Shown here piece after piece: positions 1-64,000 of a stretch of 64,000 bases of DNA. Positions within the stretch are counted from its first letter, which is position 1. Each line of letters opens with the position of its first letter. Under the pieces are notes generated by a model that worked only from the letters and a program-made list of their open reading frames with translations, was not told the origin of the DNA and made no database searches. This DNA is from Methanocella sp. (GTDB taxonomy: Archaea; Thermoproteota; Bathyarchaeia; Bathyarchaeales; Bathycorpusculaceae), in contig JBLNCY010000018.1 in NCBI GenBank assembly GCA_050261115.1, forward strand, positions 1 to 64,000, read 5' to 3'. The position numbers and the translations under genes were made by a program.

Positions 1-1425
1 GTGCCAAACAGCGACCCCCGAGAAGACATCCGAGAAGTTGTCAACGCAGTTTTCTCTGACAAATTCATGATTTTTCTCTCCCTACTTATGATTCCTCTGA
101 TTATAGTTCCTTTCCTCTTTGAGCTTGACGCAGCCTACCTGGGCTTTATTGATATATGTGACGGCATAATAATTGCGTTGTTTGTAGCTGAATACATAAC
201 GAAGCTGTATGCAGCAGCGGATCGTTGGCGCCACTTCAAATCCCCCTGGCACATAGTCGACTTAGTCATCATAGTTCTGCCTTTCGTGCAGTATGCAGCT
301 TTGTTTGAGTCTATCAGCGGCTCCCCCTCGCTGCTTCTTCGACTGCTAAGGATACCCCGCGCAGTGGCCGTTGGCGGCAGAGCCGTAGCAGGCCGACGAA
401 CCAGCTCCATAACCCCCTCCACCCTGCCCCTACATGATACGCCTGTATTGATCCGCCAAGTAGGCGCCGACCTGCAAACAAAACAAAACCTAAACTGGGA
501 CGAACTAAAAAACCACCTATCAGACAAGAACCGCGAGGAATGGCTAGACCTCAACAACATGTCAAGCGACGGGTTTGCTCGGTTGAGTAATGTTTTAGGC
601 ATTCCCGAACCGCACTTTAAACACTCTTTGGTAGACGACATTTACCCCCACATCGACTACATCCAGAAGACCTCCTTTATTTTTCTTCAATCGGGAAAGG
701 TGCAGTACCCCGAATACCCAGACAATTACCTCACGATTTCACGCTCAGGCATTATCGTAGTCTGTAGCGGCAAAAAACTCCTCACAATCTCACGGCATAA
801 TACCAACCTGCTTACCCCCGTCTTAGCTTCAATACAGCAGTCGTCCCACGGTACCGGATTTGCGGTTCCGGTGCTATATAGCCTTCTAGACTACATGCTT
901 AACGGTTACCGATCTGTGCTCTCGGAGATAGAGTTGGAGGTGCTCAAAATCTCGGGCACCCCCCGCTCAAAGTTGCCTAAAGATTTCCTAGAGCGTGTCT
1001 ATCAGCTTGAGAAAGAGGTTTCCCGTCTAGTTTCTAATCTTGTGCATTTTAAAAATACTCTCGGCATAATCATATCCAAAAAGGTTCCTCTTGAGGGATT
1101 TGACAGTGGTGCCGAGGAAGCTTTTCAGGTGCTCCATGACAGCGCGGAATACCTAGATCAGATGGCCCACGATTTAATCGAAAACCTGCGCTCCATCATC
1201 GACTTGTACATTAACCAGACCTCGTTTGAAGCAAACAAGATCCTCAAAATCCTGGCCGTTATTACGGCGATTTCGGTTGTTCCCACGGCTATTAGTGGTC
1301 TTTTGGGTGCTAATATGCTTGATACTCCCTATGGTGCTACGCTTTGGCAGCTGTCGTTTGTGATTGGCGTATGTGTTACGTTTGTGGCTTATATGTTTGT
1401 TAAGCTTGGTTGGCTTAAAACTTAG
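1..1425 (+). CDS. CorA-family divalent cation transporter with N-terminal ion-transport (S1-S4-like) domain; true start may lie at or before the window edge
   Basis: N-terminal TM helices with FVAEY, WHIVDLVII and RLLRIPR; CorA-like funnel domain (EEWLDL, YPHID) and two C-terminal TMs, with GAN in place of GMN. Confidence 0.75.
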   Translation: MPNSDPREDIREVVNAVFSDKFMIFLSLLMIPLIIVPFLFELDAAYLGFIDICDGIIIALFVAEYITKLYAAADRWRHFKSPWHIVDLVIIVLPFVQYAALFESISGSPSLLLRLLRIPRAVAVGGRAVAGRRTSSITPSTLPLHDTPVLIRQVGADLQTKQNLNWDELKNHLSDKNREEWLDLNNMSSDGFARLSNVLGIPEPHFKHSLVDDIYPHIDYIQKTSFIFLQSGKVQYPEYPDNYLTISRSGIIVVCSGKKLLTISRHNTNLLTPVLASIQQSSHGTGFAVPVLYSLLDYMLNGYRSVLSEIELEVLKISGTPRSKLPKDFLERVYQLEKEVSRLVSNLVHFKNTLGIIISKKVPLEGFDSGAEEAFQVLHDSAEYLDQMAHDLIENLRSIIDLYINQTSFEANKILKILAVITAISVVPTAISGLLGANMLDTPYGATLWQLSFVIGVCVTFVAYMFVKLGWLKT

Positions 1426-1701
1426 TAGTGCCCTGGTTTTTGAGTTTTTGATTGTGGATTTGTGTTTTTTGGTTTTCACCATACTCCTTGAACAATTTAT
1501 AACCAACATCCAAACAACAAATCAACCAGCAATTTAAATGCATAAGCGACGCCTACCCCAAGTAGGCTAGCCATTGCCCTATTGTTTTTTCCTCCTCTGG
1601 CTCCATGCTGCGGAAACGTTTAGTCGGTTTTGGCTGAATAAAGTTTTTATGTTGCGTTGAAACTCTACACTTCCCCGAATAGATAAAGGACAAGATTCAA
1701 G

Positions 1702-2466
1702 ATGACCCTACAAAAAGGAGATTTCATCCTAATCGATTACGTTGCAAAAGTCAAAGAGACAAGTGAAGTTTTCGATACAACAAAAGAGGAAGTAGCAAAG
1801 AACGAGCACCTTCACAAAGAAGGAGAAATCTACGAGCCTAAACTCGTTGTTGTCGGCGAAGGCTGGGTACTAAAAGCCCTCGACGACGCATTAATGAATG
1901 CTGAAGTCGGCAAAGAAACCACCGTAGAAATCCCACAGGACAAGGCGTTTGGTCCACGTGACCCAGAGAAAATCCGCCGCGTCCCAATCAAGCAACTATA
2001 CGCAAAAGAAATCAACCCAGTTGTCGGCGCACGCATCGAATTCCAGGGCAAAATGGCCACCGTCCGTGCGATCGGTGCAGGTAGAGTTCTCTTAGACTTC
2101 AACCCGGCGTTAGCAGGCAGAACCCTGATCTATGATTTCACGGTTACCAAAAAGCTTGATGCTGCAGAGGAAAAAATCGGTGCAATTATCCATCGAAGAG
2201 TTCCGATGGTAGAAGAGAGTAAATTCAAGGTAGCAGTTAAGGACAAGGCTCTGACCGTTGACATGCCTGAGGAAACCTTCTACATTGAAGGCATCCAGAT
2301 TGCAAAACGCGGCATCGCTATGGATATCCAAAAGTTCCTGCCCGATTTGACTGAGATACAGTTTGTTGAATCCTTCAAATCTGAGCCTAAACCTGAAACG
2401 GCCGCTCCCGCAGCCCCCGCCCCCGCGGAAGAAGTAAAAGCTGAAGAGCAGCAAGCAGAGCAATAA
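1702..2466 (+). CDS. slyD: FKBP-type peptidyl-prolyl isomerase, long archaeal SlyD-like form
   Basis: GDFILIDY, FDTT, AFGPRDP and DFNPALAGRTL motifs; Ala/Pro/Glu-rich tail. Confidence 0.9.
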   Translation: MTLQKGDFILIDYVAKVKETSEVFDTTKEEVAKNEHLHKEGEIYEPKLVVVGEGWVLKALDDALMNAEVGKETTVEIPQDKAFGPRDPEKIRRVPIKQLYAKEINPVVGARIEFQGKMATVRAIGAGRVLLDFNPALAGRTLIYDFTVTKKLDAAEEKIGAIIHRRVPMVEESKFKVAVKDKALTVDMPEETFYIEGIQIAKRGIAMDIQKFLPDLTEIQFVESFKSEPKPETAAPAAPAPAEEVKAEEQQAEQ

Positions 2467-2568
2467 GCTCTCACCCAACCTTTTTAACTATTTTTTAAAG
2501 TTTAATTTGTATAGCAATCATCGCATTTAGCGCACTTCTAGCAACCCAGTTTGGGAGGTGAAGCCAAG

Positions 2569-2950
2569 TTGGATTACGCTATAGTGCATTTTGAAATCCC
2601 CCTGTCATAGAGAAACTCGGGCTTTCTACGGAAAAGTTTTCAACGGGACGATCGTTCAAGCCGACAGTCCTATAGAGTCCCGGTTAATTCAAACCGTTCC
2701 CATGGACTCCAATGGCGTGCCGCTTCGAAATGGCGTGAACGGCGGCATGTATAGGCGTACTGCGCCAGAGAGCAAACCCCTTAACTACATTCAAGTGGAA
2801 GACATAACCGCCTATCTGGGGAAAATAGCAAAATTAGGCGGCAAATTTACACAGCCAAAACAGGAAGTTCCTGAAGTCGGTTGGGTAGCCGATGCCGAGG
2901 GTCCTGAAGGGAACGCTTTTGCTTTGTTGCAGCCGCTGAAGGTTAGTTGA
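2569..2950 (+). pseudogene. VOC/glyoxalase-bleomycin resistance family protein, frameshifted near the N-terminus
   Basis: SD GGAGGTGA, then TTG at 2569 gives MDYAIVHFEIP but stops at 2608; the rest (GVNGGMY, NYIQVEDI, LGGK, EVPEVGW, PEGNAFAL) is in another frame. Confidence 0.75.
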
Positions 2951-4001
2951 TGATGCCTGTTGCCCTTGCTACGGTTTCGCATGCGTCATAGTTCAAGTTC
3001 AGCTTATGTAGGATTGTGTATCTTTCGGGTCGAATAGTTGCCGCCATCTGGAACGCTTTAACGACATCGGCGTCTTCTATGCCAAGTTCTGCTGCTGTTG
3101 TGGGGGCGCCGATGTGTTTGAGGGTGGCTCTGATTTGCTGCCAGTTAGATCCATGTAGAAATGATGTCAAGATTGAGCCTACGCCGCATTGCTCACCGTG
3201 CATGGCATGTTTGGAGTTAATTAGGTCTAATGCGTGGCTGAAAAGATGCTCAGATCCGCTGCAGGGACGGCTGCTGCCGCCGATGCTCATGGCGACGCCG
3301 CAGCTGATCAATGCTTCGAGTAGCACTCTTAGGCCTTCGGGGTCTTTTTTTACGATTAAATCTGCGTTGGCTGTGACGAGTTTGGCACTCATAAGGGCTA
3401 AGCTTGCAGCGTATCCGCCATAGTATTCGCCTTTTTCTAGATGCGCCAGTTTCCAGTCTTTTACGGCGGTATATTTGCTGATGATGTCTCCGCAACCGCT
3501 TATGACAAAGCGCCAGGGCGCCTGCGCGATGATTTCTGTGTCGGCAATTATAGCCATGGGGGCTTGCGCGAGCACAGAGTAGGGTTTTTCGGAGCCTTTG
3601 ATGGATGCAAGTGGGCTTGCGATGCCGTCATGGCTTACTGTGGTTGGGATGGATATGAATGGGATGTTCTGGCTGGCGCTGCTAAGTTTGGCGGCGTCGA
3701 TTATGGTTCCCCCGCCTACACCGAAAAGCACACGGGGCTTTTGCTCCTTGAGAGCTTTCTCCACGTTGATTAAGTCGTCTACAGTCATGGATTTGACCAG
3801 TAAAAAGTCGGGTACTAGTCCCGCCTGTTCCAGTAGGCCTGAGACAGTTTTTCCTGCTAGCTGGTAGCATTGGGCGTCTGAGAGTACGAGTGCTTTGCCT
3901 TTGAGTCCTAGCCTGTTGACGACTTCGGGGATTCGGTTTAGGGTGCCGTTTCCAACTATGACTTCTCGGGGTAACTGCATGTAATGGTATGGTAGACTCA
4001 A
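2943..4001 (-). CDS. egsA: sn-glycerol-1-phosphate dehydrogenase (archaeal lipid backbone)
   Basis: GVGGGTIIDAAK, PTTVSHDGIASP, SSRPCSGSEHLFSHALD and HGEQCG motifs. Confidence 0.95.
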   Translation of the reverse strand: MSLPYHYMQLPREVIVGNGTLNRIPEVVNRLGLKGKALVLSDAQCYQLAGKTVSGLLEQAGLVPDFLLVKSMTVDDLINVEKALKEQKPRVLFGVGGGTIIDAAKLSSASQNIPFISIPTTVSHDGIASPLASIKGSEKPYSVLAQAPMAIIADTEIIAQAPWRFVISGCGDIISKYTAVKDWKLAHLEKGEYYGGYAASLALMSAKLVTANADLIVKKDPEGLRVLLEALISCGVAMSIGGSSRPCSGSEHLFSHALDLINSKHAMHGEQCGVGSILTSFLHGSNWQQIRATLKHIGAPTTAAELGIEDADVVKAFQMAATIRPERYTILHKLNLNYDACETVARATGIIN

Positions 4002-4139
4002 AGATACCACTGTAATTCAACTATGTTGGGTTGCAGCGTTTTAAAACGTTTGGGCACTTGCTCCATCTGACCCTTGTCAAACAAAGCCTGCCCACCTAAA
4101 AGCATTGTCCGTTAAATAAGGGGTAAGCTTAATGAAAGA

Positions 4140-4674
4140 TTACTTGAGTGCACCTACAACGCGTTTGTAGTTTTTATCGGTGAAGTGCTGGTTAAACGCA
4201 AAGAAATTATCCATCATTTTTTGTTTTTCGGCTTCAGAGAAGTAACGCATGCTTGGATAGAAGAATTGTTTGTCTTCTTTTTCAATGTGCGCTGGATATA
4301 GTTTTACGAGTGCTGCCAGCAATTCTAAGATGTCTCGTTAGTGCTTCGTTGTTTCCCGAAATGTACTTTTCTTTAGCATCTTCTAACGCCGTTACAGTCT
4401 GCCTGGCAACCGCGTGCTCTTGCATTAACTCATTCATTAATTTGTGATCGGCACCACTGAGTTTCTTTTGGGTTAATTCACGAAAGAGAATGCCCTCTTC
4501 TTTGCCGTGATGAAATCTATCCGCATAAGTCCGGAAAAAGTCTACCGCTATTGTGATAAAGTTTGGATTGAGGGTCTTGGTTGTTTGAATCTTTTCGCTT
4601 TCTCTGTTAACGCTATCAACTGCTTGAAGGATCAGTTTATGCTCATTAACTAAAATATCAACTGGAAGCGACAT
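4140..4674 (-). pseudogene. Hemerythrin HHE cation-binding protein split by a frameshift at ~4335
   Basis: ORF 4282-4674 has EHKLI, HHGKEEGILF and EHAVAR; the C-terminal YPAHIEKED is in ORF 4140-4322 in another frame. Confidence 0.8.
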
Positions 4675-4829
4675 AAAGATCAGCTAATAGCTGTGGACCC
4701 CTGAATTTATTTTTTCCGAAACATCCAAACGCAACATCAGTCGAATTGGTTTTTTTTGTAATCGTAAAGTTGCTTGTTAGAAAGTTTTATAAATAATTTG
4801 CATTCAAGCTAGAACAGTCTTTAATTCAG

Positions 4830-7202
4830 TTGGTTTTTGAGGACAGGACGTTGACAAAATCAAACCGGCGAAAAGAAGAAAGGTCTATGCTGTCTGCGGA
4901 ACGTACTTTCAGGACACTCTGCGATAACATGCTTGATGGATACGCTTACCATAAAGTAATATACGATGAGACCGGTTATCCTGTCGATTACCTTTTTCTC
5001 GAAGTAAACGATGCCTTTGAGAAGTTAACATGCCTAAAAAGAAACGAAATTATTGGAAAAAGAGTAAGTGAAGTCCTTTCAAGCAAGGATTCTTCTGATT
5101 GGATATCTATTTTTGGGAAAGTTACGATATCAGGTCAACCTATTAGGTTTGAGAAATACTCTGAATCCCTAAACCGATGGTATTTGGTATCTGCTTATAG
5201 TTTTGAAAAGGGCTATTTTACGACCGTCTTTGAGGATATTACCAGTCGAAAGCAACTGGAGAGCAAACTTGAGCTTGAACGGGATAACCTGACTAACATG
5301 GCTAACTCCATGAAGGACGGTGTTTACATTGTTAATCAGGATTATGAAATTACTTTTGCCAATCGCGCCTTAATTGAGACTTTTGGTCCCTGGCAAGGAA
5401 AGAAGTGCTATCAGTACTTACATGATCGGGCTGAAATCTGTCCATGGTGTAAAAATGAGGAGGTCTTCAAAGGCAACACTGTTCGGTGGGAGTGGTATTC
5501 GCCAAAAACCCATAGAACCTACGACCTAATAGACAGCCCAATCAATAACTCCGACGGATCCATATCAAAACTAGAAATCTTTCGTGACGTTACAGACCAT
5601 AAGCGCTTGGAAGAGGAGAATCAAACCAGAAATCAACTCAACTCCCTAATTCTGGACTCCATGCCCAATCCAACTATGCTTGTTCGACGAGACAGAACAG
5701 TAATCGCCGCTAACAAGATCGCTCTTGGTATGGGCGCAAAAATAGGTGAACCGTGCCAGCGCTTATTCGGAAAAGGGCCGTTTACAGAGAAGGCCCATAA
5801 GTGCTGGTTCTGTTTAGCTGATGAGTCATTGGAAAAAACAACGTCTAGACACTGTGAAGTAGAGGCTCTTGGGCGAATATGGGACACATGGTGGGTTCCT
5901 GCAGATAAAGAAACCTACCTTCATTTCGCCGTCGACATTACCGACCGCAAAGAATTGGAAGCGGACCTGCGCAACGCTCTTATGGCTTCTAACCGCCGCC
6001 AACTTGAGATTTTTGCTCTTTTAAAAGCGTCAAGAGCTGTTTTGGAGTATCGAGAGTTCAAGCACTCAGCTAAAGCGATATTTGATTCTTGTAAGGAATT
6101 GCTGGAGGCAACTGCAGGTTATATTGCTCTATTAAGCAGGGATGGGAAAGAAAATGCGGTTGTGTTTTTGGATGCCGGTGGATTGCCATGTACCGTTGAT
6201 TCATCATTGCCTATGCCAATACGTGGTTTACGTGGCGAAGCCTACGAGAAAGGCAAAAGTGTCTATTGTAATGATTTTCTAAATAGCCAATGGGCAGGGT
6301 TTATGCCTAGTGGGCACGTTCAACTCAGGAATGTGTTGTTTGCGCCTCTGAAATTGGATGGGCGACTTATTGGGATTATGGGTCTTGCTAATAAGCCTGC
6401 AAATTTTACGGAACATGACGCTGAGATGGCGACGGCTTTTGGGGAAATCGCCTCCATTGCGCTTGTTAATAGCCAGACGCTGGAGACATTGGAGACGTTG
6501 GTTGAGGAGCGGACGAAGAAGCTTAAGGATTCTGAGCGGTTATCGGCTATTGGCGCGGTTGCTGGTATGGTTGGGCATGATATTCGTAATCCGCTTCAGG
6601 CGATGATTAGTGATGTTTATTTGGCTTTGTCTGATTTGGAATCTATGCCTGATGGCGACATAAAGGGCAGTATCAGGGGAAGCTTGGATAATATTCAAAA
6701 GAACATTGAATATGTTAGTAAGATTGTGCAGGACCTGCAGGACTATGCGAGGCCAATTACTCCTGCTGCGCAAGAGGTTAATTTGTGTAGTCTCTGCGAG
6801 GAAGTTCTCTCCAAGACCGCTATGCCTGAAAATGTAGCTGCAACCTACCGTGTCGAAGACGATGCTAGGGTGACGGTGTCAGATTTTAGCTTGCTTAAGC
6901 GTATCCTGTCTAATTTGACGACAAATGCCGTGCAAGCTATGCCTGAGGGTGGAAAACTTGATGTTTATGCCTACAAAAGCACTGACAGTCTACTTATTAC
7001 TGTGCAAGACACCGGCGTTGGTATCCCCGCTGAGGTGAAGGGTAAGCTGTTCACGCCGATGTTCACGACTAAAGCAAAGGGGCAAGGCTTTGGGTTAGCG
7101 GTGATTAAACGTTTAACTGAAGCTTTGGGTGGCACAGTGACTTATGAAAGTGAATTAGGTAAAGGCACCAAATTCACTATACGGTTACCCTCCTCACATT
7201 AA
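4830..7202 (+). CDS. Cytoplasmic PAS/PAS/PAS/GAF sensor histidine kinase
   Basis: PAS/PAC repeats, GAF, H-box GHDIRNPL, N-box NAVQAM, G1 DTGVGI, G2 GQGFGL. Confidence 0.92.
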   Translation: MVFEDRTLTKSNRRKEERSMLSAERTFRTLCDNMLDGYAYHKVIYDETGYPVDYLFLEVNDAFEKLTCLKRNEIIGKRVSEVLSSKDSSDWISIFGKVTISGQPIRFEKYSESLNRWYLVSAYSFEKGYFTTVFEDITSRKQLESKLELERDNLTNMANSMKDGVYIVNQDYEITFANRALIETFGPWQGKKCYQYLHDRAEICPWCKNEEVFKGNTVRWEWYSPKTHRTYDLIDSPINNSDGSISKLEIFRDVTDHKRLEEENQTRNQLNSLILDSMPNPTMLVRRDRTVIAANKIALGMGAKIGEPCQRLFGKGPFTEKAHKCWFCLADESLEKTTSRHCEVEALGRIWDTWWVPADKETYLHFAVDITDRKELEADLRNALMASNRRQLEIFALLKASRAVLEYREFKHSAKAIFDSCKELLEATAGYIALLSRDGKENAVVFLDAGGLPCTVDSSLPMPIRGLRGEAYEKGKSVYCNDFLNSQWAGFMPSGHVQLRNVLFAPLKLDGRLIGIMGLANKPANFTEHDAEMATAFGEIASIALVNSQTLETLETLVEERTKKLKDSERLSAIGAVAGMVGHDIRNPLQAMISDVYLALSDLESMPDGDIKGSIRGSLDNIQKNIEYVSKIVQDLQDYARPITPAAQEVNLCSLCEEVLSKTAMPENVAATYRVEDDARVTVSDFSLLKRILSNLTTNAVQAMPEGGKLDVYAYKSTDSLLITVQDTGVGIPAEVKGKLFTPMFTTKAKGQGFGLAVIKRLTEALGGTVTYESELGKGTKFTIRLPSSH

Positions 7203-7266
7203 ATTGATAAACCGATCTCAAATCAGCCTTTTTCCGTGAGGGTGCCTAGGCGTCTCTTGGTTGAGT

Positions 7267-7305
7267 CTATATATAAGGGAGGGGGGTCCCTCGGCAGAGC
7301 AACAG
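7267..7305 (+). repeat. Dispersed intergenic repeat, copy 1
   Basis: ctatatataagggaggggggtccctcggcagagcaacag; matches copies at 19235, 23036, 44456 and 47381. Confidence 0.9.
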
Positions 7306-7609
7306 ATAATTTTCAGCAATAATCGAGTTTTTGCATGGTGCCTAACCCGTAAGTCACATTTTTAGAGTCAAAAACCCTACCTAGAAAGCTAAAAACCCCT
7401 AAAGCACGCCACCATCCCGTGCCTGATGGCAAACTATAAAAGACTAAACGGCGCTAAGAGTTTTTACACCTCATGGCGTTCGAATAGGTTCCTCGCCGGA
7501 ACATTCACTGGACCAACCACTTAGTCAGTTAAGAGTAAAATCTTAGTTCTGATACGGAAAGCCATATAAATTGCTTTTACGTGTTTGATTGCGCATCGGA
7601 GAAATAAAA

Positions 7610-8095
7610 ATGCCAAAATGGGGATACTCAATAATCAACGAAATGCTTAATCCAGAAAAAACAGCGAAAGCCAGCGGCCGAGAACTAAAGGTATCCCACA
7701 AAGCCGCCCGGGAAGTCGCTAAAGCCATAAGAGGCATGGATCTAGACCAAGCAAAAGATTTCCTAAGAGATGTTATTGCCAAAGCCAGGCCTGTCCCGTA
7801 CACCAGATTCACAAAGAAACTAGGTCACAAGGGAGGCATGCAAAAATGCGGAGTCGGCAGATACCCAGTCAAATGTGCCGACGCCTTCCTGCGTGTTCTG
7901 CAAGCCGCACAAGCTAACGCAGAAAACAAAGGCTTAGACGTAGATCGCCTAAGAGTCATGCATAGCGCCGCATATCCAGGCGTAAAACTAAAGCGCTACA
8001 TGCCAAGAGCACACGGCAGAGCATCACCTAAATTCGAAATCACCACACACGTTGAAATCGTGCTCGAAGAGAAACAATCCGCAGGAGAACAATAA
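7610..8095 (+). CDS. rpl22: 50S ribosomal protein uL22
   Basis: MPKWGYS, GRYPVK, RAHGRASPK. Confidence 0.97.
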   Translation: MPKWGYSIINEMLNPEKTAKASGRELKVSHKAAREVAKAIRGMDLDQAKDFLRDVIAKARPVPYTRFTKKLGHKGGMQKCGVGRYPVKCADAFLRVLQAAQANAENKGLDVDRLRVMHSAAYPGVKLKRYMPRAHGRASPKFEITTHVEIVLEEKQSAGEQ

Positions 8096-8096
8096 A

Positions 8097-8885
8097 TTGA
8101 GCATCGTTAAAAGATTCATAACTGAATCCATCAAAAAAACCGAAATAGACGAATTTCTAGAAAGAAAACTTGAAAGAGCTGGATATGGCGGAGTAAACAT
8201 CTCCAAAACCCCATTAGGCACACACGTAGTCATCTATGCCATGCGGCCTGGATTGGTTATCGGCAGAGGCGGAGAAACCATCAAGGAACTCGCCGCTTCA
8301 CTTGAGCATAACTTCAAAGTTTCCAACCCTCAGATCAGCGTATCAGAAATCGAAGTTCCAGAATTCAACGCAAAAGTCATCGCCAACCGAGTTGCATCAG
8401 CACTTGAACGTGGCGTCCACTTTAGACGCGCAGGCTTTTGGGCACTAAACCAAGTCATGGAAGCAGGCGCACTTGGATGCGAAATCGTCATCAGCGGTAA
8501 ACTTACCACCGAACGTGCACGTTTCGAAAAATTCCGTGCAGGTCACTTCCCAACTGTGGGTGAACCGGCATTGCGCGCCATTAAAACCGCCGAGGCACAC
8601 ATACAACTCAAACCCGGTATGATCGGCGTAAGAGTCAAAATCATGCCTCCGGATGCATACTTCCCAGACAAAGTCTCCATCATGGAGGCAAAACCTGAAG
8701 AGGAAGAAACCATCGTAGTCACACAAGAACCAACACCCGCTCCAACTCCAGCACCTGCTCCTGCACCAGAACCCGAAGCAGCCCCCGTACCAGCAGCAGA
8801 AACAGCCGAAAAGCCCCAAGCCCCAGCTGAGCCCCAAGCAGAAGCACCCGCAGAACAAGCTAAACCAGCGGAGGAAAAACAGTAA
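8097..8885 (+). CDS. rps3: 30S ribosomal protein uS3 with Pro/Ala/Glu-rich tail; TTG start
   Basis: KH domain RPGLVIGRGG, GALGCEIVISGKL. Confidence 0.97.
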   Translation: MSIVKRFITESIKKTEIDEFLERKLERAGYGGVNISKTPLGTHVVIYAMRPGLVIGRGGETIKELAASLEHNFKVSNPQISVSEIEVPEFNAKVIANRVASALERGVHFRRAGFWALNQVMEAGALGCEIVISGKLTTERARFEKFRAGHFPTVGEPALRAIKTAEAHIQLKPGMIGVRVKIMPPDAYFPDKVSIMEAKPEEEETIVVTQEPTPAPTPAPAPAPEPEAAPVPAAETAEKPQAPAEPQAEAPAEQAKPAEEKQ

Positions 8886-9182
8886 ATGGCCCCAATAATG
8901 CGTATAAAAGACATTGCGGAAATGAGCCCTGAAGCACGTGAACAACGCCTCATCGAACTCAAAGTTGAGTTAGCGCGCATCCGCACCATGATTAAGGCAG
9001 GAGGCGCCGTTGAGAACCCAACCCGTGTCCGCCAAATCCGCAAAACAATCGCACAGATATTAACTGTTCAAAACGAACAAGCACTAGGGCTAAGAAAAGC
9101 CGCAGCTTCAGAAAAGAAAGCGGCAAAGCCAAAGAAGGCTAAGCCCAAAAAAGAAGCAACTGAGGAGAAAGCTTCCGAATGA
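8886..9182 (+). CDS. rpl29: 50S ribosomal protein uL29
   Basis: GGAVENPTRVRQIRKTIAQILT; operon position. Confidence 0.95.
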   Translation: MAPIMRIKDIAEMSPEAREQRLIELKVELARIRTMIKAGGAVENPTRVRQIRKTIAQILTVQNEQALGLRKAAASEKKAAKPKKAKPKKEATEEKASE

Positions 9183-9460
9183 AAGTAACTCCTGATATCC
9201 TCCGTTATGAATTCATCGGGACAAAAGGTCTAGTTGCAGCCAGCCAAAACAGTAACCTGATAGGTGTAGGCGGCCTAGTAGTAGGCGAAACACGGAACAC
9301 CTTCTTATTCCAGCAGGAAGGTCTAACACGCAGCGTAATCAAGGAAGCTGCAACATTCTATTTCACTTTCAATGACGAAACAGTCGTTGAGATTGACGGT
9401 AAACTCTTAGTTGGCCGCTCAGAAGATCGGCTTAAGAAAAGCGTAAAGAGGTTATGGTAA
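9179..9460 (+). CDS. rnp1: Ribonuclease P protein component 1 (Rpp29/POP4)
   Basis: EFIG, GLVVGETRNT and IDGKLLVGRSEDRLKK; lies between uL29 and uS17. Confidence 0.93.
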   Translation: MKVTPDILRYEFIGTKGLVAASQNSNLIGVGGLVVGETRNTFLFQQEGLTRSVIKEAATFYFTFNDETVVEIDGKLLVGRSEDRLKKSVKRLW

Positions 9461-9461
9461 T

Positions 9462-9782
9462 ATGTCGATGACTTTCAAGCAACCAAAAAAGACTTGTGAT
9501 GACCCCAAATGCCCATTCCACGGCGCCCTCGCTGTAAGAGGACGTGTACTGGAAGGCATAGTTCACACAGCAAAGATGGACAAAACCGTTATCGTAGACA
9601 GAGAATACATGCAGTTCTCCTCAAAATTCGTCAGATACGAACGAAGACACGGCCACATCCCATCTCACAATCCACCATGCATTGACGCTAAAGAAGGCGA
9701 CCGCGTAAGAATTGCTGAGTGCAGACCACTAAGCAAAACGGTGTCCTTCGTAGTGGTAGAAAAATTAGGAGACGAAAAGTAA
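9462..9782 (+). CDS. rps17: 30S ribosomal protein uS17
   Basis: CDDPKCPFHG, ECRPLSKTVSFVV. Confidence 0.97.
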   Translation: MSMTFKQPKKTCDDPKCPFHGALAVRGRVLEGIVHTAKMDKTVIVDREYMQFSSKFVRYERRHGHIPSHNPPCIDAKEGDRVRIAECRPLSKTVSFVVVEKLGDEK

Positions 9783-9783
9783 A

Positions 9784-10227
9784 ATGTGCGCGGCGAAAGC
9801 AAAGCAGAGAGCCCTAACAGCAAAAGGCATGCTCTCACACGGACAAAAAATCAGCCGCGGCTTGCTGGCAGGCTCGGAAATGAAATGCGCTGACAACACT
9901 GGCGCACGAGTTTTACGCTTGATTCAAGCCATGGGCTATAAAGGAAGACTAAGACGCTACCCCTCAGCCACAGTAGGCGATAAAGTAACCGTCTCAGTCC
10001 GCCAAGGCTCACCAGACATGAGGAAGAAAATCTTCCAGGCAATCATTATACGGCAAAAGAGATCTTTCCGAAGAATCGACGGTGTCTGGGTACAATTCGA
10101 AGATAACGCGGCTGTCATTATTACCCCTGAAGGTGAAATGAAAGGCTCTGAAATCCGCGGTCCAGTCGCAAGAGAGGCTGCAGAGCGCTGGCCAAGAATA
10201 GCAAGCGCCTCAAGCATAATAGTATAG
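9784..10227 (+). CDS. rpl14: 50S ribosomal protein uL14
   Basis: CADNTGA, FEDNAAVI, GPVAREAAERWP. Confidence 0.97.
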   Translation: MCAAKAKQRALTAKGMLSHGQKISRGLLAGSEMKCADNTGARVLRLIQAMGYKGRLRRYPSATVGDKVTVSVRQGSPDMRKKIFQAIIIRQKRSFRRIDGVWVQFEDNAAVIITPEGEMKGSEIRGPVAREAAERWPRIASASSIIV

Positions 10228-10238
10228 GTGTAAAGATA

Positions 10239-10706
10239 ATGCAAACAAATAACCCTGGTAAACAAAGAAAAATGCTCTTCAATGCTCCAGTTCACCTCCG
10301 CCACAAACAAATGGCGGCGCCACTCTCAAGTGAACTGGCTGCATCCAGAGGTGCTAAGACCCTGCCAGTCCGCAAAGGCGACACCGTTCGCATAATGCGC
10401 GGCGACAACAAGGGGTTTGAAGGAAAAGTTTCACGCGTCGACCACAAAGCATACCGAATATACATTGAAGGCTTAACACGCGAAAAAGTCGATGGCACAA
10501 ACATCTTCTTAGCAGTACATCCATCCAAAGTTCAAATTCGCAACCTTAACCTTGACGATAAATACCGCAAGGAAACAATTCTCGGCCGCAAAACCGCACC
10601 CGGGAAGAAAGGCACTGCAAAAGCAAAGTCAGAAAAAGCCAAAAAAACTCCAGCCAAGGCTAAAGAAGACGCGCAAAAAGCGCAAGCTGAAACGGAGGAG
10701 GAATAA
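10239..10706 (+). CDS. rpl24: 50S ribosomal protein uL24
   Basis: PGKQRK, KOW motif VRKGDTVRIMRG, HPSKV. Confidence 0.97.
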   Translation: MQTNNPGKQRKMLFNAPVHLRHKQMAAPLSSELAASRGAKTLPVRKGDTVRIMRGDNKGFEGKVSRVDHKAYRIYIEGLTREKVDGTNIFLAVHPSKVQIRNLNLDDKYRKETILGRKTAPGKKGTAKAKSEKAKKTPAKAKEDAQKAQAETEEE

Positions 10707-10708
10707 GT

Positions 10709-11473
10709 ATGGGTAAAAAAGGAAAGACCGCAAGGCTGAAACGTAAGCCAGCGCCAGCATTCTGGCCTATTCACAGAAAAGATCTACCTTGGGTAGTGAA
10801 GCCATCATCAGGTGCACACTCGCTTGACACATGCATACCAATGTCACTAGTTCTACGTGACATGCTTGGTGTTGCACAGACAAGAAAAGAGGGTAAATTT
10901 ATCCTCACACAAGGTAAAGTCATAGTTAACGGTGTAGTCTACAGAAAAGACGACATACCCGTTGGCTTAATGGATGTAATAGCCTTCCCTGAGAGCGACA
11001 AATACTACCGTGTCATGCCATCCAAGCATGGCTTGGTTCTTGCGCCAATCAGCAAAGAAGAATCAAACACATCCCTGCTACGTGTCGAGAACAAATACAC
11101 CGTAAGCAAAGGCGTTCAAGTTGCACTTCACAACGGCTCAGTCATGCTAATCAAAGTAGCAGACCCCAAAAACCCAGTAGAAGTACCCTACAACACATTC
11201 GATGTACTCAAAGTAACCTACCCAGAAAAACAAGTCATCCAAACGCTCTCTGTCAAAGAAGGAAACTTGGCAGTAATCACTGGCGGAAAGAACATTGGCA
11301 AACAAGGCAGAATCGTAGAGATCGAAAAAACCGAAGCAAAGAAACGCCGCCAAGCCCTAGTCGTCATTGAAGACGCAAAAGGCGAAAGATACCAAACAAT
11401 CTTAGACTATGTCTTCTCTATCGGTGAAGCTGCACCAATGATCAAGACACTGGAGGCAATCGCAGTTGAGTGA
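10709..11473 (+). CDS. rps4e: 30S ribosomal protein eS4
   Basis: LKRKPAPAFWPI, PVGLMDVI, ITGGKNIG. Confidence 0.97.
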   Translation: MGKKGKTARLKRKPAPAFWPIHRKDLPWVVKPSSGAHSLDTCIPMSLVLRDMLGVAQTRKEGKFILTQGKVIVNGVVYRKDDIPVGLMDVIAFPESDKYYRVMPSKHGLVLAPISKEESNTSLLRVENKYTVSKGVQVALHNGSVMLIKVADPKNPVEVPYNTFDVLKVTYPEKQVIQTLSVKEGNLAVITGGKNIGKQGRIVEIEKTEAKKRRQALVVIEDAKGERYQTILDYVFSIGEAAPMIKTLEAIAVE

Positions 11474-12005
11474 AGAAACAATCGTTAAGACCTGGGAAGA
11501 GCATCCAATGCTCAAGCCCCGAATCGAGAAAGTAGTCGTTAACCTCAACGCAGGCAAATCTGGCGAACCCCTCGAGAAGGCAAACACTGTCCTTAAAGAA
11601 ATCACCGGTAGAACGCCAGTTAAAAAGAAAGCCAAAATGACCATTCGCGATTTTGGTATTCGCGAGGGCGAACCCATCGCAGTCGTGGTAACCTTGCGAA
11701 AGCAAGAAGCAGTCGACTTCCTAAAGAAAGTCTTCCCAGTCGTCGACAATAAACTCTCAAAACGCGCATTCGATGTACGTGGAAACTTTAGCTTCGGCCT
11801 AAAGGAACACATAGACATACCCGGAGTCAAGTATGACCCCGAAATCGGTATCTTTGGTATGGACATCTGCGTTACCGTCAATAGACCAGGCCAGCGCATA
11901 AAACTCCGCAAACGCCAAAACCGCTCGATCGGCCCGAAGCATGTGTTGACGCCTGAAGAATCAATGGTCTTCATAAAGCAAACATTAGGAGTCGAAATCG
12001 TCTAA
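11466..12005 (+). CDS. rpl5: 50S ribosomal protein uL5
   Basis: IEKVVVN, FGIREGEPI, EHIDIPGVKYDPEIGIFGMD. Confidence 0.97.
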   Translation: MSEETIVKTWEEHPMLKPRIEKVVVNLNAGKSGEPLEKANTVLKEITGRTPVKKKAKMTIRDFGIREGEPIAVVVTLRKQEAVDFLKKVFPVVDNKLSKRAFDVRGNFSFGLKEHIDIPGVKYDPEIGIFGMDICVTVNRPGQRIKLRKRQNRSIGPKHVLTPEESMVFIKQTLGVEIV

Positions 12006-12020
12006 GCTGAGTGTGAATGT

Positions 12021-12185
12021 ATGGGAAAACAGCAAGTTAAAAAAGAACGGAAATACGGCAAAGGTTCACGTCCATGCGTAAGATGTGGTTCATACGGTCC
12101 AGTCATCAGACGTTACCATTTATATCTATGCAGGACATGCTTTAGAGAAGCTGCCCCAAAACTAGGTTTCAAGAAATATGAGTAG
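12021..12185 (+). CDS. rps14: 30S ribosomal protein uS14, zinc-binding (not in ORF track)
   Basis: Manual translation [54 protein letters not shown]. Confidence 0.96.
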
Positions 12186-12202
12186 GAGCTAAAAGAAGAA
12201 AA

Positions 12203-12586
12203 ATGGACACTTTAACAAATGGTCTCGTGACAATAATAAATAACGAAACACGGAATAAGCGCGAATGCATCATTAGTCCTGCCTCCAAACTTTTGGGGCG
12301 GGTCCTTCGCATTATGCAACTTAACGGTTACATAGGCGAATTCGAATTCATCGACGACGGCCGCCAGGGGAAGTTTAAAGTACAACTCCTGGGCAGAATC
12401 AACAAGTGCGGTCCAGTTAAACCACGCTTTGCAGTTAAAGCAACCGAGTTTGAGGACTGGGAAAAGAAATTCCTCCCATCCAGAGACGTCGGCATAATGG
12501 TGGTCTCTACTTCTCAAGGCGTAATCGCACACCGCGATGCCGAGGAAAAGAACCTCGGAGGAAGGCTCTTAGCCTTCGTGTATTAG
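12203..12586 (+). CDS. rps8: 30S ribosomal protein uS8
   Basis: [27 protein letters not shown]. Confidence 0.97.
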
Positions 12587-12599
12587 GAGTGTAAGAGTA

Positions 12600-13145
12600 A
12601 TGCGGCTTCCAGAAGTATCAAGAACCCTTCAAGTCCCCGACGACATAACTCTTAGTGTAGAAGGCAAAAAAGTAACTGTAAAAGGCGCCAAAGGTACCCT
12701 TACACGGGACTTCTCCTTTGCACCCATCGCAATCGAATCCCAAGGCAACACCGTACGGATCTCAGCTAAGTGGCCCCGCAAAAAAGAAACTGCACTAGTA
12801 GGCACCCTCTATGCGCACATCAACAACATGATTGTTGGTGTAACAAAGGGCTACACTTACAAGATGAAGATTGTCTTCTCGCACTTCCCCATAACAGTAA
12901 AGGCTCAAAATGGCTACGTCATGATTGAGAACTTTACAGGCGAACGTAGACCTCGCAAAGTAAAAATCCTTGGCGAAGTCAAAGTCAAGATTGAACCTGA
13001 AGACATTATCCTTACAGGCATAAACCTCGAGGATGTAAGTCAAACAGCGGCAAACATTGAGCAGTCAACCAAGGTTCGCGGAAAAGACCCAAGGGTTTTC
13101 CTCGATGGTATCTACACCTATGAAAGAAATGAAGGTATGGCATAA
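12600..13145 (+). CDS. rpl6: 50S ribosomal protein uL6
   Basis: HFPITV, NFTGER, KDPRVFLDGIY. Confidence 0.97.
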   Translation: MRLPEVSRTLQVPDDITLSVEGKKVTVKGAKGTLTRDFSFAPIAIESQGNTVRISAKWPRKKETALVGTLYAHINNMIVGVTKGYTYKMKIVFSHFPITVKAQNGYVMIENFTGERRPRKVKILGEVKVKIEPEDIILTGINLEDVSQTAANIEQSTKVRGKDPRVFLDGIYTYERNEGMA

Positions 13146-13708
13146 TGACAGAAAAGAAAGCATCCCCCTCACGAAAGGCGCTCCAAGTTAGAGCACGCGC
13201 CCGAAACAAAAAGCCCAAGTTCCTAAGAGCCGAAAGCTGGCGTTTCGACCGCTTTAGCGCTAGCTGGCGCAGACCCCGCGGCTTGGACAATAAGATCCGC
13301 CGAAAGATCCTTGGGTGGCCTCCAGGACCCAGCACGGGTTATAAGGGACCAAAGGTTGCCCGGTATTTACATCCCTCGGGCTTTAGAGAAGTGATCGTTG
13401 AAAACGTAGCTGACTTGGCAGATATTGATGTCAACACTGAAGCGATAAGAATTGCTCATCGTGTTGGCGCACGTAAACGTGCTGAGATTATTGCCAAAGC
13501 TACTGAGATGAATCTTAAGGTCTTAAACCTCCCGGTTTCCGAGGAAGCTGGCGTGGAAGAAGAGGGCGAAGAAGCCGCTGAAGGCGCAGAAGCAAAGACT
13601 GAAGAGAAAAAGAAGACGGGTAAAGAAGACAAGAAGAAGCCCAAAAAAGAAGAGACCTCAAAAAAGAAGGAATCTAAATCAAAGAAGAAGGAGAATAAGA
13701 AGCAATGA
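13145..13708 (+). CDS. rpl32e: 50S ribosomal protein eL32 with charged C-terminal extension
   Basis: WRRPRGLDNK, LHPSGF, RIAHRVGARKR. Confidence 0.96.
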   Translation: MTEKKASPSRKALQVRARARNKKPKFLRAESWRFDRFSASWRRPRGLDNKIRRKILGWPPGPSTGYKGPKVARYLHPSGFREVIVENVADLADIDVNTEAIRIAHRVGARKRAEIIAKATEMNLKVLNLPVSEEAGVEEEGEEAAEGAEAKTEEKKKTGKEDKKKPKKEETSKKKESKSKKKENKKQ

Positions 13709-14160
13709 CCAACCTGACCGGACAGAGACGTTTAGCTGCCCAGATCCTCAAAGTTGGACAGAACCGTGTCTGGATAGATCCTGCACGCATCGACGAAGTG
13801 GATGGTGCAATCACACGTGAAGAAGTCCGTAAGCTGATTCACGAGAAAGTCATCGTTTCATTGCCTGTGAAAGGCGTTAGCCGCTCACGTGCAAAAAGAA
13901 TCCGTGGTAAGAAACGCTTAGGCAGACGCAGTGGCCCTGGTAGCGTTACTGGCGCTGGCTATGCAAAAGTTACCAAGAAAGATGCTTGGATGATCAGAAT
14001 ACGCTCTCTGCGACGTAAACTTCGCGAGCTTAAAGCAAGCCGAGTTATCACAGAAGCCACCTATACCCAATACTATAGAATGGCTGGTAGCGGGCGATTC
14101 CAATCCATCGCGGACATGGAGCGCAACTTAAAGGCAAACGATCAATGGAGGAAACGTTAA
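13705..14160 (+). CDS. rpl19e: 50S ribosomal protein eL19
   Basis: QRRLAAQILKVG, RVWIDP, AITREEVRKLI. Confidence 0.97.
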   Translation: MTNLTGQRRLAAQILKVGQNRVWIDPARIDEVDGAITREEVRKLIHEKVIVSLPVKGVSRSRAKRIRGKKRLGRRSGPGSVTGAGYAKVTKKDAWMIRIRSLRRKLRELKASRVITEATYTQYYRMAGSGRFQSIADMERNLKANDQWRKR

Positions 14161-14161
14161 G

Positions 14162-15070
14162 ATGGCAAGAAATGCAAATTACCGTGTACAAGTCAGACGC
14201 AGACGCGAAGGAAAAACTGACTACCAAGCCCGCAAGGCTATGGTTGTCTCAGGCCAACCTCGACTAGTTGCGCGTCCATCAATCAGCAATGCCAACGCAC
14301 AAATAATCGTTGCAAAACCAATCGGCGACATGACCATTGCAGCAGCAAACAGCCGTGAGCTAGTCAAGAAATACGGATGGAAGGCAGCAACAGGCAACAT
14401 CCCCGCAGCATACCTCACTGGCTTGCTCTGTGGGCTGAAAGCTAAAGCGGCAGGCATAGACGAGGCAATCCTAGACATCGGCATGATTATCCCAACCAAA
14501 GGCGCCAGAGTCTTTGCAATATTGCAAGGTGTCCTTGATGCCGGCGTAGAAGTTCCACACGGCGAGGATAAAATCGTAGCTCACCGGGCACGGGGCGATC
14601 ACATCGCAAACTATGCCCAGGAACTAAGCGAGGAGGATGCCGAGGTCTATGCAGCTAAATTTAGAAAATGCATCGATAACGGTTTAGCTCCTGAAAAGTT
14701 CGCTGAGCACTTCAGCAAGACTCGGGCGGCAATCGTTGCCTCCTTTAAAGGCGCCGAGGTTGCCCCTGAACCCGAGAGTGCACCTGCACCTAAAGCAAAG
14801 CCTAAGCCTGCTCCAAAGCCGGCGGCTAAAGCTGCACCGAAAGAAGCATCCGCTAAAGCTGAAGTGAAGGCTGCTGAAGAGGCACCTAAAGCTTCTAAAG
14901 CCAAAGCTAAAGAAGCTGAGTCAGAGGAAGCTCCTGAAGCTGCGAAAAAAGCAGTAAAGGAGAAGGCTCCTGCAGAAGCTAAAGCCAAAGCTGAAAAAGA
15001 AGAGACAGCTCCCGCTAAAGAAAAAGCGCCAGCCAAAAAGGCAACCAAGAAGGGTGAAAACACAGAATGA
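14162..15070 (+). CDS. rpl18: 50S ribosomal protein uL18 with ~105-aa Ala/Lys/Glu/Pro tail
   Basis: RRRREGKTDY, NIPAAYLTG, GDHIANYA. Confidence 0.96.
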   Translation: MARNANYRVQVRRRREGKTDYQARKAMVVSGQPRLVARPSISNANAQIIVAKPIGDMTIAAANSRELVKKYGWKAATGNIPAAYLTGLLCGLKAKAAGIDEAILDIGMIIPTKGARVFAILQGVLDAGVEVPHGEDKIVAHRARGDHIANYAQELSEEDAEVYAAKFRKCIDNGLAPEKFAEHFSKTRAAIVASFKGAEVAPEPESAPAPKAKPKPAPKPAAKAAPKEASAKAEVKAAEEAPKASKAKAKEAESEEAPEAAKKAVKEKAPAEAKAKAEKEETAPAKEKAPAKKATKKGENTE

Positions 15071-15726
15071 GTCAAAGAGATAGAAGTAGAGATAGCGAAA
15101 GACGCCAAAGCAGCTTAGACAATTGGGTTCCAAGAACTCGTCTAGGTAAATTGGTTCAAGAAGGTAAACTTACAACAATCGAAGAAGTGTTCCTATCCGG
15201 CATCAAAATCAGTGAATCACAAATCGTTGACTCTTTGATTCCTGACTTACAAGAAGAAGTCATCAACGTTAACTTGGTTCAGAAGCAAACTGACGCAGGC
15301 GAAAAATCACGCTTCAAGGCAATCGTTGCAGTCGGCAACCGTGACGGCTATATCGGATTAGGCCAAGGTAAAGCCAGCCAAGTTCGTAACGCCATCGAAA
15401 AAGCAGCAGTAAACGCCCGATTAAACATCATCCCCGTTAAGCGGGGCTGTGGTAGTTGGGAATGCGGCTGCGGAAAGCCACATAGCATCCCCTTCCAAGT
15501 TGAAGGCAAATGCGGTGGTGTCCGAGCAGTAATCATCCCTGGCCCAAGAGGCTTAGGCTTGGTTAGCAGCGAAGTCGCCAAAGTTATCCTGGGCTTAGCA
15601 GGCGTTAAAGATCTCTGGATGCGCAGCTACGGCTCAACCAGAACCGTCCCGTCATATGCATGCGCAATCTTTGATAGCTTAAAGAAGACTTACAACTTAA
15701 TTACAACAACAGATTGGGTGAAGTAA
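15067..15726 (+). CDS. rps5: 30S ribosomal protein uS5
   Basis: WVPRTRLG, QKQTDAG, RGCGSWEC, PRGLGL. Confidence 0.97.
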   Translation: MSQRDRSRDSERRQSSLDNWVPRTRLGKLVQEGKLTTIEEVFLSGIKISESQIVDSLIPDLQEEVINVNLVQKQTDAGEKSRFKAIVAVGNRDGYIGLGQGKASQVRNAIEKAAVNARLNIIPVKRGCGSWECGCGKPHSIPFQVEGKCGGVRAVIIPGPRGLGLVSSEVAKVILGLAGVKDLWMRSYGSTRTVPSYACAIFDSLKKTYNLITTTDWVK

Positions 15727-15727
15727 A

Positions 15728-16219
15728 ATGTCACAACAGAAAACTGAAGAATGCAAATGCCTCATAGCCGTCCGAGTCCGCGGCACTGTTAGCGCATTAA
15801 AGGAAGCTCGCGAAACACTTGAACTGCTCCGATTAACTCACACTAATCACGCAATCCTCATCGACAGCAGACCCGCCTACAAAGGCATGCTTCAACGCGT
15901 ACACAACTATATCACTTGGGGCGAACCCACCAAAGAAACCGTCATTGCCCTGCTACAGAAACGAGGTCGACAATTAGGCAATAAAAAACTAACCGACGAA
16001 TACCTCTCACAAATAGGCTACAAATCCATCGATGAACTCGCCGACGACATCCTTAGCTGCAAAGTTGCATACAAGAACCTACCCAACATCGAGCCACGCT
16101 TCAAGCTACACCCACCCAGCAAGGGGTATAAGGGTTCAACCAAGAACTCCTTTAAAGCTGGCGGCGAAGCAGGCTACCGCGCCGACGCCATCAACGACTT
16201 AGTTAAACGCATGGTCTAA
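15728..16219 (+). CDS. rpl30: 50S ribosomal protein uL30 (long archaeal form)
   Basis: AVRVRG, GMLQRV, YITWGE, LHPPSKG, GEAGYR. Confidence 0.96.
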   Translation: MSQQKTEECKCLIAVRVRGTVSALKEARETLELLRLTHTNHAILIDSRPAYKGMLQRVHNYITWGEPTKETVIALLQKRGRQLGNKKLTDEYLSQIGYKSIDELADDILSCKVAYKNLPNIEPRFKLHPPSKGYKGSTKNSFKAGGEAGYRADAINDLVKRMV

Positions 16220-16342
16220 ACGGCCATCCGTCCAACTTTTAATTTTCCTCTCTATTGATTCTCAAGTTAAATTTCATCTATCGTTAACTCTGTTTTTACC
16301 TGTTAAGCTATAGCGTAAAGACCCGCAAAGGCAAAAGATGGG

Positions 16343-16990
16343 TTAGTTTGTGCCGTCGAATGCTGATGTGGTTACTCCGGGGGTTCTCCAGTGTGTTCGG
16401 GACTCGGCGAAGTAAGCTTTTGGTTGGGGCTGGTGTAATATGCCGAAGTTTTGCTTTGCAACATAGGCGCCTGCTGCTTTGAGTGGTTTGTGGATGAAGG
16501 TGAAGTATGCTGAGCTTGATCCGATGAAGTAGCCGCTGGCCCAGAGTGGCACTACAAAGAAAAAGAAGTAAAAGTTCCATACATCTACTGAGCCAAAGAG
16601 GGGCACTTGGACGGGGGGTGGGTAGGTTTGGTTGGTCCAGTAGAAGCCTCCCAGCATGAAGTCTAGGGTGTTAAAGCCAAGGCCTGTCATGATGATGGCT
16701 ATGATGAAGGCTGTGCTTAGGATGAGGACTGTTTTTCGGGTTTTGTGGTAGTTTAGGAATGCTGTCATTGTTATGCCTGTTGCTAAGCCCCCGATGATCA
16801 TGGTGGCGATGCCAAAAATACTGTAGGCGTATTGTCCTTCGATGACGAAATAGTTGTTCATGTGCCATTGGTCATGTGCGTTTTCGCCAAACCAGTTAGC
16901 GCCAATCATAGTTCCGATGAATAGACTATAAATCAATAAAACAATGCCCAGAGTAAAGCCTATGTATAAGGCAATTTGCCATCCTTTCAC
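16343..16990 (-). CDS. Hypothetical multi-pass membrane protein
   Basis: 215-aa ORF with ~4 hydrophobic segments; GGGAGA upstream of GTG. Confidence 0.7.
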   Translation of the reverse strand: MKGWQIALYIGFTLGIVLLIYSLFIGTMIGANWFGENAHDQWHMNNYFVIEGQYAYSIFGIATMIIGGLATGITMTAFLNYHKTRKTVLILSTAFIIAIIMTGLGFNTLDFMLGGFYWTNQTYPPPVQVPLFGSVDVWNFYFFFFVVPLWASGYFIGSSSAYFTFIHKPLKAAGAYVAKQNFGILHQPQPKAYFAESRTHWRTPGVTTSAFDGTN

Positions 16991-17188
16991 GTATTTCTCT
17001 CCCTTCCAAAAACTGGGTTCAGATTTGATATTCTTAAAGGTTCTGATGTTGTCGTTTGGATAAATGCATGGAACGCATCCATTTCAGCTTGGTTGTTTGC
17101 TTAGTGACCCTTGAAAATAGTGGTTTATGGTTTTTCTATGCAACAAGCGTTAAATAATACTTTAAATACAACTGGGTTTGGTGATACG

Positions 17189-17494
17189 ATGCAGAAGTGG
17201 GCAGATTACTTAATTTCCGCCGTAAGATCCAAGGCCGGTAGCCCTACAGTTGACACCCTAGAAGTACACTCTGACTTTGGCAACATGGTCTGCGAAACCT
17301 CAATCGTTTCACGAGCAGAGGTAATTGCTAACATAAAACGAGGCGTCAGCTACACCACCGTTTTCCGAACAGCCATGGGCAAATGGCGCAAAGGTGACGA
17401 TGTACACTTGGTCACTGTGGATGGCAAGGAATACCTGCGGACTGACAGCGACTTGATTGCCAAAGACCAATTCGACGACGTCCCAGAACTATAA
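17189..17494 (+). CDS. DUF3892-like small protein
   Basis: KWADYLISAVR...GKEYLRTD...DDVPEL pattern; GGTGA SD. Confidence 0.7.
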   Translation: MQKWADYLISAVRSKAGSPTVDTLEVHSDFGNMVCETSIVSRAEVIANIKRGVSYTTVFRTAMGKWRKGDDVHLVTVDGKEYLRTDSDLIAKDQFDDVPEL

Positions 17495-17670
17495 ACCTCC
17501 TCTACAATTTATTGCCAATTTTAGTGTATAAGGCGTTTATGAAAAATAGATGCGGCCAGCCGCAAAGTTAAGTAGGAGGGGCGGGTTACTTTTCAATTAA
17601 TCGTCTGATTTTTCTGATTTTTCCGAAAAGTAGTAAAGAGTCGGTGCTAACAAAATACCTGTGAAATAAC

Positions 17671-17931
17671 ATGTCTTGTTGCGGCGACGAGGAAATCTGC
17701 CGAATTGACTCAGTAATAACCATGGATACCAAAGGCCAAATCGTTTTACCCAAAGACCTCCGAGAAAAAGCCAACCTAAGGCCCAACGAAAAGCTAGCCG
17801 TAGTTGCGTGCGAAAAACAAGGAGAAGTCTGCTGCATCATGCTCATAAAAGCAGACCGATTCCAAAACGCCGTTACCCAAACAGTAACACCCCTAATAAA
17901 AGCAATAACCAAAGAGGGACAACAAAAATGA
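17671..17931 (+). CDS. Cys-rich AbrB-fold protein (HgcC-like, HgcAB-associated family)
   Basis: MSCC, SVITMDTKGQIVLPKDLREKA, VCCIMLIKA. Confidence 0.75.
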   Translation: MSCCGDEEICRIDSVITMDTKGQIVLPKDLREKANLRPNEKLAVVACEKQGEVCCIMLIKADRFQNAVTQTVTPLIKAITKEGQQK

Positions 17932-18758
17932 AGAAAGAAAACATAAGAAAAGAAGTAAGAAAACGCTATGCCAGAGTAGCCAAAACCAGCGGTTCATGCT
18001 GCGCTTCAAGCGTCAGCTGTTGTTCTGCCCCACCCTCTAACAAACAACTCAGCAAAATGATAGGTTACAGCGAGGAAGAAATCTTGGCTGTTCCCGACGG
18101 CGCCAACCTAGGCTTAGGCTGCGGAAACCCCACCGCGTTAGCCTCGCTAAAAGAAGGTGAGCGTGTACTAGATTTGGGGTCTGGCGCCGGTTTTGATTGC
18201 TTCTTAGCTGCCAAAAAAGTTGGAGCCAAGGGTAAAGTTATCGGTGTAGATATGACGCCTGAAATGCTTGACAAAGCCCGAGCTAACGCAAAGAAAGGCA
18301 ACTACTCAAATGTCGAGTTCCGCTTGGGCGAAATCGAGAACCTGCCTGTTGCTGACAACTCCGTTGATGTCATTATCTCAAATTGCGTCATCAATCTATC
18401 GCCTAACAAGCGGCGCGTGTTTGAGGAAGCGTTCCGTGTTCTTGCACCTAATGGGCGCCTGATGGTTTCTGATATTGTGCTGCTAAAGCCTTTGCCTACT
18501 GTTGTTCAGGAGAGCGTTGAGGCCTATGCTGGATGTATTGCAGGGGCAGAAATCAAAGAAGCCTACCTTAATCTAATCCGGGAGGCCGGTTTTAGCGATG
18601 TGAAAGTGCTTGAAGAGAAGCCCTATCCGCTTGAGTTCATCGTTAACGAGGATGCATTCAAAGGAGCTATAGATGGCTTGGGTTTGTCTCCACAGGTGCT
18701 TAAAGAGACCGCTGAAGCTATTGTGAGCATAAAAGTAGCGGCAACTAAAAAACCCTAA
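17928..18758 (+). CDS. arsM: Arsenite S-adenosylmethionine methyltransferase
   Basis: N-terminal CC pairs, LGLGCGNP, VLDLGSGAGFD, ISNCVINLSP, GCIAGA; ATGA overlap with the upstream gene. Confidence 0.92.
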   Translation: MKKENIRKEVRKRYARVAKTSGSCCASSVSCCSAPPSNKQLSKMIGYSEEEILAVPDGANLGLGCGNPTALASLKEGERVLDLGSGAGFDCFLAAKKVGAKGKVIGVDMTPEMLDKARANAKKGNYSNVEFRLGEIENLPVADNSVDVIISNCVINLSPNKRRVFEEAFRVLAPNGRLMVSDIVLLKPLPTVVQESVEAYAGCIAGAEIKEAYLNLIREAGFSDVKVLEEKPYPLEFIVNEDAFKGAIDGLGLSPQVLKETAEAIVSIKVAATKKP

Positions 18759-18805
18759 TTATTTCTTTTGCTTCGGCTATCTTAAGCAAGCATGTTCAGG
18801 TCTAG

Positions 18806-19090
18806 TCACGATTGAGTTCGCTTTAGTTTGTCGATTGTCCTTTGGGTTTGCTCTTCATCAGGGTGGCTGATGGCGCCAGCTGGGCAGACGTCTTCGCAGC
18901 CGCAGCAGAAAACTACACAACGATTCGGGTTAACCGTAGTCTGTTTTTTGCCATTGATTGTTTCTGTTTTGAAGGCCTGCATGTGGCAAAACTCGATACA
19001 TTTACCGCACACCGTACATTTGGTCTGATCAATTATTGGGTCCCATGGTATCTTGCTACGGAGGACTCCTTTGTAATCCGCTTCACTCAT
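18806..19090 (-). CDS. 2[4Fe-4S] ferredoxin family protein
   Basis: CTVCGKCIEFC and CVVFCCGCEDVCPAGA. Confidence 0.88.
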   Translation of the reverse strand: MSEADYKGVLRSKIPWDPIIDQTKCTVCGKCIEFCHMQAFKTETINGKKQTTVNPNRCVVFCCGCEDVCPAGAISHPDEEQTQRTIDKLKRTQS

Positions 19091-19234
19091 AATCCTTATT
19101 CCCTGCTTATCTAAGATATTAGTTAGCTATTTTCATCGATGTCAATATCTGATTAATCCTCTTTAAAAAATCTGGATTTGCTGAGGCAGGAGGCTATGCT
19201 GGCAGCTTCAAATGTAGGTTCAACCCGCCATTGA

Positions 19235-19272
19235 CTATATATAAGGGGGGAGATCCCTCGGCAGAGCAATAG
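19235..19272 (+). repeat. Dispersed intergenic repeat, copy 2
   Basis: ctatatataaggggggagatccctcggcagagcaatag. Confidence 0.9.
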
Positions 19273-19363
19273 AGGCCGCTTGACCCTCTGGAGGTATCAT
19301 AAATGGCCTCATGTATGATAAAGGCTAAATCCTTAGCGCTTACTTTACAATACGGGTGTAAGC

Positions 19364-20224
19364 TTGAACAATACAAAGCTCCCTCCTCTAATCTTGATGG
19401 CACTACTGTTTGCTTCTTTTGGTGCAAATCTTTACTATGCTTCCCAAAATAGTGCACTTATCGACCAAGTTAACGCAGCAGAAGCCAAAGTCCAAATGGT
19501 TGCTACTCTCCAAGAAGTGCAAGCAGGCGTAGAAGTAGAAATCAAACGCATGGGTGAAAGCCTCATCTATGCATCCAAGCAGCTCTCAAGTGCAGGCTTA
19601 ACTGGGTCACAGGCGCATGCGATTCTGGCTGCGTTAGTAGCAAACAGTTCCTACATAATCAACGCCGCCACAGAAAACCTGCAAAATACCATAGTAGCCG
19701 TCGAACCTCAAAACTGGAGCTACATTGAGGGCCGAAACGTCGGCGAACAACCCTACCTAAACCCCAACCCATACGGCGAAATCAGGCCAACCATGAGCCC
19801 CGTCATACCGCTACAATCAGACATGATGGGCAACCTCATAACGGCACCAATATTTAACAGCAACAAAGACCTCATCGGCACCGTTAGCATAATCTTTGAC
19901 CCCGCCAAACTGCTCAACGATACCATAACCACCGCATTAGCCGAAACCCCCTATACCATGACCGTAATGCAACTGGACGGATTGATGGTTTATGACACCG
20001 ACTCTAGACAACAATACAAGAACATGTTCACTGATCCTGCCTACAAGGATTATGTGCAGCTTCTGCTTTTGGGGCGACACGTAGTTGATTTCAGTTCTGG
20101 CTATGGCACATACGAGTTCACTGTGGATGCAGCCTCAAACTTGGTTGTGGCCAAAGAATGCTATTGGACCACCGTTTCAGCGTATGGCGAGGAATGGCGC
20201 ATAGCACTCCAACATCCCATCTAA
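19364..20224 (+). CDS. Membrane-anchored extracellular Cache-like (PDC) domain protein with no signalling output domain
   Basis: N-terminal TM; ITAPIFN..LIGTVSIIFDP, DGLMVYD, SGYGTY and W..VSAYGEEWRI pattern. Confidence 0.6.
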   Translation: MNNTKLPPLILMALLFASFGANLYYASQNSALIDQVNAAEAKVQMVATLQEVQAGVEVEIKRMGESLIYASKQLSSAGLTGSQAHAILAALVANSSYIINAATENLQNTIVAVEPQNWSYIEGRNVGEQPYLNPNPYGEIRPTMSPVIPLQSDMMGNLITAPIFNSNKDLIGTVSIIFDPAKLLNDTITTALAETPYTMTVMQLDGLMVYDTDSRQQYKNMFTDPAYKDYVQLLLLGRHVVDFSSGYGTYEFTVDAASNLVVAKECYWTTVSAYGEEWRIALQHPI

Positions 20225-20237
20225 CTTATATGCCGCG

Positions 20238-21563
20238 TTAGATGACAACGTAGCCTAACTCGCCAGTCCCCTCTTCCACAATCTTGCCCTTCAGGTAAGT
20301 CAACGCAGCCGCGGTAACCTCAACCCTCAACGATTTACCCAGAAGCTGCTTGCTGCTCTCAACTACGATGGGTTTGTAGGCAAAATTGCGTCCAATCCAG
20401 GAACCCTCAACCTTTCCCTTTTCGTCAATTAGCACTTCTCCGGTCCAGCCAACCCAGCGCATGTTACGTTTAGCCGAGAGCTCCCTAGCCAACTCCGCGG
20501 TGATGGTGCTTCGGCGCTTAATCTCCTCCTGCTCGACTATCCCCTCTTTTATGTCCCAGGCAGGTGTTTTGGGTCTAGCAAAAAACTTGGAAACATTAGT
20601 TACATCCGGCTGGATTTCCCTGAGTAATTCGAGGGTGTGGTTGAATGCTTCTTCGGTTTCGCCCGGGTAACCTACGATCACGTCGGTTGCCAGGGTCAAG
20701 TCGGGAAACTCCTCCCGGAAAGCCTCCACGATGCCTTTGAATTCTTCAACTGTGTAGAATCGGTGCATGCCTCTCAAGACGTTGTTGTCGCCGCTTTGGA
20801 TAGGTAAATGCAGAAACTTGAACACCTTAGAATCCATAAACCCGCCAACAAGGCGCTCTTGGATATCGGTGACCAGGTTGGGCGTCATCATACCCACTCG
20901 AACCCTGAAATCGCCCTTCAAAGCCCCGACAGCGCAGAGTAATTCGGCTAAGTCTGTGTGGAAGTCTCGGCCGTAGCTTGCGGTGTCTTGTGAAGTTAAC
21001 CAGAACTCTTTAGCACCCGCCAAGTAATCTGCTTCAATTCTTTTCACGATTTCTGGTATGCTATGGCTTCTTAGGTGGCCGCGTGCTTGCACAACACAGC
21101 AGTAGGCGCAGCTTCCCAGGCAGCCATAGTTGATGGGAACAACGCTGATCACAGGATTGGCTGCTATTTTTGGCAGGGTGAGTGAGGGAACTTCCCGTGG
21201 CGCCTCTAGCTCTACTACTTTTTGGCCCCCCAAAACTCTCGCCACAACATCCACTATGTCGCCACCTTTTGCGGGGCCAACTGCCGCATCAAACCGTGCT
21301 TCGCGCTCCAAGCGCTGATAGCTGATTTTCGGAAGACAACCGGTAACTATGATTTTTTTATCTCGTGAGACCTGTTTTATGTCGTCGATTATGCGGTTCT
21401 CGGTGGGTCCCTTGACTGCACAGCTATTGAAAATTATGAGGTCTGCGTCTGACTCTGAATTTGTGATTGTGTGGCCTGCTTGTTTTAGGCATCCTGCGAG
21501 TGTTTCGCCGTCTGCGGTGTTGGAGCTGCAGCCGTAGTTGCGGATTAGGATTTTGTTGTGCAT
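20238..21563 (-). CDS. mtaB: tRNA t6A37 methylthiotransferase (MiaB/MtaB family radical SAM)
   Basis: YGCSSN, NSCAVK, CLGSCAYC, HLPIQSG, DVIVGYPGET; TRAM C-terminus. Confidence 0.9.
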   Translation of the reverse strand: MHNKILIRNYGCSSNTADGETLAGCLKQAGHTITNSESDADLIIFNSCAVKGPTENRIIDDIKQVSRDKKIIVTGCLPKISYQRLEREARFDAAVGPAKGGDIVDVVARVLGGQKVVELEAPREVPSLTLPKIAANPVISVVPINYGCLGSCAYCCVVQARGHLRSHSIPEIVKRIEADYLAGAKEFWLTSQDTASYGRDFHTDLAELLCAVGALKGDFRVRVGMMTPNLVTDIQERLVGGFMDSKVFKFLHLPIQSGDNNVLRGMHRFYTVEEFKGIVEAFREEFPDLTLATDVIVGYPGETEEAFNHTLELLREIQPDVTNVSKFFARPKTPAWDIKEGIVEQEEIKRRSTITAELARELSAKRNMRWVGWTGEVLIDEKGKVEGSWIGRNFAYKPIVVESSKQLLGKSLRVEVTAAALTYLKGKIVEEGTGELGYVVI

Positions 21564-21677
21564 GTTTGGTCTGCTCGTTAGTTGCTGTGTCTTAACATAA
21601 AAACGTGTCTCCTTTGGGGGTGTTATTGCTGTTTTGATGAATAAACCCTGTTTTTTCATTTATATACTGTAGTACCA

Positions 21678-21710
21678 ACATATTATGTGCATATATGTAG
21701 CATAATATGT
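21678..21710. promoter_or_regulatory. Inverted repeat (candidate operator) between the divergent mtaB and RHH genes
   Basis: acatattatg-N13-cataatatgt, a perfect 10-bp IR with an internal catatatg palindrome. Confidence 0.55.
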
Positions 21711-21772
21711 AGAAGTATAAGTGACAAGTAGCGTAGTATAGTTGTAAAAGCAGCAGGGGAGTCAATACTCAC

Positions 21773-21928
21773 TTGAAACTAATCACTCTGTATCTACCTG
21801 AAACGTATATAAAAGCTTTAGATCAGTTAGTGGACGAGCGGTTCTATCCTAACCGAGCTGAAGCCATTCGAGTCGCAATAAGAGACCTAATCAGTGCAGA
21901 AGTTTGGAGGAGAAAAGGCGTTGACTAA
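21773..21928 (+). CDS. Small ribbon-helix-helix (CopG/CdrS-like) regulator (not in ORF track)
   Basis: Manual translation MKLITLYLPETYIKALDQLVDERFYPNRAEAIRVAIRDLISAEVWRRKGVD. Confidence 0.88.
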   Translation: MKLITLYLPETYIKALDQLVDERFYPNRAEAIRVAIRDLISAEVWRRKGVD

Positions 21929-22202
21929 ACATGTACCTGACGAACTAAAATGCGGCCTTCCCGTTGACGCGGTAAAGGTTGAAGTCACTCCAGTTGCACC
22001 CGCGCTTCTGGACAACTCCCTGGTAATCGCTGCTCCCATCATAGCGAAGCCCAAAAAGGTAAGGATGGTTAAAGCCAAAGTGACACCTAAAAAGAGCCGT
22101 CTTGATAGAGCCACCAGCCACCTCTATGACCTTGAAGACAGCCACGGCCCCGAGAAGTGCCTAAATATCGATTTAGGCCTCTACCAGATGGAAGACTTTT
22201 AG
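21921..22202 (+). CDS. Hypothetical protein coupled to the RHH gene
   Basis: GGAGG SD inside the RHH gene; TTG start overlapping its end. Confidence 0.65.
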   Translation: MTKHVPDELKCGLPVDAVKVEVTPVAPALLDNSLVIAAPIIAKPKKVRMVKAKVTPKKSRLDRATSHLYDLEDSHGPEKCLNIDLGLYQMEDF

Positions 22203-22273
22203 ATCTTCCTCCCCCAACTTTTGATAAGACCTTTTAGGAAAGCTAAATATTTCCAGGTTACTGCCTTCTTGTT

Positions 22274-22984
22274 ATGAGCATCCTAATCGAGCAGCTTCGC
22301 GAAGACTTAAGAGCAAACGCGGATGAGTCCGCCAGGCAATCTGCAAAGCGGTACTTTAAAGAATAAATCAAGACCTATGGCGTCAAAACCGGCACCGTGG
22401 GCAAAATTGCCCGGAAATTCTGGTCCCAGGTCAAAGTTAAACCTAAACAAGAAATTTTTGCGCTCTGTGAAGAACTCTACCAATCGGGCTACATGGAGGA
22501 AGCTTTTGTCGTCTCCGAGTGGATGCCCCATTACATGGAAAACCTCGATGCAGTTGATATAGTAACGTTTAGGCGATGGATCGACAGCTACGTCACTAAC
22601 TGGGCGGAATGCGACGGCTTTCCTAACCATACCATCGGTGGCTTAATCGAGAGGTACCCCGAAGTTGTGGTGGAAGTTATAAGCTGGGCGAGAAGCCCAA
22701 ACCGCTGGTTAAAACGCGCCTCGGCAGTCTCATTCATTATTCCTGCAAAATGCGGCGAATTCCTAAATGAAGCCTTTGAGATTTGCAATATTCTGCTCCT
22801 CGATGGGGACGATTTGGTTCAGAAGGGTTATGGGTGGCTTCTAAAGGAGGAAAGCCGGCTGCATCAAAAGGAAGTGTTTGATTACGTGGTTAAGAACCGC
22901 AAAGTCATGCCAAGAACTGCACTACGTTATGCGATTGAGTTGATGCCTAAAGAACTCAAGTCGGAAGCTATGAAGAAACCATAG
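22274..22984 (+). pseudogene. AlkD-like DNA alkylation repair protein with in-frame TAA at 22364
   Basis: MSILIEQLREDL...RYFKE*IKTYGVKT is in frame with NWAECD, WARSPNRWLKRAS, LVQKGYGWLLKE and MPRTALRYAIE. Confidence 0.8.
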
Positions 22985-23035
22985 CGGGTTAGGTTCCCAG
23001 GCAGGTATGTCGTCAGTTTAGTGATGCGGCAGATA

Positions 23036-23072
23036 CTGTTGCTTTGCCGAGGACTCCCTCCCTTATATATGG
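23036..23072 (-). repeat. Dispersed intergenic repeat, copy 3
   Basis: Reverse complement reads ccatatataagggagggagtcctcggcaaagcaacag. Confidence 0.9.
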
Positions 23073-23242
23073 ACTCAGCAACTGCAGACAGTGGCGGCGT
23101 ATATTTGGCTGGTTGCTGGTTTTTAGCGGCAGAGACTGTGTGGCTGCAGACGGCTAGAGTGGTTGGCTGCACATTTGTTCCCCGGTAAATCGCGCCGATG
23201 CCAAGCGCTGTAGATACCTCGAGACACGCCACATACTACTCT

Positions 23243-23743
23243 CTAAAGAGTCACATGAGCTTTTTTCAATTTCTTGAAGTTGAGAAGCGCACCTATGACT
23301 ATGACAACCACTACTAAAGTCACTATAAGGTATAGAGTGGGGAAAGGCGGCAGTTGCACATTGAAATTTATTGAGCAGGCGGCAACGTTTCCATATGTGT
23401 CATTGGTAAAGGCCGTTATTGTGTGAGAGCCATCTGGAAGGTCATTGATTGTTTGGTTACCACTTAAAGTTACGTTTGCTTTTCCATCAACACTGTAGCC
23501 TGCCCAGCTAATTGCTCTATCCACGGTGAAAACCAATGGAACACTAGACCCATTAAACGTTTGATTTTGGGGAGATAAAACCGAAAGGGTTGGGCGAATT
23601 GTGCCGTAACCTACGGGTAAATATTGCTGAACTAAATTGAACTGAGTTTCGGTGGCAGTTACCGAATTCATGTTGCTCGTAATTACCGTTCCCCCCATTA
23701 TGTAGAGCTTGTGCTCGCCTGGGGGTTCCATGTCAATATGCAC
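23243..23743 (-). pseudogene. C-terminal remnant of a surface protein (last kelch-like blade, Ig-like domain, TM anchor)
   Basis: KLYIMGG, SPQNQTF, GYSVDGKANVT, GSHTITAF..DTYGN, TM with Lys tail; no signal peptide. Confidence 0.55.
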
Positions 23744-24184
23744 GACTCTACCGAGATCCAGATTTGCACTAGAAGACGTGTAGTCGTGCGCCCCATAGAG
23801 GACGGCCTTCTGTCGGCTCTTGATTGGCGCTTAACACCTTTTCAAAAAACTCGCCGTCGTCGTCAAAAGCACACAACTCCTTTCTATTACGTTAACCTTC
23901 GTCTGCGGCTCTGCAGTGTGGCGGCTCCTGAGTCGGTGTTTTTTTGGCTTTGTTTGCGGGTTATTTTTGCATTGGGGTGGGTTGGCTGGTGACGGGTGAA
24001 TAGATTTTTCTTGGTATTTTTGTGGTTGATTCACTTCTTTCTTGGTATAGTATGCGCTAATATGTAAAATATTCATTAAAGCAACCTTTATGTTGTGTAA
24101 TCTTCTATCAATTTACGATTAGATGTTGAATAAACAACCAAAATAGATATAAGCGGAGTATTTTTTCAGGAATCTGGGGGAAAG

Positions 24185-24583
24185 ATGACAGACCGACAAT
24201 TCGAGGAATCAGTCGAGACATTCTACAAAAACATGGGTTACAACACACGCAAAAACACTGTGTTACACACCCGATCTGTACACATCCATGCGCATCTAGA
24301 CCACCCAAAAGAAAAATACAAAGTAATCGTAGAATGCAAACCCCGCCAAGAACCCGTCGACATCCAAGAAGTGCAAAGATTCTGCTCCAAAATAGCCTTC
24401 GCCCGAGAAAACAAAACAGCCAGCGCAGGCGTCCTCATCTCCAACACAGGCTTCACCAAAGAAGCAATAGACTGGGTCTCAAAAAACTGCACGTTCGTCA
24501 GGCTAAGAACCTACAAGCAACTAATACAAAAATCCACGAAAGTAAACAAGATAGCAAAGAAACTGCATTTTAACTCGCCCTAA
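24185..24583 (+). CDS. Mrr-like restriction endonuclease-fold protein
   Basis: FEE.V..FY..MGY, VIVECK, GVLISNTGFT.EA. Confidence 0.7.
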   Translation: MTDRQFEESVETFYKNMGYNTRKNTVLHTRSVHIHAHLDHPKEKYKVIVECKPRQEPVDIQEVQRFCSKIAFARENKTASAGVLISNTGFTKEAIDWVSKNCTFVRLRTYKQLIQKSTKVNKIAKKLHFNSP

Positions 24584-24587
24584 CCCT

Positions 24588-25139
24588 TTATTGGTTGAGT
24601 TGGGCAAAGAGCGCTAACTCTTCTTTTGTTATTCCAGCTTTGTTGAGCTGGTCGAGGCATTTCTTGTACTGTTTCTCGGTGAACTGGCTCTTTAGAACGC
24701 CGTCTTCTGTGAAATTGAACGATTTGTCTGCTCTTCTGCCCCTGCAAAGAGCTGCACTTTGTGCTTTAAATCGCTCAAGTGCTGCGCAATCCTGTGAGAG
24801 CATTCCAAATGGCGTGTTGGGGAACTGTCGGCACCCCTCAGGCCTATTTTGATAAATCGAGCACATCTTGTCTTCTAGAAAGGGGCATGGGGTGTGCGTG
24901 ATGTAGTGGTCGTATTCTTCTGCGTTGGCTTTCCAGCGTTTACCCATCTCCTCATAAATCGTTGTGATTCTGCGATGCAGTTGTGGATTCGACTGGGGGG
25001 TTACTTTTGCTGGTCCAGCCGTTAAGAAGTCGTCTAGTTTACAGCATACGCCGCATTTGTCGCATACGAATGGCAAATTGATTGACCATTCGCCGCTTTT
25101 ATCCTTGAATTTGATATGGAGATAGGCAGTTTCGATCAT
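24588..25139 (-). CDS. YkgJ/CxxCxxCC family Fe-S/Zn cluster protein
   Basis: CDKCGVCC, CPFL...CSIYQNRPEGCRQFP. Confidence 0.85.
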   Translation of the reverse strand: MIETAYLHIKFKDKSGEWSINLPFVCDKCGVCCKLDDFLTAGPAKVTPQSNPQLHRRITTIYEEMGKRWKANAEEYDHYITHTPCPFLEDKMCSIYQNRPEGCRQFPNTPFGMLSQDCAALERFKAQSAALCRGRRADKSFNFTEDGVLKSQFTEKQYKKCLDQLNKAGITKEELALFAQLNQ

Positions 25140-25202
25140 TTCTAATCATAGTTTTGTGTTTTTTTTATTTTTCAGATTATGCCATTAAATTCTGGCTGGG
25201 AG

Positions 25203-26213
25203 CTAGGTGGCTTTTGTCTCTGCGCCAACCCGCAACTTATCTACATCAGCTCTCTCAGGTTTATTGGCTATGATGGTTTTGTTTAGAGCTTCCTGGCCGT
25301 ACTTTACGGTTACGCTTGAGGTTTTGGCGTCCGAGTAGAAGGCTGTTAGGTTTGCTGCGGTTTGGATGACGGCTTTAGTTTTGGGTCCCTGCAGTAACGT
25401 GGTGGGGCCTACTATGTCAGGTAACTCAAAGCGGTAGTCGCCTTTAGCTTTATGCGAAGTTAGGAAATTGTTTTCCGCTTGGTTCCGGCCAACTATGATT
25501 TTGTTTTTTCCCACTCGGAAGTGTCTGCCTACACGGAGCAACCCTACGTCTACTAGGGAGATGTTTCGCTTGTTGTCAAACAGGTCGCGGAGTTTTTTAG
25601 CGTATTCTTCACAGGTTAAGAGGCAGCCCCCTGCTGGCGAAGGGTACACTTTTATTCCGTATTCCTTGGCAAGTTGCATTTGGGGTTTACGGCCCCTGCC
25701 AGAGATGCCCAGGAGTTTGTTACGGTCAATTAACCCCTTCTTTTCTGCTTCAGTTTCAGGTAACAGCTTGGCAGATAAGGGTCGCAGAAGCTTTCCCTCT
25801 AAGCCAGCCTCTTTAGCGATAGTTCTGAGTGCAGGTCCATGCTGGGACATAGGGCGCTCGCCCAGCACTTCGCCTGTAAAGAGAAAGTCCGCGCCGACTT
25901 CTTTGGCGTATTTTTTAGCCATTTTTAGAATAAAGATTTTACAGTCTACGCATGGGTTTATGTTTTTGCCGTAGCCATGCTTGGGGTGACGTAGCATATT
26001 GATGTATGCCCTATCGAAGCTCTGAACCACAAGCGGGACATTGAGTTGTTCTGCGGCTTGCTGGGCTTCGCTTTTGCCGTCCTTTTTTGGGATGCCAAAG
26101 GGCGTCTTTAGGTTATAAGCAATTACTTCTATGCCCTGTCGGCGAACTAGTTCAGTGGCTAGCATGCTGTCTAAGCCGCCGGAGAGAAGGCTTATGGCTT
26201 TAACTTTAGTCAT
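25203..26213 (-). CDS. tRNA thiouridylase-like PP-loop ATPase (ThiI/MnmA-related)
   Basis: LLSGGLDS, NPCVDCK, TGEVLGERPMSQ, PSPAGGCLLT, GRHFR. Confidence 0.8.
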   Translation of the reverse strand: MTKVKAISLLSGGLDSMLATELVRRQGIEVIAYNLKTPFGIPKKDGKSEAQQAAEQLNVPLVVQSFDRAYINMLRHPKHGYGKNINPCVDCKIFILKMAKKYAKEVGADFLFTGEVLGERPMSQHGPALRTIAKEAGLEGKLLRPLSAKLLPETEAEKKGLIDRNKLLGISGRGRKPQMQLAKEYGIKVYPSPAGGCLLTCEEYAKKLRDLFDNKRNISLVDVGLLRVGRHFRVGKNKIIVGRNQAENNFLTSHKAKGDYRFELPDIVGPTTLLQGPKTKAVIQTAANLTAFYSDAKTSSVTVKYGQEALNKTIIANKPERADVDKLRVGAETKAT

Positions 26214-26419
26214 AACAGTGACATAACTAAGCCTCACAGATAATAATGTAGCTCCTAGAAGCACAAAAACGCCAATACAACAGATCTTTTTTTCAGGTTT
26301 CTTAGTTCTTGGCTTGTAAAGGAGGGTTCGCTAACTTGCAAACCTCGTTTTGCAAATATCTATAAAAAGTATTAGCCCGTTAGCGCCTTGAAGCGAGCCC
26401 CGGAGGAGAGAAACAAATC

Positions 26420-27748
26420 CTGGAAAACCCCGAAAAACTAACAAGTTATCAGCTGTACCGATTCAAGAAGCTCGATAGTCCTGCTTCCGCTATTGAATGG
26501 ATAGATTACAACTGGCAAATCAGAAACTCCATTAGAACCATAGAAGAATTCGAAAGTTTTATGGGCATAAAATTTTCAAAAAAAGAAAAGGCCCTGCTTG
26601 AAGCAACGATTAAAAAGTTCCCGTTAAGCATCACCCCATATTACGCTTCACTTATCGACAAAGAAAACCTCCACAATGATCCTGTCTTTAAACAGGCTTT
26701 TCCCAATCCAGCCGAGCTAGCGCTCTCTAAATGTGACATGGCTGATCCACTCCATGAAGAAGAGGACAGCCCTGTTAAAGGCTTAACCCACCGTTACCCT
26801 GACCGTGTCCTTTTTCTAATCAGTAACCGCTGTGCCATGTACTGTAGGCACTGTACAAGGAAACGAAAAGTCGGTGACTCCGAGCATATTCCTAGTCGAG
26901 AACAAATCGTCGCTGGTCTCAAATACATCCGACGTCACTCTGAAATCCGAGATGTGCTTCTAAGCGGAGGCGACGCACTTATGGTGCCAGACGATTATCT
27001 CGATTGGATATTAACTGAATTAAACAGGATTCCACATGTTGAGGTGGTGAGAATTGGCACTAGAACCCCAGTGGTTCTACCTTACCGGATAACTGATGAA
27101 CTTGTGGATATGCTAAAGCGGCATCACCCTTTATGGTTAAACACTCACTTCAATCACCCAAGAGAATTAACGCCTTCCGCCAAAGCAGCACTAAGAAAAC
27201 TAGCTGATGCGGGAATACCTCTTGGCAACCAATCGGTATTGCTTGCGGGCGTTAACGACTGCCCTCAAATCATGAAGAAACTCAACCAGAAACTAGTCCA
27301 GAGTCGAGTTCGCCCATACTACCTATTCCAGTGTGACCTATCAGAAGGCTTAACGCATTTCCGAACATCCGTAGGCAAAGGGGTGGAAATCATCGAGAGC
27401 CTGCGAGGCCACACTAGCGGCTTTGCGGTCCCCACATTTGTCATCGACGCTCCGGGCGGAGGCGGAAAAATCCCCATCATGCCCAACTATATCCTATCAT
27501 GGTCAACCCACAAAACGGTTCTGCGCAACTATGAAGGCGTAATCACCACCTACCAGGAGCCTGATACCTATCAGCCAGCAAAATGTGACCTGAAATGCCA
27601 CCGATGCCACCTCCAATTAGACGACGAGCACAAGACTCCAATCGGCGTCGAAAAACTATTGTCCGACAAAAACAAGACCCCCTCACTTGTGCCAAAAGGA
27701 ACCCTTCGACTGCAACGCCGCAGAAGCCACCCCGGGAAAAAACCATGA
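26420..27748 (+). CDS. ablA: Lysine 2,3-aminomutase (radical SAM, PLP); probable CTG start
   Basis: [41 protein letters not shown]; conserved W..Y.WQIRNSI lies upstream of the annotated ATG 26561. Confidence 0.9.
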
Positions 27749-28269
27749 CACAAAAACCACTCGCCCCCTCGGATTTAACCATCCGCAGAGTTAAGGTCAG
27801 TGACATCGGCCAAGTCTACAAGCTTCTTACGGCAAACCGGCCCTATGTGGGCTTAAACAGCCGCTACACCTATTTTTTGCTTGCGCGAGACTTCAGCGAC
27901 ACCTGCCTAGTCGCTTTGGACGGAGACCGTGTAGTTGCTTTCTCATCGGGGTATGTTCCCCCTAACAGGCCGGATACCTTTTTTAGCTGGGAAGTAGTGG
28001 TCGATGAGGCATATCGAGGCAACGGTTTACAGAAAAAGCTACTGCTTCAGCAGCTACGGATGACAAATGCAAAGTACTTGGAGGGAACCATAAATCCGTC
28101 TAATCATGTTTCAGAAAAGAATTTCCTCGACCTCGCGCGAATCCTAGAGACCAGTTGCGTTAGGAGTGTATTGTTTAGTGAGGCAGATTTTGGTAACGAT
28201 GGGCACGAGGCGGAGGTTCTTTTCCGGGTGGGGCCTATTGGTTTGGGTCCGCTTAAGAAAAAAATTTAG
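27745..28269 (+). CDS. GNAT acetyltransferase, EctA (diaminobutyrate acetyltransferase)-like
   Basis: [57 protein letters not shown]; ATGA overlap with the aminomutase. Confidence 0.8.
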
Positions 28270-28363
28270 CCGCCGCATGCTTGCGTCCATTTAGCGTTTG
28301 CTTAGAATCATTTAAAAGCTGAAGTGCGAATTTAGTTGATGGCTTCGAAAGTGGCAGGCGAGG

Positions 28364-29476
28364 ATGACTTTGGACATAAGCATATTCATCCCTATTTTCA
28401 AGGAATCCACCCAATTAGAAGGTATGCTTGATGTCCTCTGCCCACAGAATGTCACAAAAGAAATCTTTGTCACTGTAGATGAACCAACCGGTGCCTTCAA
28501 AGAGAAACTCTCAAAAATCAACAAAGAAAACGTGACAATCATCATAAACAAAGAACGAAAAGGTAAAGCAAACGCCTGCAACAACACCGTCAAACTCTCC
28601 ACAGGCAAAGTCCTCTTCTTTCTAGACGCAGACGTAAGCATACCAAACGATCCCGATTACCTGCGCAAAATCGTCATGGAAATGGAGCACACCGACATCC
28701 TAGATATCAAAAAAGAAGTCACCAAAGACAAATCGTTCCTCTCCAAAATGACCTACTACGAGTACCTTACCTTCAACATGAGCGCCTGGCTCTCCTCATA
28801 CTTCATGAAAAAATGCCCCGCAGTCAATGGTGCGGCCTTTGCGATTAGGCGCGAGATGTTTGAGAAAGTCAATGGTTTCCGAACAGTCGTTGCCGAAGAC
28901 ATCGACTTGGCCACCCGAGCCTTTCTGGCCGAGGGCAGATTTGCCTACAGCAAAGACGTCGAAGTCAAAAACGTCGTATACAGCGATTGGCACAAATGGT
29001 ACATTCAACGCAGGCGATGGTCGATTGGTCAGGCGCTTTGGGTGAAGGACTGGTACAAAGACCTCCTGCGTCGCTTCGCAAAAAAACCCCAAGTGTTCCT
29101 TCCCAGCCTCTTTTTCCTCTACCCTTCAGTCACCGTTTTTGTCCTAAGCGCATTGATTCCAAGCATCTGGCTCTACAACGGGCTACTGGTGTTTTCGCTA
29201 TTTCTCTCGGTTAAACTCAACTTTGCTTTACCGCTCTTTTTGGTTTCGCTTGCAACTGCAGACATACTGAAAATCGCGCTTATGTCTTTGGCTGGGTTTG
29301 GCATTACCGCAGGCGTTTTCTATGGGTTTGGCCGCAAGCTAGGCTTTAAGGAAATGAAGCTACATGAACTGTTTCTCTATTACTTCTTCTACTCCAGCCT
29401 GTGGTGGGCGTTTGTTATTGTGGGGCAGGTTCAAGTGATTTTTGGCCGAAAACATGGCCCCGGATGGAAAACCTAA
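28364..29476 (+). CDS. Family 2 glycosyltransferase with C-terminal TM helices
   Basis: GKANA, LDAD, AEDIDL, QRRRW. Confidence 0.9.
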   Translation: MTLDISIFIPIFKESTQLEGMLDVLCPQNVTKEIFVTVDEPTGAFKEKLSKINKENVTIIINKERKGKANACNNTVKLSTGKVLFFLDADVSIPNDPDYLRKIVMEMEHTDILDIKKEVTKDKSFLSKMTYYEYLTFNMSAWLSSYFMKKCPAVNGAAFAIRREMFEKVNGFRTVVAEDIDLATRAFLAEGRFAYSKDVEVKNVVYSDWHKWYIQRRRWSIGQALWVKDWYKDLLRRFAKKPQVFLPSLFFLYPSVTVFVLSALIPSIWLYNGLLVFSLFLSVKLNFALPLFLVSLATADILKIALMSLAGFGITAGVFYGFGRKLGFKEMKLHELFLYYFFYSSLWWAFVIVGQVQVIFGRKHGPGWKT

Positions 29477-29522
29477 CCGAAAACAAAAAAATGGTCTATA
29501 GACGCAATGGTCTAGGTGAGGT

Positions 29523-29684
29523 TTATCTGCTTATGTGTGCTGAGGAGCAGTGCCTGTCAAAGTCGTCTCGGGTATCAAAAATGCGGTTGTCAGCTTCACA
29601 GAGATATTTACCCTCTGCAGTCATTTTTGGTTCCATGCTGGACCGGTTTGTGTCTGCTCGGCTTGAACGCATACGTTTAGACAA
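29523..29684 (-). CDS. Small protein with a degenerate C2H2-type finger
   Basis: GGAGGTGA SD then TTG; YLCEADNRIF..RDDFDRHCSSAH. Confidence 0.6.
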   Translation of the reverse strand: MSKRMRSSRADTNRSSMEPKMTAEGKYLCEADNRIFDTRDDFDRHCSSAHISR

Positions 29685-29850
29685 AACATTCACCTCCCCA
29701 TAGTCAACATCTACTTGAGGATGGTTCATAAAATTATGTGGCTACATTAAAGTGGCAAGCATCTACGTCGATATATGGGGTTTATTGCGCTCATTATTGC
29801 ACCAGCACATGTTTATATCATGTGTGTGGGGTGCCTTTATAGGTGGTTTT

Positions 29851-29961
29851 TTGCATCATAATAATACGAAGAAAATTTTGACTGTAGCTGGCATTGGTAT
29901 CGCTGCAGCCGCCATAGCTGCTGGCATGTTTATGCACATCAAGAATAGAGCACATAAGTAA
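29851..29961 (+). CDS. 36-aa single-TM micro-protein
   Basis: AGGTGG SD then TTG; MHHNNTKKILTVAGIGIAAAAIAAGMFMHIKNRAHK; downstream T-tract. Confidence 0.55.
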   Translation: MHHNNTKKILTVAGIGIAAAAIAAGMFMHIKNRAHK

Positions 29962-30135
29962 GTTAAGAAACGCTGATTCGAAGTTTCCCTTTTTTCTGTA
30001 TTTGGTTTGGTTGAGTTGTCTTGGGAGGTTAGGGTTGTTTTATCGCTTTGTTACTTCAGATATGAACCAACATTGTTTTTTATGCTATTTTGAAAGATAA
30101 CCTTCTTGTGTGGAAAAGCGTGTATGGTGCCCGAC

Positions 30136-30240
30136 AGGTTGGGCGGGTTCGGCTGCTAAAGCTGAGGTGGCATGGGTCCCGATTTTTTGTGTCACTCAGC
30201 TTTTAGCACGGGGCTGGATCCGCTTAACTTCTCTTTTTTG
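30136..30240 (+). ncRNA. Candidate structured RNA: ~37-bp hairpin followed by a U-tract
   Basis: 30136-30173 pairs with 30189-30230; apart from small bulges every non-WC pair is G-U on the + strand. Confidence 0.6.
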
Positions 30241-30310
30241 GTAATGTTGTTGTAGTGTTACAATCACATTGTTATTTATGGTTAATTGTTGATATTTGTT
30301 ATTAGTGTAA

Positions 30311-30392
30311 AAGGTTAGCTTGAAGGCAAGTTAATGTTTCCCCTCTCTCTCTTCCTGATTCACGCTTGCCTTTAAGTTAACCTTCCTCTCTC
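30311..30392 (+). ncRNA. Candidate structured RNA: 20-bp stem with a CU-rich loop
   Basis: aaggttagcttgaaggcaag pairs with cttgcctttaagttaacctt (2 G-U). Confidence 0.55.
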
Positions 30393-30504
30393 GACCTTCT
30401 AAATTTTTAAGGTAGGATAAAATAAAAACCTGTTTACATTCTATCGCTAACCTGTCGAGCACCATAGCGCAGGTTTTTATTATTCATCTTAATTCAATTC
30501 GGGT

Positions 30505-30645
30505 ATGCCAACCTTTGAGTGCACAATCTGCGGCCGTAAAATTAGGTCAGAATTCGAGGTTTCCTGCACTGGCGACGTCAAAAGAAACGTGGAAAAGGCG
30601 CCCTGGTGCTGTAGCAAGGAAATGATAGAAACCATCGACGACTAA
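30505..30645 (+). CDS. 46-aa desulforedoxin-like CxxC...CC micro-protein (not in ORF track)
   Basis: MPTFECTICGRKIRSEFEVSCTGDVKRNVEKAPWCCSKEMIETIDD. Confidence 0.7.
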   Translation: MPTFECTICGRKIRSEFEVSCTGDVKRNVEKAPWCCSKEMIETIDD

Positions 30646-30740
30646 ACGACTTTTCGATACCCTTAACGGCGCATTGGTAGCTAAGGATGCATCTTTAGGT
30701 GCGTGAATGCGTTTTTATATGCCTAAAAGGAGAGGTTAAT

Positions 30741-30903
30741 TTGCAGACAGTTCTAACTTTTGAGACACTCTCAGTTGCTGTTGGCGGTTTTGTTAGGTGC
30801 CATTGTAGGCTTGGAGCGCGAAGCAATCCACAAACCAGTGGACCTTAGAACGCATATGCTGGTTTCATTAGGCTCATGGCTCATGCCTCTCACCATAGTT
30901 TAA
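30741..30903 (+). pseudogene. MgtC/SapB family N-terminal remnant
   Basis: LLLAVLLGAIVGLERE..HKPVDLRTHMLVSLGS, out of frame with the SD-linked TTG and truncated. Confidence 0.7.
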
Positions 30904-30917
30904 GCTGCAATGACGGC

Positions 30918-33752
30918 TTACTGAAATGGTTTTATTAGGCCTCTCTTTTCCTTGATGCTCGCTTGAGCTGCTGCTAAACGCGCGATAGGTACACGGTAGG
31001 GTGAGCAGCTTACATAGTCTATGTTGATTCTGTGGCAAAACTCTATAGAGGAGGGTTCGCCGCCATGTTCGCCACAGATGCCGACTTTAAGGTCCGGTCG
31101 GGTTCTGCGCCCCCACTCTACCGCTATAGCCATGAGCCTGCCGACGCCCTTTACGTCGAGGATTTCAAAGGGGTTATCTTGAAGAATCTTGTGCTCATTA
31201 TAGAAGGGTAAAAACTTGTTTTCAGCGTCCTCTCTTGAGAAACTAAAAGTAGCCTGCGTCAGGTCGTTTGTGCCAAAACTAAAGAATGCCGCTGTTTCAG
31301 CAAGTTTTCCAGCCCGCATACATGCACGCACCACCTCAATCATCGTTCCAACACTGTAGGGCACATCGATTTCTATGCGCTCTTTCACCCGTTTCTCTAC
31401 GCGTCGAATCATCGCAAAGACACGGTTGAGTTCTTGGCTGGTACAGACCTGTGGAATCATGATTTCCACCTTTATGGGCACCGTCTCTTTGATTAGTTTA
31501 CCCGCTGCAACGAGTATGGCTTCGATTTGCATCTCATAAATCTCGGGGTAAGTGATGCCTAAGCGGACGCCCCGGTGGCCAAGCATGGGGTTTACTTCTC
31601 GGAGGGTTCGGATTTTTTGGAGTGTTGCGACTTTTCGTTTGAGCTGGAAGGACTGGATTTCTGCGAGGTTCTTTAGCATATGTTCGTCTTCAGTTAACAT
31701 GGCCTCCAATGAGGGGTCGATGTCACGTAGCAGTTCGGGGATGTTACATACTTGGGCTAGGGCTTCTTGGCATTTTTCGAGTTTGGCAATTTCCCGCTGG
31801 ATTTCCTCCTCGGAGGGCAAAAACTCATGTAGCGGCGGATCAAGCAGGCGAATCGTAACAGGGTTGCCTTGCATTACCCGCAAAATTTCCTCAAAATCTT
31901 TTTCCTGTAGCGGCAACAGCTTGGCCAAAGCATCCATCCGTGCATCTAATGTATCCGCCAGGACCATCTCTTGGAAGATACCTATGCGGTCGGCGGCGTT
32001 AAACATGCGTTCCGTTCGGCAAAGTCCCACGCCTTCTGCACCAAATCTCAGCGCTTTCTCAGCATCTTGGGGAGTGTCGGCGTTGGCCCGAACGCCCAAT
32101 CGGCGAAACTCGTCTGCCCACTCAAGAACCGTCTGCATGTCTTGCCCCATTTCTGGCTCTACCATCTTAATCTCTCCAAGCCAGACATTGCCTGAGGTGC
32201 CATCGATGGTTATGGTTGTGCCCTGGACTAGTTTTACGGTGCCTGCCATGGCGGTTTTTTCAAAGTTATCGATTTTAATGTCACCTGCACCTGAAACGCA
32301 TGGCTTACCCATACCACGCGCAACCACCGCCGCGTGACTGGTTTTACCACCCACAGATGTGAGGATTCCTTGTGCAGCGAAGAATCCGTGAATATCCTCG
32401 GGTTTGGTTTGCTCTCGGACAAGGATGACTTTCTTGCCTGCTTTGGCTTGCCGTTCGGCTTCATCCGCGTCAAACACCACTTCACCCGAAGCTGCCCCCG
32501 GTGATGCGCCTAAACCTCTGGCGATTGGGGGTACCGTGTTTTTTGGGTCTATTTGGCAATACATAAGCTGCGTCAGCGAGGACGGATTTAAGCGAAGCAG
32601 AGCATCTTCTTCGGTCAGTAGGCCTTCGTTGACCATGTCTACGCTGGTTTTTAGGCTTGCGGTGGCGTTCATTTTTGCGTTGCGGGTTTGGAGTAAGTAG
32701 AGCTTGCCTTCCTGGATAGTAAACTCCATGTCCTGTGGCTCCCGAAAGTGCCGCTCGAGTGTTTCTCGCACTTTGGAGAGTTCCTCATACATCTTTGGCA
32801 TCGTTTGCTGCATTTCAGAGATGGGTTTAGGCGTACGGATCCCCGCAACAATGTCCTCGCCTTGTGCCTTATCCAAGTAATCCCCAAATAGCACATTTTC
32901 GCCAGTGCCGGGGTCACGCGTGAAGGCGACGCCTGTCGCGGAGTTATCTCCCAAGTTGCCGAACACCATGGCTTGGACGTTGCAGGCAGTGCCATTGGCG
33001 ATTTTGGGTGTGATTTTGAATTCGCGTCGATAGTCGATGGCGCGTTTGCCGTTCCAAGATGAGAATACCGCCTCGATTGCCATGTAGAGTTGCTGGTAGG
33101 GGTCCTGCGGTAGGGCTCTACCCGTGTTTTCCAGTATGATGCCCTTGAAGATATCAACTAATTCATGGAGGTCTTGCGCTGTTAAGTCAAGGTCGCCTTT
33201 GGCATTGCGGTCTTCTTTTAGTTTCTCCATAGCTAAATGAAAATCGTCGTCTGACACGTTTAGCACGATATTGCCGAATAGTTGGATGAATCGTCGGTAA
33301 GTATCCCAGCCGAATCGTTCATCCCCACTTCGCCTAATAAGACCCTGAACAGTACAGTCATTTATACCCAGATTCAGAACTGTATCCATCATGCCCGGCA
33401 TAGAAATTGCGGCGCCACTGCGAACCGAAACAAGCAGCGGATTATCTGGGTTGCCAAAGCCTAAGCCCATTGCATTCTCAACCTCCGCCATAGCCGCCTG
33501 TACCTGACCAACTAATCCAGGGGGGAACTGGAAGCCATTATCAAAGTACTCAAGACAGGTCTCAGTAGTTATTACAAATCCAGGGGGAACGGGGAGACCG
33601 ATCTGGGTCATTTCACAAAGCCCCGCACCTTTGCCGCCCAGCAACTTCTTGTCTTTGCCGTTACCTTCATGGAAAAGATAGACGTATTTTTTTGAGGTCT
33701 GGGCTTGTTTTCGTTGTTGAGTATAGCTTTGGCTAGAGTTTTGTTTAAACAA
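30918..33752 (-). CDS. ppdK: Pyruvate, phosphate dikinase
   Basis: LGGKGAGL, SVRSGA..SMPGMMDT, GGKTSHAAVVARG, GLCRTE, FGTNDLTQ, GICGEHGG. Confidence 0.97.
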   Translation of the reverse strand: MFKQNSSQSYTQQRKQAQTSKKYVYLFHEGNGKDKKLLGGKGAGLCEMTQIGLPVPPGFVITTETCLEYFDNGFQFPPGLVGQVQAAMAEVENAMGLGFGNPDNPLLVSVRSGAAISMPGMMDTVLNLGINDCTVQGLIRRSGDERFGWDTYRRFIQLFGNIVLNVSDDDFHLAMEKLKEDRNAKGDLDLTAQDLHELVDIFKGIILENTGRALPQDPYQQLYMAIEAVFSSWNGKRAIDYRREFKITPKIANGTACNVQAMVFGNLGDNSATGVAFTRDPGTGENVLFGDYLDKAQGEDIVAGIRTPKPISEMQQTMPKMYEELSKVRETLERHFREPQDMEFTIQEGKLYLLQTRNAKMNATASLKTSVDMVNEGLLTEEDALLRLNPSSLTQLMYCQIDPKNTVPPIARGLGASPGAASGEVVFDADEAERQAKAGKKVILVREQTKPEDIHGFFAAQGILTSVGGKTSHAAVVARGMGKPCVSGAGDIKIDNFEKTAMAGTVKLVQGTTITIDGTSGNVWLGEIKMVEPEMGQDMQTVLEWADEFRRLGVRANADTPQDAEKALRFGAEGVGLCRTERMFNAADRIGIFQEMVLADTLDARMDALAKLLPLQEKDFEEILRVMQGNPVTIRLLDPPLHEFLPSEEEIQREIAKLEKCQEALAQVCNIPELLRDIDPSLEAMLTEDEHMLKNLAEIQSFQLKRKVATLQKIRTLREVNPMLGHRGVRLGITYPEIYEMQIEAILVAAGKLIKETVPIKVEIMIPQVCTSQELNRVFAMIRRVEKRVKERIEIDVPYSVGTMIEVVRACMRAGKLAETAAFFSFGTNDLTQATFSFSREDAENKFLPFYNEHKILQDNPFEILDVKGVGRLMAIAVEWGRRTRPDLKVGICGEHGGEPSSIEFCHRINIDYVSCSPYRVPIARLAAAQASIKEKRGLIKPFQ

Positions 33753-33922
33753 AAAAATCTCCGTATGGCTGGGGTATGCTGAGAGAATTAAACCTATGTG
33801 GTTTCAGTCTAAAACACACATGAACTGACGACTAGCGGGCTCTGCGTCTGCTACCGACAAATCAAGCATAGATATCTGCGAAAGCCGATGCAGCAATGAA
33901 CCTGCCTGTTGCTGTGTAGCCT

Positions 33923-34291
33923 TTAAATTCGGCCTGCCATCGTGGTCTGGGTGGGTTGCAGATTAGGTTTCTCATGGCGCTGGAAAAGTTCGGTTGAAAA
34001 GACCCGAAAGCTACTTGTGGTCGGCGGCTTCTCCAGATAAGGCTCCATTTTTCCGGTTAATTGCACAAAAGCACCCTTTTCTGATGCTATTAGCGCCTCT
34101 TCGTCTTGCCAAAGCGACAAAATAACCGCCTTAGAAGCGTCTTCTCGTGAAAGCAGCGACATATAACCACGAAAGCCCTCTGTTTGACGTGTTAAGCTGT
34201 TTAGTTGACTATCGAGTTCTATGAAGCCTTCTTCGGCTTTTTCTTTCTTGAAAGTCCAATTGGACATCCTTGCAAAAACCACACCGATCAC
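33923..34291 (-). CDS. Antibiotic biosynthesis monooxygenase (ABM)-like protein
   Basis: EGFRG...ILSLWQDEEAL dimeric alpha/beta barrel pattern. Confidence 0.65.
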   Translation of the reverse strand: MIGVVFARMSNWTFKKEKAEEGFIELDSQLNSLTRQTEGFRGYMSLLSREDASKAVILSLWQDEEALIASEKGAFVQLTGKMEPYLEKPPTTSSFRVFSTELFQRHEKPNLQPTQTTMAGRI

Positions 34292-34388
34292 CCATTACTA
34301 TTTTGGTTGTTTGGTTATTTAGAATTTGCTAATACCACGGAGCAAGCGCCGCTAATATTTTGCCTGTAGAGGCGGGTTATTGCTGTTT

Positions 34389-35015
34389 CTAGTTGGAAGA
34401 TACCGCAAGCCGCTTCTTACTCTTTGCCTTCATCCTGTAGAGTTGCCAGCGTTTCCACACAAACGCAGCTAACACCACCCCAAACAAGGCGTTGAAAGTA
34501 AGCATTATGCCGATGCTTCCGAAGTCTCTGCCTGAAAGGTTACCATGCACCACACCGAAAAATAAAGCCACATACATAAGGGCGTGGAAGTAGCGCCAGT
34601 AAGCCTGAATCTTACGCCTCAACAATACCGCGACTAATGCAATGTAGATTATTATCAACGCCTGGCGGCCGCCATAATACAAAAACAACTCCAAAGAGCC
34701 AAAGTTAGGCAGAAACACGGCTAGATTCAAATACTGTATAGCCAAAACAACAGGGTGTAACGTGATAAGTACTAGTCCGGCTGCGGCGAAGTAGTGGTGG
34801 ATTCGGGTAAAGGGTTTTTTGAAGAACAAGGTTACTTCTTTAAGGAAAGCTGATAGGATGGATGCTACGCTGAGGGCGATGAAGCCGTTTAAGGCAAAAA
34901 GTCTCACTGCGAGGCTGAAGGGTTTTGAGGCATCCACCGTGAAAGCCAAGGCGGATATGGCTAATGCAAATATGATAATAACTGAAAAGAACGCTATTTC
35001 GTTTCTTAAAACCAT
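34389..35015 (-). CDS. Ferric reductase-like transmembrane (heme b) protein
   Basis: 6 TMs with His ligands IHH...LHP and WRYFH...VHG. Confidence 0.7.
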   Translation of the reverse strand: MVLRNEIAFFSVIIIFALAISALAFTVDASKPFSLAVRLFALNGFIALSVASILSAFLKEVTLFFKKPFTRIHHYFAAAGLVLITLHPVVLAIQYLNLAVFLPNFGSLELFLYYGGRQALIIIYIALVAVLLRRKIQAYWRYFHALMYVALFFGVVHGNLSGRDFGSIGIMLTFNALFGVVLAAFVWKRWQLYRMKAKSKKRLAVSSN

Positions 35016-35219
35016 AAATATAAAGAATTAATCAGGTAGAGAAAAGCTTTTCCTATCTAGCAACTGACGCCTTCTTAGACTAGCTGATTCGGCACTATCG
35101 CATTTGTCGCCTATATAAAGGACTGCGCCTGTCAAGATTTTTGAAGTCGACTACTGAATTTAGTCAAGAAACCTTGACAAAAAATCTTTTAAACAAAAAA
35201 CGGCTGCACCATAAAACAT

Positions 35220-35468
35220 ATGACGGAGAAGAAAAAAGTCATCCCCCTTTTACTTGTTCTAATCGTAATCTCGGTAGCGCTTTTAACGCTCATTTTGGTT
35301 TCGGCGACTTCACCCTCAGCGACTCCGTCACCCTTCCTCATCGCAGCAACCATCGTCTCAACCGTGGCATTATGTGGCGCCCTATTCTCACTTTACCTAG
35401 AAAAGAAAACAAAAAGCCACAGCAAACCCGCCTACGCAACTAACCGTTTACTTTTTGCATTGTCTTAG
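35220..35468 (+). CDS. Small two-TM hypothetical protein
   Basis: Two hydrophobic segments; ATG after an AT-rich promoter. Confidence 0.5.
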   Translation: MTEKKKVIPLLLVLIVISVALLTLILVSATSPSATPSPFLIAATIVSTVALCGALFSLYLEKKTKSHSKPAYATNRLLFALS

Positions 35469-35729
35469 GGCATGGAGCTCTTCAAGCGTCTTGTTTAGAA
35501 GCGCCGTATCTGAGATGGTTTTAACCGCTGAAACTGGTAAACAAACAATCACTTTACCAAGAAACGGCGGTTTAAACCCAAATGCTTCCGCCGCCTCGTC
35601 ACTTAACGCAACAAACAAACTGTGAACCTGCCAAGTAGCCATATCTAGGTCGGCGCTTTCTATCTCGCCTAAATAAAAGTTGTCTGAAGTGTATGCTCTT
35701 TTCCAAAATAGCCGTGTGATTTCAACCAT
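35448..35729 (-). CDS. PRC-barrel-like protein
   Basis: AYTSDNFYLGEIE...WQV, LPVSAVKTISD..LL. Confidence 0.6.
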   Translation of the reverse strand: MVEITRLFWKRAYTSDNFYLGEIESADLDMATWQVHSLFVALSDEAAEAFGFKPPFLGKVIVCLPVSAVKTISDTALLNKTLEELHALRQCKK

Positions 35730-35825
35730 AAAAAAGCCTCTATAGAACAGTTAATCGGGCGGTTTATAACTGTTTTTAAAAGCCTTTTATATGCACTGGC
35801 CGTTTATTTCTAGTGGTGGATTTTT

Positions 35826-36212
35826 TTGTCAGCTTCTCAACAGGCAACTAAATCAAAAAAGCTCACTCCTGAGGAAGAACGAGTTATTGTTCACAAGGGC
35901 ACCGAGATGCCTTTCACGGGCAAGTACTACGCATTTTGGCAAAAAGGTACCTATATCTGCAGGCGCTGTGGCGCAAAACTGTACCGGTCGGAGCACAAGT
36001 TTGAAGCCTACTGCGGCTGGCCCAGCTTTGATGAGGAAATTCCGGGTGCCGTTAAGCGGATACCTGACCCGGATGGGGTGCGCACAGAGATTCAATGCAA
36101 CAACTGCGGCGCCCACTTAGGCCACGTGTTTACCGGTGAAATGTTTACTGAAAAAAACACTAGGCATTGTGTTAACTCGTTATCGATGGAGTTTATCCCC
36201 GACACACGATAA
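35826..36212 (+). CDS. msrB: Peptide methionine-R-sulfoxide reductase
   Basis: GTEMPFTG, CRRC, CGWPSF, HLGHVF, RHCVNS. Confidence 0.95.
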   Translation: MSASQQATKSKKLTPEEERVIVHKGTEMPFTGKYYAFWQKGTYICRRCGAKLYRSEHKFEAYCGWPSFDEEIPGAVKRIPDPDGVRTEIQCNNCGAHLGHVFTGEMFTEKNTRHCVNSLSMEFIPDTR

Positions 36213-36269
36213 GGCGGCAATAAGCCTTATGGTAAAATTTATGTGAAGTCGGCAGGTAGTGTTTTTGCT

Positions 36270-37067
36270 ATGTCTACTGTGACCCCTACGCCCAGTGCTT
36301 CTGTAGAAACCAACATTTTCGGTTTACCGCTGACGGTGTTGCTGGAAATAATCATAATCGTGATAGTAGCGATTGCCATTGAGCGGCTGATAACCACTTA
36401 CCTCTCACGCTTCGCAAAACGCACCAAACTGGAAGCTAACGTAGCCAACAACTTGGCGTTAATCTTTCGCATCATAATTTTTGCAAGCGCCATAGCTGCA
36501 ATCAGCGCCGTGGGCGGTTTTAGCGCAGAATGGATAGTTTCTCTCTCAGCGATCGTTGCAGCCGCAGTCGGTTTTGCTTCCCAAAAGACAATCGGTAACT
36601 TTGTAGCGGGTATCTTTTTGATAGCTGCAAGACCCTTCAAAGTGAGCGATTATGTACGCATAGGTACCATCGAAGGTATAGTTGTCCAAATATCTGTCAA
36701 CTACACCAAAATCTTAACATCCGCAAACAGTGTGGTCTCGATTAGCAACTTACAGATTCTGGATCGGGAGATAACCAATTACCTCTATGAGACACCTGAC
36801 CATAAGGAGCTTTATTGTTATACTTTCGAGATGGGCTTTGACCACAGCGTCAGCGAAGAGCGGATGGACCAAATTTTCAACCAAGTCTTTAGCCAATACG
36901 CCGCTGAGCTTCCGATTAAGCCATGCTACGTACTTACCCGTTCCACCGCGGGGGAACGCACCTATACAGTATACCTGTATGTTGCTAGCGCCGAGCAGAT
37001 CTTTAAGATACGCCCCAAAATCGCAGGAAAAATCTACGAGCTCTGGGCACAAGAGCGCAGAAGATAG
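36270..37067 (+). CDS. mscS: Small-conductance mechanosensitive channel
   Basis: VGFASQ...NFVAG, RPFKVSDYV, EGIV. Confidence 0.85.
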   Translation: MSTVTPTPSASVETNIFGLPLTVLLEIIIIVIVAIAIERLITTYLSRFAKRTKLEANVANNLALIFRIIIFASAIAAISAVGGFSAEWIVSLSAIVAAAVGFASQKTIGNFVAGIFLIAARPFKVSDYVRIGTIEGIVVQISVNYTKILTSANSVVSISNLQILDREITNYLYETPDHKELYCYTFEMGFDHSVSEERMDQIFNQVFSQYAAELPIKPCYVLTRSTAGERTYTVYLYVASAEQIFKIRPKIAGKIYELWAQERRR

Positions 37068-37108
37068 ACAAATAACCCGCTGCACCGTAACTATCAGTGG
37101 AGATGTTT

Positions 37109-37438
37109 ATGACAAATCAGGATACCTTGGTTGCCCAAGCCTCAAACCTATCCGACTTAATTGCCTATCAAGACGGTTCAGTAGTGAGCCGCACCCTCAT
37201 CAACAAAGCCGCCGGAACAGTGACGCTGTTTGCTTTTGACGCAAATCAGGGCTTAAGTGAACACACCGCCCCCTACGACGCAATGGTCTACGTTTTAGAT
37301 GGAGAGGTGGAAATCAGAATCGCAGGCAAACCCATAGCGCTTAAACAGGGTGAGATGACCATTATGCCCGCTAACCAGCCGCATGCATTAACAGCAATTA
37401 CAAGATTCAAGATGCTTCTAATAATGATAAAATCCTAA
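37109..37438 (+). CDS. Cupin domain protein
   Basis: VTLFAFD..QGLSEHTAP, MPANQPHAL. Confidence 0.88.
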   Translation: MTNQDTLVAQASNLSDLIAYQDGSVVSRTLINKAAGTVTLFAFDANQGLSEHTAPYDAMVYVLDGEVEIRIAGKPIALKQGEMTIMPANQPHALTAITRFKMLLIMIKS

Positions 37439-37568
37439 AGCTCCTCTGCTCTGAAATAGGGCCCCTCTCTTATTTTTAGGGGAAATGGTTGTCTGTTCCA
37501 TGAGGCAGGAAAAGGCATACGCTGGCGTTATCTTTTAAACAAATAAAATGAAAGTAAAAATTAATTAA

Positions 37569-38030
37569 TTATTGGTTTTCAGCCGAGTAAACAGTAACGT
37601 TGCCGTCGCTGTCTTTGGTGACACGGACTTTGATTTTGCGTGGCGGCTTCTCGATTCCACGTCCCCAAACCAACTCATTAACCTCTGGGCTAATGATAAG
37701 TTTCGGTAACTCTTCGGCCTCTTCCTCGTCGCTGACTTTCATGTTCATCTTCATGTGTCTAACGACAAAGGCTTTGAGCAGCTGCATGGCGCGTGGAGTG
37801 CGCTTGTTGGGTGGACGAGCCAAGGCTTTCTGGAGAGGTATAGTGTAGTATCTTTCCTCAACGACTTCTTCCTCTTTCTTTTTGCGTGTGGGCTTTGCTT
37901 GCTCAACGGGGGCTTCTAGGGTTTGGGGTGCTTCTGCTGGGGTAACTTCTGCGGTTTGAGGTTGCTCAGTAACTTCCTCTGCTAATTCGGCTTCTTGTGG
38001 AATTTGTTCTTGTTTTACTTCTTGTGTCAT
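37569..38030 (-). CDS. rpl31e: 50S ribosomal protein eL31 with acidic N-terminal extension
   Basis: ERYYTIPL, RTPRAM, VNELVWGRGIEKPPRKIKV. Confidence 0.95.
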   Translation of the reverse strand: MTQEVKQEQIPQEAELAEEVTEQPQTAEVTPAEAPQTLEAPVEQAKPTRKKKEEEVVEERYYTIPLQKALARPPNKRTPRAMQLLKAFVVRHMKMNMKVSDEEEAEELPKLIISPEVNELVWGRGIEKPPRKIKVRVTKDSDGNVTVYSAENQ

Positions 38031-38043
38031 GATCTGATTTCTC

Positions 38044-38202
38044 CTATGCCTTTATTTTTCGTGTGCGCCAGTTACGTCGCTGTTTGGGGTTGGATCGTAC
38101 TTTGCCGTCGGTTCGAGCGATTACCCATGTTGGGACTGACTGTGATTCTCTGCCAGCTTTGGCTAGCCGTAGCTTTTTCGCGGGTGGTTTTACTCTTGCC
38201 AT
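38044..38202 (-). CDS. rpl39e: 50S ribosomal protein eL39 (not in ORF track)
   Basis: [52 protein letters not shown]. Confidence 0.95.
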
Positions 38203-38205
38203 ATG

Positions 38206-38535
38206 TTATATCCTTCTTATTGTTGTCTCTCGCTTCCTTGACTGAAGCTGTATTAGGATGGTTTTAAGTTGCGCATCAGAGAGCGGGATCGGCAATCTGC
38301 CGGTCTGTGCCATTTCAATGAGTTGCAACTCGATTTGCTCGGCGAAGTCTTTCTTAACCATTTTCAGGTTGTTGAGGCGTTGCCGAGCTTCAGGGCTCAA
38401 GATTTTTGCTAGGAGCGCCTGTTTTTGTTGTTCTATTGCCTGTTCTGCTTGAGCTTGTCTTTGTTCTTCGCTTACTCGGTTCTGCATCGAAAGAAGCTTA
38501 CGTTTACGTATCTGCTCAAGCTCATCATGTGACAT
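38206..38535 (-). CDS. PDCD5-like DNA-binding protein
   Basis: ILSPEARQRLNNL, IELQLI; conserved position after eS19. Confidence 0.92.
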   Translation of the reverse strand: MSHDELEQIRKRKLLSMQNRVSEEQRQAQAEQAIEQQKQALLAKILSPEARQRLNNLKMVKKDFAEQIELQLIEMAQTGRLPIPLSDAQLKTILIQLQSRKRETTIRRI

Positions 38536-38542
38536 TGTCTTC

Positions 38543-39007
38543 TTATTCGCCTTGATACTTTTTGAGTTCAGGAATAGACTTGGAGAGTTCTCTGGCGAGG
38601 TCTCCTGCTACTTCCTGCATGAGTTTGCGGCCTTTAGGTGTCATGATTCTGCCTTTAGGTCGGGTAGTTTGGACTAATCCAGCGGATTCTAGCTGCTGGA
38701 GGGATTTACGTATGACGCTACCGCCTGCTTTAGTGACGTGGTTTTTGTGGACGCCGTTGTTTTTGCGTCCGCCGTAGTCGCTGCGGAGGTTCTCAAGGCC
38801 GATGGGGCCGTGAACGTAGACTTTGCGCATTATGCTTGCGGTGCGTATGTACCACCAGTTTGGGTTCTGGGGTTGTTTCTCGACATGTGTACCAGTTTTG
38901 GCGAAGGTTGCCCATGGTAGCGGTTGGACTTCGTCAACGTTTTCCCTTAGGTACTTTGCTAATCGGTCGATGAATATTGAAGCTGGAACGTCATGAGGAG
39001 TCGTCAA
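38543..39007 (-). CDS. rps19e: 30S ribosomal protein eS19; TTG start
   Basis: FAKTG, WWYIRTAS, YGGRK, GSVIRKSLQQLE. Confidence 0.96.
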   Translation of the reverse strand: MTTPHDVPASIFIDRLAKYLRENVDEVQPLPWATFAKTGTHVEKQPQNPNWWYIRTASIMRKVYVHGPIGLENLRSDYGGRKNNGVHKNHVTKAGGSVIRKSLQQLESAGLVQTTRPKGRIMTPKGRKLMQEVAGDLARELSKSIPELKKYQGE

Positions 39008-39258
39008 AGATACTCTATCCTTTAGTTTTTCCTTGCAGTAAAACAATGAAGACCCATATAAATATGTCTCCCAAGCAGGTTGTAAACAACAGTGCTCAAG
39101 AACGGTGTCAAGCCTCACCCGCAACCGTCTAAACACAGCGCTATAAGGCTCCATGCGGGGGTAACCGCTGCGTCACCGAGCACTCAACCAGCAGACATAT
39201 GGTTAAGCGGGTATTAATTGATTATCCAAAGCAGAGTCATAAAAAGAGGTATCAAGTC

Positions 39259-40017
39259 CTATTCTACACAGAGCCGCAGCAGTGACTCGAAATTTTCGCG
39301 GGTCCTCTCTTTTCGGTATCTCCGTAGTGCCGCAACCAGTTCTTCTCGGTTTCTTGGACCTAAAACCTGTGCGATTGACCTGCAGACTTCGCTGTTACCT
39401 TGAAATAGGAACTGGCAGACTGAGGTGACGTTAGAAGCGTTGCGTGTGGTACTTGCGGTTTCAAAATCCACAATAAACGGTTTATCCTGCTTACTGACAA
39501 GGATGTGTTTGGGTGCTTTGCTAATTTCCCCATGATCTAAACCGATCGCATCAAGTCGCCAGCACTGCTCCAAAACCTCAGCAACTAACCTGTGAACTTC
39601 CGTTGAGCTCCGATGTAGGGTAAGCCATTCCTCAAGGGAGCCTCCATCTATGAGTTCCATCAACAAAAAATGCCCAGTAACCGCGACGAACTTTGGGCCC
39701 ACACCAACCGCATTTGCCCTTCTGAGTAGCTCCGCTTCTCGCTCCAGACTGGGTCGACCGGAGTCAATCCGCAGCATCTTTAGTGCCAACCGCTCGCCAC
39801 CGATCTGCGCCACCACAACAATGCCCACATAGCCCTTGCCTAACACCTGCAGGGCATGTGCTGAGGTCTTGCCGCTAAACTCGACTGCTTCAACCCCTAA
39901 CTCTTCAAGCTCGTTTATGCGAACTTGCATCTCAACAGAGATTGCTCTAGGGTAGCATACTACAGATGCAAACGGCTCATCGGATAACTGCTGTATTGAT
40001 GCTCTAATTGTTCTCAT
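39259..40017 (-). CDS. RIO/Bud32-like Ser/Thr kinase
   Basis: LGKGYVG, ALK, LLMELIDG, LDHGEIS, IVDFE. Confidence 0.85.
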   Translation of the reverse strand: MRTIRASIQQLSDEPFASVVCYPRAISVEMQVRINELEELGVEAVEFSGKTSAHALQVLGKGYVGIVVVAQIGGERLALKMLRIDSGRPSLEREAELLRRANAVGVGPKFVAVTGHFLLMELIDGGSLEEWLTLHRSSTEVHRLVAEVLEQCWRLDAIGLDHGEISKAPKHILVSKQDKPFIVDFETASTTRNASNVTSVCQFLFQGNSEVCRSIAQVLGPRNREELVAALRRYRKERTRENFESLLRLCVE

Positions 40018-40072
40018 TAACCTATTACTAGGGGAATTTACTTAAAGATACTACGTTAGGAAAATGATTTCT

Positions 40073-40513
40073 TTAACGCTCTGCTCTCCTTAAAATTTCT
40101 TTATATTGTTCTAAAGTAAGGTAGCTGTAAAGTTGTGAGAACCGAAAGTCGGCAAAAACGTCGGACTCCATCAACTCGCTTTTTGTTGGATGAAATCGGT
40201 AAATCTTAATGCTTCCTGGGTCAAGTGTTATGCATTTTTTATAGTGACCAGAAAAAGTTTCAGGAATTTCGTCTTTCTCTGTTAATGTTTGAACCCCTTC
40301 TTTTATGATTGCTTCCCCAAAAATCTGATTATCAAACGAAAAGAGTACCTTTGAACCGATTGGTAAAGAGGGGACAGATTTTCGAAAATAATACCTGTGG
40401 GGATACTCTATTTTCCCCTTTAACCAATTGATCGGCCCAATGATTGAGACAGCGCTTCGGAAAGTCGGGTCCTTCTTTGAGAGTGAAAAGACACAGATTT
40501 TGGTTTCACTCAT
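40073..40513 (-). CDS. Hypothetical protein, possibly EVE/PUA-like fold
   Basis: GSKVLF...IFGEAII pattern; AT-rich gene. Confidence 0.55.
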   Translation of the reverse strand: MSETKICVFSLSKKDPTFRSAVSIIGPINWLKGKIEYPHRYYFRKSVPSLPIGSKVLFSFDNQIFGEAIIKEGVQTLTEKDEIPETFSGHYKKCITLDPGSIKIYRFHPTKSELMESDVFADFRFSQLYSYLTLEQYKEILRRAER

Positions 40514-41131
40514 TTCTAGATAACACTCAATTATTTCATCTACAGATTACCGATTGATTTAGGTCACGTGCGTTAAGAAGTTTACGTGTGCACCCAATTA
40601 TAACCGCCAACCGCAAGCTATCCTGAGTGGACGCTACGCCCGTTGACCCCCAAGCCGTTATGCACTTCATAAGCGGAGCTACATCACCCAAGACATCGAT
40701 GGCTAACGCTTCTGTAAGCGGAGTAGGCATATGTATTGTAAAGAAAAAGGATGCGTAAGCTAAATCAACAAAAAACACCGAAAGAGGTACACACGCAACC
40801 GCAAGCAACAGAGTGCCACAAGGTTGCGGCGTAGCCTTGCGAAGGGTTTAAGATAAAGATTCGCTGCGCCACAGGTTAAGCTGGACACAGCCGCAAACAA
40901 CAAGGGGTAATTGGCTAATCCCCCGAACGTTATGCGGCTAAGCAGAAAGGCAAAAAAAGTCTCCAAACAGCCCCACGGCACATATACCCAGAGCCGCCGC
41001 TTCGCTGGTCAAATCAAACTGCCATGCACTTTATTTAAAATCCGAACAAAGTTTACCAGCCAACACTAAGAAGAGCTAAAAGAGATAATAAGAACAACAT
41101 TTCAACTAGTGCCTGTTTTACGGGTTTAGAG

Positions 41132-43252
41132 ATGCCACGGTTTAGACATATCCCCCAGATTCAGCAGTTAATGAGCAAAAAAGACTGCATACGCAACATC
41201 GGGATAATCGCCCATATAGACCATGGCAAAACCACGTTGGCAGATGCCCTTTTAGCGGGAGCAGGGTTGCTATCTTCGCAGATGGCGGGTACGGCACGGG
41301 TGCTAGATTACTTGGCGGAAGAGCAGAAACGCAAAATCACCATAAAAACCGCCAACATCACCCTACTCTACAGCCATGGCGGCGAACAGTACATAATCAA
41401 CTTAGTGGATACGCCGGGGCATGTGGATTTTACTGGAAAAGTCACCCGGGCACTTCGCATCATCGACGGCGCCGTGGTGCTGGTGGATGCGGTGGAAGAG
41501 ATTATGGCGCAAACCGAAATCTTAACCCGCCAAGCCCTACAAGAACGCGTCCAACCGGTCCTTTTCATAAACAAAATCGACCGCTTAATCACCGAACTTC
41601 AACTAAGCGAAGAACAAATCCAGAAAAAACTCAACCACATCATAGGCACCTTCAACGACCTCATCGACCTATACGCTGAAGCCCCATTCAAGAGTCAATG
41701 GAAAATCAGCCCCAAACAAGGCAACATAGCGTTAGGCGCAGCACTGCATGGCTGGGGTTTCACATTAAACGGTGCAAAACAGAAGGGCATCAAATTCAGC
41801 AACATCATAGCCGCCTACAAAAACCTCGACTGGACAAAACTCAAGCAAACCATGCCCGTACAGGAAGCCATAATCGAGATGGCAATAAAATCGGTGCCTA
41901 ACCCCCGAGAGGCACAGAGCTATCGAATCGGCGGCATATGGGAAGGAAACCCCAACTCCAAAGCCGGACAAGCCCTGATACACTGCAGCGACGAAGGCCC
42001 AACAGCGGTGTTTGTAACCAACGCCTATACAGACGACAACGGAGACACCACAGCATCAGGCAGAATATTCTCAGGAAAAGTCAAGAAGTCTGATAAACTC
42101 CAATTAATCCGAGCTGCAATCCGAGCCGAAGTGGAAGCTAAAGCTGTTTATGTAGATATGGGCGCATTGCGAGAGGAGGTACCTGAAGCATCCGCAGGCA
42201 GCCTAGTCACCCTAACCCTAGACGGGAAGGTGGCGGCAGGTGAGACGCTTGGGGGTTCAATGCAAGAGGAAGAGGGGTTGGTACCCTTTGAGGGTATATC
42301 CTATGTCTCTGAGCCAGTCGTAACAGTGGCAATTGAGCCCAAAAACCCAAAAGACATCGACGCCCTACAGAAAAGCCTCGGCAAACTGGCCACAGAGGAC
42401 CCTAATCTCAAAGCATTCGTTAACGAAATCACCGGCGAGTACCTACTAAGCGGCATGGGCGAGCTCCATCTGGAAGTCACCTTAAACCAACTGAAAAACA
42501 ACGGCTTAGAAGTTGTGGTCTCTTCTCCTCGGGTCGTCTACATGGAGAGCGTCACAAAGGCCGGCGCAGCAGCGTTGGCTCGAAGCCCTAACAAGCAAAA
42601 CAGCTTCCGCATAAAAGTTGAACCCCAACAACAAAACGCCGAAAAAAACAGAGGCGTACTTGTCACGGCTGATGAGCACCAAAACTGTCTATTAGATGTC
42701 AGCTCCAAAACGCAGCAGCTATCCCCAGAAGTGCTTCAGGCCATCATCTCTGGATTCAAGTATGCCGCCCAGGCGGGTCCCTTATGCGGAGAACCCATGC
42801 GTCAAGTACAAGTAGACCTAGTAGACATGGAGCTTTCCGCCGATGCAACTGGCGACTCGGAGGTTATGCGTGGCGTCGGCAAAGCCATCTTTGGCAGCTA
42901 TCTCACCGCCAACCCCGCGCTACTTGAGCCCATCTACAAGATAATAATAACCGTAGCCTCGGAGCTATCCAGCGAATCCTCCCGAATACTCCAAACCAGC
43001 CGAGGCCAAGTCACCGGATTTGAACAAAAGGGCCTCTTAACCCAAATCACAGGCTTCATACCCGTCGCTGAAACCTTCGGATTCTCCAAAGAACTCCGCT
43101 CGGCAACCTCTGGAAGAGCGTTTTGGCAATCGTTTTTTAGCCATTGGGAAAAAGTCCCCCAAAAACAGGCAAGCGAAGTCATAGCGGAACTACGGAGACG
43201 CAAAGGGTTAGCGCCTGAGGTTCCGTCGCCTGAAAAGTTTATGGAGCAATAG
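41132..43252 (+). CDS. Elongation factor 2 paralog (aEF-2p-like)
   Basis: AHIDHGKTT, DTPGHVDF, NKID, GMGELHLE, LRSATSGRA; lacks the HRG diphthamide loop. Confidence 0.85.
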   Translation: MPRFRHIPQIQQLMSKKDCIRNIGIIAHIDHGKTTLADALLAGAGLLSSQMAGTARVLDYLAEEQKRKITIKTANITLLYSHGGEQYIINLVDTPGHVDFTGKVTRALRIIDGAVVLVDAVEEIMAQTEILTRQALQERVQPVLFINKIDRLITELQLSEEQIQKKLNHIIGTFNDLIDLYAEAPFKSQWKISPKQGNIALGAALHGWGFTLNGAKQKGIKFSNIIAAYKNLDWTKLKQTMPVQEAIIEMAIKSVPNPREAQSYRIGGIWEGNPNSKAGQALIHCSDEGPTAVFVTNAYTDDNGDTTASGRIFSGKVKKSDKLQLIRAAIRAEVEAKAVYVDMGALREEVPEASAGSLVTLTLDGKVAAGETLGGSMQEEEGLVPFEGISYVSEPVVTVAIEPKNPKDIDALQKSLGKLATEDPNLKAFVNEITGEYLLSGMGELHLEVTLNQLKNNGLEVVVSSPRVVYMESVTKAGAAALARSPNKQNSFRIKVEPQQQNAEKNRGVLVTADEHQNCLLDVSSKTQQLSPEVLQAIISGFKYAAQAGPLCGEPMRQVQVDLVDMELSADATGDSEVMRGVGKAIFGSYLTANPALLEPIYKIIITVASELSSESSRILQTSRGQVTGFEQKGLLTQITGFIPVAETFGFSKELRSATSGRAFWQSFFSHWEKVPQKQASEVIAELRRRKGLAPEVPSPEKFMEQ

Positions 43253-43253
43253 T

Positions 43254-44114
43254 ATGCTGCTTGATGTTGCGTTTGATTTGGATTTCTCGCTTTGCTGCGG
43301 CCAAGTTTTCCGATGGAAGAAGGAGGGAGACTGGTGGTTTGGCGTTGTGGCTGATAAAGTCATAAAGATCCGTCAGTGTGGTTGCGAGTTAGAGTTTGAG
43401 GGTGCTGATGAGAGCTTTGTGCGCTGGTACTTTAGGTTGGGCGACGATTTAGCCTCTATAGCCCGTTGCGTTGACAGAGACAGCTTTATTCATGCGGCGC
43501 TCCAACGCTATATAGGGCTACGGTTGGTGCGTCAGGAGCCCTGGAACTGCCTTGTCGGCTTCATATGCTCGATACAAAAAAACATCCCGGCGATCGAACA
43601 AATGCTCGCGAAAATGTCAGCTAAATATGGCCAGAAACGGCAGTTCGGCGGAAAAACATTTTACCTCCTTCCCACCCCAGAGCAGCTGGCGCATGCAAGC
43701 GAGTACGGCTTAAGAGAGTGCGGTCTGGGGTTCCGCGCCAAATACGTAAAGGCAACCGCCGAAAAGATGCTTGAGGAAGGCTTTGACCTCAATAGTTTAA
43801 GGGATTTGTCTTATGTTGAAGCACGTGAACGACTGCGTGAGTTTATGGGTGTAGGGTTTAAGGTGGCCGATTGCGTGCTGCTGTTCTCGCTAGATAAGAC
43901 CGAGGCGTTCCCCGTCGATGTCTGGGTAAAACGAGCCATACTCAATCACTACTCCGACAAGCTTCCTTCGGAATTCGTGAAAAGGCTACAGGGCCATACA
44001 ACCTTAACTGACAGTGAGTACCTGAAAATCGGAGACTTCGCCAGAAACTACTTTGGACGCTACGCGGGCTATGCTCAGCAGTACCTCTACCATCACGAGC
44101 GAACGCAACGTTAA
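43254..44114 (+). CDS. 8-oxoguanine DNA glycosylase (OGG1-type HhH-GPD)
   Basis: GQVFRW, GLGFRAKY, GVGFKVADCVLLF, FPVDVW, YAGYAQQYL. Confidence 0.92.
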   Translation: MLLDVAFDLDFSLCCGQVFRWKKEGDWWFGVVADKVIKIRQCGCELEFEGADESFVRWYFRLGDDLASIARCVDRDSFIHAALQRYIGLRLVRQEPWNCLVGFICSIQKNIPAIEQMLAKMSAKYGQKRQFGGKTFYLLPTPEQLAHASEYGLRECGLGFRAKYVKATAEKMLEEGFDLNSLRDLSYVEARERLREFMGVGFKVADCVLLFSLDKTEAFPVDVWVKRAILNHYSDKLPSEFVKRLQGHTTLTDSEYLKIGDFARNYFGRYAGYAQQYLYHHERTQR

Positions 44115-44149
44115 AATCGGGTCGGCTAGCATTTTGTGCTGATGCCAAT

Positions 44150-44401
44150 ATGAGTGAAAGCAAAATTGACGCGTTATTTAGAGATAGACGGGCTTTTTTG
44201 AGGCAATCAACCAAAGACTACGCTTTAGGCGGCAACAACATGCTAGATGACATCGAGGGCGTATTGAAGGAGGCGAAGGCGGAGCTGTTTCATAATCTAG
44301 AGCTTGCCAGCTGCCTAAGAGAGGAAAGCGAGGAGGCATACCAGAAAGAGTGCCTAAGCATGTATGCAGCTTGGGTAGCAAAATGGTTCGGAACACCATA
44401 A
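44150..44401 (+). CDS. Hypothetical protein
   Basis: 83-aa helical ORF following ogg. Confidence 0.55.
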   Translation: MSESKIDALFRDRRAFLRQSTKDYALGGNNMLDDIEGVLKEAKAELFHNLELASCLREESEEAYQKECLSMYAAWVAKWFGTP

Positions 44402-44425
44402 CCCATAAAAATTTTTAAACAACCT

Positions 44426-44489
44426 CCCAAGCCTTAGTTGAACCCCTGGTTGACTCTATATATACGGGAGGAATCTCTCGGCAAAGCAG
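44426..44489 (+). repeat. Dispersed intergenic repeat, copy 4 (extended form)
   Basis: cccaagccttagttgaacccctggttgactctatatatacgggaggaatctctcggcaaagcag. Confidence 0.88.
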
Positions 44490-44501
44490 TAAGCGTATTC
44501 C

Positions 44502-44933
44502 ATGCCAAAAGAAAGTAGCCTAGAGGCTTTTATTCTCCGCAAACAAACTAGTCATGGTGATTTTTTGTCAGCCTCACTTAACACAGAAAGCGAATGGAAT
44601 TTCCGCAAACTCGACAAACGCTTAGTCACGGTTAAATCGAAAGCGCCAAGTGTCGGCAAAGTGGCGGTTCTAGACGCCCAAACCAACATCCTCTTTATGG
44701 TGCAGGTTAACCCCGGCGTATCCGCAACCCCCATAGAGCAGCTAGAAATCGGCAAAGAATACCTCTTCAACCTTAAAGTGGAAACCTCAAAAGACCTCTC
44801 CGGCGTCAAAGCCGATGCAGTCAGCTTCTTTGAAGCCCTCGACATAGACCAAACCACAGAGGACTTTATCAAAGCGTACTGGCTCTATCCCACCAAAGTA
44901 AGGTTCCAACTAACAGAAGTCGAAGAACCCTAA
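44502..44933 (+). CDS. Hypothetical protein
   Basis: 143-aa ORF starting 13 bp after repeat copy 4. Confidence 0.65.
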   Translation: MPKESSLEAFILRKQTSHGDFLSASLNTESEWNFRKLDKRLVTVKSKAPSVGKVAVLDAQTNILFMVQVNPGVSATPIEQLEIGKEYLFNLKVETSKDLSGVKADAVSFFEALDIDQTTEDFIKAYWLYPTKVRFQLTEVEEP

Positions 44934-44939
44934 AGGTGT

Positions 44940-45845
44940 TTAGCGGAGGACCATGTTGACGAATTTTTCGGGGTTAAACAATTCGAGGTCCTTGTAGGTT
45001 TGGCCGACTCCGATGAATAGTATGGGTTTCTTTGTTACAAAAGTCACGCTTAGCGCGGAGCCGCCTTTGACGTCTGCGTCTACTTTGGTGAGGATGGTTG
45101 CGTCGATGCCGACTGCCTTGTTGAATTCTTCGGCTTGCATGACTGCATCGTTGCCGATGAGGGAGTCGACGGTGAATATGGTAAAGTCTGGCTTAACGAC
45201 CCGTTTAACCTTGGTTAACTCGTTCATCAGGTTCTGGTTAGTCTGCATGCGGCCTGCAGTGTCGATTAAAACTATGTTGATTCCGTGTGCTTTGGCGTGG
45301 TTAACTGCGTCGTATGCTACTGCTGCGGGGTCGCCGCCGTAGGTGCTTTTGATTACCCGTATGCCTAAGCGTTTGCCATGCTCCTCTAGCTGCTCAATTG
45401 AGCCCGCCCGGTAGGTGTCTGCGCCTGCGAGCACGCCGGAGTAGCCTTTTTCCTGGAAGAACTTGGCTACTTTGGCTATGGTGGTGGTTTTACCCGTACC
45501 GTTAATACCTATAAACATCAGCACTAGGGGCTCTTTTTTGCGGCGTTTCTCCTCTGCCTTCTGTAGCAGGTCTATCCGCTCGTTGGTTAACATAACTTCC
45601 AGCAGAACCTGACGCAGGTTGTCATTAACGATTTGTTTGCGGTCTTCAAGCCGCTTAACCTGCACACCATCTAAGCGTGCGGCGAGGTCATCGCAGATTT
45701 TATCTGCCACAGGAAACGCAACGTCATTCTCCACTAAGCTCATCTTAAAATCGGATAAAATAGGTGTTAGGTTTTCAGCTTTAAGTTCGGTTGTGGTGAC
45801 TTTGGTGACTAAGCCTTTGAAACCGGACTTTAGCTTCTCAAACAT
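44940..45845 (-). CDS. ftsY: Signal recognition particle receptor FtsY
   Basis: GINGTGKTTT, DTYRAG, DTAGR, TKVDADVKGG. Confidence 0.97.
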   Translation of the reverse strand: MFEKLKSGFKGLVTKVTTTELKAENLTPILSDFKMSLVENDVAFPVADKICDDLAARLDGVQVKRLEDRKQIVNDNLRQVLLEVMLTNERIDLLQKAEEKRRKKEPLVLMFIGINGTGKTTTIAKVAKFFQEKGYSGVLAGADTYRAGSIEQLEEHGKRLGIRVIKSTYGGDPAAVAYDAVNHAKAHGINIVLIDTAGRMQTNQNLMNELTKVKRVVKPDFTIFTVDSLIGNDAVMQAEEFNKAVGIDATILTKVDADVKGGSALSVTFVTKKPILFIGVGQTYKDLELFNPEKFVNMVLR

Positions 45846-45850
45846 TTGGC

Positions 45851-46291
45851 TTACTGGTTCCCTGCTCTTGATTGCGCAAGCAACGTCTCGAGCCTGCCGC
45901 GTCCGCTGTTGATGCGTTCGGCGATTTGGCTGAATTGTTGCTGAGCGGCGTTCATGGTTTTCTCTAACTCGTCTAAGCGTTCCTTGAGTGTTGCCTTAGC
46001 TTGAGCCAATGGCTGCTCTACGGAGACGCCTGAGCCCATGCCGACGATGACTTTGCTTGAGTCTGCGAGTTTGACTTTGACATATGAGCTGCCGCCAATG
46101 GGAACCAGCATTTCTACGTTCTCTTTCTCTTTTTCTATGCCGTCTAGGGTTGCGTTGGCGTAGGTTAAGTCAGCGATGGCTGCGTTTACCATGCTGATGC
46201 GCTGCTGAAGCATCTCTGCTGTCTGTTCTAGATAGCGCATCTCTACGCTTAGACGGCGGAGTTCCTCTTCGGCTGGTGCTCTCTGAGACAC
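45851..46291 (-). CDS. pfdA: Prefoldin subunit alpha
   Basis: Coiled coils around LVPIGGSSYV, VIVGMGSGVSVE. Confidence 0.95.
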   Translation of the reverse strand: MSQRAPAEEELRRLSVEMRYLEQTAEMLQQRISMVNAAIADLTYANATLDGIEKEKENVEMLVPIGGSSYVKVKLADSSKVIVGMGSGVSVEQPLAQAKATLKERLDELEKTMNAAQQQFSQIAERINSGRGRLETLLAQSRAGNQ

Positions 46292-46292
46292 T

Positions 46293-46523
46293 TTACTCTT
46301 CCCCGGTAACTATTTTTTTAATGATCGGATCCTCGATTTCGTCAGGTGCCAGCTCTTTTGTGCTGATGATTTTTATGTGGCAACGCCGAACACGGTGTTT
46401 GCTGCCGATGTCAGCGTAGATTTTTTCAACAGCATGCTCGCTTTTGTCTGCTAAGACTTCGCGTGTAAATGGAGTCTGGAGCTCTGGCTTTTTGATTTCA
46501 CCGATTATCTTGAAAGCTTTCAT
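46293..46523 (-). CDS. rpl18a: 50S ribosomal protein eL20 (L18Ae/LX)
   Basis: AVEKIYADIGSKHRVRR..IKI. Confidence 0.93.
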   Translation of the reverse strand: MKAFKIIGEIKKPELQTPFTREVLADKSEHAVEKIYADIGSKHRVRRCHIKIISTKELAPDEIEDPIIKKIVTGEE

Positions 46524-47206
46524 GGTTTTTTCTCTTCCTGCACAACATCCAGTGCATTCCCAATTATAAACATCTCGGGTCCAGTTGTCATGGAACCAGC
46601 CACTGCCGCATGGGAATTGGCGATTAAACCCGTCCCGACATAGGGGATGCCGCAGTTTATGGTGCCCACTTCCACGGGGACTTTAAGTATGCTTTCGAGG
46701 GTTTTCTTTTCTTCCTCTTTGAGCATCGGGTGGGCTAGGACGCCTTTGTTGGTTGTGGTGGCTAATGAACCGACATAGGGCAGCGAGGCGATTTCTGTGG
46801 GCACCACTTCTACGTCTAAGGTGTCAGCGATCTTTTTTACGTCGCTGGGTTTTAGGCGTGGGTCAACTACTGCGCCTTTGTCGTTGGCTAAGACGAGGTT
46901 GCCATAGGCGGTTTTTTTGGTTTCCATGATTGTGATGTTGCCTTTGAAGACGGCTTTTATGCGTTCCAGCTCTTCTTGGCGAACCATGCTGGGTAGTAGC
47001 ATACCGTTGGAGTTTGCGCAGGCAAAGGAGCCTACCAGTACGGAGCCGGCGATGGATGTGTAGATGAGTTCGGTTTGGAGCCAGTCGGCGAATTCTTGAG
47101 CTTTCTCCTGCGGAACCATCACAGGGATAACCACCATCTTCTCAGTGGCTAACGAGTATACGCCGATACTGGGGCTTCCAACTATGCTGGATAAGTAAAC
47201 AGTCAA
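46520..47206 (-). CDS. eif6: Translation initiation factor 6; TTG start
   Basis: ANSNG, GNLVLANDKG, GTINCG, ANSHAAVAG..TTGPE. Confidence 0.95.
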   Translation of the reverse strand: MTVYLSSIVGSPSIGVYSLATEKMVVIPVMVPQEKAQEFADWLQTELIYTSIAGSVLVGSFACANSNGMLLPSMVRQEELERIKAVFKGNITIMETKKTAYGNLVLANDKGAVVDPRLKPSDVKKIADTLDVEVVPTEIASLPYVGSLATTTNKGVLAHPMLKEEEKKTLESILKVPVEVGTINCGIPYVGTGLIANSHAAVAGSMTTGPEMFIIGNALDVVQEEKKP

Positions 47207-47380
47207 GAACAGTATTCTCCTGATACGATTAGCGAAAAGTGTCATGCATTCACCCTATTTTAGATTGCGGTTCACTGAACCATTCAAAATGGAGCCACAG
47301 CGCTATTACCTTCGTCGAAGGAATTTAGGGTATAGTTGGCGCTAACTGAAGTATTGGCGTGTGACCCTCTAAAAACAGGT

Positions 47381-47446
47381 CTGTTGCTTTGCCGAGGATT
47401 CCCTCCCTTATATATAGAACCAACCACAGGTTCAACTTAGGCTGGG
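47381..47446 (-). repeat. Dispersed intergenic repeat, copy 5 (extended form)
   Basis: Reverse complement reads cccagcctaagttgaacctgtggttggttctatatataagggagggaatcctcggcaaagcaacag. Confidence 0.9.
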
Positions 47447-47594
47447 TACTTAAGAGAGACGGTCCTTTTCCTCTACAGTTAGAGCTATCCCTATAGGTCT
47501 AGGCGGGATGGCAGCGGCTATCATGAAGCCATATTCTGGGTGCGAGGCAAAATCTTATTTGGAAGTGTCTCATTAAAAGTGCCGTTTATTGAGT

Positions 47595-47672
<78 letters not shown>

Positions 47673-47748
47673 CCAAACCACTTTTAGAGGTTGATTTCGC
47701 CTTGCCAAGTTATTTAAGAATGTATGGTGAGTATGATGGCTGATAGAT

Positions 47749-48036
47749 TTGTCAGTTAAAAGACTCGGCGTTGGCTTTATTTTTGGTGTATTGCTAGTGG
47801 CTATCGGGTTGTATTCTCTGTATGATTTTGTTTCTATTGATTATGGACCTACTGCACAGGTCTTTGGGGGCTTAGGTTGTATTGTTTTTGGGAGTGCTTT
47901 GATTAAAGCTACCTACCACATCTTTATTACACCAAAAGAAAATAACTTGACACCTGTTAGGGTTTGTCCACACTGTGGCGCTATCGTGGCTAAAAATGCT
48001 AGAGTCTGTAAGAAATGTAAACAACCACTAAGATAA
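47749..48036 (+). CDS. Two-TM protein with C-terminal zinc ribbon
   Basis: CPHCG...CKKC. Confidence 0.75.
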   Translation: MSVKRLGVGFIFGVLLVAIGLYSLYDFVSIDYGPTAQVFGGLGCIVFGSALIKATYHIFITPKENNLTPVRVCPHCGAIVAKNARVCKKCKQPLR

Positions 48037-48161
48037 TTGACCATTAAGAACTAGTTTTGTTATGTCCGCCAAGAAAAAGGGTTCAGTACTGATAAAGCAT
48101 GGGTGCCAAGGCTTTTTTGTAAGCTTTTAAGCTAACGGTGCTATAGCATACGGAGAGTCAT

Positions 48162-49268
48162 ATGCAAAAGCGCTCGGCTTCAATGGTCCTAGTGTTTGTT
48201 CTTTTATTAGGTTGCCAGGCATACCTGCTGCTTCCAGCCCAATCAGAATCATCCCCCATTTTAGTAGCCACCTCTTGCCCTGAGGACGTTACTTTATACT
48301 TCCTGGATGTGGGGCAAGGCGACTCCATACTCGTAAAAACAGCATCCAAAAACATCCTAATCGACGGAGGACCAACTAGTGCAGGCAAAGGCGTAGTAAG
48401 TGCGTTGCAGGCTTACAATGTTTCAAGAATTGATCTTATGGTTGCCACTCATCCACACGCCGATCACATCGGCGGCTTGATCACAGTGCTGCAATCGACC
48501 ATAGAAGTCCAAGACATCATCTACAACGGATATAACTACACCTCCATCACGACATTCAATAACTGGAAAAATCTGGCCCTAACACATAACTTAACCCAAG
48601 CCAGCAGGGGACAGGTTTATGCTATGTCTCCAACCATCAACTTCACTGTTTTAAGCCCTACAGGCCCAACTCAGTTTAGTACTGACTTAAATGCCCAAAG
48701 CATAGTTATGAAACTCCAAGTCGGCAACACAAGCGTGCTATTTACGGGGGACGCCCAGTTGGACACAGAGCAGTTTTTGGTATCATCTGGCTCTGACCTT
48801 AGCAGTCAAATCTTAAAGGTTGGGCATCATGGAAGCAGCACAAGCACCTCCCAAGCCTTCCTAACTGAAGTAAACCCAACCTATGCTGTGATAAGTGCGG
48901 GTATTGACAACACTTATGGGCATCCCACTCAGCGGACACTAAAGATACTGTCGGATAATAATGTGCAAATCTATGGAACATATGAAAGTGGCACAATAGT
49001 GTTTTCTCTAAACTCAGCTTCCGAAAGGCTGCCTTCAACGGCTTCCCCTTCCCCAACACCGACCCCTACGCCAAGCCCTATTTCACCTGAAAGCCCTACC
49101 CCTACCGCTAGTACCAATCCAACAAGCCCTACCCAGAACCCGATAGCTACATCACCCACTCCGACGCCTATCCCAGAGTTCCCTATAACAGCCATACTGA
49201 TTGCAGTTTTAGTGTTTGTGAGTCTGTTGCTGGTGATAGGAAGGCGAAGGCTAACCCTTAGGGGATAG
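48162..49268 (+). CDS. Secreted ComEC/Rec2-type metallo-beta-lactamase-fold nuclease with PT linker and PEF-CTERM-like anchor
   Basis: LDVGQGD, THPHADHIGG, TGD, KVGHHGS, YGHP; PIPEFP then TM then RRR. Confidence 0.88.
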   Translation: MQKRSASMVLVFVLLLGCQAYLLLPAQSESSPILVATSCPEDVTLYFLDVGQGDSILVKTASKNILIDGGPTSAGKGVVSALQAYNVSRIDLMVATHPHADHIGGLITVLQSTIEVQDIIYNGYNYTSITTFNNWKNLALTHNLTQASRGQVYAMSPTINFTVLSPTGPTQFSTDLNAQSIVMKLQVGNTSVLFTGDAQLDTEQFLVSSGSDLSSQILKVGHHGSSTSTSQAFLTEVNPTYAVISAGIDNTYGHPTQRTLKILSDNNVQIYGTYESGTIVFSLNSASERLPSTASPSPTPTPTPSPISPESPTPTASTNPTSPTQNPIATSPTPTPIPEFPITAILIAVLVFVSLLLVIGRRRLTLRG

Positions 49269-49378
49269 TTCTGTGGCCTCAGATTACGATTTCATTGTTA
49301 GGTTCCTCTGTTGGTGGGGTATCCACTTACACCATTTTAAATATAAGGTGTGAAATGGGTTGCTTGATAGGTGACGCT

Positions 49379-49615
49379 TTGAATAGGGATGAGGCAGTTA
49401 AATTATTCAAAGAGATAACTTGTGCTTGTAGACTTGGCATTTCTTCTGTCTCGCTTATTTCTCCAGATCAGAATTTAGATGGCTATGAGCTCCACATAAA
49501 ATCCTTCCTAGATAGAGTTGACAGGATAAAAATACAAAATATCTTAGAGAGATATCAGCTTGTATGGAAAGAAGAGAAGGATACTATTATAATTTATAAA
49601 CCAAAAGAAGCATGA
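49379..49615 (+). CDS. Small hypothetical protein
   Basis: AGGTGA SD then TTG; MNRDEAVKLFKEI...IIYKPKEA. Confidence 0.6.
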   Translation: MNRDEAVKLFKEITCACRLGISSVSLISPDQNLDGYELHIKSFLDRVDRIKIQNILERYQLVWKEEKDTIIIYKPKEA

Positions 49616-50029
49616 TCGTGGCTTTTCCTTAACAGTCCATAGCCTCTACCTGTTGTATCTAGTAACCTTTAACTTGTTGCCGCATTCACCGCATTCATAG
49701 AGCTCTATTATGAATGCACAATTGCTTAGGGACTTGGTAGGCTTGGGGCCAATTTTGTTGTGGCATTTTGGGCACTCTACCGTGTATATCATTTGTCATT
49801 ATCTCTGAGGTACGTTTAGGGGCTGATAGATTTTCTCAACTTCTGAGGGTATTAGCCAGTCTTATTTAGGGAACTATGCTGTGCTTATAGCTCAGTTGAG
49901 TGAAAGAAAAATTAATTAAAATTTGTTGTAGCGCCTACACTACCACAGACACATACACCACAAGAAGGCAGTAGCCAATCGCCAGCTACACAACAAAACC
50001 TTATGTCTCTGTATAGTTCAATACGCTCA

Positions 50030-50599
50030 ATGGAATTAACATTGAACCCAAAATACATCGAAATTGGCGTCTGCGGTTTATCTTGCAGACTTTGCCCATC
50101 ATACAATTCAAAAGCGGAGAGCCGCTGTGGCGGTTGTAAATCTGCTCAACGCATGAAGGTTGGTTGTCCCTTCATAACTTGCGCCGTTAAAAAGAAGGAA
50201 CTCGACTTCTGCTGGCAATGCAGCGAAAGTAAGACATGCGAAAAATGGCTATCCCACCGAGACGCCAGCAAGACTGGGGACTCTTTTAAGTGCTATCAGA
50301 CCCTAGAAGCAGATATAGCTTTCATTTTACAGCACGGTATAGATGCGTTTTGGCATCAACAGGAAGAAAGGGCGCTCATTCTAAGGGCGATGCTGGATGA
50401 ATTTAATGAGGGCCGCTCCAAAAGCTACTACTGCATTGCAGTCACCGTGATAGATATCGGTGAACTGCGCCAAGCTCTCATGGCTGCAAGAGAGCAGGCC
50501 AAAGATTTGTCGATTAAGCAGAAAGCAAAATTCCTGCATGCTCAATTAGATGCGATTGCAAAAGAGAAGGGCTACCTCTTAAAACTGAGAAAAAAATAA
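50030..50599 (+). CDS. DUF3795 Cys-rich protein
   Basis: GVCGLSCRLC, CGGC, CPFITCAVKKK, FCWQC. Confidence 0.8.
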   Translation: MELTLNPKYIEIGVCGLSCRLCPSYNSKAESRCGGCKSAQRMKVGCPFITCAVKKKELDFCWQCSESKTCEKWLSHRDASKTGDSFKCYQTLEADIAFILQHGIDAFWHQQEERALILRAMLDEFNEGRSKSYYCIAVTVIDIGELRQALMAAREQAKDLSIKQKAKFLHAQLDAIAKEKGYLLKLRKK

Positions 50600-51403
50600 T
50601 GCCCTCTAAGCTGGAACTTTTAGCTGGGATAAATAGCGGCGATTCATAAACATAATTAACCATATGTGCCAATACAACCGCTGGTCGCTTAGATTGGCAA
50701 GAATACTTAATCTGCTCTTTGGCGGTTTACTCGTTAAAAACCAAATGGTCGCAAACAGAGACTTCTCATGCGTCCACGCTTGGATGGATGAGCACCACCA
50801 CGTCAACTGCTGCAAACCTACTATAATGGACTTGGCGGTTAGCGAAAATAAAGAGCTAATACTCAGTAAAGCAACCCAAACCGACGCTAAGGTACTCACA
50901 GATTATTTGCGTGTGGCCCTTGGGCATATGCTACTTTCCTTGCTGTCGGAGGGATTTGCTTTTGATAGTGACTATACGCTTATCAAAACAGCATATAAGG
51001 TCTATTTGGATCGAGGGTTTGACCGCTGCCGCCTCAACGGCATGTTACTGGGCGGCTCAATTACAAACACACATTAACCCTCTTGATGGGTAAGGCACTG
51101 GTTAGTGGAGTTCTTTGAATTTGCAATGGCACTTTTCACAGTCATATGCTTGTATGGTGAATACTGAGTTTTTGAGCACCCTTGTGGGTTTAGTTATGTT
51201 TGATGAGCAATGTGGGCAAACGGCCATATCGACTCACGTCTCTATGGTTATTTTGTAGGCGATAAGAGGTTAATTGACACTGTTATGCAAAAGTTACAGC
51301 GCCCGTCTAGTTTGCTTAAAATGTAGCGTAGCATAAACCGCTCAATGCTATTTAGCAATACACTATACAGCAATGGGCAACGAACCATAAATCCATACGT
51401 TTG

Positions 51404-51790
51404 TCATTGCCGAAGCTGTATAACCGCCGCAGTAAATTCTGATTCGCCAATTACCCGCGTCTGATGCCCTCTCCCACTAATATCCTCTAACAAAAACACG
51501 TCTCCCTGGCTGAACCTGCGAACCTCGCCGTCGCCTGCCATGATCTCTAGTTGGCCTTTTAGGCAACAAAAGAACTGCTTCTTTGGCGCAGGATGCCAGT
51601 CGCCAAACCAGCCCGGTGGCAACTGAAAAAACACCAGTCTACTTACGTCAATGTAGCCTGAAAGTCCCACTGGCGGGGCGGGGGGCGCAAAATCTACCAT
51701 CTTAAACTCTGCTTGGTCTTCGCGGAAGTGAGAGGTGCCTTGATTGTCCAGATAGAGGGTTGTGTAATTCACTGTTTTTGTCTCCTTCAT
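51404..51790 (-). CDS. Cupin domain protein
   Basis: DWHPAP, GDVFLLEDISGRGH. Confidence 0.85.
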   Translation of the reverse strand: MKETKTVNYTTLYLDNQGTSHFREDQAEFKMVDFAPPAPPVGLSGYIDVSRLVFFQLPPGWFGDWHPAPKKQFFCCLKGQLEIMAGDGEVRRFSQGDVFLLEDISGRGHQTRVIGESEFTAAVIQLRQ

Positions 51791-51834
51791 GTATTACCCT
51801 GTTAGGGGGGTATAAAACCGTGGCGCAGGTCTGT

Positions 51835-52266
51835 TTAGATGCTTGGTCCTGTAGGGTAGCGGCCTAAGGCGTCTAGGATCTCTTCGACGGTTGTTTTCTT
51901 CCCCGCGTTCCTGACAAAATCTGAGGCGACAACGATGCCGACCAGCTTGTTTTGTTTTAAGACGGGCAGGCGCCGTATCTTGTTGGTGGACATTATTCTG
52001 GCTGCTTCCCTAAGCGAGGTTTCGGGTTCGACGGTGATGAGGTTCTTAGTCATGGCTTCAGTTATTTTCGTGTCTGGCGAGGCGCGTTTAGCCACGATGC
52101 GCCTGACGATGTCGCGTTCGGTTAGGATGCCAACGGGGAACGCTTTAATCACAACGATAAGGCAGCTTAGGCCTTTTTCGGTCATTATCTGTGCAGCTTC
52201 AAAAACGGTTTTGCTGGGTTCGATAGTTATGACCTCTTTGGTCATGATGTCTTTGACTGCCGGCAT
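51835..52266 (-). CDS. CBS domain pair protein
   Basis: VKDIMT, GILTERDI, IRRLPV, LVGIV. Confidence 0.92.
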   Translation of the reverse strand: MPAVKDIMTKEVITIEPSKTVFEAAQIMTEKGLSCLIVVIKAFPVGILTERDIVRRIVAKRASPDTKITEAMTKNLITVEPETSLREAARIMSTNKIRRLPVLKQNKLVGIVVASDFVRNAGKKTTVEEILDALGRYPTGPSI

Positions 52267-52443
52267 AAGCTTCACAAGCATTTAACTTGGGTTTATCGAT
52301 AAAAGCGTTGTCATCAGCAGTAAGGCTTGACCTCTGCGGTTACGGTTCAGGTCTGTTGTTATAGCCCCATTACAGTCACATACCGATAAATCAGCGGCAA
52401 AACGACCTTCTAACGTAGCCCTCTTTTTTGGAAACGTGACTTC

Positions 52444-53448
52444 ATGAAAGCGCAAATATGTACCCACATCGATAAAATAGAAAACCATCCCCTAACGTAC
52501 ACCGACGTACCCGACCCGCAGCCCCACCCCGACCAAGTATTAATCCAAGTAAAAGCCTGCGGAGTATGCTACAGCAACCTACACATGATCGAGGGCGAAC
52601 TTCAACAGTTCGGGGTTCCAGCTAAACTGCCCATAATTCCGGGGCACGAAGTAGCCGGTGTAGTCACCAAAGTCGGCACAGCAGTAAAAACCCTAAAAAC
52701 TGGCGACCGAGTCGGGGTGCAGGTGCTCTGGAATACCGATGGAACCTGCGAGTTCTGTCTCTCAGGAAGAGAAAACCTCTGCCTAAATCGCCAAACAACA
52801 GGCGAAGTCGTCGACGGCGGATATGCCGAGTACATGGTGGCTCCCGCAGCGTTTGTACATAGGTTGCCGGATAATTTGGGGTTTGAGGAGAGTGCGTCAC
52901 TTTTTTGCCCCGGCATTACGGGTTATCATGCGGTTAAGCGGGCAAATGTGCGTATGGGGCAGCGTGTGGCGGTTATCGGCGTTGGCGGGGTAGGGCATTT
53001 GACGTTGCAGTTTGCCAAGCTGGCGGGCGCTGAGGTGATTGCAGTGGATACTTCCGAGGAGACGCTCAAGTTGGCAAGCGACATAGGCTCAGACCACGCT
53101 AAACCCGCCGATGAGGTTGAGGAGTTTGTTAAGCAGACGGGGCGGGCTGATGTGGTGTTTGTTCATGCGCCGTCTCAGCGGGCGGTGGAGCAGGCTTTGC
53201 GGCTCGTTAAGCGGGGTGGAATCGTCTTGATGGGGGTTTGTGGGGATGTGTCGGTTCAGTTTCCCGAAGAGTACGCTATTGTGGGTAGTGTGATTGGGAC
53301 GCGGCAGGAGATGAATGAAGTGCTCCGGTTGGCGTCGTTGGGTAAGGTGCATGTGGATTGGAAATGCTATGACCTGAGTGGCGCTTGGGATGTGCTAGTA
53401 AAGCTAAAGCAGGGCAAAATTGTGGGCCGAGCCATACTTGTGCCCTGA
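52444..53448 (+). CDS. Zinc-dependent alcohol dehydrogenase (MDR family)
   Basis: CGVC, PGHE, GDRVG, C..C..G.ENLC, GVGGVG. Confidence 0.92.
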   Translation: MKAQICTHIDKIENHPLTYTDVPDPQPHPDQVLIQVKACGVCYSNLHMIEGELQQFGVPAKLPIIPGHEVAGVVTKVGTAVKTLKTGDRVGVQVLWNTDGTCEFCLSGRENLCLNRQTTGEVVDGGYAEYMVAPAAFVHRLPDNLGFEESASLFCPGITGYHAVKRANVRMGQRVAVIGVGGVGHLTLQFAKLAGAEVIAVDTSEETLKLASDIGSDHAKPADEVEEFVKQTGRADVVFVHAPSQRAVEQALRLVKRGGIVLMGVCGDVSVQFPEEYAIVGSVIGTRQEMNEVLRLASLGKVHVDWKCYDLSGAWDVLVKLKQGKIVGRAILVP

Positions 53449-53564
53449 GTAAACTGGCAGAAATCTACCTGAGCAACTGGCTACTTTTAACAACAAAACA
53501 GGCCCTTACTCTGGTGAAGATTTATCACTGTTGCCAAGTAACCTTTGGCATTGGTGTATCTAGG

Positions 53565-54584
53565 ATGGACCGCAAGGATTACCTCAAAGAACCCGTAAAA
53601 CACATCAAAATCAACGGCGCCCTAACCGTTGATCAACTGATGCAGCAGTATTCGAACTCAGGCTCGTTTGGCGCAGGAAGACTAGCGGAAGCTTGTGATA
53701 CTTACGAACGCATGGTCAAAGACCCCGAATGCACCATATTTCTTGCTCTCTCGGGCGCGGTTGTCCCAGCGGGTATGCGGCAAATAGTTGTGGACTTAAT
53801 TCGTAACCACTTCATCGATGTCATCGTATCTACGGGTGCCTGCATGGTGCATGACTCCATTGAAGCGGTCGGTGGTCATCACTACAAAGGCGGCTGGCTA
53901 GTCAACGACATAGAACTCTTTCGGTACCATTTGTTTCGCATCTATGATATCTTGGTTCCCGAAGAGGACTACATGCGGCTAGATTACCTGCTATCTGAGA
54001 TGTTCAAGGACATAGCTAAAGAGCAGAAGGCGCCTCTGGCCTCAAACGATTTCACCCGTGAGCTTGGAAAACGCTTAACCGATCAAAACAGTATCCTACG
54101 CGCCGCATATGAGGAGAACGTGCCTATATTCCTCCCCGCCGTGCGCGACAGCGAATTTGGTTTTATCCATTGGCTTCATGCCTCCCAAGACGGACAAAAA
54201 AACATCCTCCAACTCGACGCCTTCAAAGACGTTCCAAACATCTGCAACATATGCAGCAAATCCCCAAGAAACGGCATGATAGTCATTGGCGGCGGTGTTC
54301 CACGCAATACGGTGCAGTCCGCTGCACTTGCCTCCAATAAAGGCTTAGATTACTCCTTGGTTGTCACGATGGATCGCCCCGAAACCGGCGGCTTATCCGG
54401 CTCAACGTTGGAGGAGTCGATGAGTTGGGGCAAGCTAAAGGGCTCAGCGGCTCACGTTATGGTGGTTGGGGAGGCTTTGATGGTTTTTCCCATCATGGTT
54501 GCAGCAGTTACCGAGCGGCTCGGCGAAGGCTTTAAGCGTGACCCATATATGCTTAGAGAAAAGATCTATGTGGGAGGCTGCTAG
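53565..54584 (+). CDS. dys: Deoxyhypusine synthase
   Basis: STGA..VHD, GGGVPRN, GGLSGSTLEESMSWGK. Confidence 0.92.
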   Translation: MDRKDYLKEPVKHIKINGALTVDQLMQQYSNSGSFGAGRLAEACDTYERMVKDPECTIFLALSGAVVPAGMRQIVVDLIRNHFIDVIVSTGACMVHDSIEAVGGHHYKGGWLVNDIELFRYHLFRIYDILVPEEDYMRLDYLLSEMFKDIAKEQKAPLASNDFTRELGKRLTDQNSILRAAYEENVPIFLPAVRDSEFGFIHWLHASQDGQKNILQLDAFKDVPNICNICSKSPRNGMIVIGGGVPRNTVQSAALASNKGLDYSLVVTMDRPETGGLSGSTLEESMSWGKLKGSAAHVMVVGEALMVFPIMVAAVTERLGEGFKRDPYMLREKIYVGGC

Positions 54585-54797
54585 ATGGCGGAGTTTGAAT
54601 GTTGCGGGAACTGTGATAGCCACAACTCCTATGAGTACCCCGTTAAGGTTTTCTGTTCTACGCGTTACTGGCATGCGCTTGATCCGATTGTGGATACGCT
54701 TTGGCGCTGTGACAGCTATAACCGAGTTAGCCAGGAATGTTACTGTGTTCGGGAAGCATTGAAAGCCAAGAACCTTAAGGTTGAGGCGCAACGTTAA
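54585..54797 (+). CDS. Small Cys-rich hypothetical protein
   Basis: GGAGG SD; CCGNC..H, FC, CYC. Confidence 0.65.
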   Translation: MAEFECCGNCDSHNSYEYPVKVFCSTRYWHALDPIVDTLWRCDSYNRVSQECYCVREALKAKNLKVEAQR

Positions 54798-54832
54798 AGT
54801 TATAAAACCCGTCGTTGTTTCTGTGTGTTTGC

Positions 54833-54908
54833 AGCCCAGTGGTGTAGTGGTCAAGCATAGAGGCCTCTGGAGCCTTTGACAAGAGTTCGAATCTCTTCTG
54901 GGCTACCA
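54833..54908 (+). tRNA. tRNA-Gln(CTG), A1-U72, encoded CCA
   Basis: Acceptor stem agcccag/ctgggct; anticodon arm gaggc-ctCTGga-gcctt; T loop gttcgaatc; TATAAA upstream. Confidence 0.95.
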
Positions 54909-55038
54909 TTCCCTTTATCCAACTCTGTCTAGGTTTTAGTGTAAGCTATATTTATAGGCGAATGTTTCCTGCCGCTGGGACTCGTTTGGGTTAGGTTTAA
55001 ATCTTTATTTCTTGTTGATGGTGGTTAGGTGAATTTGG

Positions 55039-55155
55039 TTGGCTGATTTGAAGGGTTGCCCCTTTGGGCAAGACACAAGAAACGACTGTAAAAGCTGCGA
55101 TTACGGCGACAAAAACCACTTCGACCCCGCTTCGGGGCAATGCGTAAAACGCTAA
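55039..55155 (+). CDS. 38-aa Cys-rich micro-protein (not in ORF track)
   Basis: AGGTGA SD then TTG; MADLKGCPFGQDTRNDCKSCDYGDKNHFDPASGQCVKR. Confidence 0.55.
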   Translation: MADLKGCPFGQDTRNDCKSCDYGDKNHFDPASGQCVKR

Positions 55156-56427
55156 CTAGCGCTTTAGCTCGTTCAAGTTCGCGGCGGCAAAGGGCACTAG
55201 CATCTCGTCAGGGCTTAAGCCGCCATGCTGTCCCTGTAGAGGTATTTTTCGTCCGCTGCGGTGCTCAAACCAAAGCGTCTCCCTACCAAGAGGCAAGACC
55301 AGTAGGTTTCCCGTGCGATCAAGAAAGTCCATGCTGGGTTCACCATATCCGAATAGGCCACTTTTGAGGGCTTCTTGCATCTCGACGACTTGGGCTTTAT
55401 GCCCGATGCTTTTCTGAAGCGCCTCCTTGGTTTCCTCAAGTTTATGCGGCTTGACGTGTAGGAATATGTCACGGGGGCTGCCTGTGGGCATGATTTTTTT
55501 GCGGTGTTTGCCGATTTCCGCGTTTTGGATGGGGTGGGAGTTTAGGCTGAGGTAGGTTGTTTGTTGGGGGTCCACTTGTATTTCGCCATGGTCAGCGGTT
55601 ATCAGGAGCAGGGTTTCTTTGGCAGCCTGTGGCGTGATTTTTTCCACTAATTCTTTTTGGAGCAGAAAGGTGATAGCTTCAAGTTCAGCGTTGTATTCCT
55701 CGCTTTGGGGGCCGTATTCGTGGGCGATTGTGTCTAAGGTTTCTATGTGTACAAAGAAGTAGGCGCCGCTGTTTTGCTCTAGGTTTTTTCGTAGCTTGAC
55801 TATGGCATCTGAGGTCTTATGCGAAGATATGATGGTGCTGCCTTCGAAGACCAGTTTTGTGCAGGCGGCAGAGGCGTTGGATTCGTGCATGTGGGTGTAG
55901 GTTTTGATGCCTTCTTCTTCGAGTTTCTGCTGTATGTTTCCGCCGTTGTACATGAGGTGGGGGTCGTATCCCTGCTCGGTTAGCTTGCTCTTTTTGGTGC
56001 TGATGCGCTCGAAGCGGAGGGCGTTGATTATGCCTGTCTCTTTTAGGTAGATGAAGTATTCAAAGAGGCCATGCTGTTGCGGTGTTATGCCTGTGTTTAG
56101 GGTTGTTAGGGCGTTGGTTGTCTGTGAGGGGTAGACGCTTGTTAGGGGGAAGACTTCGCTTGCCTTTGGCAGCTTGTTTAGGAATGGGTTGGTTTTGTGG
56201 TGGTTTAGGTATTGGTTGAAGCCGAAGCCGTCAACTACCAAGAGAACGACTTTGTTGTAGTGCTTTGCGTCAAGGTTTAGCCGTGGGGTTAGCGGCGAAG
56301 CTGGCGCACCTTTGGTGCCAAACAGCTCTAGTATGGTGTCGGGGATGTTGGATATGCAGTTTGTCTGGTATTGGGGATAAACAAAGCCATAAGGTGCCGT
56401 TGGTTGGTCGAGTTTTTCTGTTAACAT
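55156..56427 (-). CDS. Alkaline phosphatase superfamily nucleotide pyrophosphatase/phosphodiesterase
   Basis: VVDGFG, TSVYPSQT, DTIAH, TADHG, GQHGGLS..EM.VP. Confidence 0.9.
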   Translation of the reverse strand: MLTEKLDQPTAPYGFVYPQYQTNCISNIPDTILELFGTKGAPASPLTPRLNLDAKHYNKVVLLVVDGFGFNQYLNHHKTNPFLNKLPKASEVFPLTSVYPSQTTNALTTLNTGITPQQHGLFEYFIYLKETGIINALRFERISTKKSKLTEQGYDPHLMYNGGNIQQKLEEEGIKTYTHMHESNASAACTKLVFEGSTIISSHKTSDAIVKLRKNLEQNSGAYFFVHIETLDTIAHEYGPQSEEYNAELEAITFLLQKELVEKITPQAAKETLLLITADHGEIQVDPQQTTYLSLNSHPIQNAEIGKHRKKIMPTGSPRDIFLHVKPHKLEETKEALQKSIGHKAQVVEMQEALKSGLFGYGEPSMDFLDRTGNLLVLPLGRETLWFEHRSGRKIPLQGQHGGLSPDEMLVPFAAANLNELKR

Positions 56428-56526
56428 GAAGTCGCCGCGTTCTGGTTATGTTGGTTGGTGGTTTGTGATATAAAGTTTGGTGGGTTTTCGGTGAATTCTT
56501 TTATACGGTTTCTGCGTGATTTTGCT

Positions 56527-57411
56527 ATGGGGTCAAGGATGGATATGCAGGTAGTTGCTTTGCCCGACGGTCGGCAACTCGGATATTGCAGCGTAGGCCA
56601 AGGCCGTCCCGTCGTCTATTTTCACGGCACCGCAAGCAGCCGCCTCGAAGCTTTACTCCTAAAAGACATGGCCCAAACCGCAGGCCTCCAGCTCGTCGGC
56701 ATAGACCGACCCGGCTATGGATTATCCAGCTATCGAAAACTCCGCAGCCTCTCGGACTTCAACAGCGACGTAACTTTCCTAGCGGATCAGCTGGGGTTTG
56801 AGCCGTTTAGCGTACTGGGCTGGTCAGGTGGAGGCGCCTTTGCCTTAGCCTACACAGCACAAAACTCACAACGAGTTACCAAAGCAGTCGTTGCGGATGC
56901 GCCCTTTCTGCCCTTTGACGTATCCATGGCTCATGACTTCCCCTTCTCAAAGTACCTCATGAAAATCCCCTATGCAGGCTACTTCGCCATTCACCAACTC
57001 CGCCGCCAAGTGCTCAAAGCCAACGGCAACATCCCAGCCTTCCTCAAATCCAAACAGGCAAAACAGCTATTACGCGGCTACACAGAGTCCGACTTAGAGT
57101 TGTTCTCTGACCCAGCATGGGCGGCTTTGATGTATCAGTCGATGGCTGAAGCGTTTCGGCAAAAAGACGGAGTCAGGGCGGTTGTGGGGGAGCATATGCT
57201 TTTCCTAAAAGACTGGGGCTTCCCCGTCGGGTCAACTCCAGCTGAGAAACTGGTTGTTTGGCATGGCAAAGACGACAAAACAATCGGCGTCCAAAATGGG
57301 GTTGCGCTTGCGGGCTTAGTCGCTGGTTGCAGGCTGGAGGTGTTTGAGGGGAAAGGTCACTGCGCCATGTTCCACTACCCAGACAAACTAGCTGGGGTGT
57401 TACTCGAGTAG
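56527..57411 (+). CDS. Alpha/beta hydrolase
   Basis: FHGT, DRPGYGLS, GWSGGG, WHG.DD, GH. Confidence 0.9.
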   Translation: MGSRMDMQVVALPDGRQLGYCSVGQGRPVVYFHGTASSRLEALLLKDMAQTAGLQLVGIDRPGYGLSSYRKLRSLSDFNSDVTFLADQLGFEPFSVLGWSGGGAFALAYTAQNSQRVTKAVVADAPFLPFDVSMAHDFPFSKYLMKIPYAGYFAIHQLRRQVLKANGNIPAFLKSKQAKQLLRGYTESDLELFSDPAWAALMYQSMAEAFRQKDGVRAVVGEHMLFLKDWGFPVGSTPAEKLVVWHGKDDKTIGVQNGVALAGLVAGCRLEVFEGKGHCAMFHYPDKLAGVLLE

Positions 57412-57594
57412 TTTCCACGGGTCCTCTGGGCCGAGTGTGTCCTCGTTTTTGGGTCGGGCGGTTTGCTGAATTTTTTGCACGGTAACCTTAACGAACGTGT
57501 TGTTGCTGAGTTGTTCGGCGGCGATAGCTTCTTTGGGTATGATAATGACCATTTGGTCGCCGATTTTTCGGAGTTGGGCCGTAAAGGTTTGCAT
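57400..57594 (-). CDS. AbrB/MazE-like small DNA-binding protein
   Basis: LRKIGDQMVIIIPKE...VKVTV. Confidence 0.65.
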   Translation of the reverse strand: MQTFTAQLRKIGDQMVIIIPKEAIAAEQLSNNTFVKVTVQKIQQTARPKNEDTLGPEDPWKLLE

Positions 57595-57660
57595 AGGGAT
57601 TCATGGTGGGGTTTGTAATTAACCGTTACTGCTTTGCGCAGCGTGGTGCTCTCATTTGTG

Positions 57661-57680
57661 CCCCCCTCCCTTATATATAG
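57661..57680 (-). repeat. Dispersed intergenic repeat, partial copy 6
   Basis: Reverse complement ctatatataagggagggggg is identical to the first 20 nt of copy 1. Confidence 0.75.
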
Positions 57681-57760
57681 CAGAAAGCTGCTTGGACAAA
57701 GCTTAAGAAACTTTAAGCGCCAAATAAAGCAGTAGAGAGCCCCTTTTGGTGGTTATGGGT

Positions 57761-58081
57761 ATGCAGAAGGTATGGGAAGAACTCAAAAGTATCGAGGCCC
57801 AAGCTGAACAAATCCAGTCACAAGCCAGAGAACAAGCCAAAAAAATACTCGCCCAGGCACAAAAAGACGCCGAAAAACTCATCCAGGACAGCCAAGTCTA
57901 CGGCGCCGAGGAAGCACAGAAACGCTATCAAGCCGCAGTCGATGAAGCCAACAAACTCCGAGAGGAACAGCTAGCCCAAAACGAGAAGGCCGCTGCCCAA
58001 CTTAGAGCCCAAGCCCAAAAACGCATGGAACTCGCAGTTGACGCCGTCGTTAAAGCTGTACTTGAGGAAACCCCCGCTTGA
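57761..58081 (+). CDS. atpH: A/V-type ATP synthase subunit H (G)
   Basis: Charged helical stalk protein at the start of the ATPase cluster. Confidence 0.75.
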   Translation: MQKVWEELKSIEAQAEQIQSQAREQAKKILAQAQKDAEKLIQDSQVYGAEEAQKRYQAAVDEANKLREEQLAQNEKAAAQLRAQAQKRMELAVDAVVKAVLEETPA

Positions 58082-59130
58082 CCCAAACTGGCCGCTATGC
58101 ACGTGTACTGCCCAAGCTGGGCGCCGAACGTGGAAAACTTTTATCAGAAACTAAAATCAAGACACTTAGTGAGAGCAAAAACCTCTCTGAACTTGTTTCA
58201 TTGTTACGAGACACCCCCTATCAGGAGCAGGTCTCTACCATAGAAGCGCCCCTAACTGGCCGCAAGCTTGAAAGGGCCTATTTTGAAAACCTCATCGAAA
58301 CTTACCTTAAAATTATGACGTATGCTCCTGAGCAGGCAAACAGGTATCTTAGCATTTATCTGCAACGGATTGAGGCAGAGAATGTGAAGGCGCTTGTGCG
58401 GATGGCGCAGACTGATTTGTCTTTTGAGCAGCGTCTCGCTAAAATGTATCTCTCCGTCGAAAAAAACCTCGGGAACACTGGGTTGATGGAGGAAGCCGCC
58501 AAAGCGCAAAACATCAGCCAAGTCGTCGCAGCCTTCAAGGGCAGCGAATACGGCTCTGCCTTAGCTGCTGGACTGAAAAGCTATGAGGAAACTGGCTCCA
58601 TCACCAACATGGACATCCTCATAGACACCCTATTCTACGAGAAGCTCTGTGCCGCCTACAAAAGCCTGCCCCGGCGAGAAAGATCCCACGCTAAACTATA
58701 CGCAAGCCTTGAAAACGACAGCTTCATCCTCCTATCGCTTCTGCGGGGCAAGAACCTTAACTATGACCCCAACTGGCTACGAATCGCCGTACCCAACTGC
58801 TACTTCAACCTCACCAAGAAACAGGTTGAATCCATAGTTACGGCGCTGAACTTTGAAGCGGCCTACCAAATCGTGCAGGAAACCCCCTACGGCAAATACT
58901 TTGAACGCAAAGCCACACCAGAAGAAACTATTGCCGCTGCTGAGAAGAAATTCAGAAGAACAATCTTGTATCATGCGCGGAAAATGTTTATTCGCGAAGT
59001 CTTTAATGTGGGCTCGATTCTGATTTATATTACCTCAAAGGAAGCTGAAGTCCGCAACTTGACTGCTTTGAGTTTAGGTGTCGATGCGGGGCTTAAGCCG
59101 GAAGCTATCCGCAGTCAGCTTCTTTTCTAG
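58078..59130 (+). CDS. atpC: A/V-type ATP synthase subunit C
   Basis: GKLLS, TPY, ENVKAL, KEAEVRNL. Confidence 0.88.
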   Translation: MTQTGRYARVLPKLGAERGKLLSETKIKTLSESKNLSELVSLLRDTPYQEQVSTIEAPLTGRKLERAYFENLIETYLKIMTYAPEQANRYLSIYLQRIEAENVKALVRMAQTDLSFEQRLAKMYLSVEKNLGNTGLMEEAAKAQNISQVVAAFKGSEYGSALAAGLKSYEETGSITNMDILIDTLFYEKLCAAYKSLPRRERSHAKLYASLENDSFILLSLLRGKNLNYDPNWLRIAVPNCYFNLTKKQVESIVTALNFEAAYQIVQETPYGKYFERKATPEETIAAAEKKFRRTILYHARKMFIREVFNVGSILIYITSKEAEVRNLTALSLGVDAGLKPEAIRSQLLF

Positions 59131-61163
59131 ACTTGCTTTTTCTCTTTTGTCAGGGTTAGGTTTGTGCGGTTATAGGTTTGTTTGAAGGGCTTGAACTCGT
59201 TGCCTGCGCCACCATAGAATTTGCTAAACCACTCATAGAAGTGCAGTCTTAGTGTGTGGATGAAGACGATTAAGCCTTCCAATGCTAAAACGCCGACGTT
59301 GCCCACGACAACCACCAGCGTTGCGAGGACCATGCCTAATATTCCGCTGAAAAACTCTGTCTCAATTAAGCCTGCCACAGTGTATGTGACTAGCATCAGC
59401 GCCCAGTGAGCCATTAAAAGTGCCAGAATGCGGCTGTAGCTTATGGTGTTGCCAAGCATGCGGGTTAAGAAGTCTGCGCCCTCAAAGAACCGCCCCGTGA
59501 CAGTGTCTTGCTCTTCGTGCTCTCCTCCGTGTTGAGCATGTGGGCCTCCAGTGCCGATTTGTGGTTTGTGGATTTTCAAGTAAACGGGTTTGCCTACAAC
59601 TAAAACGATGAAGGGAATAAGAGGTGCCAAGATTGCACCGCTGAACCATAAACCAAAATCTAGTTGGCAGGTTGCGATTAGGTAGACGCCGCCTGCAAAA
59701 AACGCAAGCTTTGGCAGCGCAGTTAAAAATGCGTCGGCAGGGTTGTGTTTGAGTAGGTAATTAGCCATTTCGAGAACTATACCTGCCATGATTTGTGTTA
59801 TTCCTACAAACATGGCGAAGATTAAGAAGTCAAAGACGTTGTGGAACGGGCTAAACCATAGCGGCCCCCATGGTAACTCTTGTCCGAAAGCATCTCCAAA
59901 CAGTAGCCCTGCAATTGACGCCGCGATGCCGCAGGCAGCCATTATCCAGCAGACGTTCTTTATGCTCTGATTACCCTTGATTAAGCTACCCACAGCTAAG
60001 CCGCCGATAAGCAGTACTAAGCCGTGGCCTAAGTCCCCAAACATTAACCCGAATAGAATCGGGAAGGTGATGGCGACAAGTGGTGTGGGGTCAATCTCGT
60101 CGTAGTTGGGTAACCCATACAGCTTGGTTATTTCCTCAAATGGCTTTACGAATCGGCCATGCGAAATCTTCGAGGGGGGCAGAGTTGACTCGGAGACGCC
60201 CTTTTCGAGCACCAGCACTTTGTCCCCCATTGTGCTGTTTATGGTTTGGGTGAGTTCTTTGAATTTGCTCTTGGGAACAAACCCCTTGATTGTTGCCAGT
60301 CTACCCGTCTGGAGAATCTTTTTCTCAGCCAATAGTAGCGTCAATATGTTTTCGGAGGTTTCCTTAAACGCCGCCAGATTATCCTTGCTTTCTTCGCCTA
60401 GCCGCTTTATGGCTTCATTGACGGCTTTCTCTTTTTCCTCGTTCTCCTTTAGGCGCCTGTTGACCTCTTTTAGGGCTTCTTTGACGTTTCTGGGGAGGTC
60501 AGGAGGCATCTGAAAGATGTCTGCATGATAAGTCCGTAGAATCCTCTCTACTTCTTCTTTGTGTTTGCCGGCTGAAGCCACAACCATAAAACAGGAGTCT
60601 TCTGTGAGAGGGGTTTGTTTTCTGTAAAGGGGCAGGTTTGCTGTTGCGGTTTGGAAGGCTTCACAGTTCTTAACCGGCATACTTGCGAACGCAACGTAGA
60701 CGAATTTGAGGTCACTTATGCCTTCAAAATCCGCATCTACACTTTCTATGCTGTGGAGAAAACGTCGCAGGTTGGTTAATTCCTCGTTTTTTTCACTCAT
60801 TCCCGCAAGAGATCCGTTGAGGGTTTCAATTTCTTGTTTTAGAGAGAGGATTTTTTGATTGGTGTTTTCTAAGAGTGATTGCCAATTGTCTGCGGTAACA
60901 TTGACTTTTGTGGGTACATTTAACTTAAATATCGATAAGGGACTGCTTTTTTCGTGCACTAACTGCTTAGTCAAAACGTCTAAGTCAAGGAGGCGCTCAT
61001 GAACCAATGCAATTTTCTGGTCATAAGCTTCAATGTTTGCGTCATCCCGATGGGATTGTTCGATATGGAACTCGCCGAAGGTATTAAGTGATTCTAATAC
61101 AGACTCGACATCTTTTTTTGCACAAATAATAGATGTCGACGTCATTCTTTCGGGTCGCAACAT
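59127..61163 (-). CDS. atpI: A/V-type ATP synthase subunit I (a), on the opposite strand
   Basis: YGLPNYDEIDPT, FGLMFGDLGHG, SYSRILAL, HTLRLHFYEWFSKFY. Confidence 0.95.
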   Translation of the reverse strand: MLRPERMTSTSIICAKKDVESVLESLNTFGEFHIEQSHRDDANIEAYDQKIALVHERLLDLDVLTKQLVHEKSSPLSIFKLNVPTKVNVTADNWQSLLENTNQKILSLKQEIETLNGSLAGMSEKNEELTNLRRFLHSIESVDADFEGISDLKFVYVAFASMPVKNCEAFQTATANLPLYRKQTPLTEDSCFMVVASAGKHKEEVERILRTYHADIFQMPPDLPRNVKEALKEVNRRLKENEEKEKAVNEAIKRLGEESKDNLAAFKETSENILTLLLAEKKILQTGRLATIKGFVPKSKFKELTQTINSTMGDKVLVLEKGVSESTLPPSKISHGRFVKPFEEITKLYGLPNYDEIDPTPLVAITFPILFGLMFGDLGHGLVLLIGGLAVGSLIKGNQSIKNVCWIMAACGIAASIAGLLFGDAFGQELPWGPLWFSPFHNVFDFLIFAMFVGITQIMAGIVLEMANYLLKHNPADAFLTALPKLAFFAGGVYLIATCQLDFGLWFSGAILAPLIPFIVLVVGKPVYLKIHKPQIGTGGPHAQHGGEHEEQDTVTGRFFEGADFLTRMLGNTISYSRILALLMAHWALMLVTYTVAGLIETEFFSGILGMVLATLVVVVGNVGVLALEGLIVFIHTLRLHFYEWFSKFYGGAGNEFKPFKQTYNRTNLTLTKEKKQV

Positions 61164-61220
61164 TTTTAACAGATATAAAGAACATGCTAACAAGCATTTA
61201 AAGTTGTATTTGGTGAGGGC

Positions 61221-61529
61221 ATGATTGGTTACGTGATAGGCGACGGAGACATGGTTACCGGCTTTAGGCTAGTCGGAGTCGAAGGCGCCGAAGCAGCCAC
61301 CCCCGATGAGGCAAAACAAGCCCTAAGCAAAGCATTGGCACGCAGTGACGTCGGAGTCATAATCCTAAGCGAAACATACTATCGCGACATGTCTATACGC
61401 GAGCAAGTCGACAGGATTCGCCAAGAACAAGTTACACCCCTAATCGTCGTGCTCCCAGGAAGCCGGGACCCCATGCAGGGCGTCCCATTATCGGAAACAA
61501 TCGGTAAAATCTTGGGCATCAAACTTTAG
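61221..61529 (+). CDS. atpF: A/V-type ATP synthase subunit F
   Basis: VIGDGDMVTGFRLVGV, PLIVVLP. Confidence 0.93.
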   Translation: MIGYVIGDGDMVTGFRLVGVEGAEAATPDEAKQALSKALARSDVGVIILSETYYRDMSIREQVDRIRQEQVTPLIVVLPGSRDPMQGVPLSETIGKILGIKL

Positions 61530-61540
61530 GAGTAAACAAT

Positions 61541-62164
61541 GTGAGTGTAAAAAGCGGCGTTGCAGCGATAGCAAACGAAGTAATAAGCGACGTTCAAAAA
61601 GAAGCCGAAGCCGTCATCGCTGCGGCGGAGAACGAAGCCAAAGAAACCCTGCGAGCAGCAAAGGAACACGCGGATAGGGTTTATCATGAGATTCTTGTGG
61701 AGGCTAATCGAAAAGCGGAGGCGGAGAAAAGAAAAATTGCATCCGTAACCGAGGTGGAACTCCGCAATCGACTTTTGCAGGCTAAGGAAGACTTGGTGGA
61801 TGAAGCCTTCCAAAAGGCGATTTTGAAACTCAAAGAATTCACCGCCACCCCCAGCTACCCGCCCTACCTACTCAAGCTGGTCAAAGACATCGCAGGGCAG
61901 ATGGATCAAAAAAGCCTCGTAGTCGAAGTTAACGCCAAAGACCAAGCCATCCTCACCCCCGATGCCCTCAAAAAAATATCTCAAAACACCGGCGTAAAAT
62001 TGAAACTCTCACAGTCAAACCCCAGCTACATCGGCGGCTGCAAAGTCCAATCAGAAGACGGCAAAATAGTGTACGATGGCACCCTTGACAACAGGTTGAC
62101 TGTGCTAAAGCCGGAGTTGCGTGCCAAGATAGCAAAAAGCATCTTTGGAGAAAAAACCGTATGA
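61541..62164 (+). CDS. atpE: A/V-type ATP synthase subunit E
   Basis: Helical N-terminus; IGGCKV..EDG..YDGTL. Confidence 0.9.
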   Translation: MSVKSGVAAIANEVISDVQKEAEAVIAAAENEAKETLRAAKEHADRVYHEILVEANRKAEAEKRKIASVTEVELRNRLLQAKEDLVDEAFQKAILKLKEFTATPSYPPYLLKLVKDIAGQMDQKSLVVEVNAKDQAILTPDALKKISQNTGVKLKLSQSNPSYIGGCKVQSEDGKIVYDGTLDNRLTVLKPELRAKIAKSIFGEKTV

Positions 62165-63930
62165 CAGCTAAAGGAAGCGTTATTCGAGTTGCAGGCCCCG
62201 TGGTCGAAGCCAAGGGCCTTCAGGATTCTGTTATGCATGAGATGGTTGAGGTTGGCGAGAACGGCTTAATCGGCGAAATCATCCGCTTAGAAGGGGAATA
62301 CGCCACCATCCAAGTCTACCAAAACACCACCGGCTTAAAACTAAACGAACCCGTACACGGCACCGGGCGCCCCCTCTCAGTCGAGTTAGCCCCAGGCCTG
62401 GCGGGCAACACCTTCGACGGCATCCAACGTCCGCTGGAGGTCCTAAGAGAAATCACGGGACCGTTCATCAAGCAAACACGCGGCGTAACCGCACTTAGCC
62501 GAGACAAGAAATGGACCTTCAAGCCCACGGCAAAGGTCGGCGCAAAACTCACAGCCGGCGACATACTAGGCACAGTAAAAGAAACCGACCTAGTCGAGCA
62601 CCGCATCATGGTCCCAATCGGTCTATCAGGCAAACTCGCCGAAATCGACCCCGAAGGCGACTACACCATAGTCGACACTATAGCCACCATTGAGTCCGAG
62701 GGTAAGCCAGTGGAGGTTCAGATGCTTCAGAAGTGGCCTGTCCGAGCCCCCCGCCCCCACTCCGGACGCCTATTCGCCTCCACCCCCCTCATCACCGGTC
62801 AACGTGTTATCGACACGTTTTTCCCTATTGCCAAAGGCGGCAGCGCAGCCATCCCCGGTCCTTTTGGCGCCGGTAAAACCGTTATGCAGCAGCAGCTTGC
62901 CAAATGGTCAGACGCCGACATCGTCATCTATGTGGGCTGCGGTGAGCGCGGCAACGAAATGGTTGATGTGCTGGATAGCTTCCCCAAGCTGCTTGACCCC
63001 GCGACGGGGCATCCGCTTATGGAGCGCACCATTCTGGTCGCTAACACAAGCAACATGCCTGTTTCCGCACGTGAAGCTAGCATCTACACGGGCATCACTC
63101 TTGCCGAGTACTACCGTGACATGGGTTATGCGGTGGCGTTGATGGCTGACTCCACCAGTCGATGGGCTGAGGCGCTGCGTGAGGTTTCTGGGCGGCTTGA
63201 GGAGATGCCTGCTGAGGAAGGCTTCCCCAGTTATCTGCCCTCTCGTCTGGCTGAATTCTATGAACGCGCAGGCATCGTGGAGACGCTTGGCAGCGACACG
63301 CGTATCGGCTCTATCTGTGTAATTGGCGCGGTGTCACCTCCCGGCGGAGACTTTTCTGAACCCGTCACTCAACACACTAAACGCTTCACCCGCGTCTTTT
63401 GGGCCCTAGATGCTGAACTCTCAGATGCACGGCATTATCCCTCTATTAATTGGATGGCCAGCTACAGCGGCTACGTGACTGATCTTGGTGAGTGGTGGCA
63501 TAAGAATGTGGATGTGAAATGGAACAGTTACCGAGAAGAAGCCATGCGCATACTACAGGCCGAAGACGAGCTAAAAAACATCGTCAAACTTGTGGGTCCG
63601 GAGGCTCTTCCGGATAGGCAGCGGCTAATCCTAGAAACCGCCCGAGTCATTCGCATTGCCTTTTTGCAGCAGAATGCGCTTGACTCCGTTGACACCTATT
63701 GTAGCCCCATGAAGCAGTATAAGATGCTAAAGATAATTGTGGATTTCCATCACTTAGCCGACGGCGCGATTGGTAAGGGTGTTCCGGTTTTTAAGGTCAC
63801 TCAGTTGTCGGTTATGGAGGATATTATGCGTATGAAGGGCGGCATACCCAACGATCAGCTTGGTAAACTTGATGAGGTGGATGTGAAGATGCGTCAAGAG
63901 TTTGAGCGGTTGGAGGCCACCCTAAGGTAG
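62161..63930 (+). CDS. atpA: A/V-type ATP synthase subunit A
   Basis: [33 protein letters not shown]; no intein. Confidence 0.97.
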
Positions 63931-63940
63931 GTAGATTGCT

Positions 63941-64000
63941 ATGGCAGGATTAGGACTTGAATATAGAGGCGTCTCATCGATTTCCGGACCCATCATCGTG
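63941..64000 (+). CDS. atpB: A/V-type ATP synthase subunit B, 5' fragment running off the window
   Basis: MAGLGLEYRGVSSISGPIIV directly after atpA. Confidence 0.85.
   Translation, partial: MAGLGLEYRGVSSISGPIIV

Follow-up and report, generated by a model that had tools for sequence, protein, structure and literature searches.

The repeat copies found in a 64-kb window (the whole stretch of DNA analysed here) are members of a single family of intergenic elements, modular in build and inserted into the genome, which form inward-facing pairs 1-8 kb apart, usually placed about one operon. Inward-facing pairs around single operons are an arrangement undescribed for prokaryotic repeats. The copies are old (about 65 % alike) yet have retained their core, and comparison of their sequences suggests that purifying selection acts on this core despite the age of the copies. 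The explanation that we favour, with rather less than even confidence, is that the element is a mobile module of promoter type, old and under selection, whose facing pairs bracket transcription units.

Architecture of the element and its copies in the window

A sequence-only reading of the window had claimed six copies, all of which were found in place and on the strand claimed (Table 1). With the 16-mer CTATATATAAGGGAGG and up to three mismatches, seven matches were obtained, namely the six copies (zero to one mismatch) and a decayed seventh at 37464-37479 on the minus strand, against a mean of 0.27 and a maximum of 2 in 100 dinucleotide shuffles. The 3' box CTCGGCARAGCAAYAG is present in copies 1-5, and in copy 6 a longer spacer is followed by GCAAAGCAGTAAC. 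In an Rfam search of the complete window with gathering scores, two tRNAs were the only matches and the element gave none, and a search with copies 3 and 5 and their flanks at E values up to 1 gave no matches.

Table 1. Element copies in the window and the unit bracketed by copies 4 and 5
Feature	Position	Strand	Description
Copy 1	7255..7307	+	Without type A or B arm; TATA box 7268-7276; order GGTTGAGTC, TATA box, AAGGGAGGGGGG, TCCCTC, GGCAGAGCAACAG
Copy 2, type A	19207..19274	+	Arm TTCAAATGTAGGTTCAACCCGCCATTGAC; TATA box 19236-19244
Copy 3, type B	23034..23240	-	TATA box starts 23071; long upstream arm to ~23240
Decayed seventh copy, CTAAAAATAAGAGAGGGGCCCTATTTCAGAGCAGAG	37440..37480	-	Directly 3' of rpl31e
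Copy 4, type A	44427..44493	+	TATA box 44457-44465; left member of facing pair with copy 5
Unit between copies 4 and 5	44457..47416		143-aa gene, ftsY, prefoldin alpha, small ORF, eIF6
Copy 5, type A	47379..47446	-	TATA box starts 47416
Copy 6, atypical	57625..57680	-	TATA and AAGGGAGGGGGG boxes intact, longer spacer, then GCGCAAAGCAGTAAC

From 5' to 3' the element consists of a variable upstream arm, a GTTGAnTC box, a TATA box (TWTAWATA, reading TATATATA in the source genome), an invariant AAGGGAGG(GG) box, 8-12 variable bases and the sequence GCArAGCAACAG, which ends the element about 36 nt past the start of the TATA box; the distance between this 3' box and the TATA box is fixed. Two types of arm occur. 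The type A arm (about 45 nt) contains the palindrome GGTTSAACC and is found in 61 of the 119 copies in the genome, and the type B arm measures about 190 nt. The copies noticed in the sequence-only reading are thus real but longer than first noted, the whole element being about 85 nt with a type A arm and about 200-230 nt with a type B arm, as in copy 3; the extra upstream stretch described as common to copies 4 and 5 proved to be the type A arm. Across species the core reads TATATATA, TTTATATA, TATAAATA or TTTAAATA. Followed by an unchanged AGGGAGG, it is CTTTATATA, CTATAAATA or CTTTAAATA in species other than the source, and its variation is restricted to the A/T positions permitted by the TATA consensus. 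The variable stretch falls into discrete subtypes (e.g. TAGGTCGGCA, 24 copies), which recur in mixed combinations with the two unrelated arms. Mean pairwise identity among copies is about 0.65 over 87 nt, and 62 copies keep the 16-mer within at most one mismatch. Back-to-back copies with one common TATA box occur in the source genome (G000) and in G064, and in G128 two such copies lie 12 nt apart.

The TATA box of copy 1 lies 321 nt (TATA box to start) 5' of the L22 gene, the first of a ribosomal-protein operon, and copy 5 lies 171 nt, measured in the same way, 5' of eIF6, ahead of the eIF6-prefoldin-ftsY operon. The conserved native leader of the eIF6 locus is still present despite copy 5, and 40 of 40 congeners searched have no counterpart of this copy at the same locus. 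An element is found at the place equivalent to that of copy 4 in G062 and G064, and nearby in G128 and G110. Copies 2 and 3 form a facing pair 3.8 kb apart, of which copy 2 is the left member; the arm of copy 3 ends just past the stop codon of a minus-strand gene (23243-23743), and some 50 nt separate its CAACAG end from the stop codon of a convergent DNA-alkylation-repair gene (22397-22984). RNA contigs, which show neither starts nor strands, span copy 3 (contigs from four runs) and copy 4 (one contig, 44352-46539). Copy 6 faces a convergent hydrolase gene whose 3' end is 268 nt off, and copy 3 too aims at a convergent gene end; four of the six copies (1, 2, 4 and 5), rather than the five proposed, aim at a co-oriented downstream gene.

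Copy number, insertion and spread among species

The earlier estimate of well over a hundred copies was borne out, with about 120 in the 2.15-Mb source genome (assembly 94.85 % complete): the 16-mer at up to two substitutions gave 90 matches, nhmmer (E<0.01) gave 122-123, and 119 copies were anchored on their TATA box. The cores of 94 of these 119 are intergenic, and the flanks of different copies are unrelated. Among the 109 copies with both neighbouring genes present, the arrangements of element (E) and genes are >E> in 27, <E> in 25, >E< in 33 and <E< in 24, that is, 52 copies have a co-oriented gene ahead and 57 a convergent one, and between tandem genes antisense copies are as frequent as sense copies.

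The element is very probably inserted mobile DNA. Its description as non-autonomous inserted DNA is backed by filled and empty orthologous sites and by the complete congener G014 (2.68 Mb), in which nhmmer found no matches. Among the 729 strictly adjacent gene pairs conserved between G000 and G014 that lack a copy, the median difference in spacer length is 0 nt (interquartile range -10 to +5), whereas of eight pairs with a copy seven have the longer spacer in G000, by 96, 102, 106, 114, 138, 211 and 215 nt; the filled spacers measure 2-73 nt in G014. Alignment of filled and empty sites shows clean inserts, one of which parts two genes 2 nt apart in G014 and another of which lies between stop codons 6 nt apart. 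Neither target duplications nor terminal inverted repeats were seen at seven aligned filled sites, where the 74 % protein identity between G000 and G014 blurs the junctions. One candidate terminal repeat, picked out by eye, aligns the CAACAG end with the distal end of the type B arm at 9 of 13 positions, with nothing comparable in type A. Copies are located at rearrangement junctions, synteny with G014 being broken in 85 of 102 copy-bearing intervals vs 398 of 1330. The family was found in a few species of one genus of Bathyarchaeia (Bathy-6), the group to which the sequence-only reading had correctly assigned the source genome, and is lacking in about 100 of 120 congeners. Identity to G000 in the eIF6 block is 73-79 % in carriers and 80 % in G014, G046 and G007, which have 0, 5 and 4 matches to the 16-mer, respectively.

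With its length of 85-230 nt, lack of coding capacity, copy number of about 120, lack of a transposase of its own and filled and empty sites, the element has these traits in common with MITEs. MITEs generally have terminal inverted repeats in common with a resident insertion sequence and generate target duplications. Like archaeal MITEs such as the SM elements of Sulfolobus, the element is archaeal, short and non-autonomous and varies in presence between relatives; it differs from them in that our searches turned up neither such repeats and duplications nor a parent insertion sequence. The Correia elements of Neisseria are non-autonomous intergenic inserts of about 100-150 bp present in more than 100 copies, some with promoter activity, which lie at rearrangement junctions and carry 26-bp terminal inverted repeats, a TA target duplication and an IHF site. 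Our element resembles them as a small, non-autonomous intergenic insert in more than 100 copies at rearrangement junctions, promoter-like by sequence, but none of their repeats, TA duplication or IHF site was seen in it, and Correia promoters are of the bacterial sigma-70 type, whereas the element core is a TATA box. We know of no facing pairs at kilobase distance among Correia elements.

Searches of G000 revealed no mobilizing enzyme for the element. There were no matches to IS110, OrfB_IS605 or resolvase domains, and no serine recombinase was found. The only DDE insertion sequence of this genome (contig C55, 1114-2203) is single-copy and did not match the element model even at an E value of 100. 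Three of the five tyrosine recombinase matches have orthologues in the element-free G014, and the two that lack one have homologues in 26 and 12 of 120 genomes, which do not co-occur with the element.

Facing pairs

Neighbouring copies alternate in strand in 62 of 81 cases, a number reached by none of 20,000 strand shuffles. Among the 33 neighbours in G000 that are less than 8 kb apart, 27 face each other, one pair is back to back and five are in tandem; in a second species (G110) the corresponding numbers are 13, 0 and 7 among the 100 of 134 matches listed. A facing partner lies within 15 kb of 68 of 93 uncensored copies in the forward direction and of 18 of 88 in the backward direction; roughly one uncensored copy in four lacks a facing partner over this distance. 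Of 27 back-to-back gaps only one is under 8 kb, the smallest other being 8.7 kb. Facing partners are never closer than 1018 nt and typically lie 2.6-7 kb from each other. Median unit size is 4.7 kb in G000, and the 13 close pairs of G110 (100 of 134 matches listed) give about 4.3 kb; spacing between units is over-dispersed. When gene strings were read by eye, 22 of 32 units had one copy at the 5' end and the other at the 3' end, and 10 of 32 consisted of a single co-directional operon. Arm types are mixed in 12 of the 32 pairs, and partners are 0.658 identical vs 0.650 for random copies (p 0.21). The orientation of a copy is independent of the neighbouring genes and is set by the partner copy.

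Possible roles of the element and its pairs

In the explanation that we favour, the core would be a TBP/TFB-binding promoter module, with GCAACAG as its initiator region, and would have been spread by some non-HUH activity. One copy of a facing pair would read into the 5' end of the transcription unit, and its partner would read back from the 3' end, the resulting antisense or head-on transcription confining or tuning expression of the unit; selection would retain facing pairs and purge close tandem or back-to-back ones. That the core would bind TBP/TFB and fire in vivo is about as likely as not. The archaeal TATA consensus is TTTAWATA, and the core fits this consensus across species. The idea of a portable TATA promoter stands as far as a good archaeal TATA box is concerned, but copies show no bias towards co-oriented genes (52 vs 57) and have no AAAGS box; this purine-rich box precedes the TATA box of tRNA genes in G000 (41 upstream regions, read by eye) and is absent before that of the element, where GTTGAnTC stands instead. 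The position of copies 1 and 5, ahead of the ribosomal-protein and eIF6-prefoldin-ftsY operons, favours the promoter explanation; the median distance of about 130 nt from TATA box to start codon where a copy precedes a gene, and the native leader retained at eIF6, count against it. The copy number of TFIIB domains does not follow the presence of the element. We are doubtful that the pair rule is due to an interplay of transcription and not to the geometry of transposition, recombination or looping, and a transcription-based cause leaves the near-absence of close back-to-back pairs unexplained. Putative mobile promoters, described as homologous promoter-like non-coding DNA before unrelated genes with a patchy distribution in related species (PMC3575422), are similar to the element in all these respects. 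However, sets of them are defined there by position upstream of genes, whereas half of the element copies face gene 3' ends, and the survey contains neither a facing-pair rule nor the word 'orientation' (PMC3575422).

The main rival to the promoter explanation is that the element is the end module, or long asymmetric terminal repeat, or a recombination site of movable or recombining gene modules. Two inward copies would then mark the ends of a 2-7 kb module, made up of ordinary host genes, that a trans-acting transposase or recombinase relocates or flips; the AT-rich core would be the cleavage or crossover region and its likeness to a TATA box incidental or secondary. Inward-pointing ends are the defining geometry of transposons, the facing rule holds in two species, the family is spread patchily over species, and units are at least 8.7 kb apart, which recalls target immunity. 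Both boundaries coincide with synteny breaks relative to G014 in 19 of 30 assessable units, where about 2.7 would be expected at a background of 0.30; however, two units by a strict test, and about five on a map read by eye, lie in synteny unchanged on both sides, and in these the copies came singly around native operons (e.g. contig C6, 95214-99953, and contig C57, 66992-71689). The eIF6 unit has the exact gene content of a block that adjoins rpl31e in relatives, yet in the source genome it lies 6.4 kb from this ancestral neighbour, and the decayed seventh copy, at the spot where eIF6 follows rpl31e in relatives, would have been left behind. Two reciprocal chimeras lie on contig C22, one (arm-TATA-arm') at 17476-17494 and the other (tail'-TATA-tail) at 33674/33681, and reversal of the 16-kb stretch between them gives the G014 gene order 768..783 then 796..801. 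This allows the reconstruction of one putative reciprocal crossover within the palindromic TATATATA core, and the 132 core-model matches yielded no other. Asymmetric recombination sites that bracket segments in inverted orientation are known as the sfx sites of the R64 shufflon and the pdif modules of Acinetobacter plasmids. The element is like these in being asymmetric, with one conserved arm, one less conserved arm and an AT-rich centre, in the few-kilobase segments between oppositely oriented sites and in the one crossover reconstructed inside the core. It differs in that no cognate recombinase was found, that the five units in two-sided synteny (map by eye) keep the G014 orientation, and that partner cores match no more than chance, being identical in three of 13 facing pairs of G110 with about four expected (by eye, among the 100 of 134 matches listed), which is a point against a tyrosine recombinase because such an enzyme needs matching cores. 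Partners are, moreover, no more alike than random copies, with arm types mixed as described above, no transposase or recombinase went with the element in our searches, the seven aligned sites show no target duplication, and about a quarter of uncensored copies are without a facing partner within 15 kb. We consider movable modules rather unlikely.

An architectural or boundary role that depends on orientation is, in our estimation, quite improbable. In this view a protein or TBP/TFB would bind the core, and facing sites would pair, or block a tracking machine (SMC, RNA polymerase), and so set off one transcription unit in a chromosomal domain of 2-7 kb. The facing rule, the characteristic unit size and the over-dispersed spacing are expected of paired directional sites; orientation follows the partner copy and not the neighbouring genes, the core appears to be under purifying selection though the copies are old, and four other species have an element on the corresponding side of the eIF6 block. 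However, the congeners without the element imply that any boundary role is dispensable and lineage-specific, and insertions also split operons, which looks selfish rather than designed. A non-mobile promoter or operator of a regulon, its sites having evolved in place under a lineage-specific regulator, is very unlikely. The core and the palindrome do resemble a TATA box combined with the binding site of some dimeric factor, and divergence outside the core is high, but the sites are 96-215 nt inserts into spacers that are short in G014, the variable-stretch subtypes and the two unrelated arms recur in mixed combinations, which indicates copying rather than convergence, and more than half of the copies (57 of 109) have no co-oriented gene to regulate.

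REPs are hairpins that pair within tens of bases. The element is similar to REP/REPIN, BIME and BOX repeats in being dispersed, intergenic and a modular mosaic of few blocks, in high copy number on both strands, but a REP/REPIN-type repeat copied by a RAYT (IS200-like Y1 HUH) transposase has next to no probability and is ruled out on its testable features: a stem of at least 4 bp is possible in 34 of 119 copies (vs 4.5 % of shuffles) but is limited to some subtypes and occurs in none of the 24 TAGGTCGGCA copies, PF01797 has no matches in the assembly, although the same search was positive in six of 14 control genomes, and instead of close inverted doublets partners are 1-8 kb apart. The conserved mini-hairpin (at least four Watson-Crick pairs) of the sequence-only reading was not upheld; RNAalifold gave no consensus structure, at energy 0, for type A (n=61) or type B (n=25) copies on either strand. 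The RAYT/IS200 TnpA gene flanked by the motif that had been envisaged was likewise not found in the 94.85 %-complete assembly, and of the proposed REP/MITE moved by a HUH (Y1) enzyme the inserted, non-autonomous nature remains, without PF01797, a conserved hairpin, clear terminal inverted repeats or target duplications.

The facing-pair rule keeps a site for a chromosome-organizing protein alive as a reading. More broadly, it is possible, if unlikely, that the element serves as a directional boundary only where two copies face each other, whether to form a loop, an insulated transcription domain or a block-moving host-gene module of 2-7 kb. If so, a loop or insulated domain would parallel, in a prokaryote, the convergent-site rule of eukaryotic loop anchors, and in every variant a facing-pair boundary would have been brought in by a mobile, promoter-like insert.

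Copies, anatomy and distribution of the element

The six copies that the sequence-only reading had noticed in the window are all where it placed them, and a search there with the 16-mer CTATATATAAGGGAGG (up to three mismatches) gives seven matches (shuffled sequences give a mean of 0.27 and a maximum of 2), the seventh being a decayed copy. In the assembly of the source genome, G000 (2,148,294 bp, 66 contigs, of which the window is C18; 47.4% G+C, completeness 94.85%), the 16-mer has 90 matches at up to two substitutions, and an HMM seeded with 62 copies finds 123 matches at E<0.01 (122 when iterated once), which bears out the earlier estimate of well over a hundred copies genome-wide; 119 of the HMM matches are TATA-anchored. 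The boxes of the element follow in the order TATA box, AAGGGAGG box and GCAACAG box. Information content peaks from GGTTG through TCTATATATAAGGGAGGGG and rises a second time at GCAnAGCAACAG, about 28-36 nt past the start of the TATA box. Upstream lies one of two mutually unrelated arms: type A (61 copies; tttCAAGynnrGGTTSAACCyrtGGTTGryTC), whose far end lies some 45 nt upstream of the TATA box, or type B (25 copies, including window copy 3), which extends to about -190, the 25 flanks past -120 having nothing in common by blastn; the other 33 copies lack both arms. Between AAGGGAGGGG and GCA there are 8-12 bases, which form discrete subtypes (TAGGTCGGCA, TCCCTCGGCA, TCCCTGTGAG, TCTATGGCA and TCTAGTGTGAG) that pair freely with either arm. 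Random pairs of copies are on average only 0.65 identical over 87 nt, yet the 16-mer is retained within one mismatch in 62 copies; the copies are old, with the core retained. A base-composition profile of 115 copies, covering about -100 to +80, shows the element strand to be A+C-rich and G-poor (G 0.18-0.20) for about 100 nt either side of the core, and extreme CA-rich runs of more than 100 nt lie downstream of some copies (Table).

The element is inserted DNA. G014, a complete single-contig genome of a congener, has no match to the element model anywhere; it shares 1495 reciprocal best hits with G000, whose median identity is 74% at the protein level, and it is 80% identical to G000 in the eIF6 gene. 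Among the 729 gene pairs that are strictly adjacent in both genomes and lack a copy, the spacers differ by a median of 0 nt (IQR -10 to +5), whereas in seven of eight pairs with a copy the G000 spacer is longer by 96-215 nt, the eighth being 396 nt shorter. The comparison of filled and empty orthologous sites that had been proposed earlier shows, in alignments, clean inserts in G000 relative to G014 (Table), and no target duplication is seen at the aligned sites, whose junctions are blurred at the G000-G014 distance.

The family is real and large, and it is restricted to a few species. Across 120 genomes of the genus, searched with the 16-mer at up to one mismatch, matches are frequent only in G000 (62), G110 (94), G128 (70), G064 (64), G056 (21), G062 (21) and G127 (8), and 100 genomes have none. 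The core of other species is CTTTATATA, CTATAAATA or CTTTAAATA, followed by an unchanged AGGGAGG, the variation being limited to A/T positions tolerated by the archaeal TATA consensus. The element flanks the block formed by the gene at 44502, ftsY, prefoldin and eIF6 in G062 and G064, and lies near it in G128 and G110. Identity to G000 over this block is 73-79% for the carriers and 80% for G014, G046 and G007, which have 0, 5 and 4 matches to the 16-mer; judged by this locus alone, the spread is therefore patchy.

Table. Coordinates of copies, inserts and associated features (contigs are those of G000 unless another genome is named)
Feature	Sequence	Position	Strand	Remarks
Copy 3	window	23034-23240	-	
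Copy 4	window	44427-44493	+	
Copy 5	window	47379-47446	-	
Copy 6	window	57625-57680	-	
Decayed copy	window	37464-37479	-	seventh 16-mer match
rpl31e	window	37569-38030		
eIF6	window	46520-47245		
eIF6 leader	window	47246-47275		loci L014-L032
Insert	C54	19608-19748		G014 spacing of the two genes 2 nt
Insert	C51	46149-46269		between stop codons of convergent genes, spacing 6 nt
Insert	C43	34161-34449		type B, 215 nt, 10 nt past stop codon
Unit in unchanged surroundings	C6	95214-99953		
Unit in unchanged surroundings	C57	66992-71689		
Chimeric copy	C22	17476-17494		arm-TATATATA-arm'
Chimeric copy	C22	33674/33681		tail'-TATATATA-tail
CA-rich run	C58	after 2902		
CA-rich run	C62	after 4105		
Tyrosine recombinase gene	C43	9519-10568		beside tRNA-Leu/Thr
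Tyrosine recombinase gene	C4	1179-2348		beside tRNA-Phe/Val
~860-aa protein family	C6, C8, C10, C13, C16, C20, C23, C45, C46, C47, C51, C56			
Close tandem	G110 C18	219843/219896		
Close tandem	G110 C20	370020/370074		
Element-like copies	L270 (IMG/VR contig)	2280-2500 and 5672-5697		

Facing copies and rearrangement junctions

Copies of the element obey a facing-pair rule. Of 81 pairs of neighbours on the same contig, 62 have their copies on opposite strands, a value reached in none of 20,000 strand shuffles, and the median spacing is 4.7 kb for facing neighbours and 18.4 kb for back-to-back neighbours, none of which are nearer than 8.7 kb save one pair with a common TATA box. Neighbours less than 8 kb apart in G000 comprise 27 facing, five tandem and one back-to-back pair (n=33), and a facing partner lies within 15 kb forward of 68 of 93 uncensored copies and backward of 18 of 88. 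In the carrier G110, 13 facing, seven tandem and no back-to-back neighbours are found below 8 kb among 100 listed of 134 matches. At two loci of this genome, two copies stand in tandem only 53-54 nt apart (Table), a spacing that was not seen for tandems in G000.

The 32 units enclosed by facing copies contain ordinary genes, for example eIF6-prefoldin-ftsY or, in the smallest, an aquaporin gene, and no gene family is common to them. As read from gene strings, 22 units have one copy at a 5' end and its partner at a 3' end, six have both copies at 3' ends and four have both at 5' ends, and ten consist of a single co-directional operon; the codon usage of unit genes is slightly more ribosomal-protein-like (p 0.02). 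The partners are not recent copies of each other, their identity being 0.658 as against 0.650 for random pairs. Our first-ranked hypothesis is that the two copies act as a pair of inward-firing promoters around a transcription unit, which would explain why they face each other.

Alternatively, and ranked second, the copies may be the ends of movable or recombining modules. Copies do sit at rearrangement junctions. In the synteny-break counts (REARRANGEMENTS), 85 of 102 ortholog intervals with a copy are broken relative to G014, as against 398 of 1330 without (odds ratio 11.7, p 1e-26), and with the comparison limited to strictly adjacent genes whose spacers exceed 150 nt, 32 of 41 versus 112 of 220 are broken (p 0.002). 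Of the 30 units that could be assessed, 19 have breaks on both sides, nine on one and two on neither, and units in unchanged surroundings exist too (Table). The unit bounded by copies 4 and 5 equals a block that relatives retain beside rpl31e; in the window it lies 6.4 kb from this gene, just after which there is a decayed copy. On contig C22, two chimeric copies (Table), one joining two arms and the other two tails, enclose a 16-kb stretch whose inversion regains the G014 gene order, the product expected when two direct copies cross over within their palindromic core. A paired boundary site is the third and lowest-ranked explanation of the facing pairs.

Gene order is heavily shuffled in the genus, 483 of 1432 neighbouring G000 ortholog pairs not being neighbours in G014. 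In several congeners rpl31e is directly upstream of eIF6, a linkage that is broken in G000.

Searches by domain, recombinase and TFIIB found no mobilising or binding protein for the element. G000 has no match to PF01797 (Y1), PF01548 (IS110), PF01385 (OrfB_IS605) or PF00239 (resolvase) and two matches, both under the cut-off, to PF07282 (TnpB zinc ribbon); PF04986 (Y2) has none, but also none in the control, so that this search is uninformative. The one insertion sequence matched by PF01609 (DDE) is single-copy and unrelated to the element, and neither of two tyrosine recombinases that lack an ortholog in G014 shows co-occurrence with it. Two further tyrosine recombinase genes, both with G014 orthologs, lie beside tRNA genes (Table), a position that is the usual mark of integrated elements. 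The suggestion of a REP-like repeat moved by a HUH (Y1) transposase is not supported, there being no REP-type hairpin and, in the 94.85%-complete assembly, no RAYT gene. Multi-copy proteins are not transposases but probable surface proteins (17 copies, ~860 aa) and thermosome subunits; the former, the largest paralog family of G000, are at least 50% identical, carry a signal peptide and a C-terminal membrane anchor, and are probably surface or S-layer-type proteins. As to an outside source, no plasmid or phage holds the element by blastn, and 13 viral contigs have one 16-mer match each, a count judged compatible with chance. The sole viral contig with element-like copies, L270 from IMG/VR, has three in tandem, about 70-85 nt apart, facing a fourth across a gene for a 900-aa P-loop (ABC-type ATPase) protein, and may be a Bathyarchaeia chromosomal fragment and not a virus.

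Candidate promoter features and transcripts

Turning to the promoter hypothesis, the core of the element is likely to be a TBP/TFB site. The earlier proposal of a portable TATA promoter is supported in that the core fits the TATA consensus across species, but not by any preference for co-oriented genes. ORFs were called crudely, by greedy choice of the longest ones from 70 aa upward (2216 genes, 86% of the genome). On this gene map 94 of 119 cores are intergenic. When neighbours of 100 aa or more are counted, the four context classes are similar in size (>E< 33, >E> 27, <E> 25, <E< 24), so the element shows no preference for standing ahead of co-oriented genes. From its CAACAG end it is often 0-30 nt to the stop of a convergent gene and about 110-150 nt to a co-oriented next gene. 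Promoters of tRNA genes in G000, read by eye, are AAAGS-TTTAWAT, and the element lacks such a purine box. Counts of TFIIB domains are no guide to the element (4-10 in carriers, 2-14 in other genomes). Immediately 5' of the eIF6 start is a leader, ACCGCAATCTAAAAwAGGrGTATGC, that holds a Shine-Dalgarno-like GGAG/GGTG and is kept in about 20 congeners irrespective of the DNA further upstream.

Two other readings can be dismissed. The conserved mini-hairpin reported earlier is confined to TCCCT subtypes: at least four Watson-Crick pairs are possible in 34 of 119 copies and in none of the 24 TAGGTCGGCA copies, by RNAalifold both strands of types A and B are an open chain with no consensus structure, and the element has no match in Rfam, so that a hairpin or RNA gene is out (ARAGORN and Rfam find only two tRNAs in the window). 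A terminator plus promoter cassette is likewise rejected, since neither the element nor its borders are enriched in runs of at least five T (0.00-0.13 per 20 nt bin, against an intergenic background of 0.083).

The species is found in digester, sludge and compost metagenomes, 14 DNA runs containing at least 0.99 of the sampled words of the window, and six RNA runs, in the form of contigs that reveal neither starts nor strands, include part of the window. In four metatranscriptome runs an RNA contig spans copy 3, its loose ends at 47381 and 47415 being flanks of copy 3 itself, and copy 4 is spanned by one contig (44352-46539). No listed contig covers 47211-47380, the eIF6 leader were copy 5 its driver, or 57412-57640, downstream of copy 6; because contigs cannot show absence, we draw no inference from either stretch. 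The RNA contigs of one run (X18) deviate from the window at several places within 54827-54908, in and just before tRNA-Gln, with two extra letters at 54827, probably reflecting a related strain or species in the sample.

Significance of the element family

Uncultured Bathyarchaeia have, to our knowledge, no genetics, and their promoters, mobile DNA and chromosome organization are almost unstudied. Our literature searches turned up neither repeats of this kind in Bathyarchaeia nor archaeal MITEs with a TATA box, and no description of a comparable orientation rule for prokaryotic dispersed repeats. The two nearest known concepts are mobile promoters (PMC3575422) and Correia elements.

The family offers about 120 natural variants, all within one genome, of a candidate promoter module that can be tested directly. 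The organism abounds in anaerobic digesters, and metatranscriptomes that include it already exist. It is also a clear example of short inserted DNA in a genus of heavily shuffled gene order, four fifths of the intervals with copies being broken. In two species the copies follow a strong orientation rule, facing each other across one operon and shunning back-to-back placement, and any mechanism behind it, be it convergent transcription, transposon-like modules or paired boundary sites, would be new for archaea.

Follow-up and report, generated by a model that had tools for sequence, protein, structure and literature searches.

Which molecule, if any, is specified by the long, G-U-rich hairpin that lies in a non-coding part of the 64,000-nucleotide stretch of Bathyarchaeia DNA analysed here (the whole stretch is referred to below as the window)? 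The first-pass annotation, made from the letters of the DNA, had proposed a novel non-coding RNA on the + strand, and this proposal gained support from a fold significant on the + strand only, from the lack of any Rfam match, from covarying homologs and from a recurrent promoter block. We consider it highly probable that the hairpin belongs to a real structured-RNA gene family. The fuller reading that we prefer, in which the hairpin is the body of a small non-coding RNA gene of approx. 130 nt (approx. 30108-30240, + strand) from a multi-copy, genus-specific family that would act by a seed-plus-scaffold mechanism, is one for which we judge the case evenly balanced.

Fold, strand and covariation of the hairpin

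As read from the sequence, positions 30136-30153 pair with positions 30213-30230 in 18 contiguous pairs, six of which are G-U or U-G, so that the uninterrupted outer stem described in the first-pass annotation was borne out base for base. A second helix, formed by 30154-30176 with 30186-30212, is interrupted by a 4-nt bulge (30208-30211); the inner arms that had been placed beyond the bulge are present at 30154-30173 and 30189-30208. RNAfold predicted 39 pairs in 30136-30230 (27 Watson-Crick and 12 G-U), with a hairpin loop of 9 nt (30177-30185) and with only the 4-nt bulge and the single bases G30167 and U30201 unpaired within the stem. The long stem claimed earlier thus stood, while its length had to be corrected from about 37 bp to about 39 pairs. 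The tract ctctttttt, reported to follow the hairpin, is found at 30231-30239.

The predicted fold energy of 30136-30230 was -51.0 kcal/mol on the + strand and -24.3 kcal/mol for the reverse complement (RNAfold). A comparison of the fold with that of shuffled sequences, which the first-pass annotation had suggested, was carried out over 141 nt and reached significance for the + strand only: none of 200 shuffles folded equally well on the + strand (z = -4.06), as compared to 20 of 200 on the - strand (z = -1.38; not significant). The stable structure is strand-specific.

No ORF had been noted over the hairpin, and this held only in part, as a mechanically called 44-aa ORF with a GTG start (30110-30244) overlaps it. 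Orthologs keep neither the start nor the frame of this ORF, and hairpin lengths differ by numbers of bases that are not multiples of three; it is therefore not a credible gene.

Covariation was assessed in an alignment of 87 model-aligned matches representing 69 distinct sequences; because the alignment was obtained by fitting related sequences to the model, the following statistics overstate the case. Standard pairs occupied 88.4% of the cells, as compared to at most 44.3% for slid partners, changes on both sides were seen in 21 of 33 pairs (186 cells), and none of 500 shuffles reached any of the five covariation measures. All 7 pairs of the middle helix and all 9 pairs of the apical helix covaried. 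The basal helix was mostly invariant, with G-U kept at fixed columns (e.g., in 66 of the 69 sequences at columns 26/138), and the 4-nt bulge was present in the consensus structure of the 87 matches. Among 2263 cells, G-U was found in 432 and A-C in 108, and the opposite strand could thus not form the helix. The search for homologs and for covariation among them, also put forward in the first-pass annotation, hence returned many homologs with compensatory changes, within the limits of a model-fitted alignment.

Mean pairwise identity among 62 copies was 0.87 in the basal 5' arm, 0.78 in the basal 3' arm, 0.45 in the apical part and 0.37 in the leaders; past the T-tract (beyond +13), it was 0.25-0.40. 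Judged from these alignments, conservation is confined to the region from the predicted promoter to the predicted terminator, with background levels outside. Overall, the sequence comparisons indicate that the structure is selected at the RNA level. The earlier claim of selection on an RNA structure, as opposed to a DNA palindrome, agrees with the excess of G-U over A-C cells and with the strand-specific fold; its stated counter-case, a decayed MITE, is very improbable, since the two arms differ at fixed G-U positions and the - strand fold is not significant.

Layout, distribution and expression of the predicted gene

The copies share a predicted layout, which is common to all of them and consists of a dyad with a BRE/TATA-like box, a leader, a G-U-rich bulged basal stem, a covarying apical stem and an oligo-T tract. 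In the window, the promoter block (30048-30083, + strand; recognized as a match to the family consensus) runs from an upstream dyad-like element, TTGTTAC...CAACA, into a putative BRE/TATA-like box, TTTTTTAT (30076-30083). The TATA-like stretch that had been pointed out at approx. 30076-90 is T-rich and falls within this block. The promoter consensus upstream of the copies is about TTGTTGyttCA..TTGTGACAACATTATTTTATAT, and its TATA half showed at least 10 matches out of 16 in 63 of 64 copies, in which its end lies 43-59 nt upstream of the hairpin. A match-count scan of the window's own genome found the best match to the promoter consensus at the window locus (24 of 27 scored positions; next best 21), and at the threshold used the predicted block is unique to this locus in that genome. 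Neither of the window's two tRNA genes has a promoter block of this kind.

In the A-type orthologs (see below), the sequence becomes conserved again at TTGTGTGG, 23-25 nt past the TATA box. Established promoter geometry places archaeal start sites at such a distance, and from these two points we infer a transcription start at approx. 30108-30110. The predicted transcript would begin with a 5' leader of subtype A (GUGUGGAAAAG..UGGUGCCCGAC; 30108-30135), continue with the 5' strand of the basal stem (30137-30160; RNAfold pairs, fixed G-U columns), the variable apical stem and loop (30161-30200, with a U6 run at 30183-30188; changes on both sides in 9 of 9 apical pairs) and the 3' strand of the basal stem including the bulge (30202-30229), and end at an oligo-T tract (30234-30239), the predicted terminator, all on the + strand.

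The leaders fall into four subtypes, with identities of 0.64-0.73 within subtypes as compared to 0.37 across all leaders. The window's copy is of type A; identity among the A leaders was 0.72 for 17 copies, all from different loci. As identity within subtypes exceeds that of the flanks (0.25-0.40), the leaders are likewise under selection. A mini-ORF in the leader (MVPD..LGG.GC) was rejected as a gene, because several A-type copies lack its start codon or have it displaced by 1 nt, and because the other subtypes do not contain the ORF. The loops are pyrimidine-rich, and the apical part contains a T-run of at least 4 bases in 52 of 60 copies and of at least 5 bases in 37 of 60. In 57 of 60 copies, the stem is followed within 22 nt by a T-run of at least 4 bases, which begins 4-6 nt after the stem in 53 of 60.

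BLAST in the window's own genome found the hairpin locus itself and no other full match; genomes of the same genus yielded full-length orthologs as well as many partial matches to the two arms. Nineteen copies were aligned, 17 of which (judged by eye) fold on their own into the same long hairpin despite differing apical sequences. A covariance model (R1; E ≤ 1e-3) matched 98 of 120 genomes of the window's genus, and 61 of 73 among the high-quality genomes, with 1-11 matches per positive genome. The own genome has four R1 matches, on contigs C18 (the window), C29 and C53 and, in divergent form, on C46; a 19-nt look-alike of the 5' arm on contig C6 was dismissed as a chance match, having neither a tRNA nor a matching second arm nearby. 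Across a sample of the order, R1 matched 7 of 12 genomes of the genus and gave one weak match in a sister genus, with no match in 115 genomes from the order's 11 other families. A rebuilt model (R2) gave two weak matches (approx. 26 bits) among single genomes from 39 other genera of the family; one of these (G162) has the same promoter-leader-hairpin-T-tract layout with a diverged stem, and the other (G136) is a short hairpin only. One (G098) of five good genus genomes that had no R1 match and were re-examined has a divergent relative scoring 28 bits.

The exact two-arm pattern matched 48 stretches among the genomes of 185,579 species. By title, these were 35 from Bathyarchaeia/Bathyarchaeota, 3 from Candidatus Bathycorpusculum, 7 labelled "uncultured archaeon", 2 labelled "Nitrososphaerota archaeon" and one 4.7-kb contig labelled Acidoferrum. 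The same pattern had no match among the IMG/VR viral contigs. On the strength of these searches, the family is found almost only in one genus of uncultured Bathyarchaeia. A literature search found no description of such RNAs in Bathyarchaeia, Bathyarchaeota or Bathycorpusculum, and we predict that they represent an undescribed family of archaeal small non-coding RNA genes.

The window was found in thirteen DNA runs, from compost, sludge, digesters, biofilm and soil, and six RNA libraries contain 13-23% of its words. Among the contigs of four RNA runs, a single one overlaps the hairpin, i.e., a 179-nt contig of run X17 that corresponds to 30023-30201 with no mismatches. It extends from a point upstream of the predicted TATA box into the hairpin; contigs show neither ends nor strand, and this one could represent DNA carry-over or read-through. 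Runs X14, X15 and X16 have no contig over the hairpin, such gaps not being evidence of silence; in X16, a contig piece covers 30326-30408 only, i.e., the region of a second hairpin (see below).

Known RNA classes and rival explanations

A scan of the whole window with Rfam 15 at gathering thresholds returned two tRNAs and nothing else, and the Rfam comparison proposed in the first-pass annotation thus assigned the hairpin to no family in that release. Seven chance-level matches were found in a permissive scan of 29900-30520; at the hairpin, MIR862 scored highest, with 17.6 bits as compared to its threshold of 100. The hairpin is neither SRP RNA nor RNase P RNA, as canonical versions of both are encoded elsewhere in the genome (on contig C16 with 149.4 bits, and on contig C46 with 190.1 bits, respectively). 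Box H/ACA guide RNAs are recognized by a large internal pocket for pseudouridylation, by a K-turn or K-loop and by an ACA box that directly follows the stem on its 3' side; the stem found here is interrupted only by the 4-nt bulge and two single unpaired bases, and its 3' tail consists of 4-6 variable nt followed by the T-run, with no conserved ACA. Box C/D sRNAs carry a C box (RUGAUGA) and a D box (CUGA) at their ends, and UGAUGA is absent both from the predicted transcript (30108-30240) and from the family consensus. A guide RNA of an RNA-guided nuclease (omega RNA, or of the crRNA/tracrRNA type) would lie beside a nuclease or transposase gene or in a repeat array; it was rejected, as no such family is present among the 25 commonest Pfam families found for 56 upstream and 61 downstream neighbours, although single cases could lie in rarer families. 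Sm-like proteins bind U-rich single-stranded sites, and U-runs occur here in the loop (52 of 60 copies) and in the tail (57 of 60), at the level of a motif only.

Neighbouring genes do not point to a partner. The commonest Pfam families beside the copies were histidine-kinase domains (7 of 61), L31e (6 of 61), eIF-6 (4 of 56) and Orc1/Cdc6 (4 of 56), so that no family exceeded 7 of 61; these recurrent families reflect orthologous positions of the copies and not a partner gene. Of 56 copies with an upstream neighbour, 36 have it on the opposite strand; the corresponding count for downstream neighbours is 36 of 62, and in 20 of the 51 copies flanked on both sides neither neighbour shares the strand of the RNA. 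The copies appear to behave as independent genes.

This arrangement bears on the possibility that the hairpin is a cis element of a neighbouring mRNA, either as terminator or 3' UTR hairpin of the gene before it or as 5' leader or riboswitch of the gene after it. With its trailing U-tract, the hairpin does resemble an intrinsic terminator, a small + strand ORF (29752-29961) ends 175 nt upstream in the window, and the X17 contig starts upstream of the predicted promoter. Against this stand the frequently opposed neighbours, the copies' own promoter block (63 of 64) and the lack of conservation, among orthologs, of the region upstream of the promoter; we regard a cis element as barely tenable, and an independent small RNA is what we infer from the comparison of copies. 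Scarcely better placed, and very improbable in our view, is an element that functions as DNA, such as a MITE-like mobile palindrome, a recombination site, or an origin or operator dyad. Such an element would account for a long inverted repeat with several dispersed copies per genome and for the occurrence of Orc1/Cdc6 among the upstream neighbours (4 of 56), and the outermost bases, GTTRRRY...RYYYAAC, recall the cores of integron attC sites. However, the fixed differences between the arms yield G-U on the + strand and A-C on the - strand (432 vs. 108 cells), where the fold does not differ significantly from that of shuffles (z -1.38), the apical stem shows compensatory substitutions, and the promoter block and T-tract flank the hairpin in one orientation. 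Copy numbers are also low, some positions are syntenic between species, and no copies occur on viral contigs. The attC cores themselves are ordered RYYYAAC ... GTTRRRY; in the window, the + strand reads GTTGGGC ... GCTTAAC and the - strand GTTAAGC ... GCCCAAC, i.e., the reverse of a real attC site, which was rejected on this account.

Two further explanations accept an RNA gene and differ over what its product does. The RNA could bind a protein and have no base-pairing role, acting as a decoy or as a structural subunit of an RNP, with the basal stem as functional site and the leader subtypes as a record of lineage history. The basal stem is indeed by far the most conserved part (0.87 and 0.78) and keeps its G-U pairs fixed (66 of 69 at columns 26/138), and targets of the leaders were not found in the own genome. 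On the other hand, leaders are conserved at 0.64-0.73 within subtypes across species while the flanks show 0.25-0.40, and no candidate gene for the protein adjoins the copies; we consider this explanation unlikely, but deserving of serious attention. The other explanation starts from the U5-6 run in the loop. Archaeal RNA polymerase stops at oligo-T, and the loop run would be expected to stop it, which sits awkwardly with a full-length hairpin. The gene might have two products: termination in the loop would release an RNA of approx. 75-80 nt with its 5' arm free or paired to the leader, and read-through would give a closed, inactive hairpin. The apical T-runs (at least 4 bases in 52 of 60 copies, at least 5 in 37 of 60) and the established behaviour of the polymerase agree with this, as do the leaders of types A and D, in which 7-8 nt are complementary to the beginning of the 5' arm (22 of 65 copies). 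This complement is, however, not general (the mean longest run was 5.6 as compared to 4.6 for shuffled sequences, with the C-type majority at chance), and we rejected it as a general switch, as it is limited to types A and D (at least 7 bp in 22 of 65 copies). Moreover, conservation is strong in the 3' arm and in the second T-tract, and covariation links the 3' arm to the 5' arm, which argues that the full hairpin is selected; we find two products rather improbable.

Proposed mechanism and comparison with known systems

Under the seed-plus-scaffold reading that we prefer, each copy would form its own transcription unit, with a promoter block, a single-stranded leader of 20-35 nt, the long hairpin and an oligo-U 3' end. 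In this scheme, the bulged basal stem, invariant and rich in G-U pairs, would join with the U-rich loop and tail to form a common scaffold that binds a protein and stabilises the RNA, an Sm-like protein being the obvious candidate for the binder. The subtype-specific leader, possibly together with the pyrimidine-rich loop, would confer specificity on each paralog through short base-pairing with other RNAs, making each copy a "seed plus scaffold" riboregulator like the bacterial sibling sRNAs. This mechanism in particular is offered tentatively, as a plausible suggestion that falls short of being probable. No partner protein was found among the genes encoded beside the copies. For the A and B leaders, approx. 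10-13 antisense matches were found in the own genome, as compared to 0-26 for shuffled queries (the leaders' own opposite strands aside).

Sibling sRNA families under one regulated promoter include Qrr1-5 of Vibrio and the CiaR-dependent csRNAs of Streptococcus. Like these, the family described here has several paralogous stand-alone genes per genome, a shared dyad-bearing promoter, an unpaired 5' portion and, at the end, a hairpin with a U tail; the number of matches (1-11 per genome; 4 in the own genome) and the occurrence of the promoter block (63 of 64 copies) are those of a family with a shared promoter. The shared promoter dyad suggests a shared regulator, by which the small RNA genes would probably be co-regulated. 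A shared single-stranded seed was not found, as leaders have an identity of 0.37 across subtypes and sites complementary to them were not above shuffled controls; what is conserved in all paralogs is a double-stranded stem, which sets the family apart from classical sibling sRNAs. Unlike the Qrr RNAs and csRNAs, the Bathyarchaeia family is archaeal, has a BRE/TATA promoter, shares a long double-stranded stem, shows four unrelated leader subtypes and has no sequence homology with them.

Other likenesses are with archaeal and with protein-bound RNAs. Methanosarcina mazei sRNA41, sRNA154 and sRNA162 are intergenic archaeal sRNAs of approx. 100-150 nt that form stem-loops and, in some cases, act at ribosome-binding sites. 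The predicted RNA is likewise intergenic and archaeal, of about 100-150 nt, with a stem-loop; it differs in having no sequence or Rfam match to them, in its uncultured host and in being multi-copy, with a fixed architecture and a hairpin of approx. 39 bp. Y RNAs (Ro-type) and Sm/Lsm-bound RNAs resemble it in their long conserved bulged stem, variable distal part and oligo-U 3' end, and several loops read (A/G)U5-6G, which resembles an Sm site as a motif only. Unlike Y RNA, it has no Rfam Y_RNA match, a simple closing loop and a 5' leader outside the stem.

A bolder version would see here a new class of riboregulator with dedicated machinery, i.e., a protein that reads the stem, a transcription factor that reads the dyad, four interchangeable leader heads and a loop oligo-U that chooses between an open (active) and a closed (inactive) form. 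We regard this as a long shot; if true, it would represent a natural guide-plus-scaffold system in which the same scaffold is sent to different RNA targets.

In sediments, soils, peat and digesters, Bathyarchaeia rank with the most abundant of the uncultured archaea; in the literature searched, we found nothing on RNA-based regulation in this group. The predicted family would represent a regulon-like set of small RNA genes with clear predictions for promoter, start and stop, which can be checked in existing metatranscriptomes and in enrichment cultures. It could join Rfam and would annotate otherwise blank intergenic regions in the genomes of more than 100 species, and its promoter dyad and conserved stem would offer starting points in the search for a transcription factor and an RNA-binding protein of a lineage that has no genetics.

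Neighbouring genes and a second hairpin

In the window, the neighbours are genes for lysine 2,3-aminomutase, a GNAT acetyltransferase, a family-2 glycosyltransferase and pyruvate phosphate dikinase. The aminomutase and acetyltransferase genes are adjacent (26561-28269, + strand), and we take them to be the methanogen pair for the osmolyte N-epsilon-acetyl-beta-lysine, which is unexpected in Bathyarchaeia. In another genome of the data set (G004, contig C4; locus L058), two identical RNA copies (approx. 1867-1996 on the - strand and 10250-10379 on the + strand) lie inverted approx. 8 kb apart with identical flanks. The intervening and adjacent genes are duplicated in part, and the whole has the appearance of a recent inverted segmental duplication.

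A 46-aa cysteine-rich, zinc-ribbon-like ORF (MPTFECTICGRK...; no Pfam match) is located at 30505-30645 (+ strand). It was found in 73 of 120 genus genomes and lies beside the A-type RNA in many species. It was rejected as partner of the RNA, being present in several genomes that lack the RNA (e.g., G008, G068 and G080) and not found, with the query used, in several that carry it (e.g., G041, G044 and G057); the ORF adjoins an RNA copy in many genomes but not in all, and co-occurrence is not clean. Just upstream of this ORF, 30418-30480 contains a conserved AT-rich box (ATAAAATAAAAAC.TGTTTAC..CGCTAAC) and a hairpin (AAAAACCUG...CAGGUUUUU), which may represent its promoter and leader.

Divergent relatives of the family on contig C46 of the own genome (4633-4768, + strand), in G098 (L161) and in G162 (L163) have covaried basal stems, GUUUGGCG.../...CGCCAAAC. 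The relatives on C46 and in G098 have CU-rich loops, as does a second conserved hairpin downstream of the window's copy, which hints at a wider superfamily joining both hairpin types.

This second hairpin (30311-30385, with a tail to approx. 30407) lies 51-73 nt downstream of the A-type copy and follows 11 of 18 A-type copies (strict motif). It has a stem of 17-21 bp that covaries between species, a nearly invariant CU-rich loop (GUUUCCCCUCUCUCUUCCUG), a CU-rich tail with a T-run after it and a TTATTTATGG box approx. 25 nt upstream. By these features, the second hairpin is a candidate for a small RNA gene in its own right, and its pyrimidine tracts could pair with purine-rich sequences.
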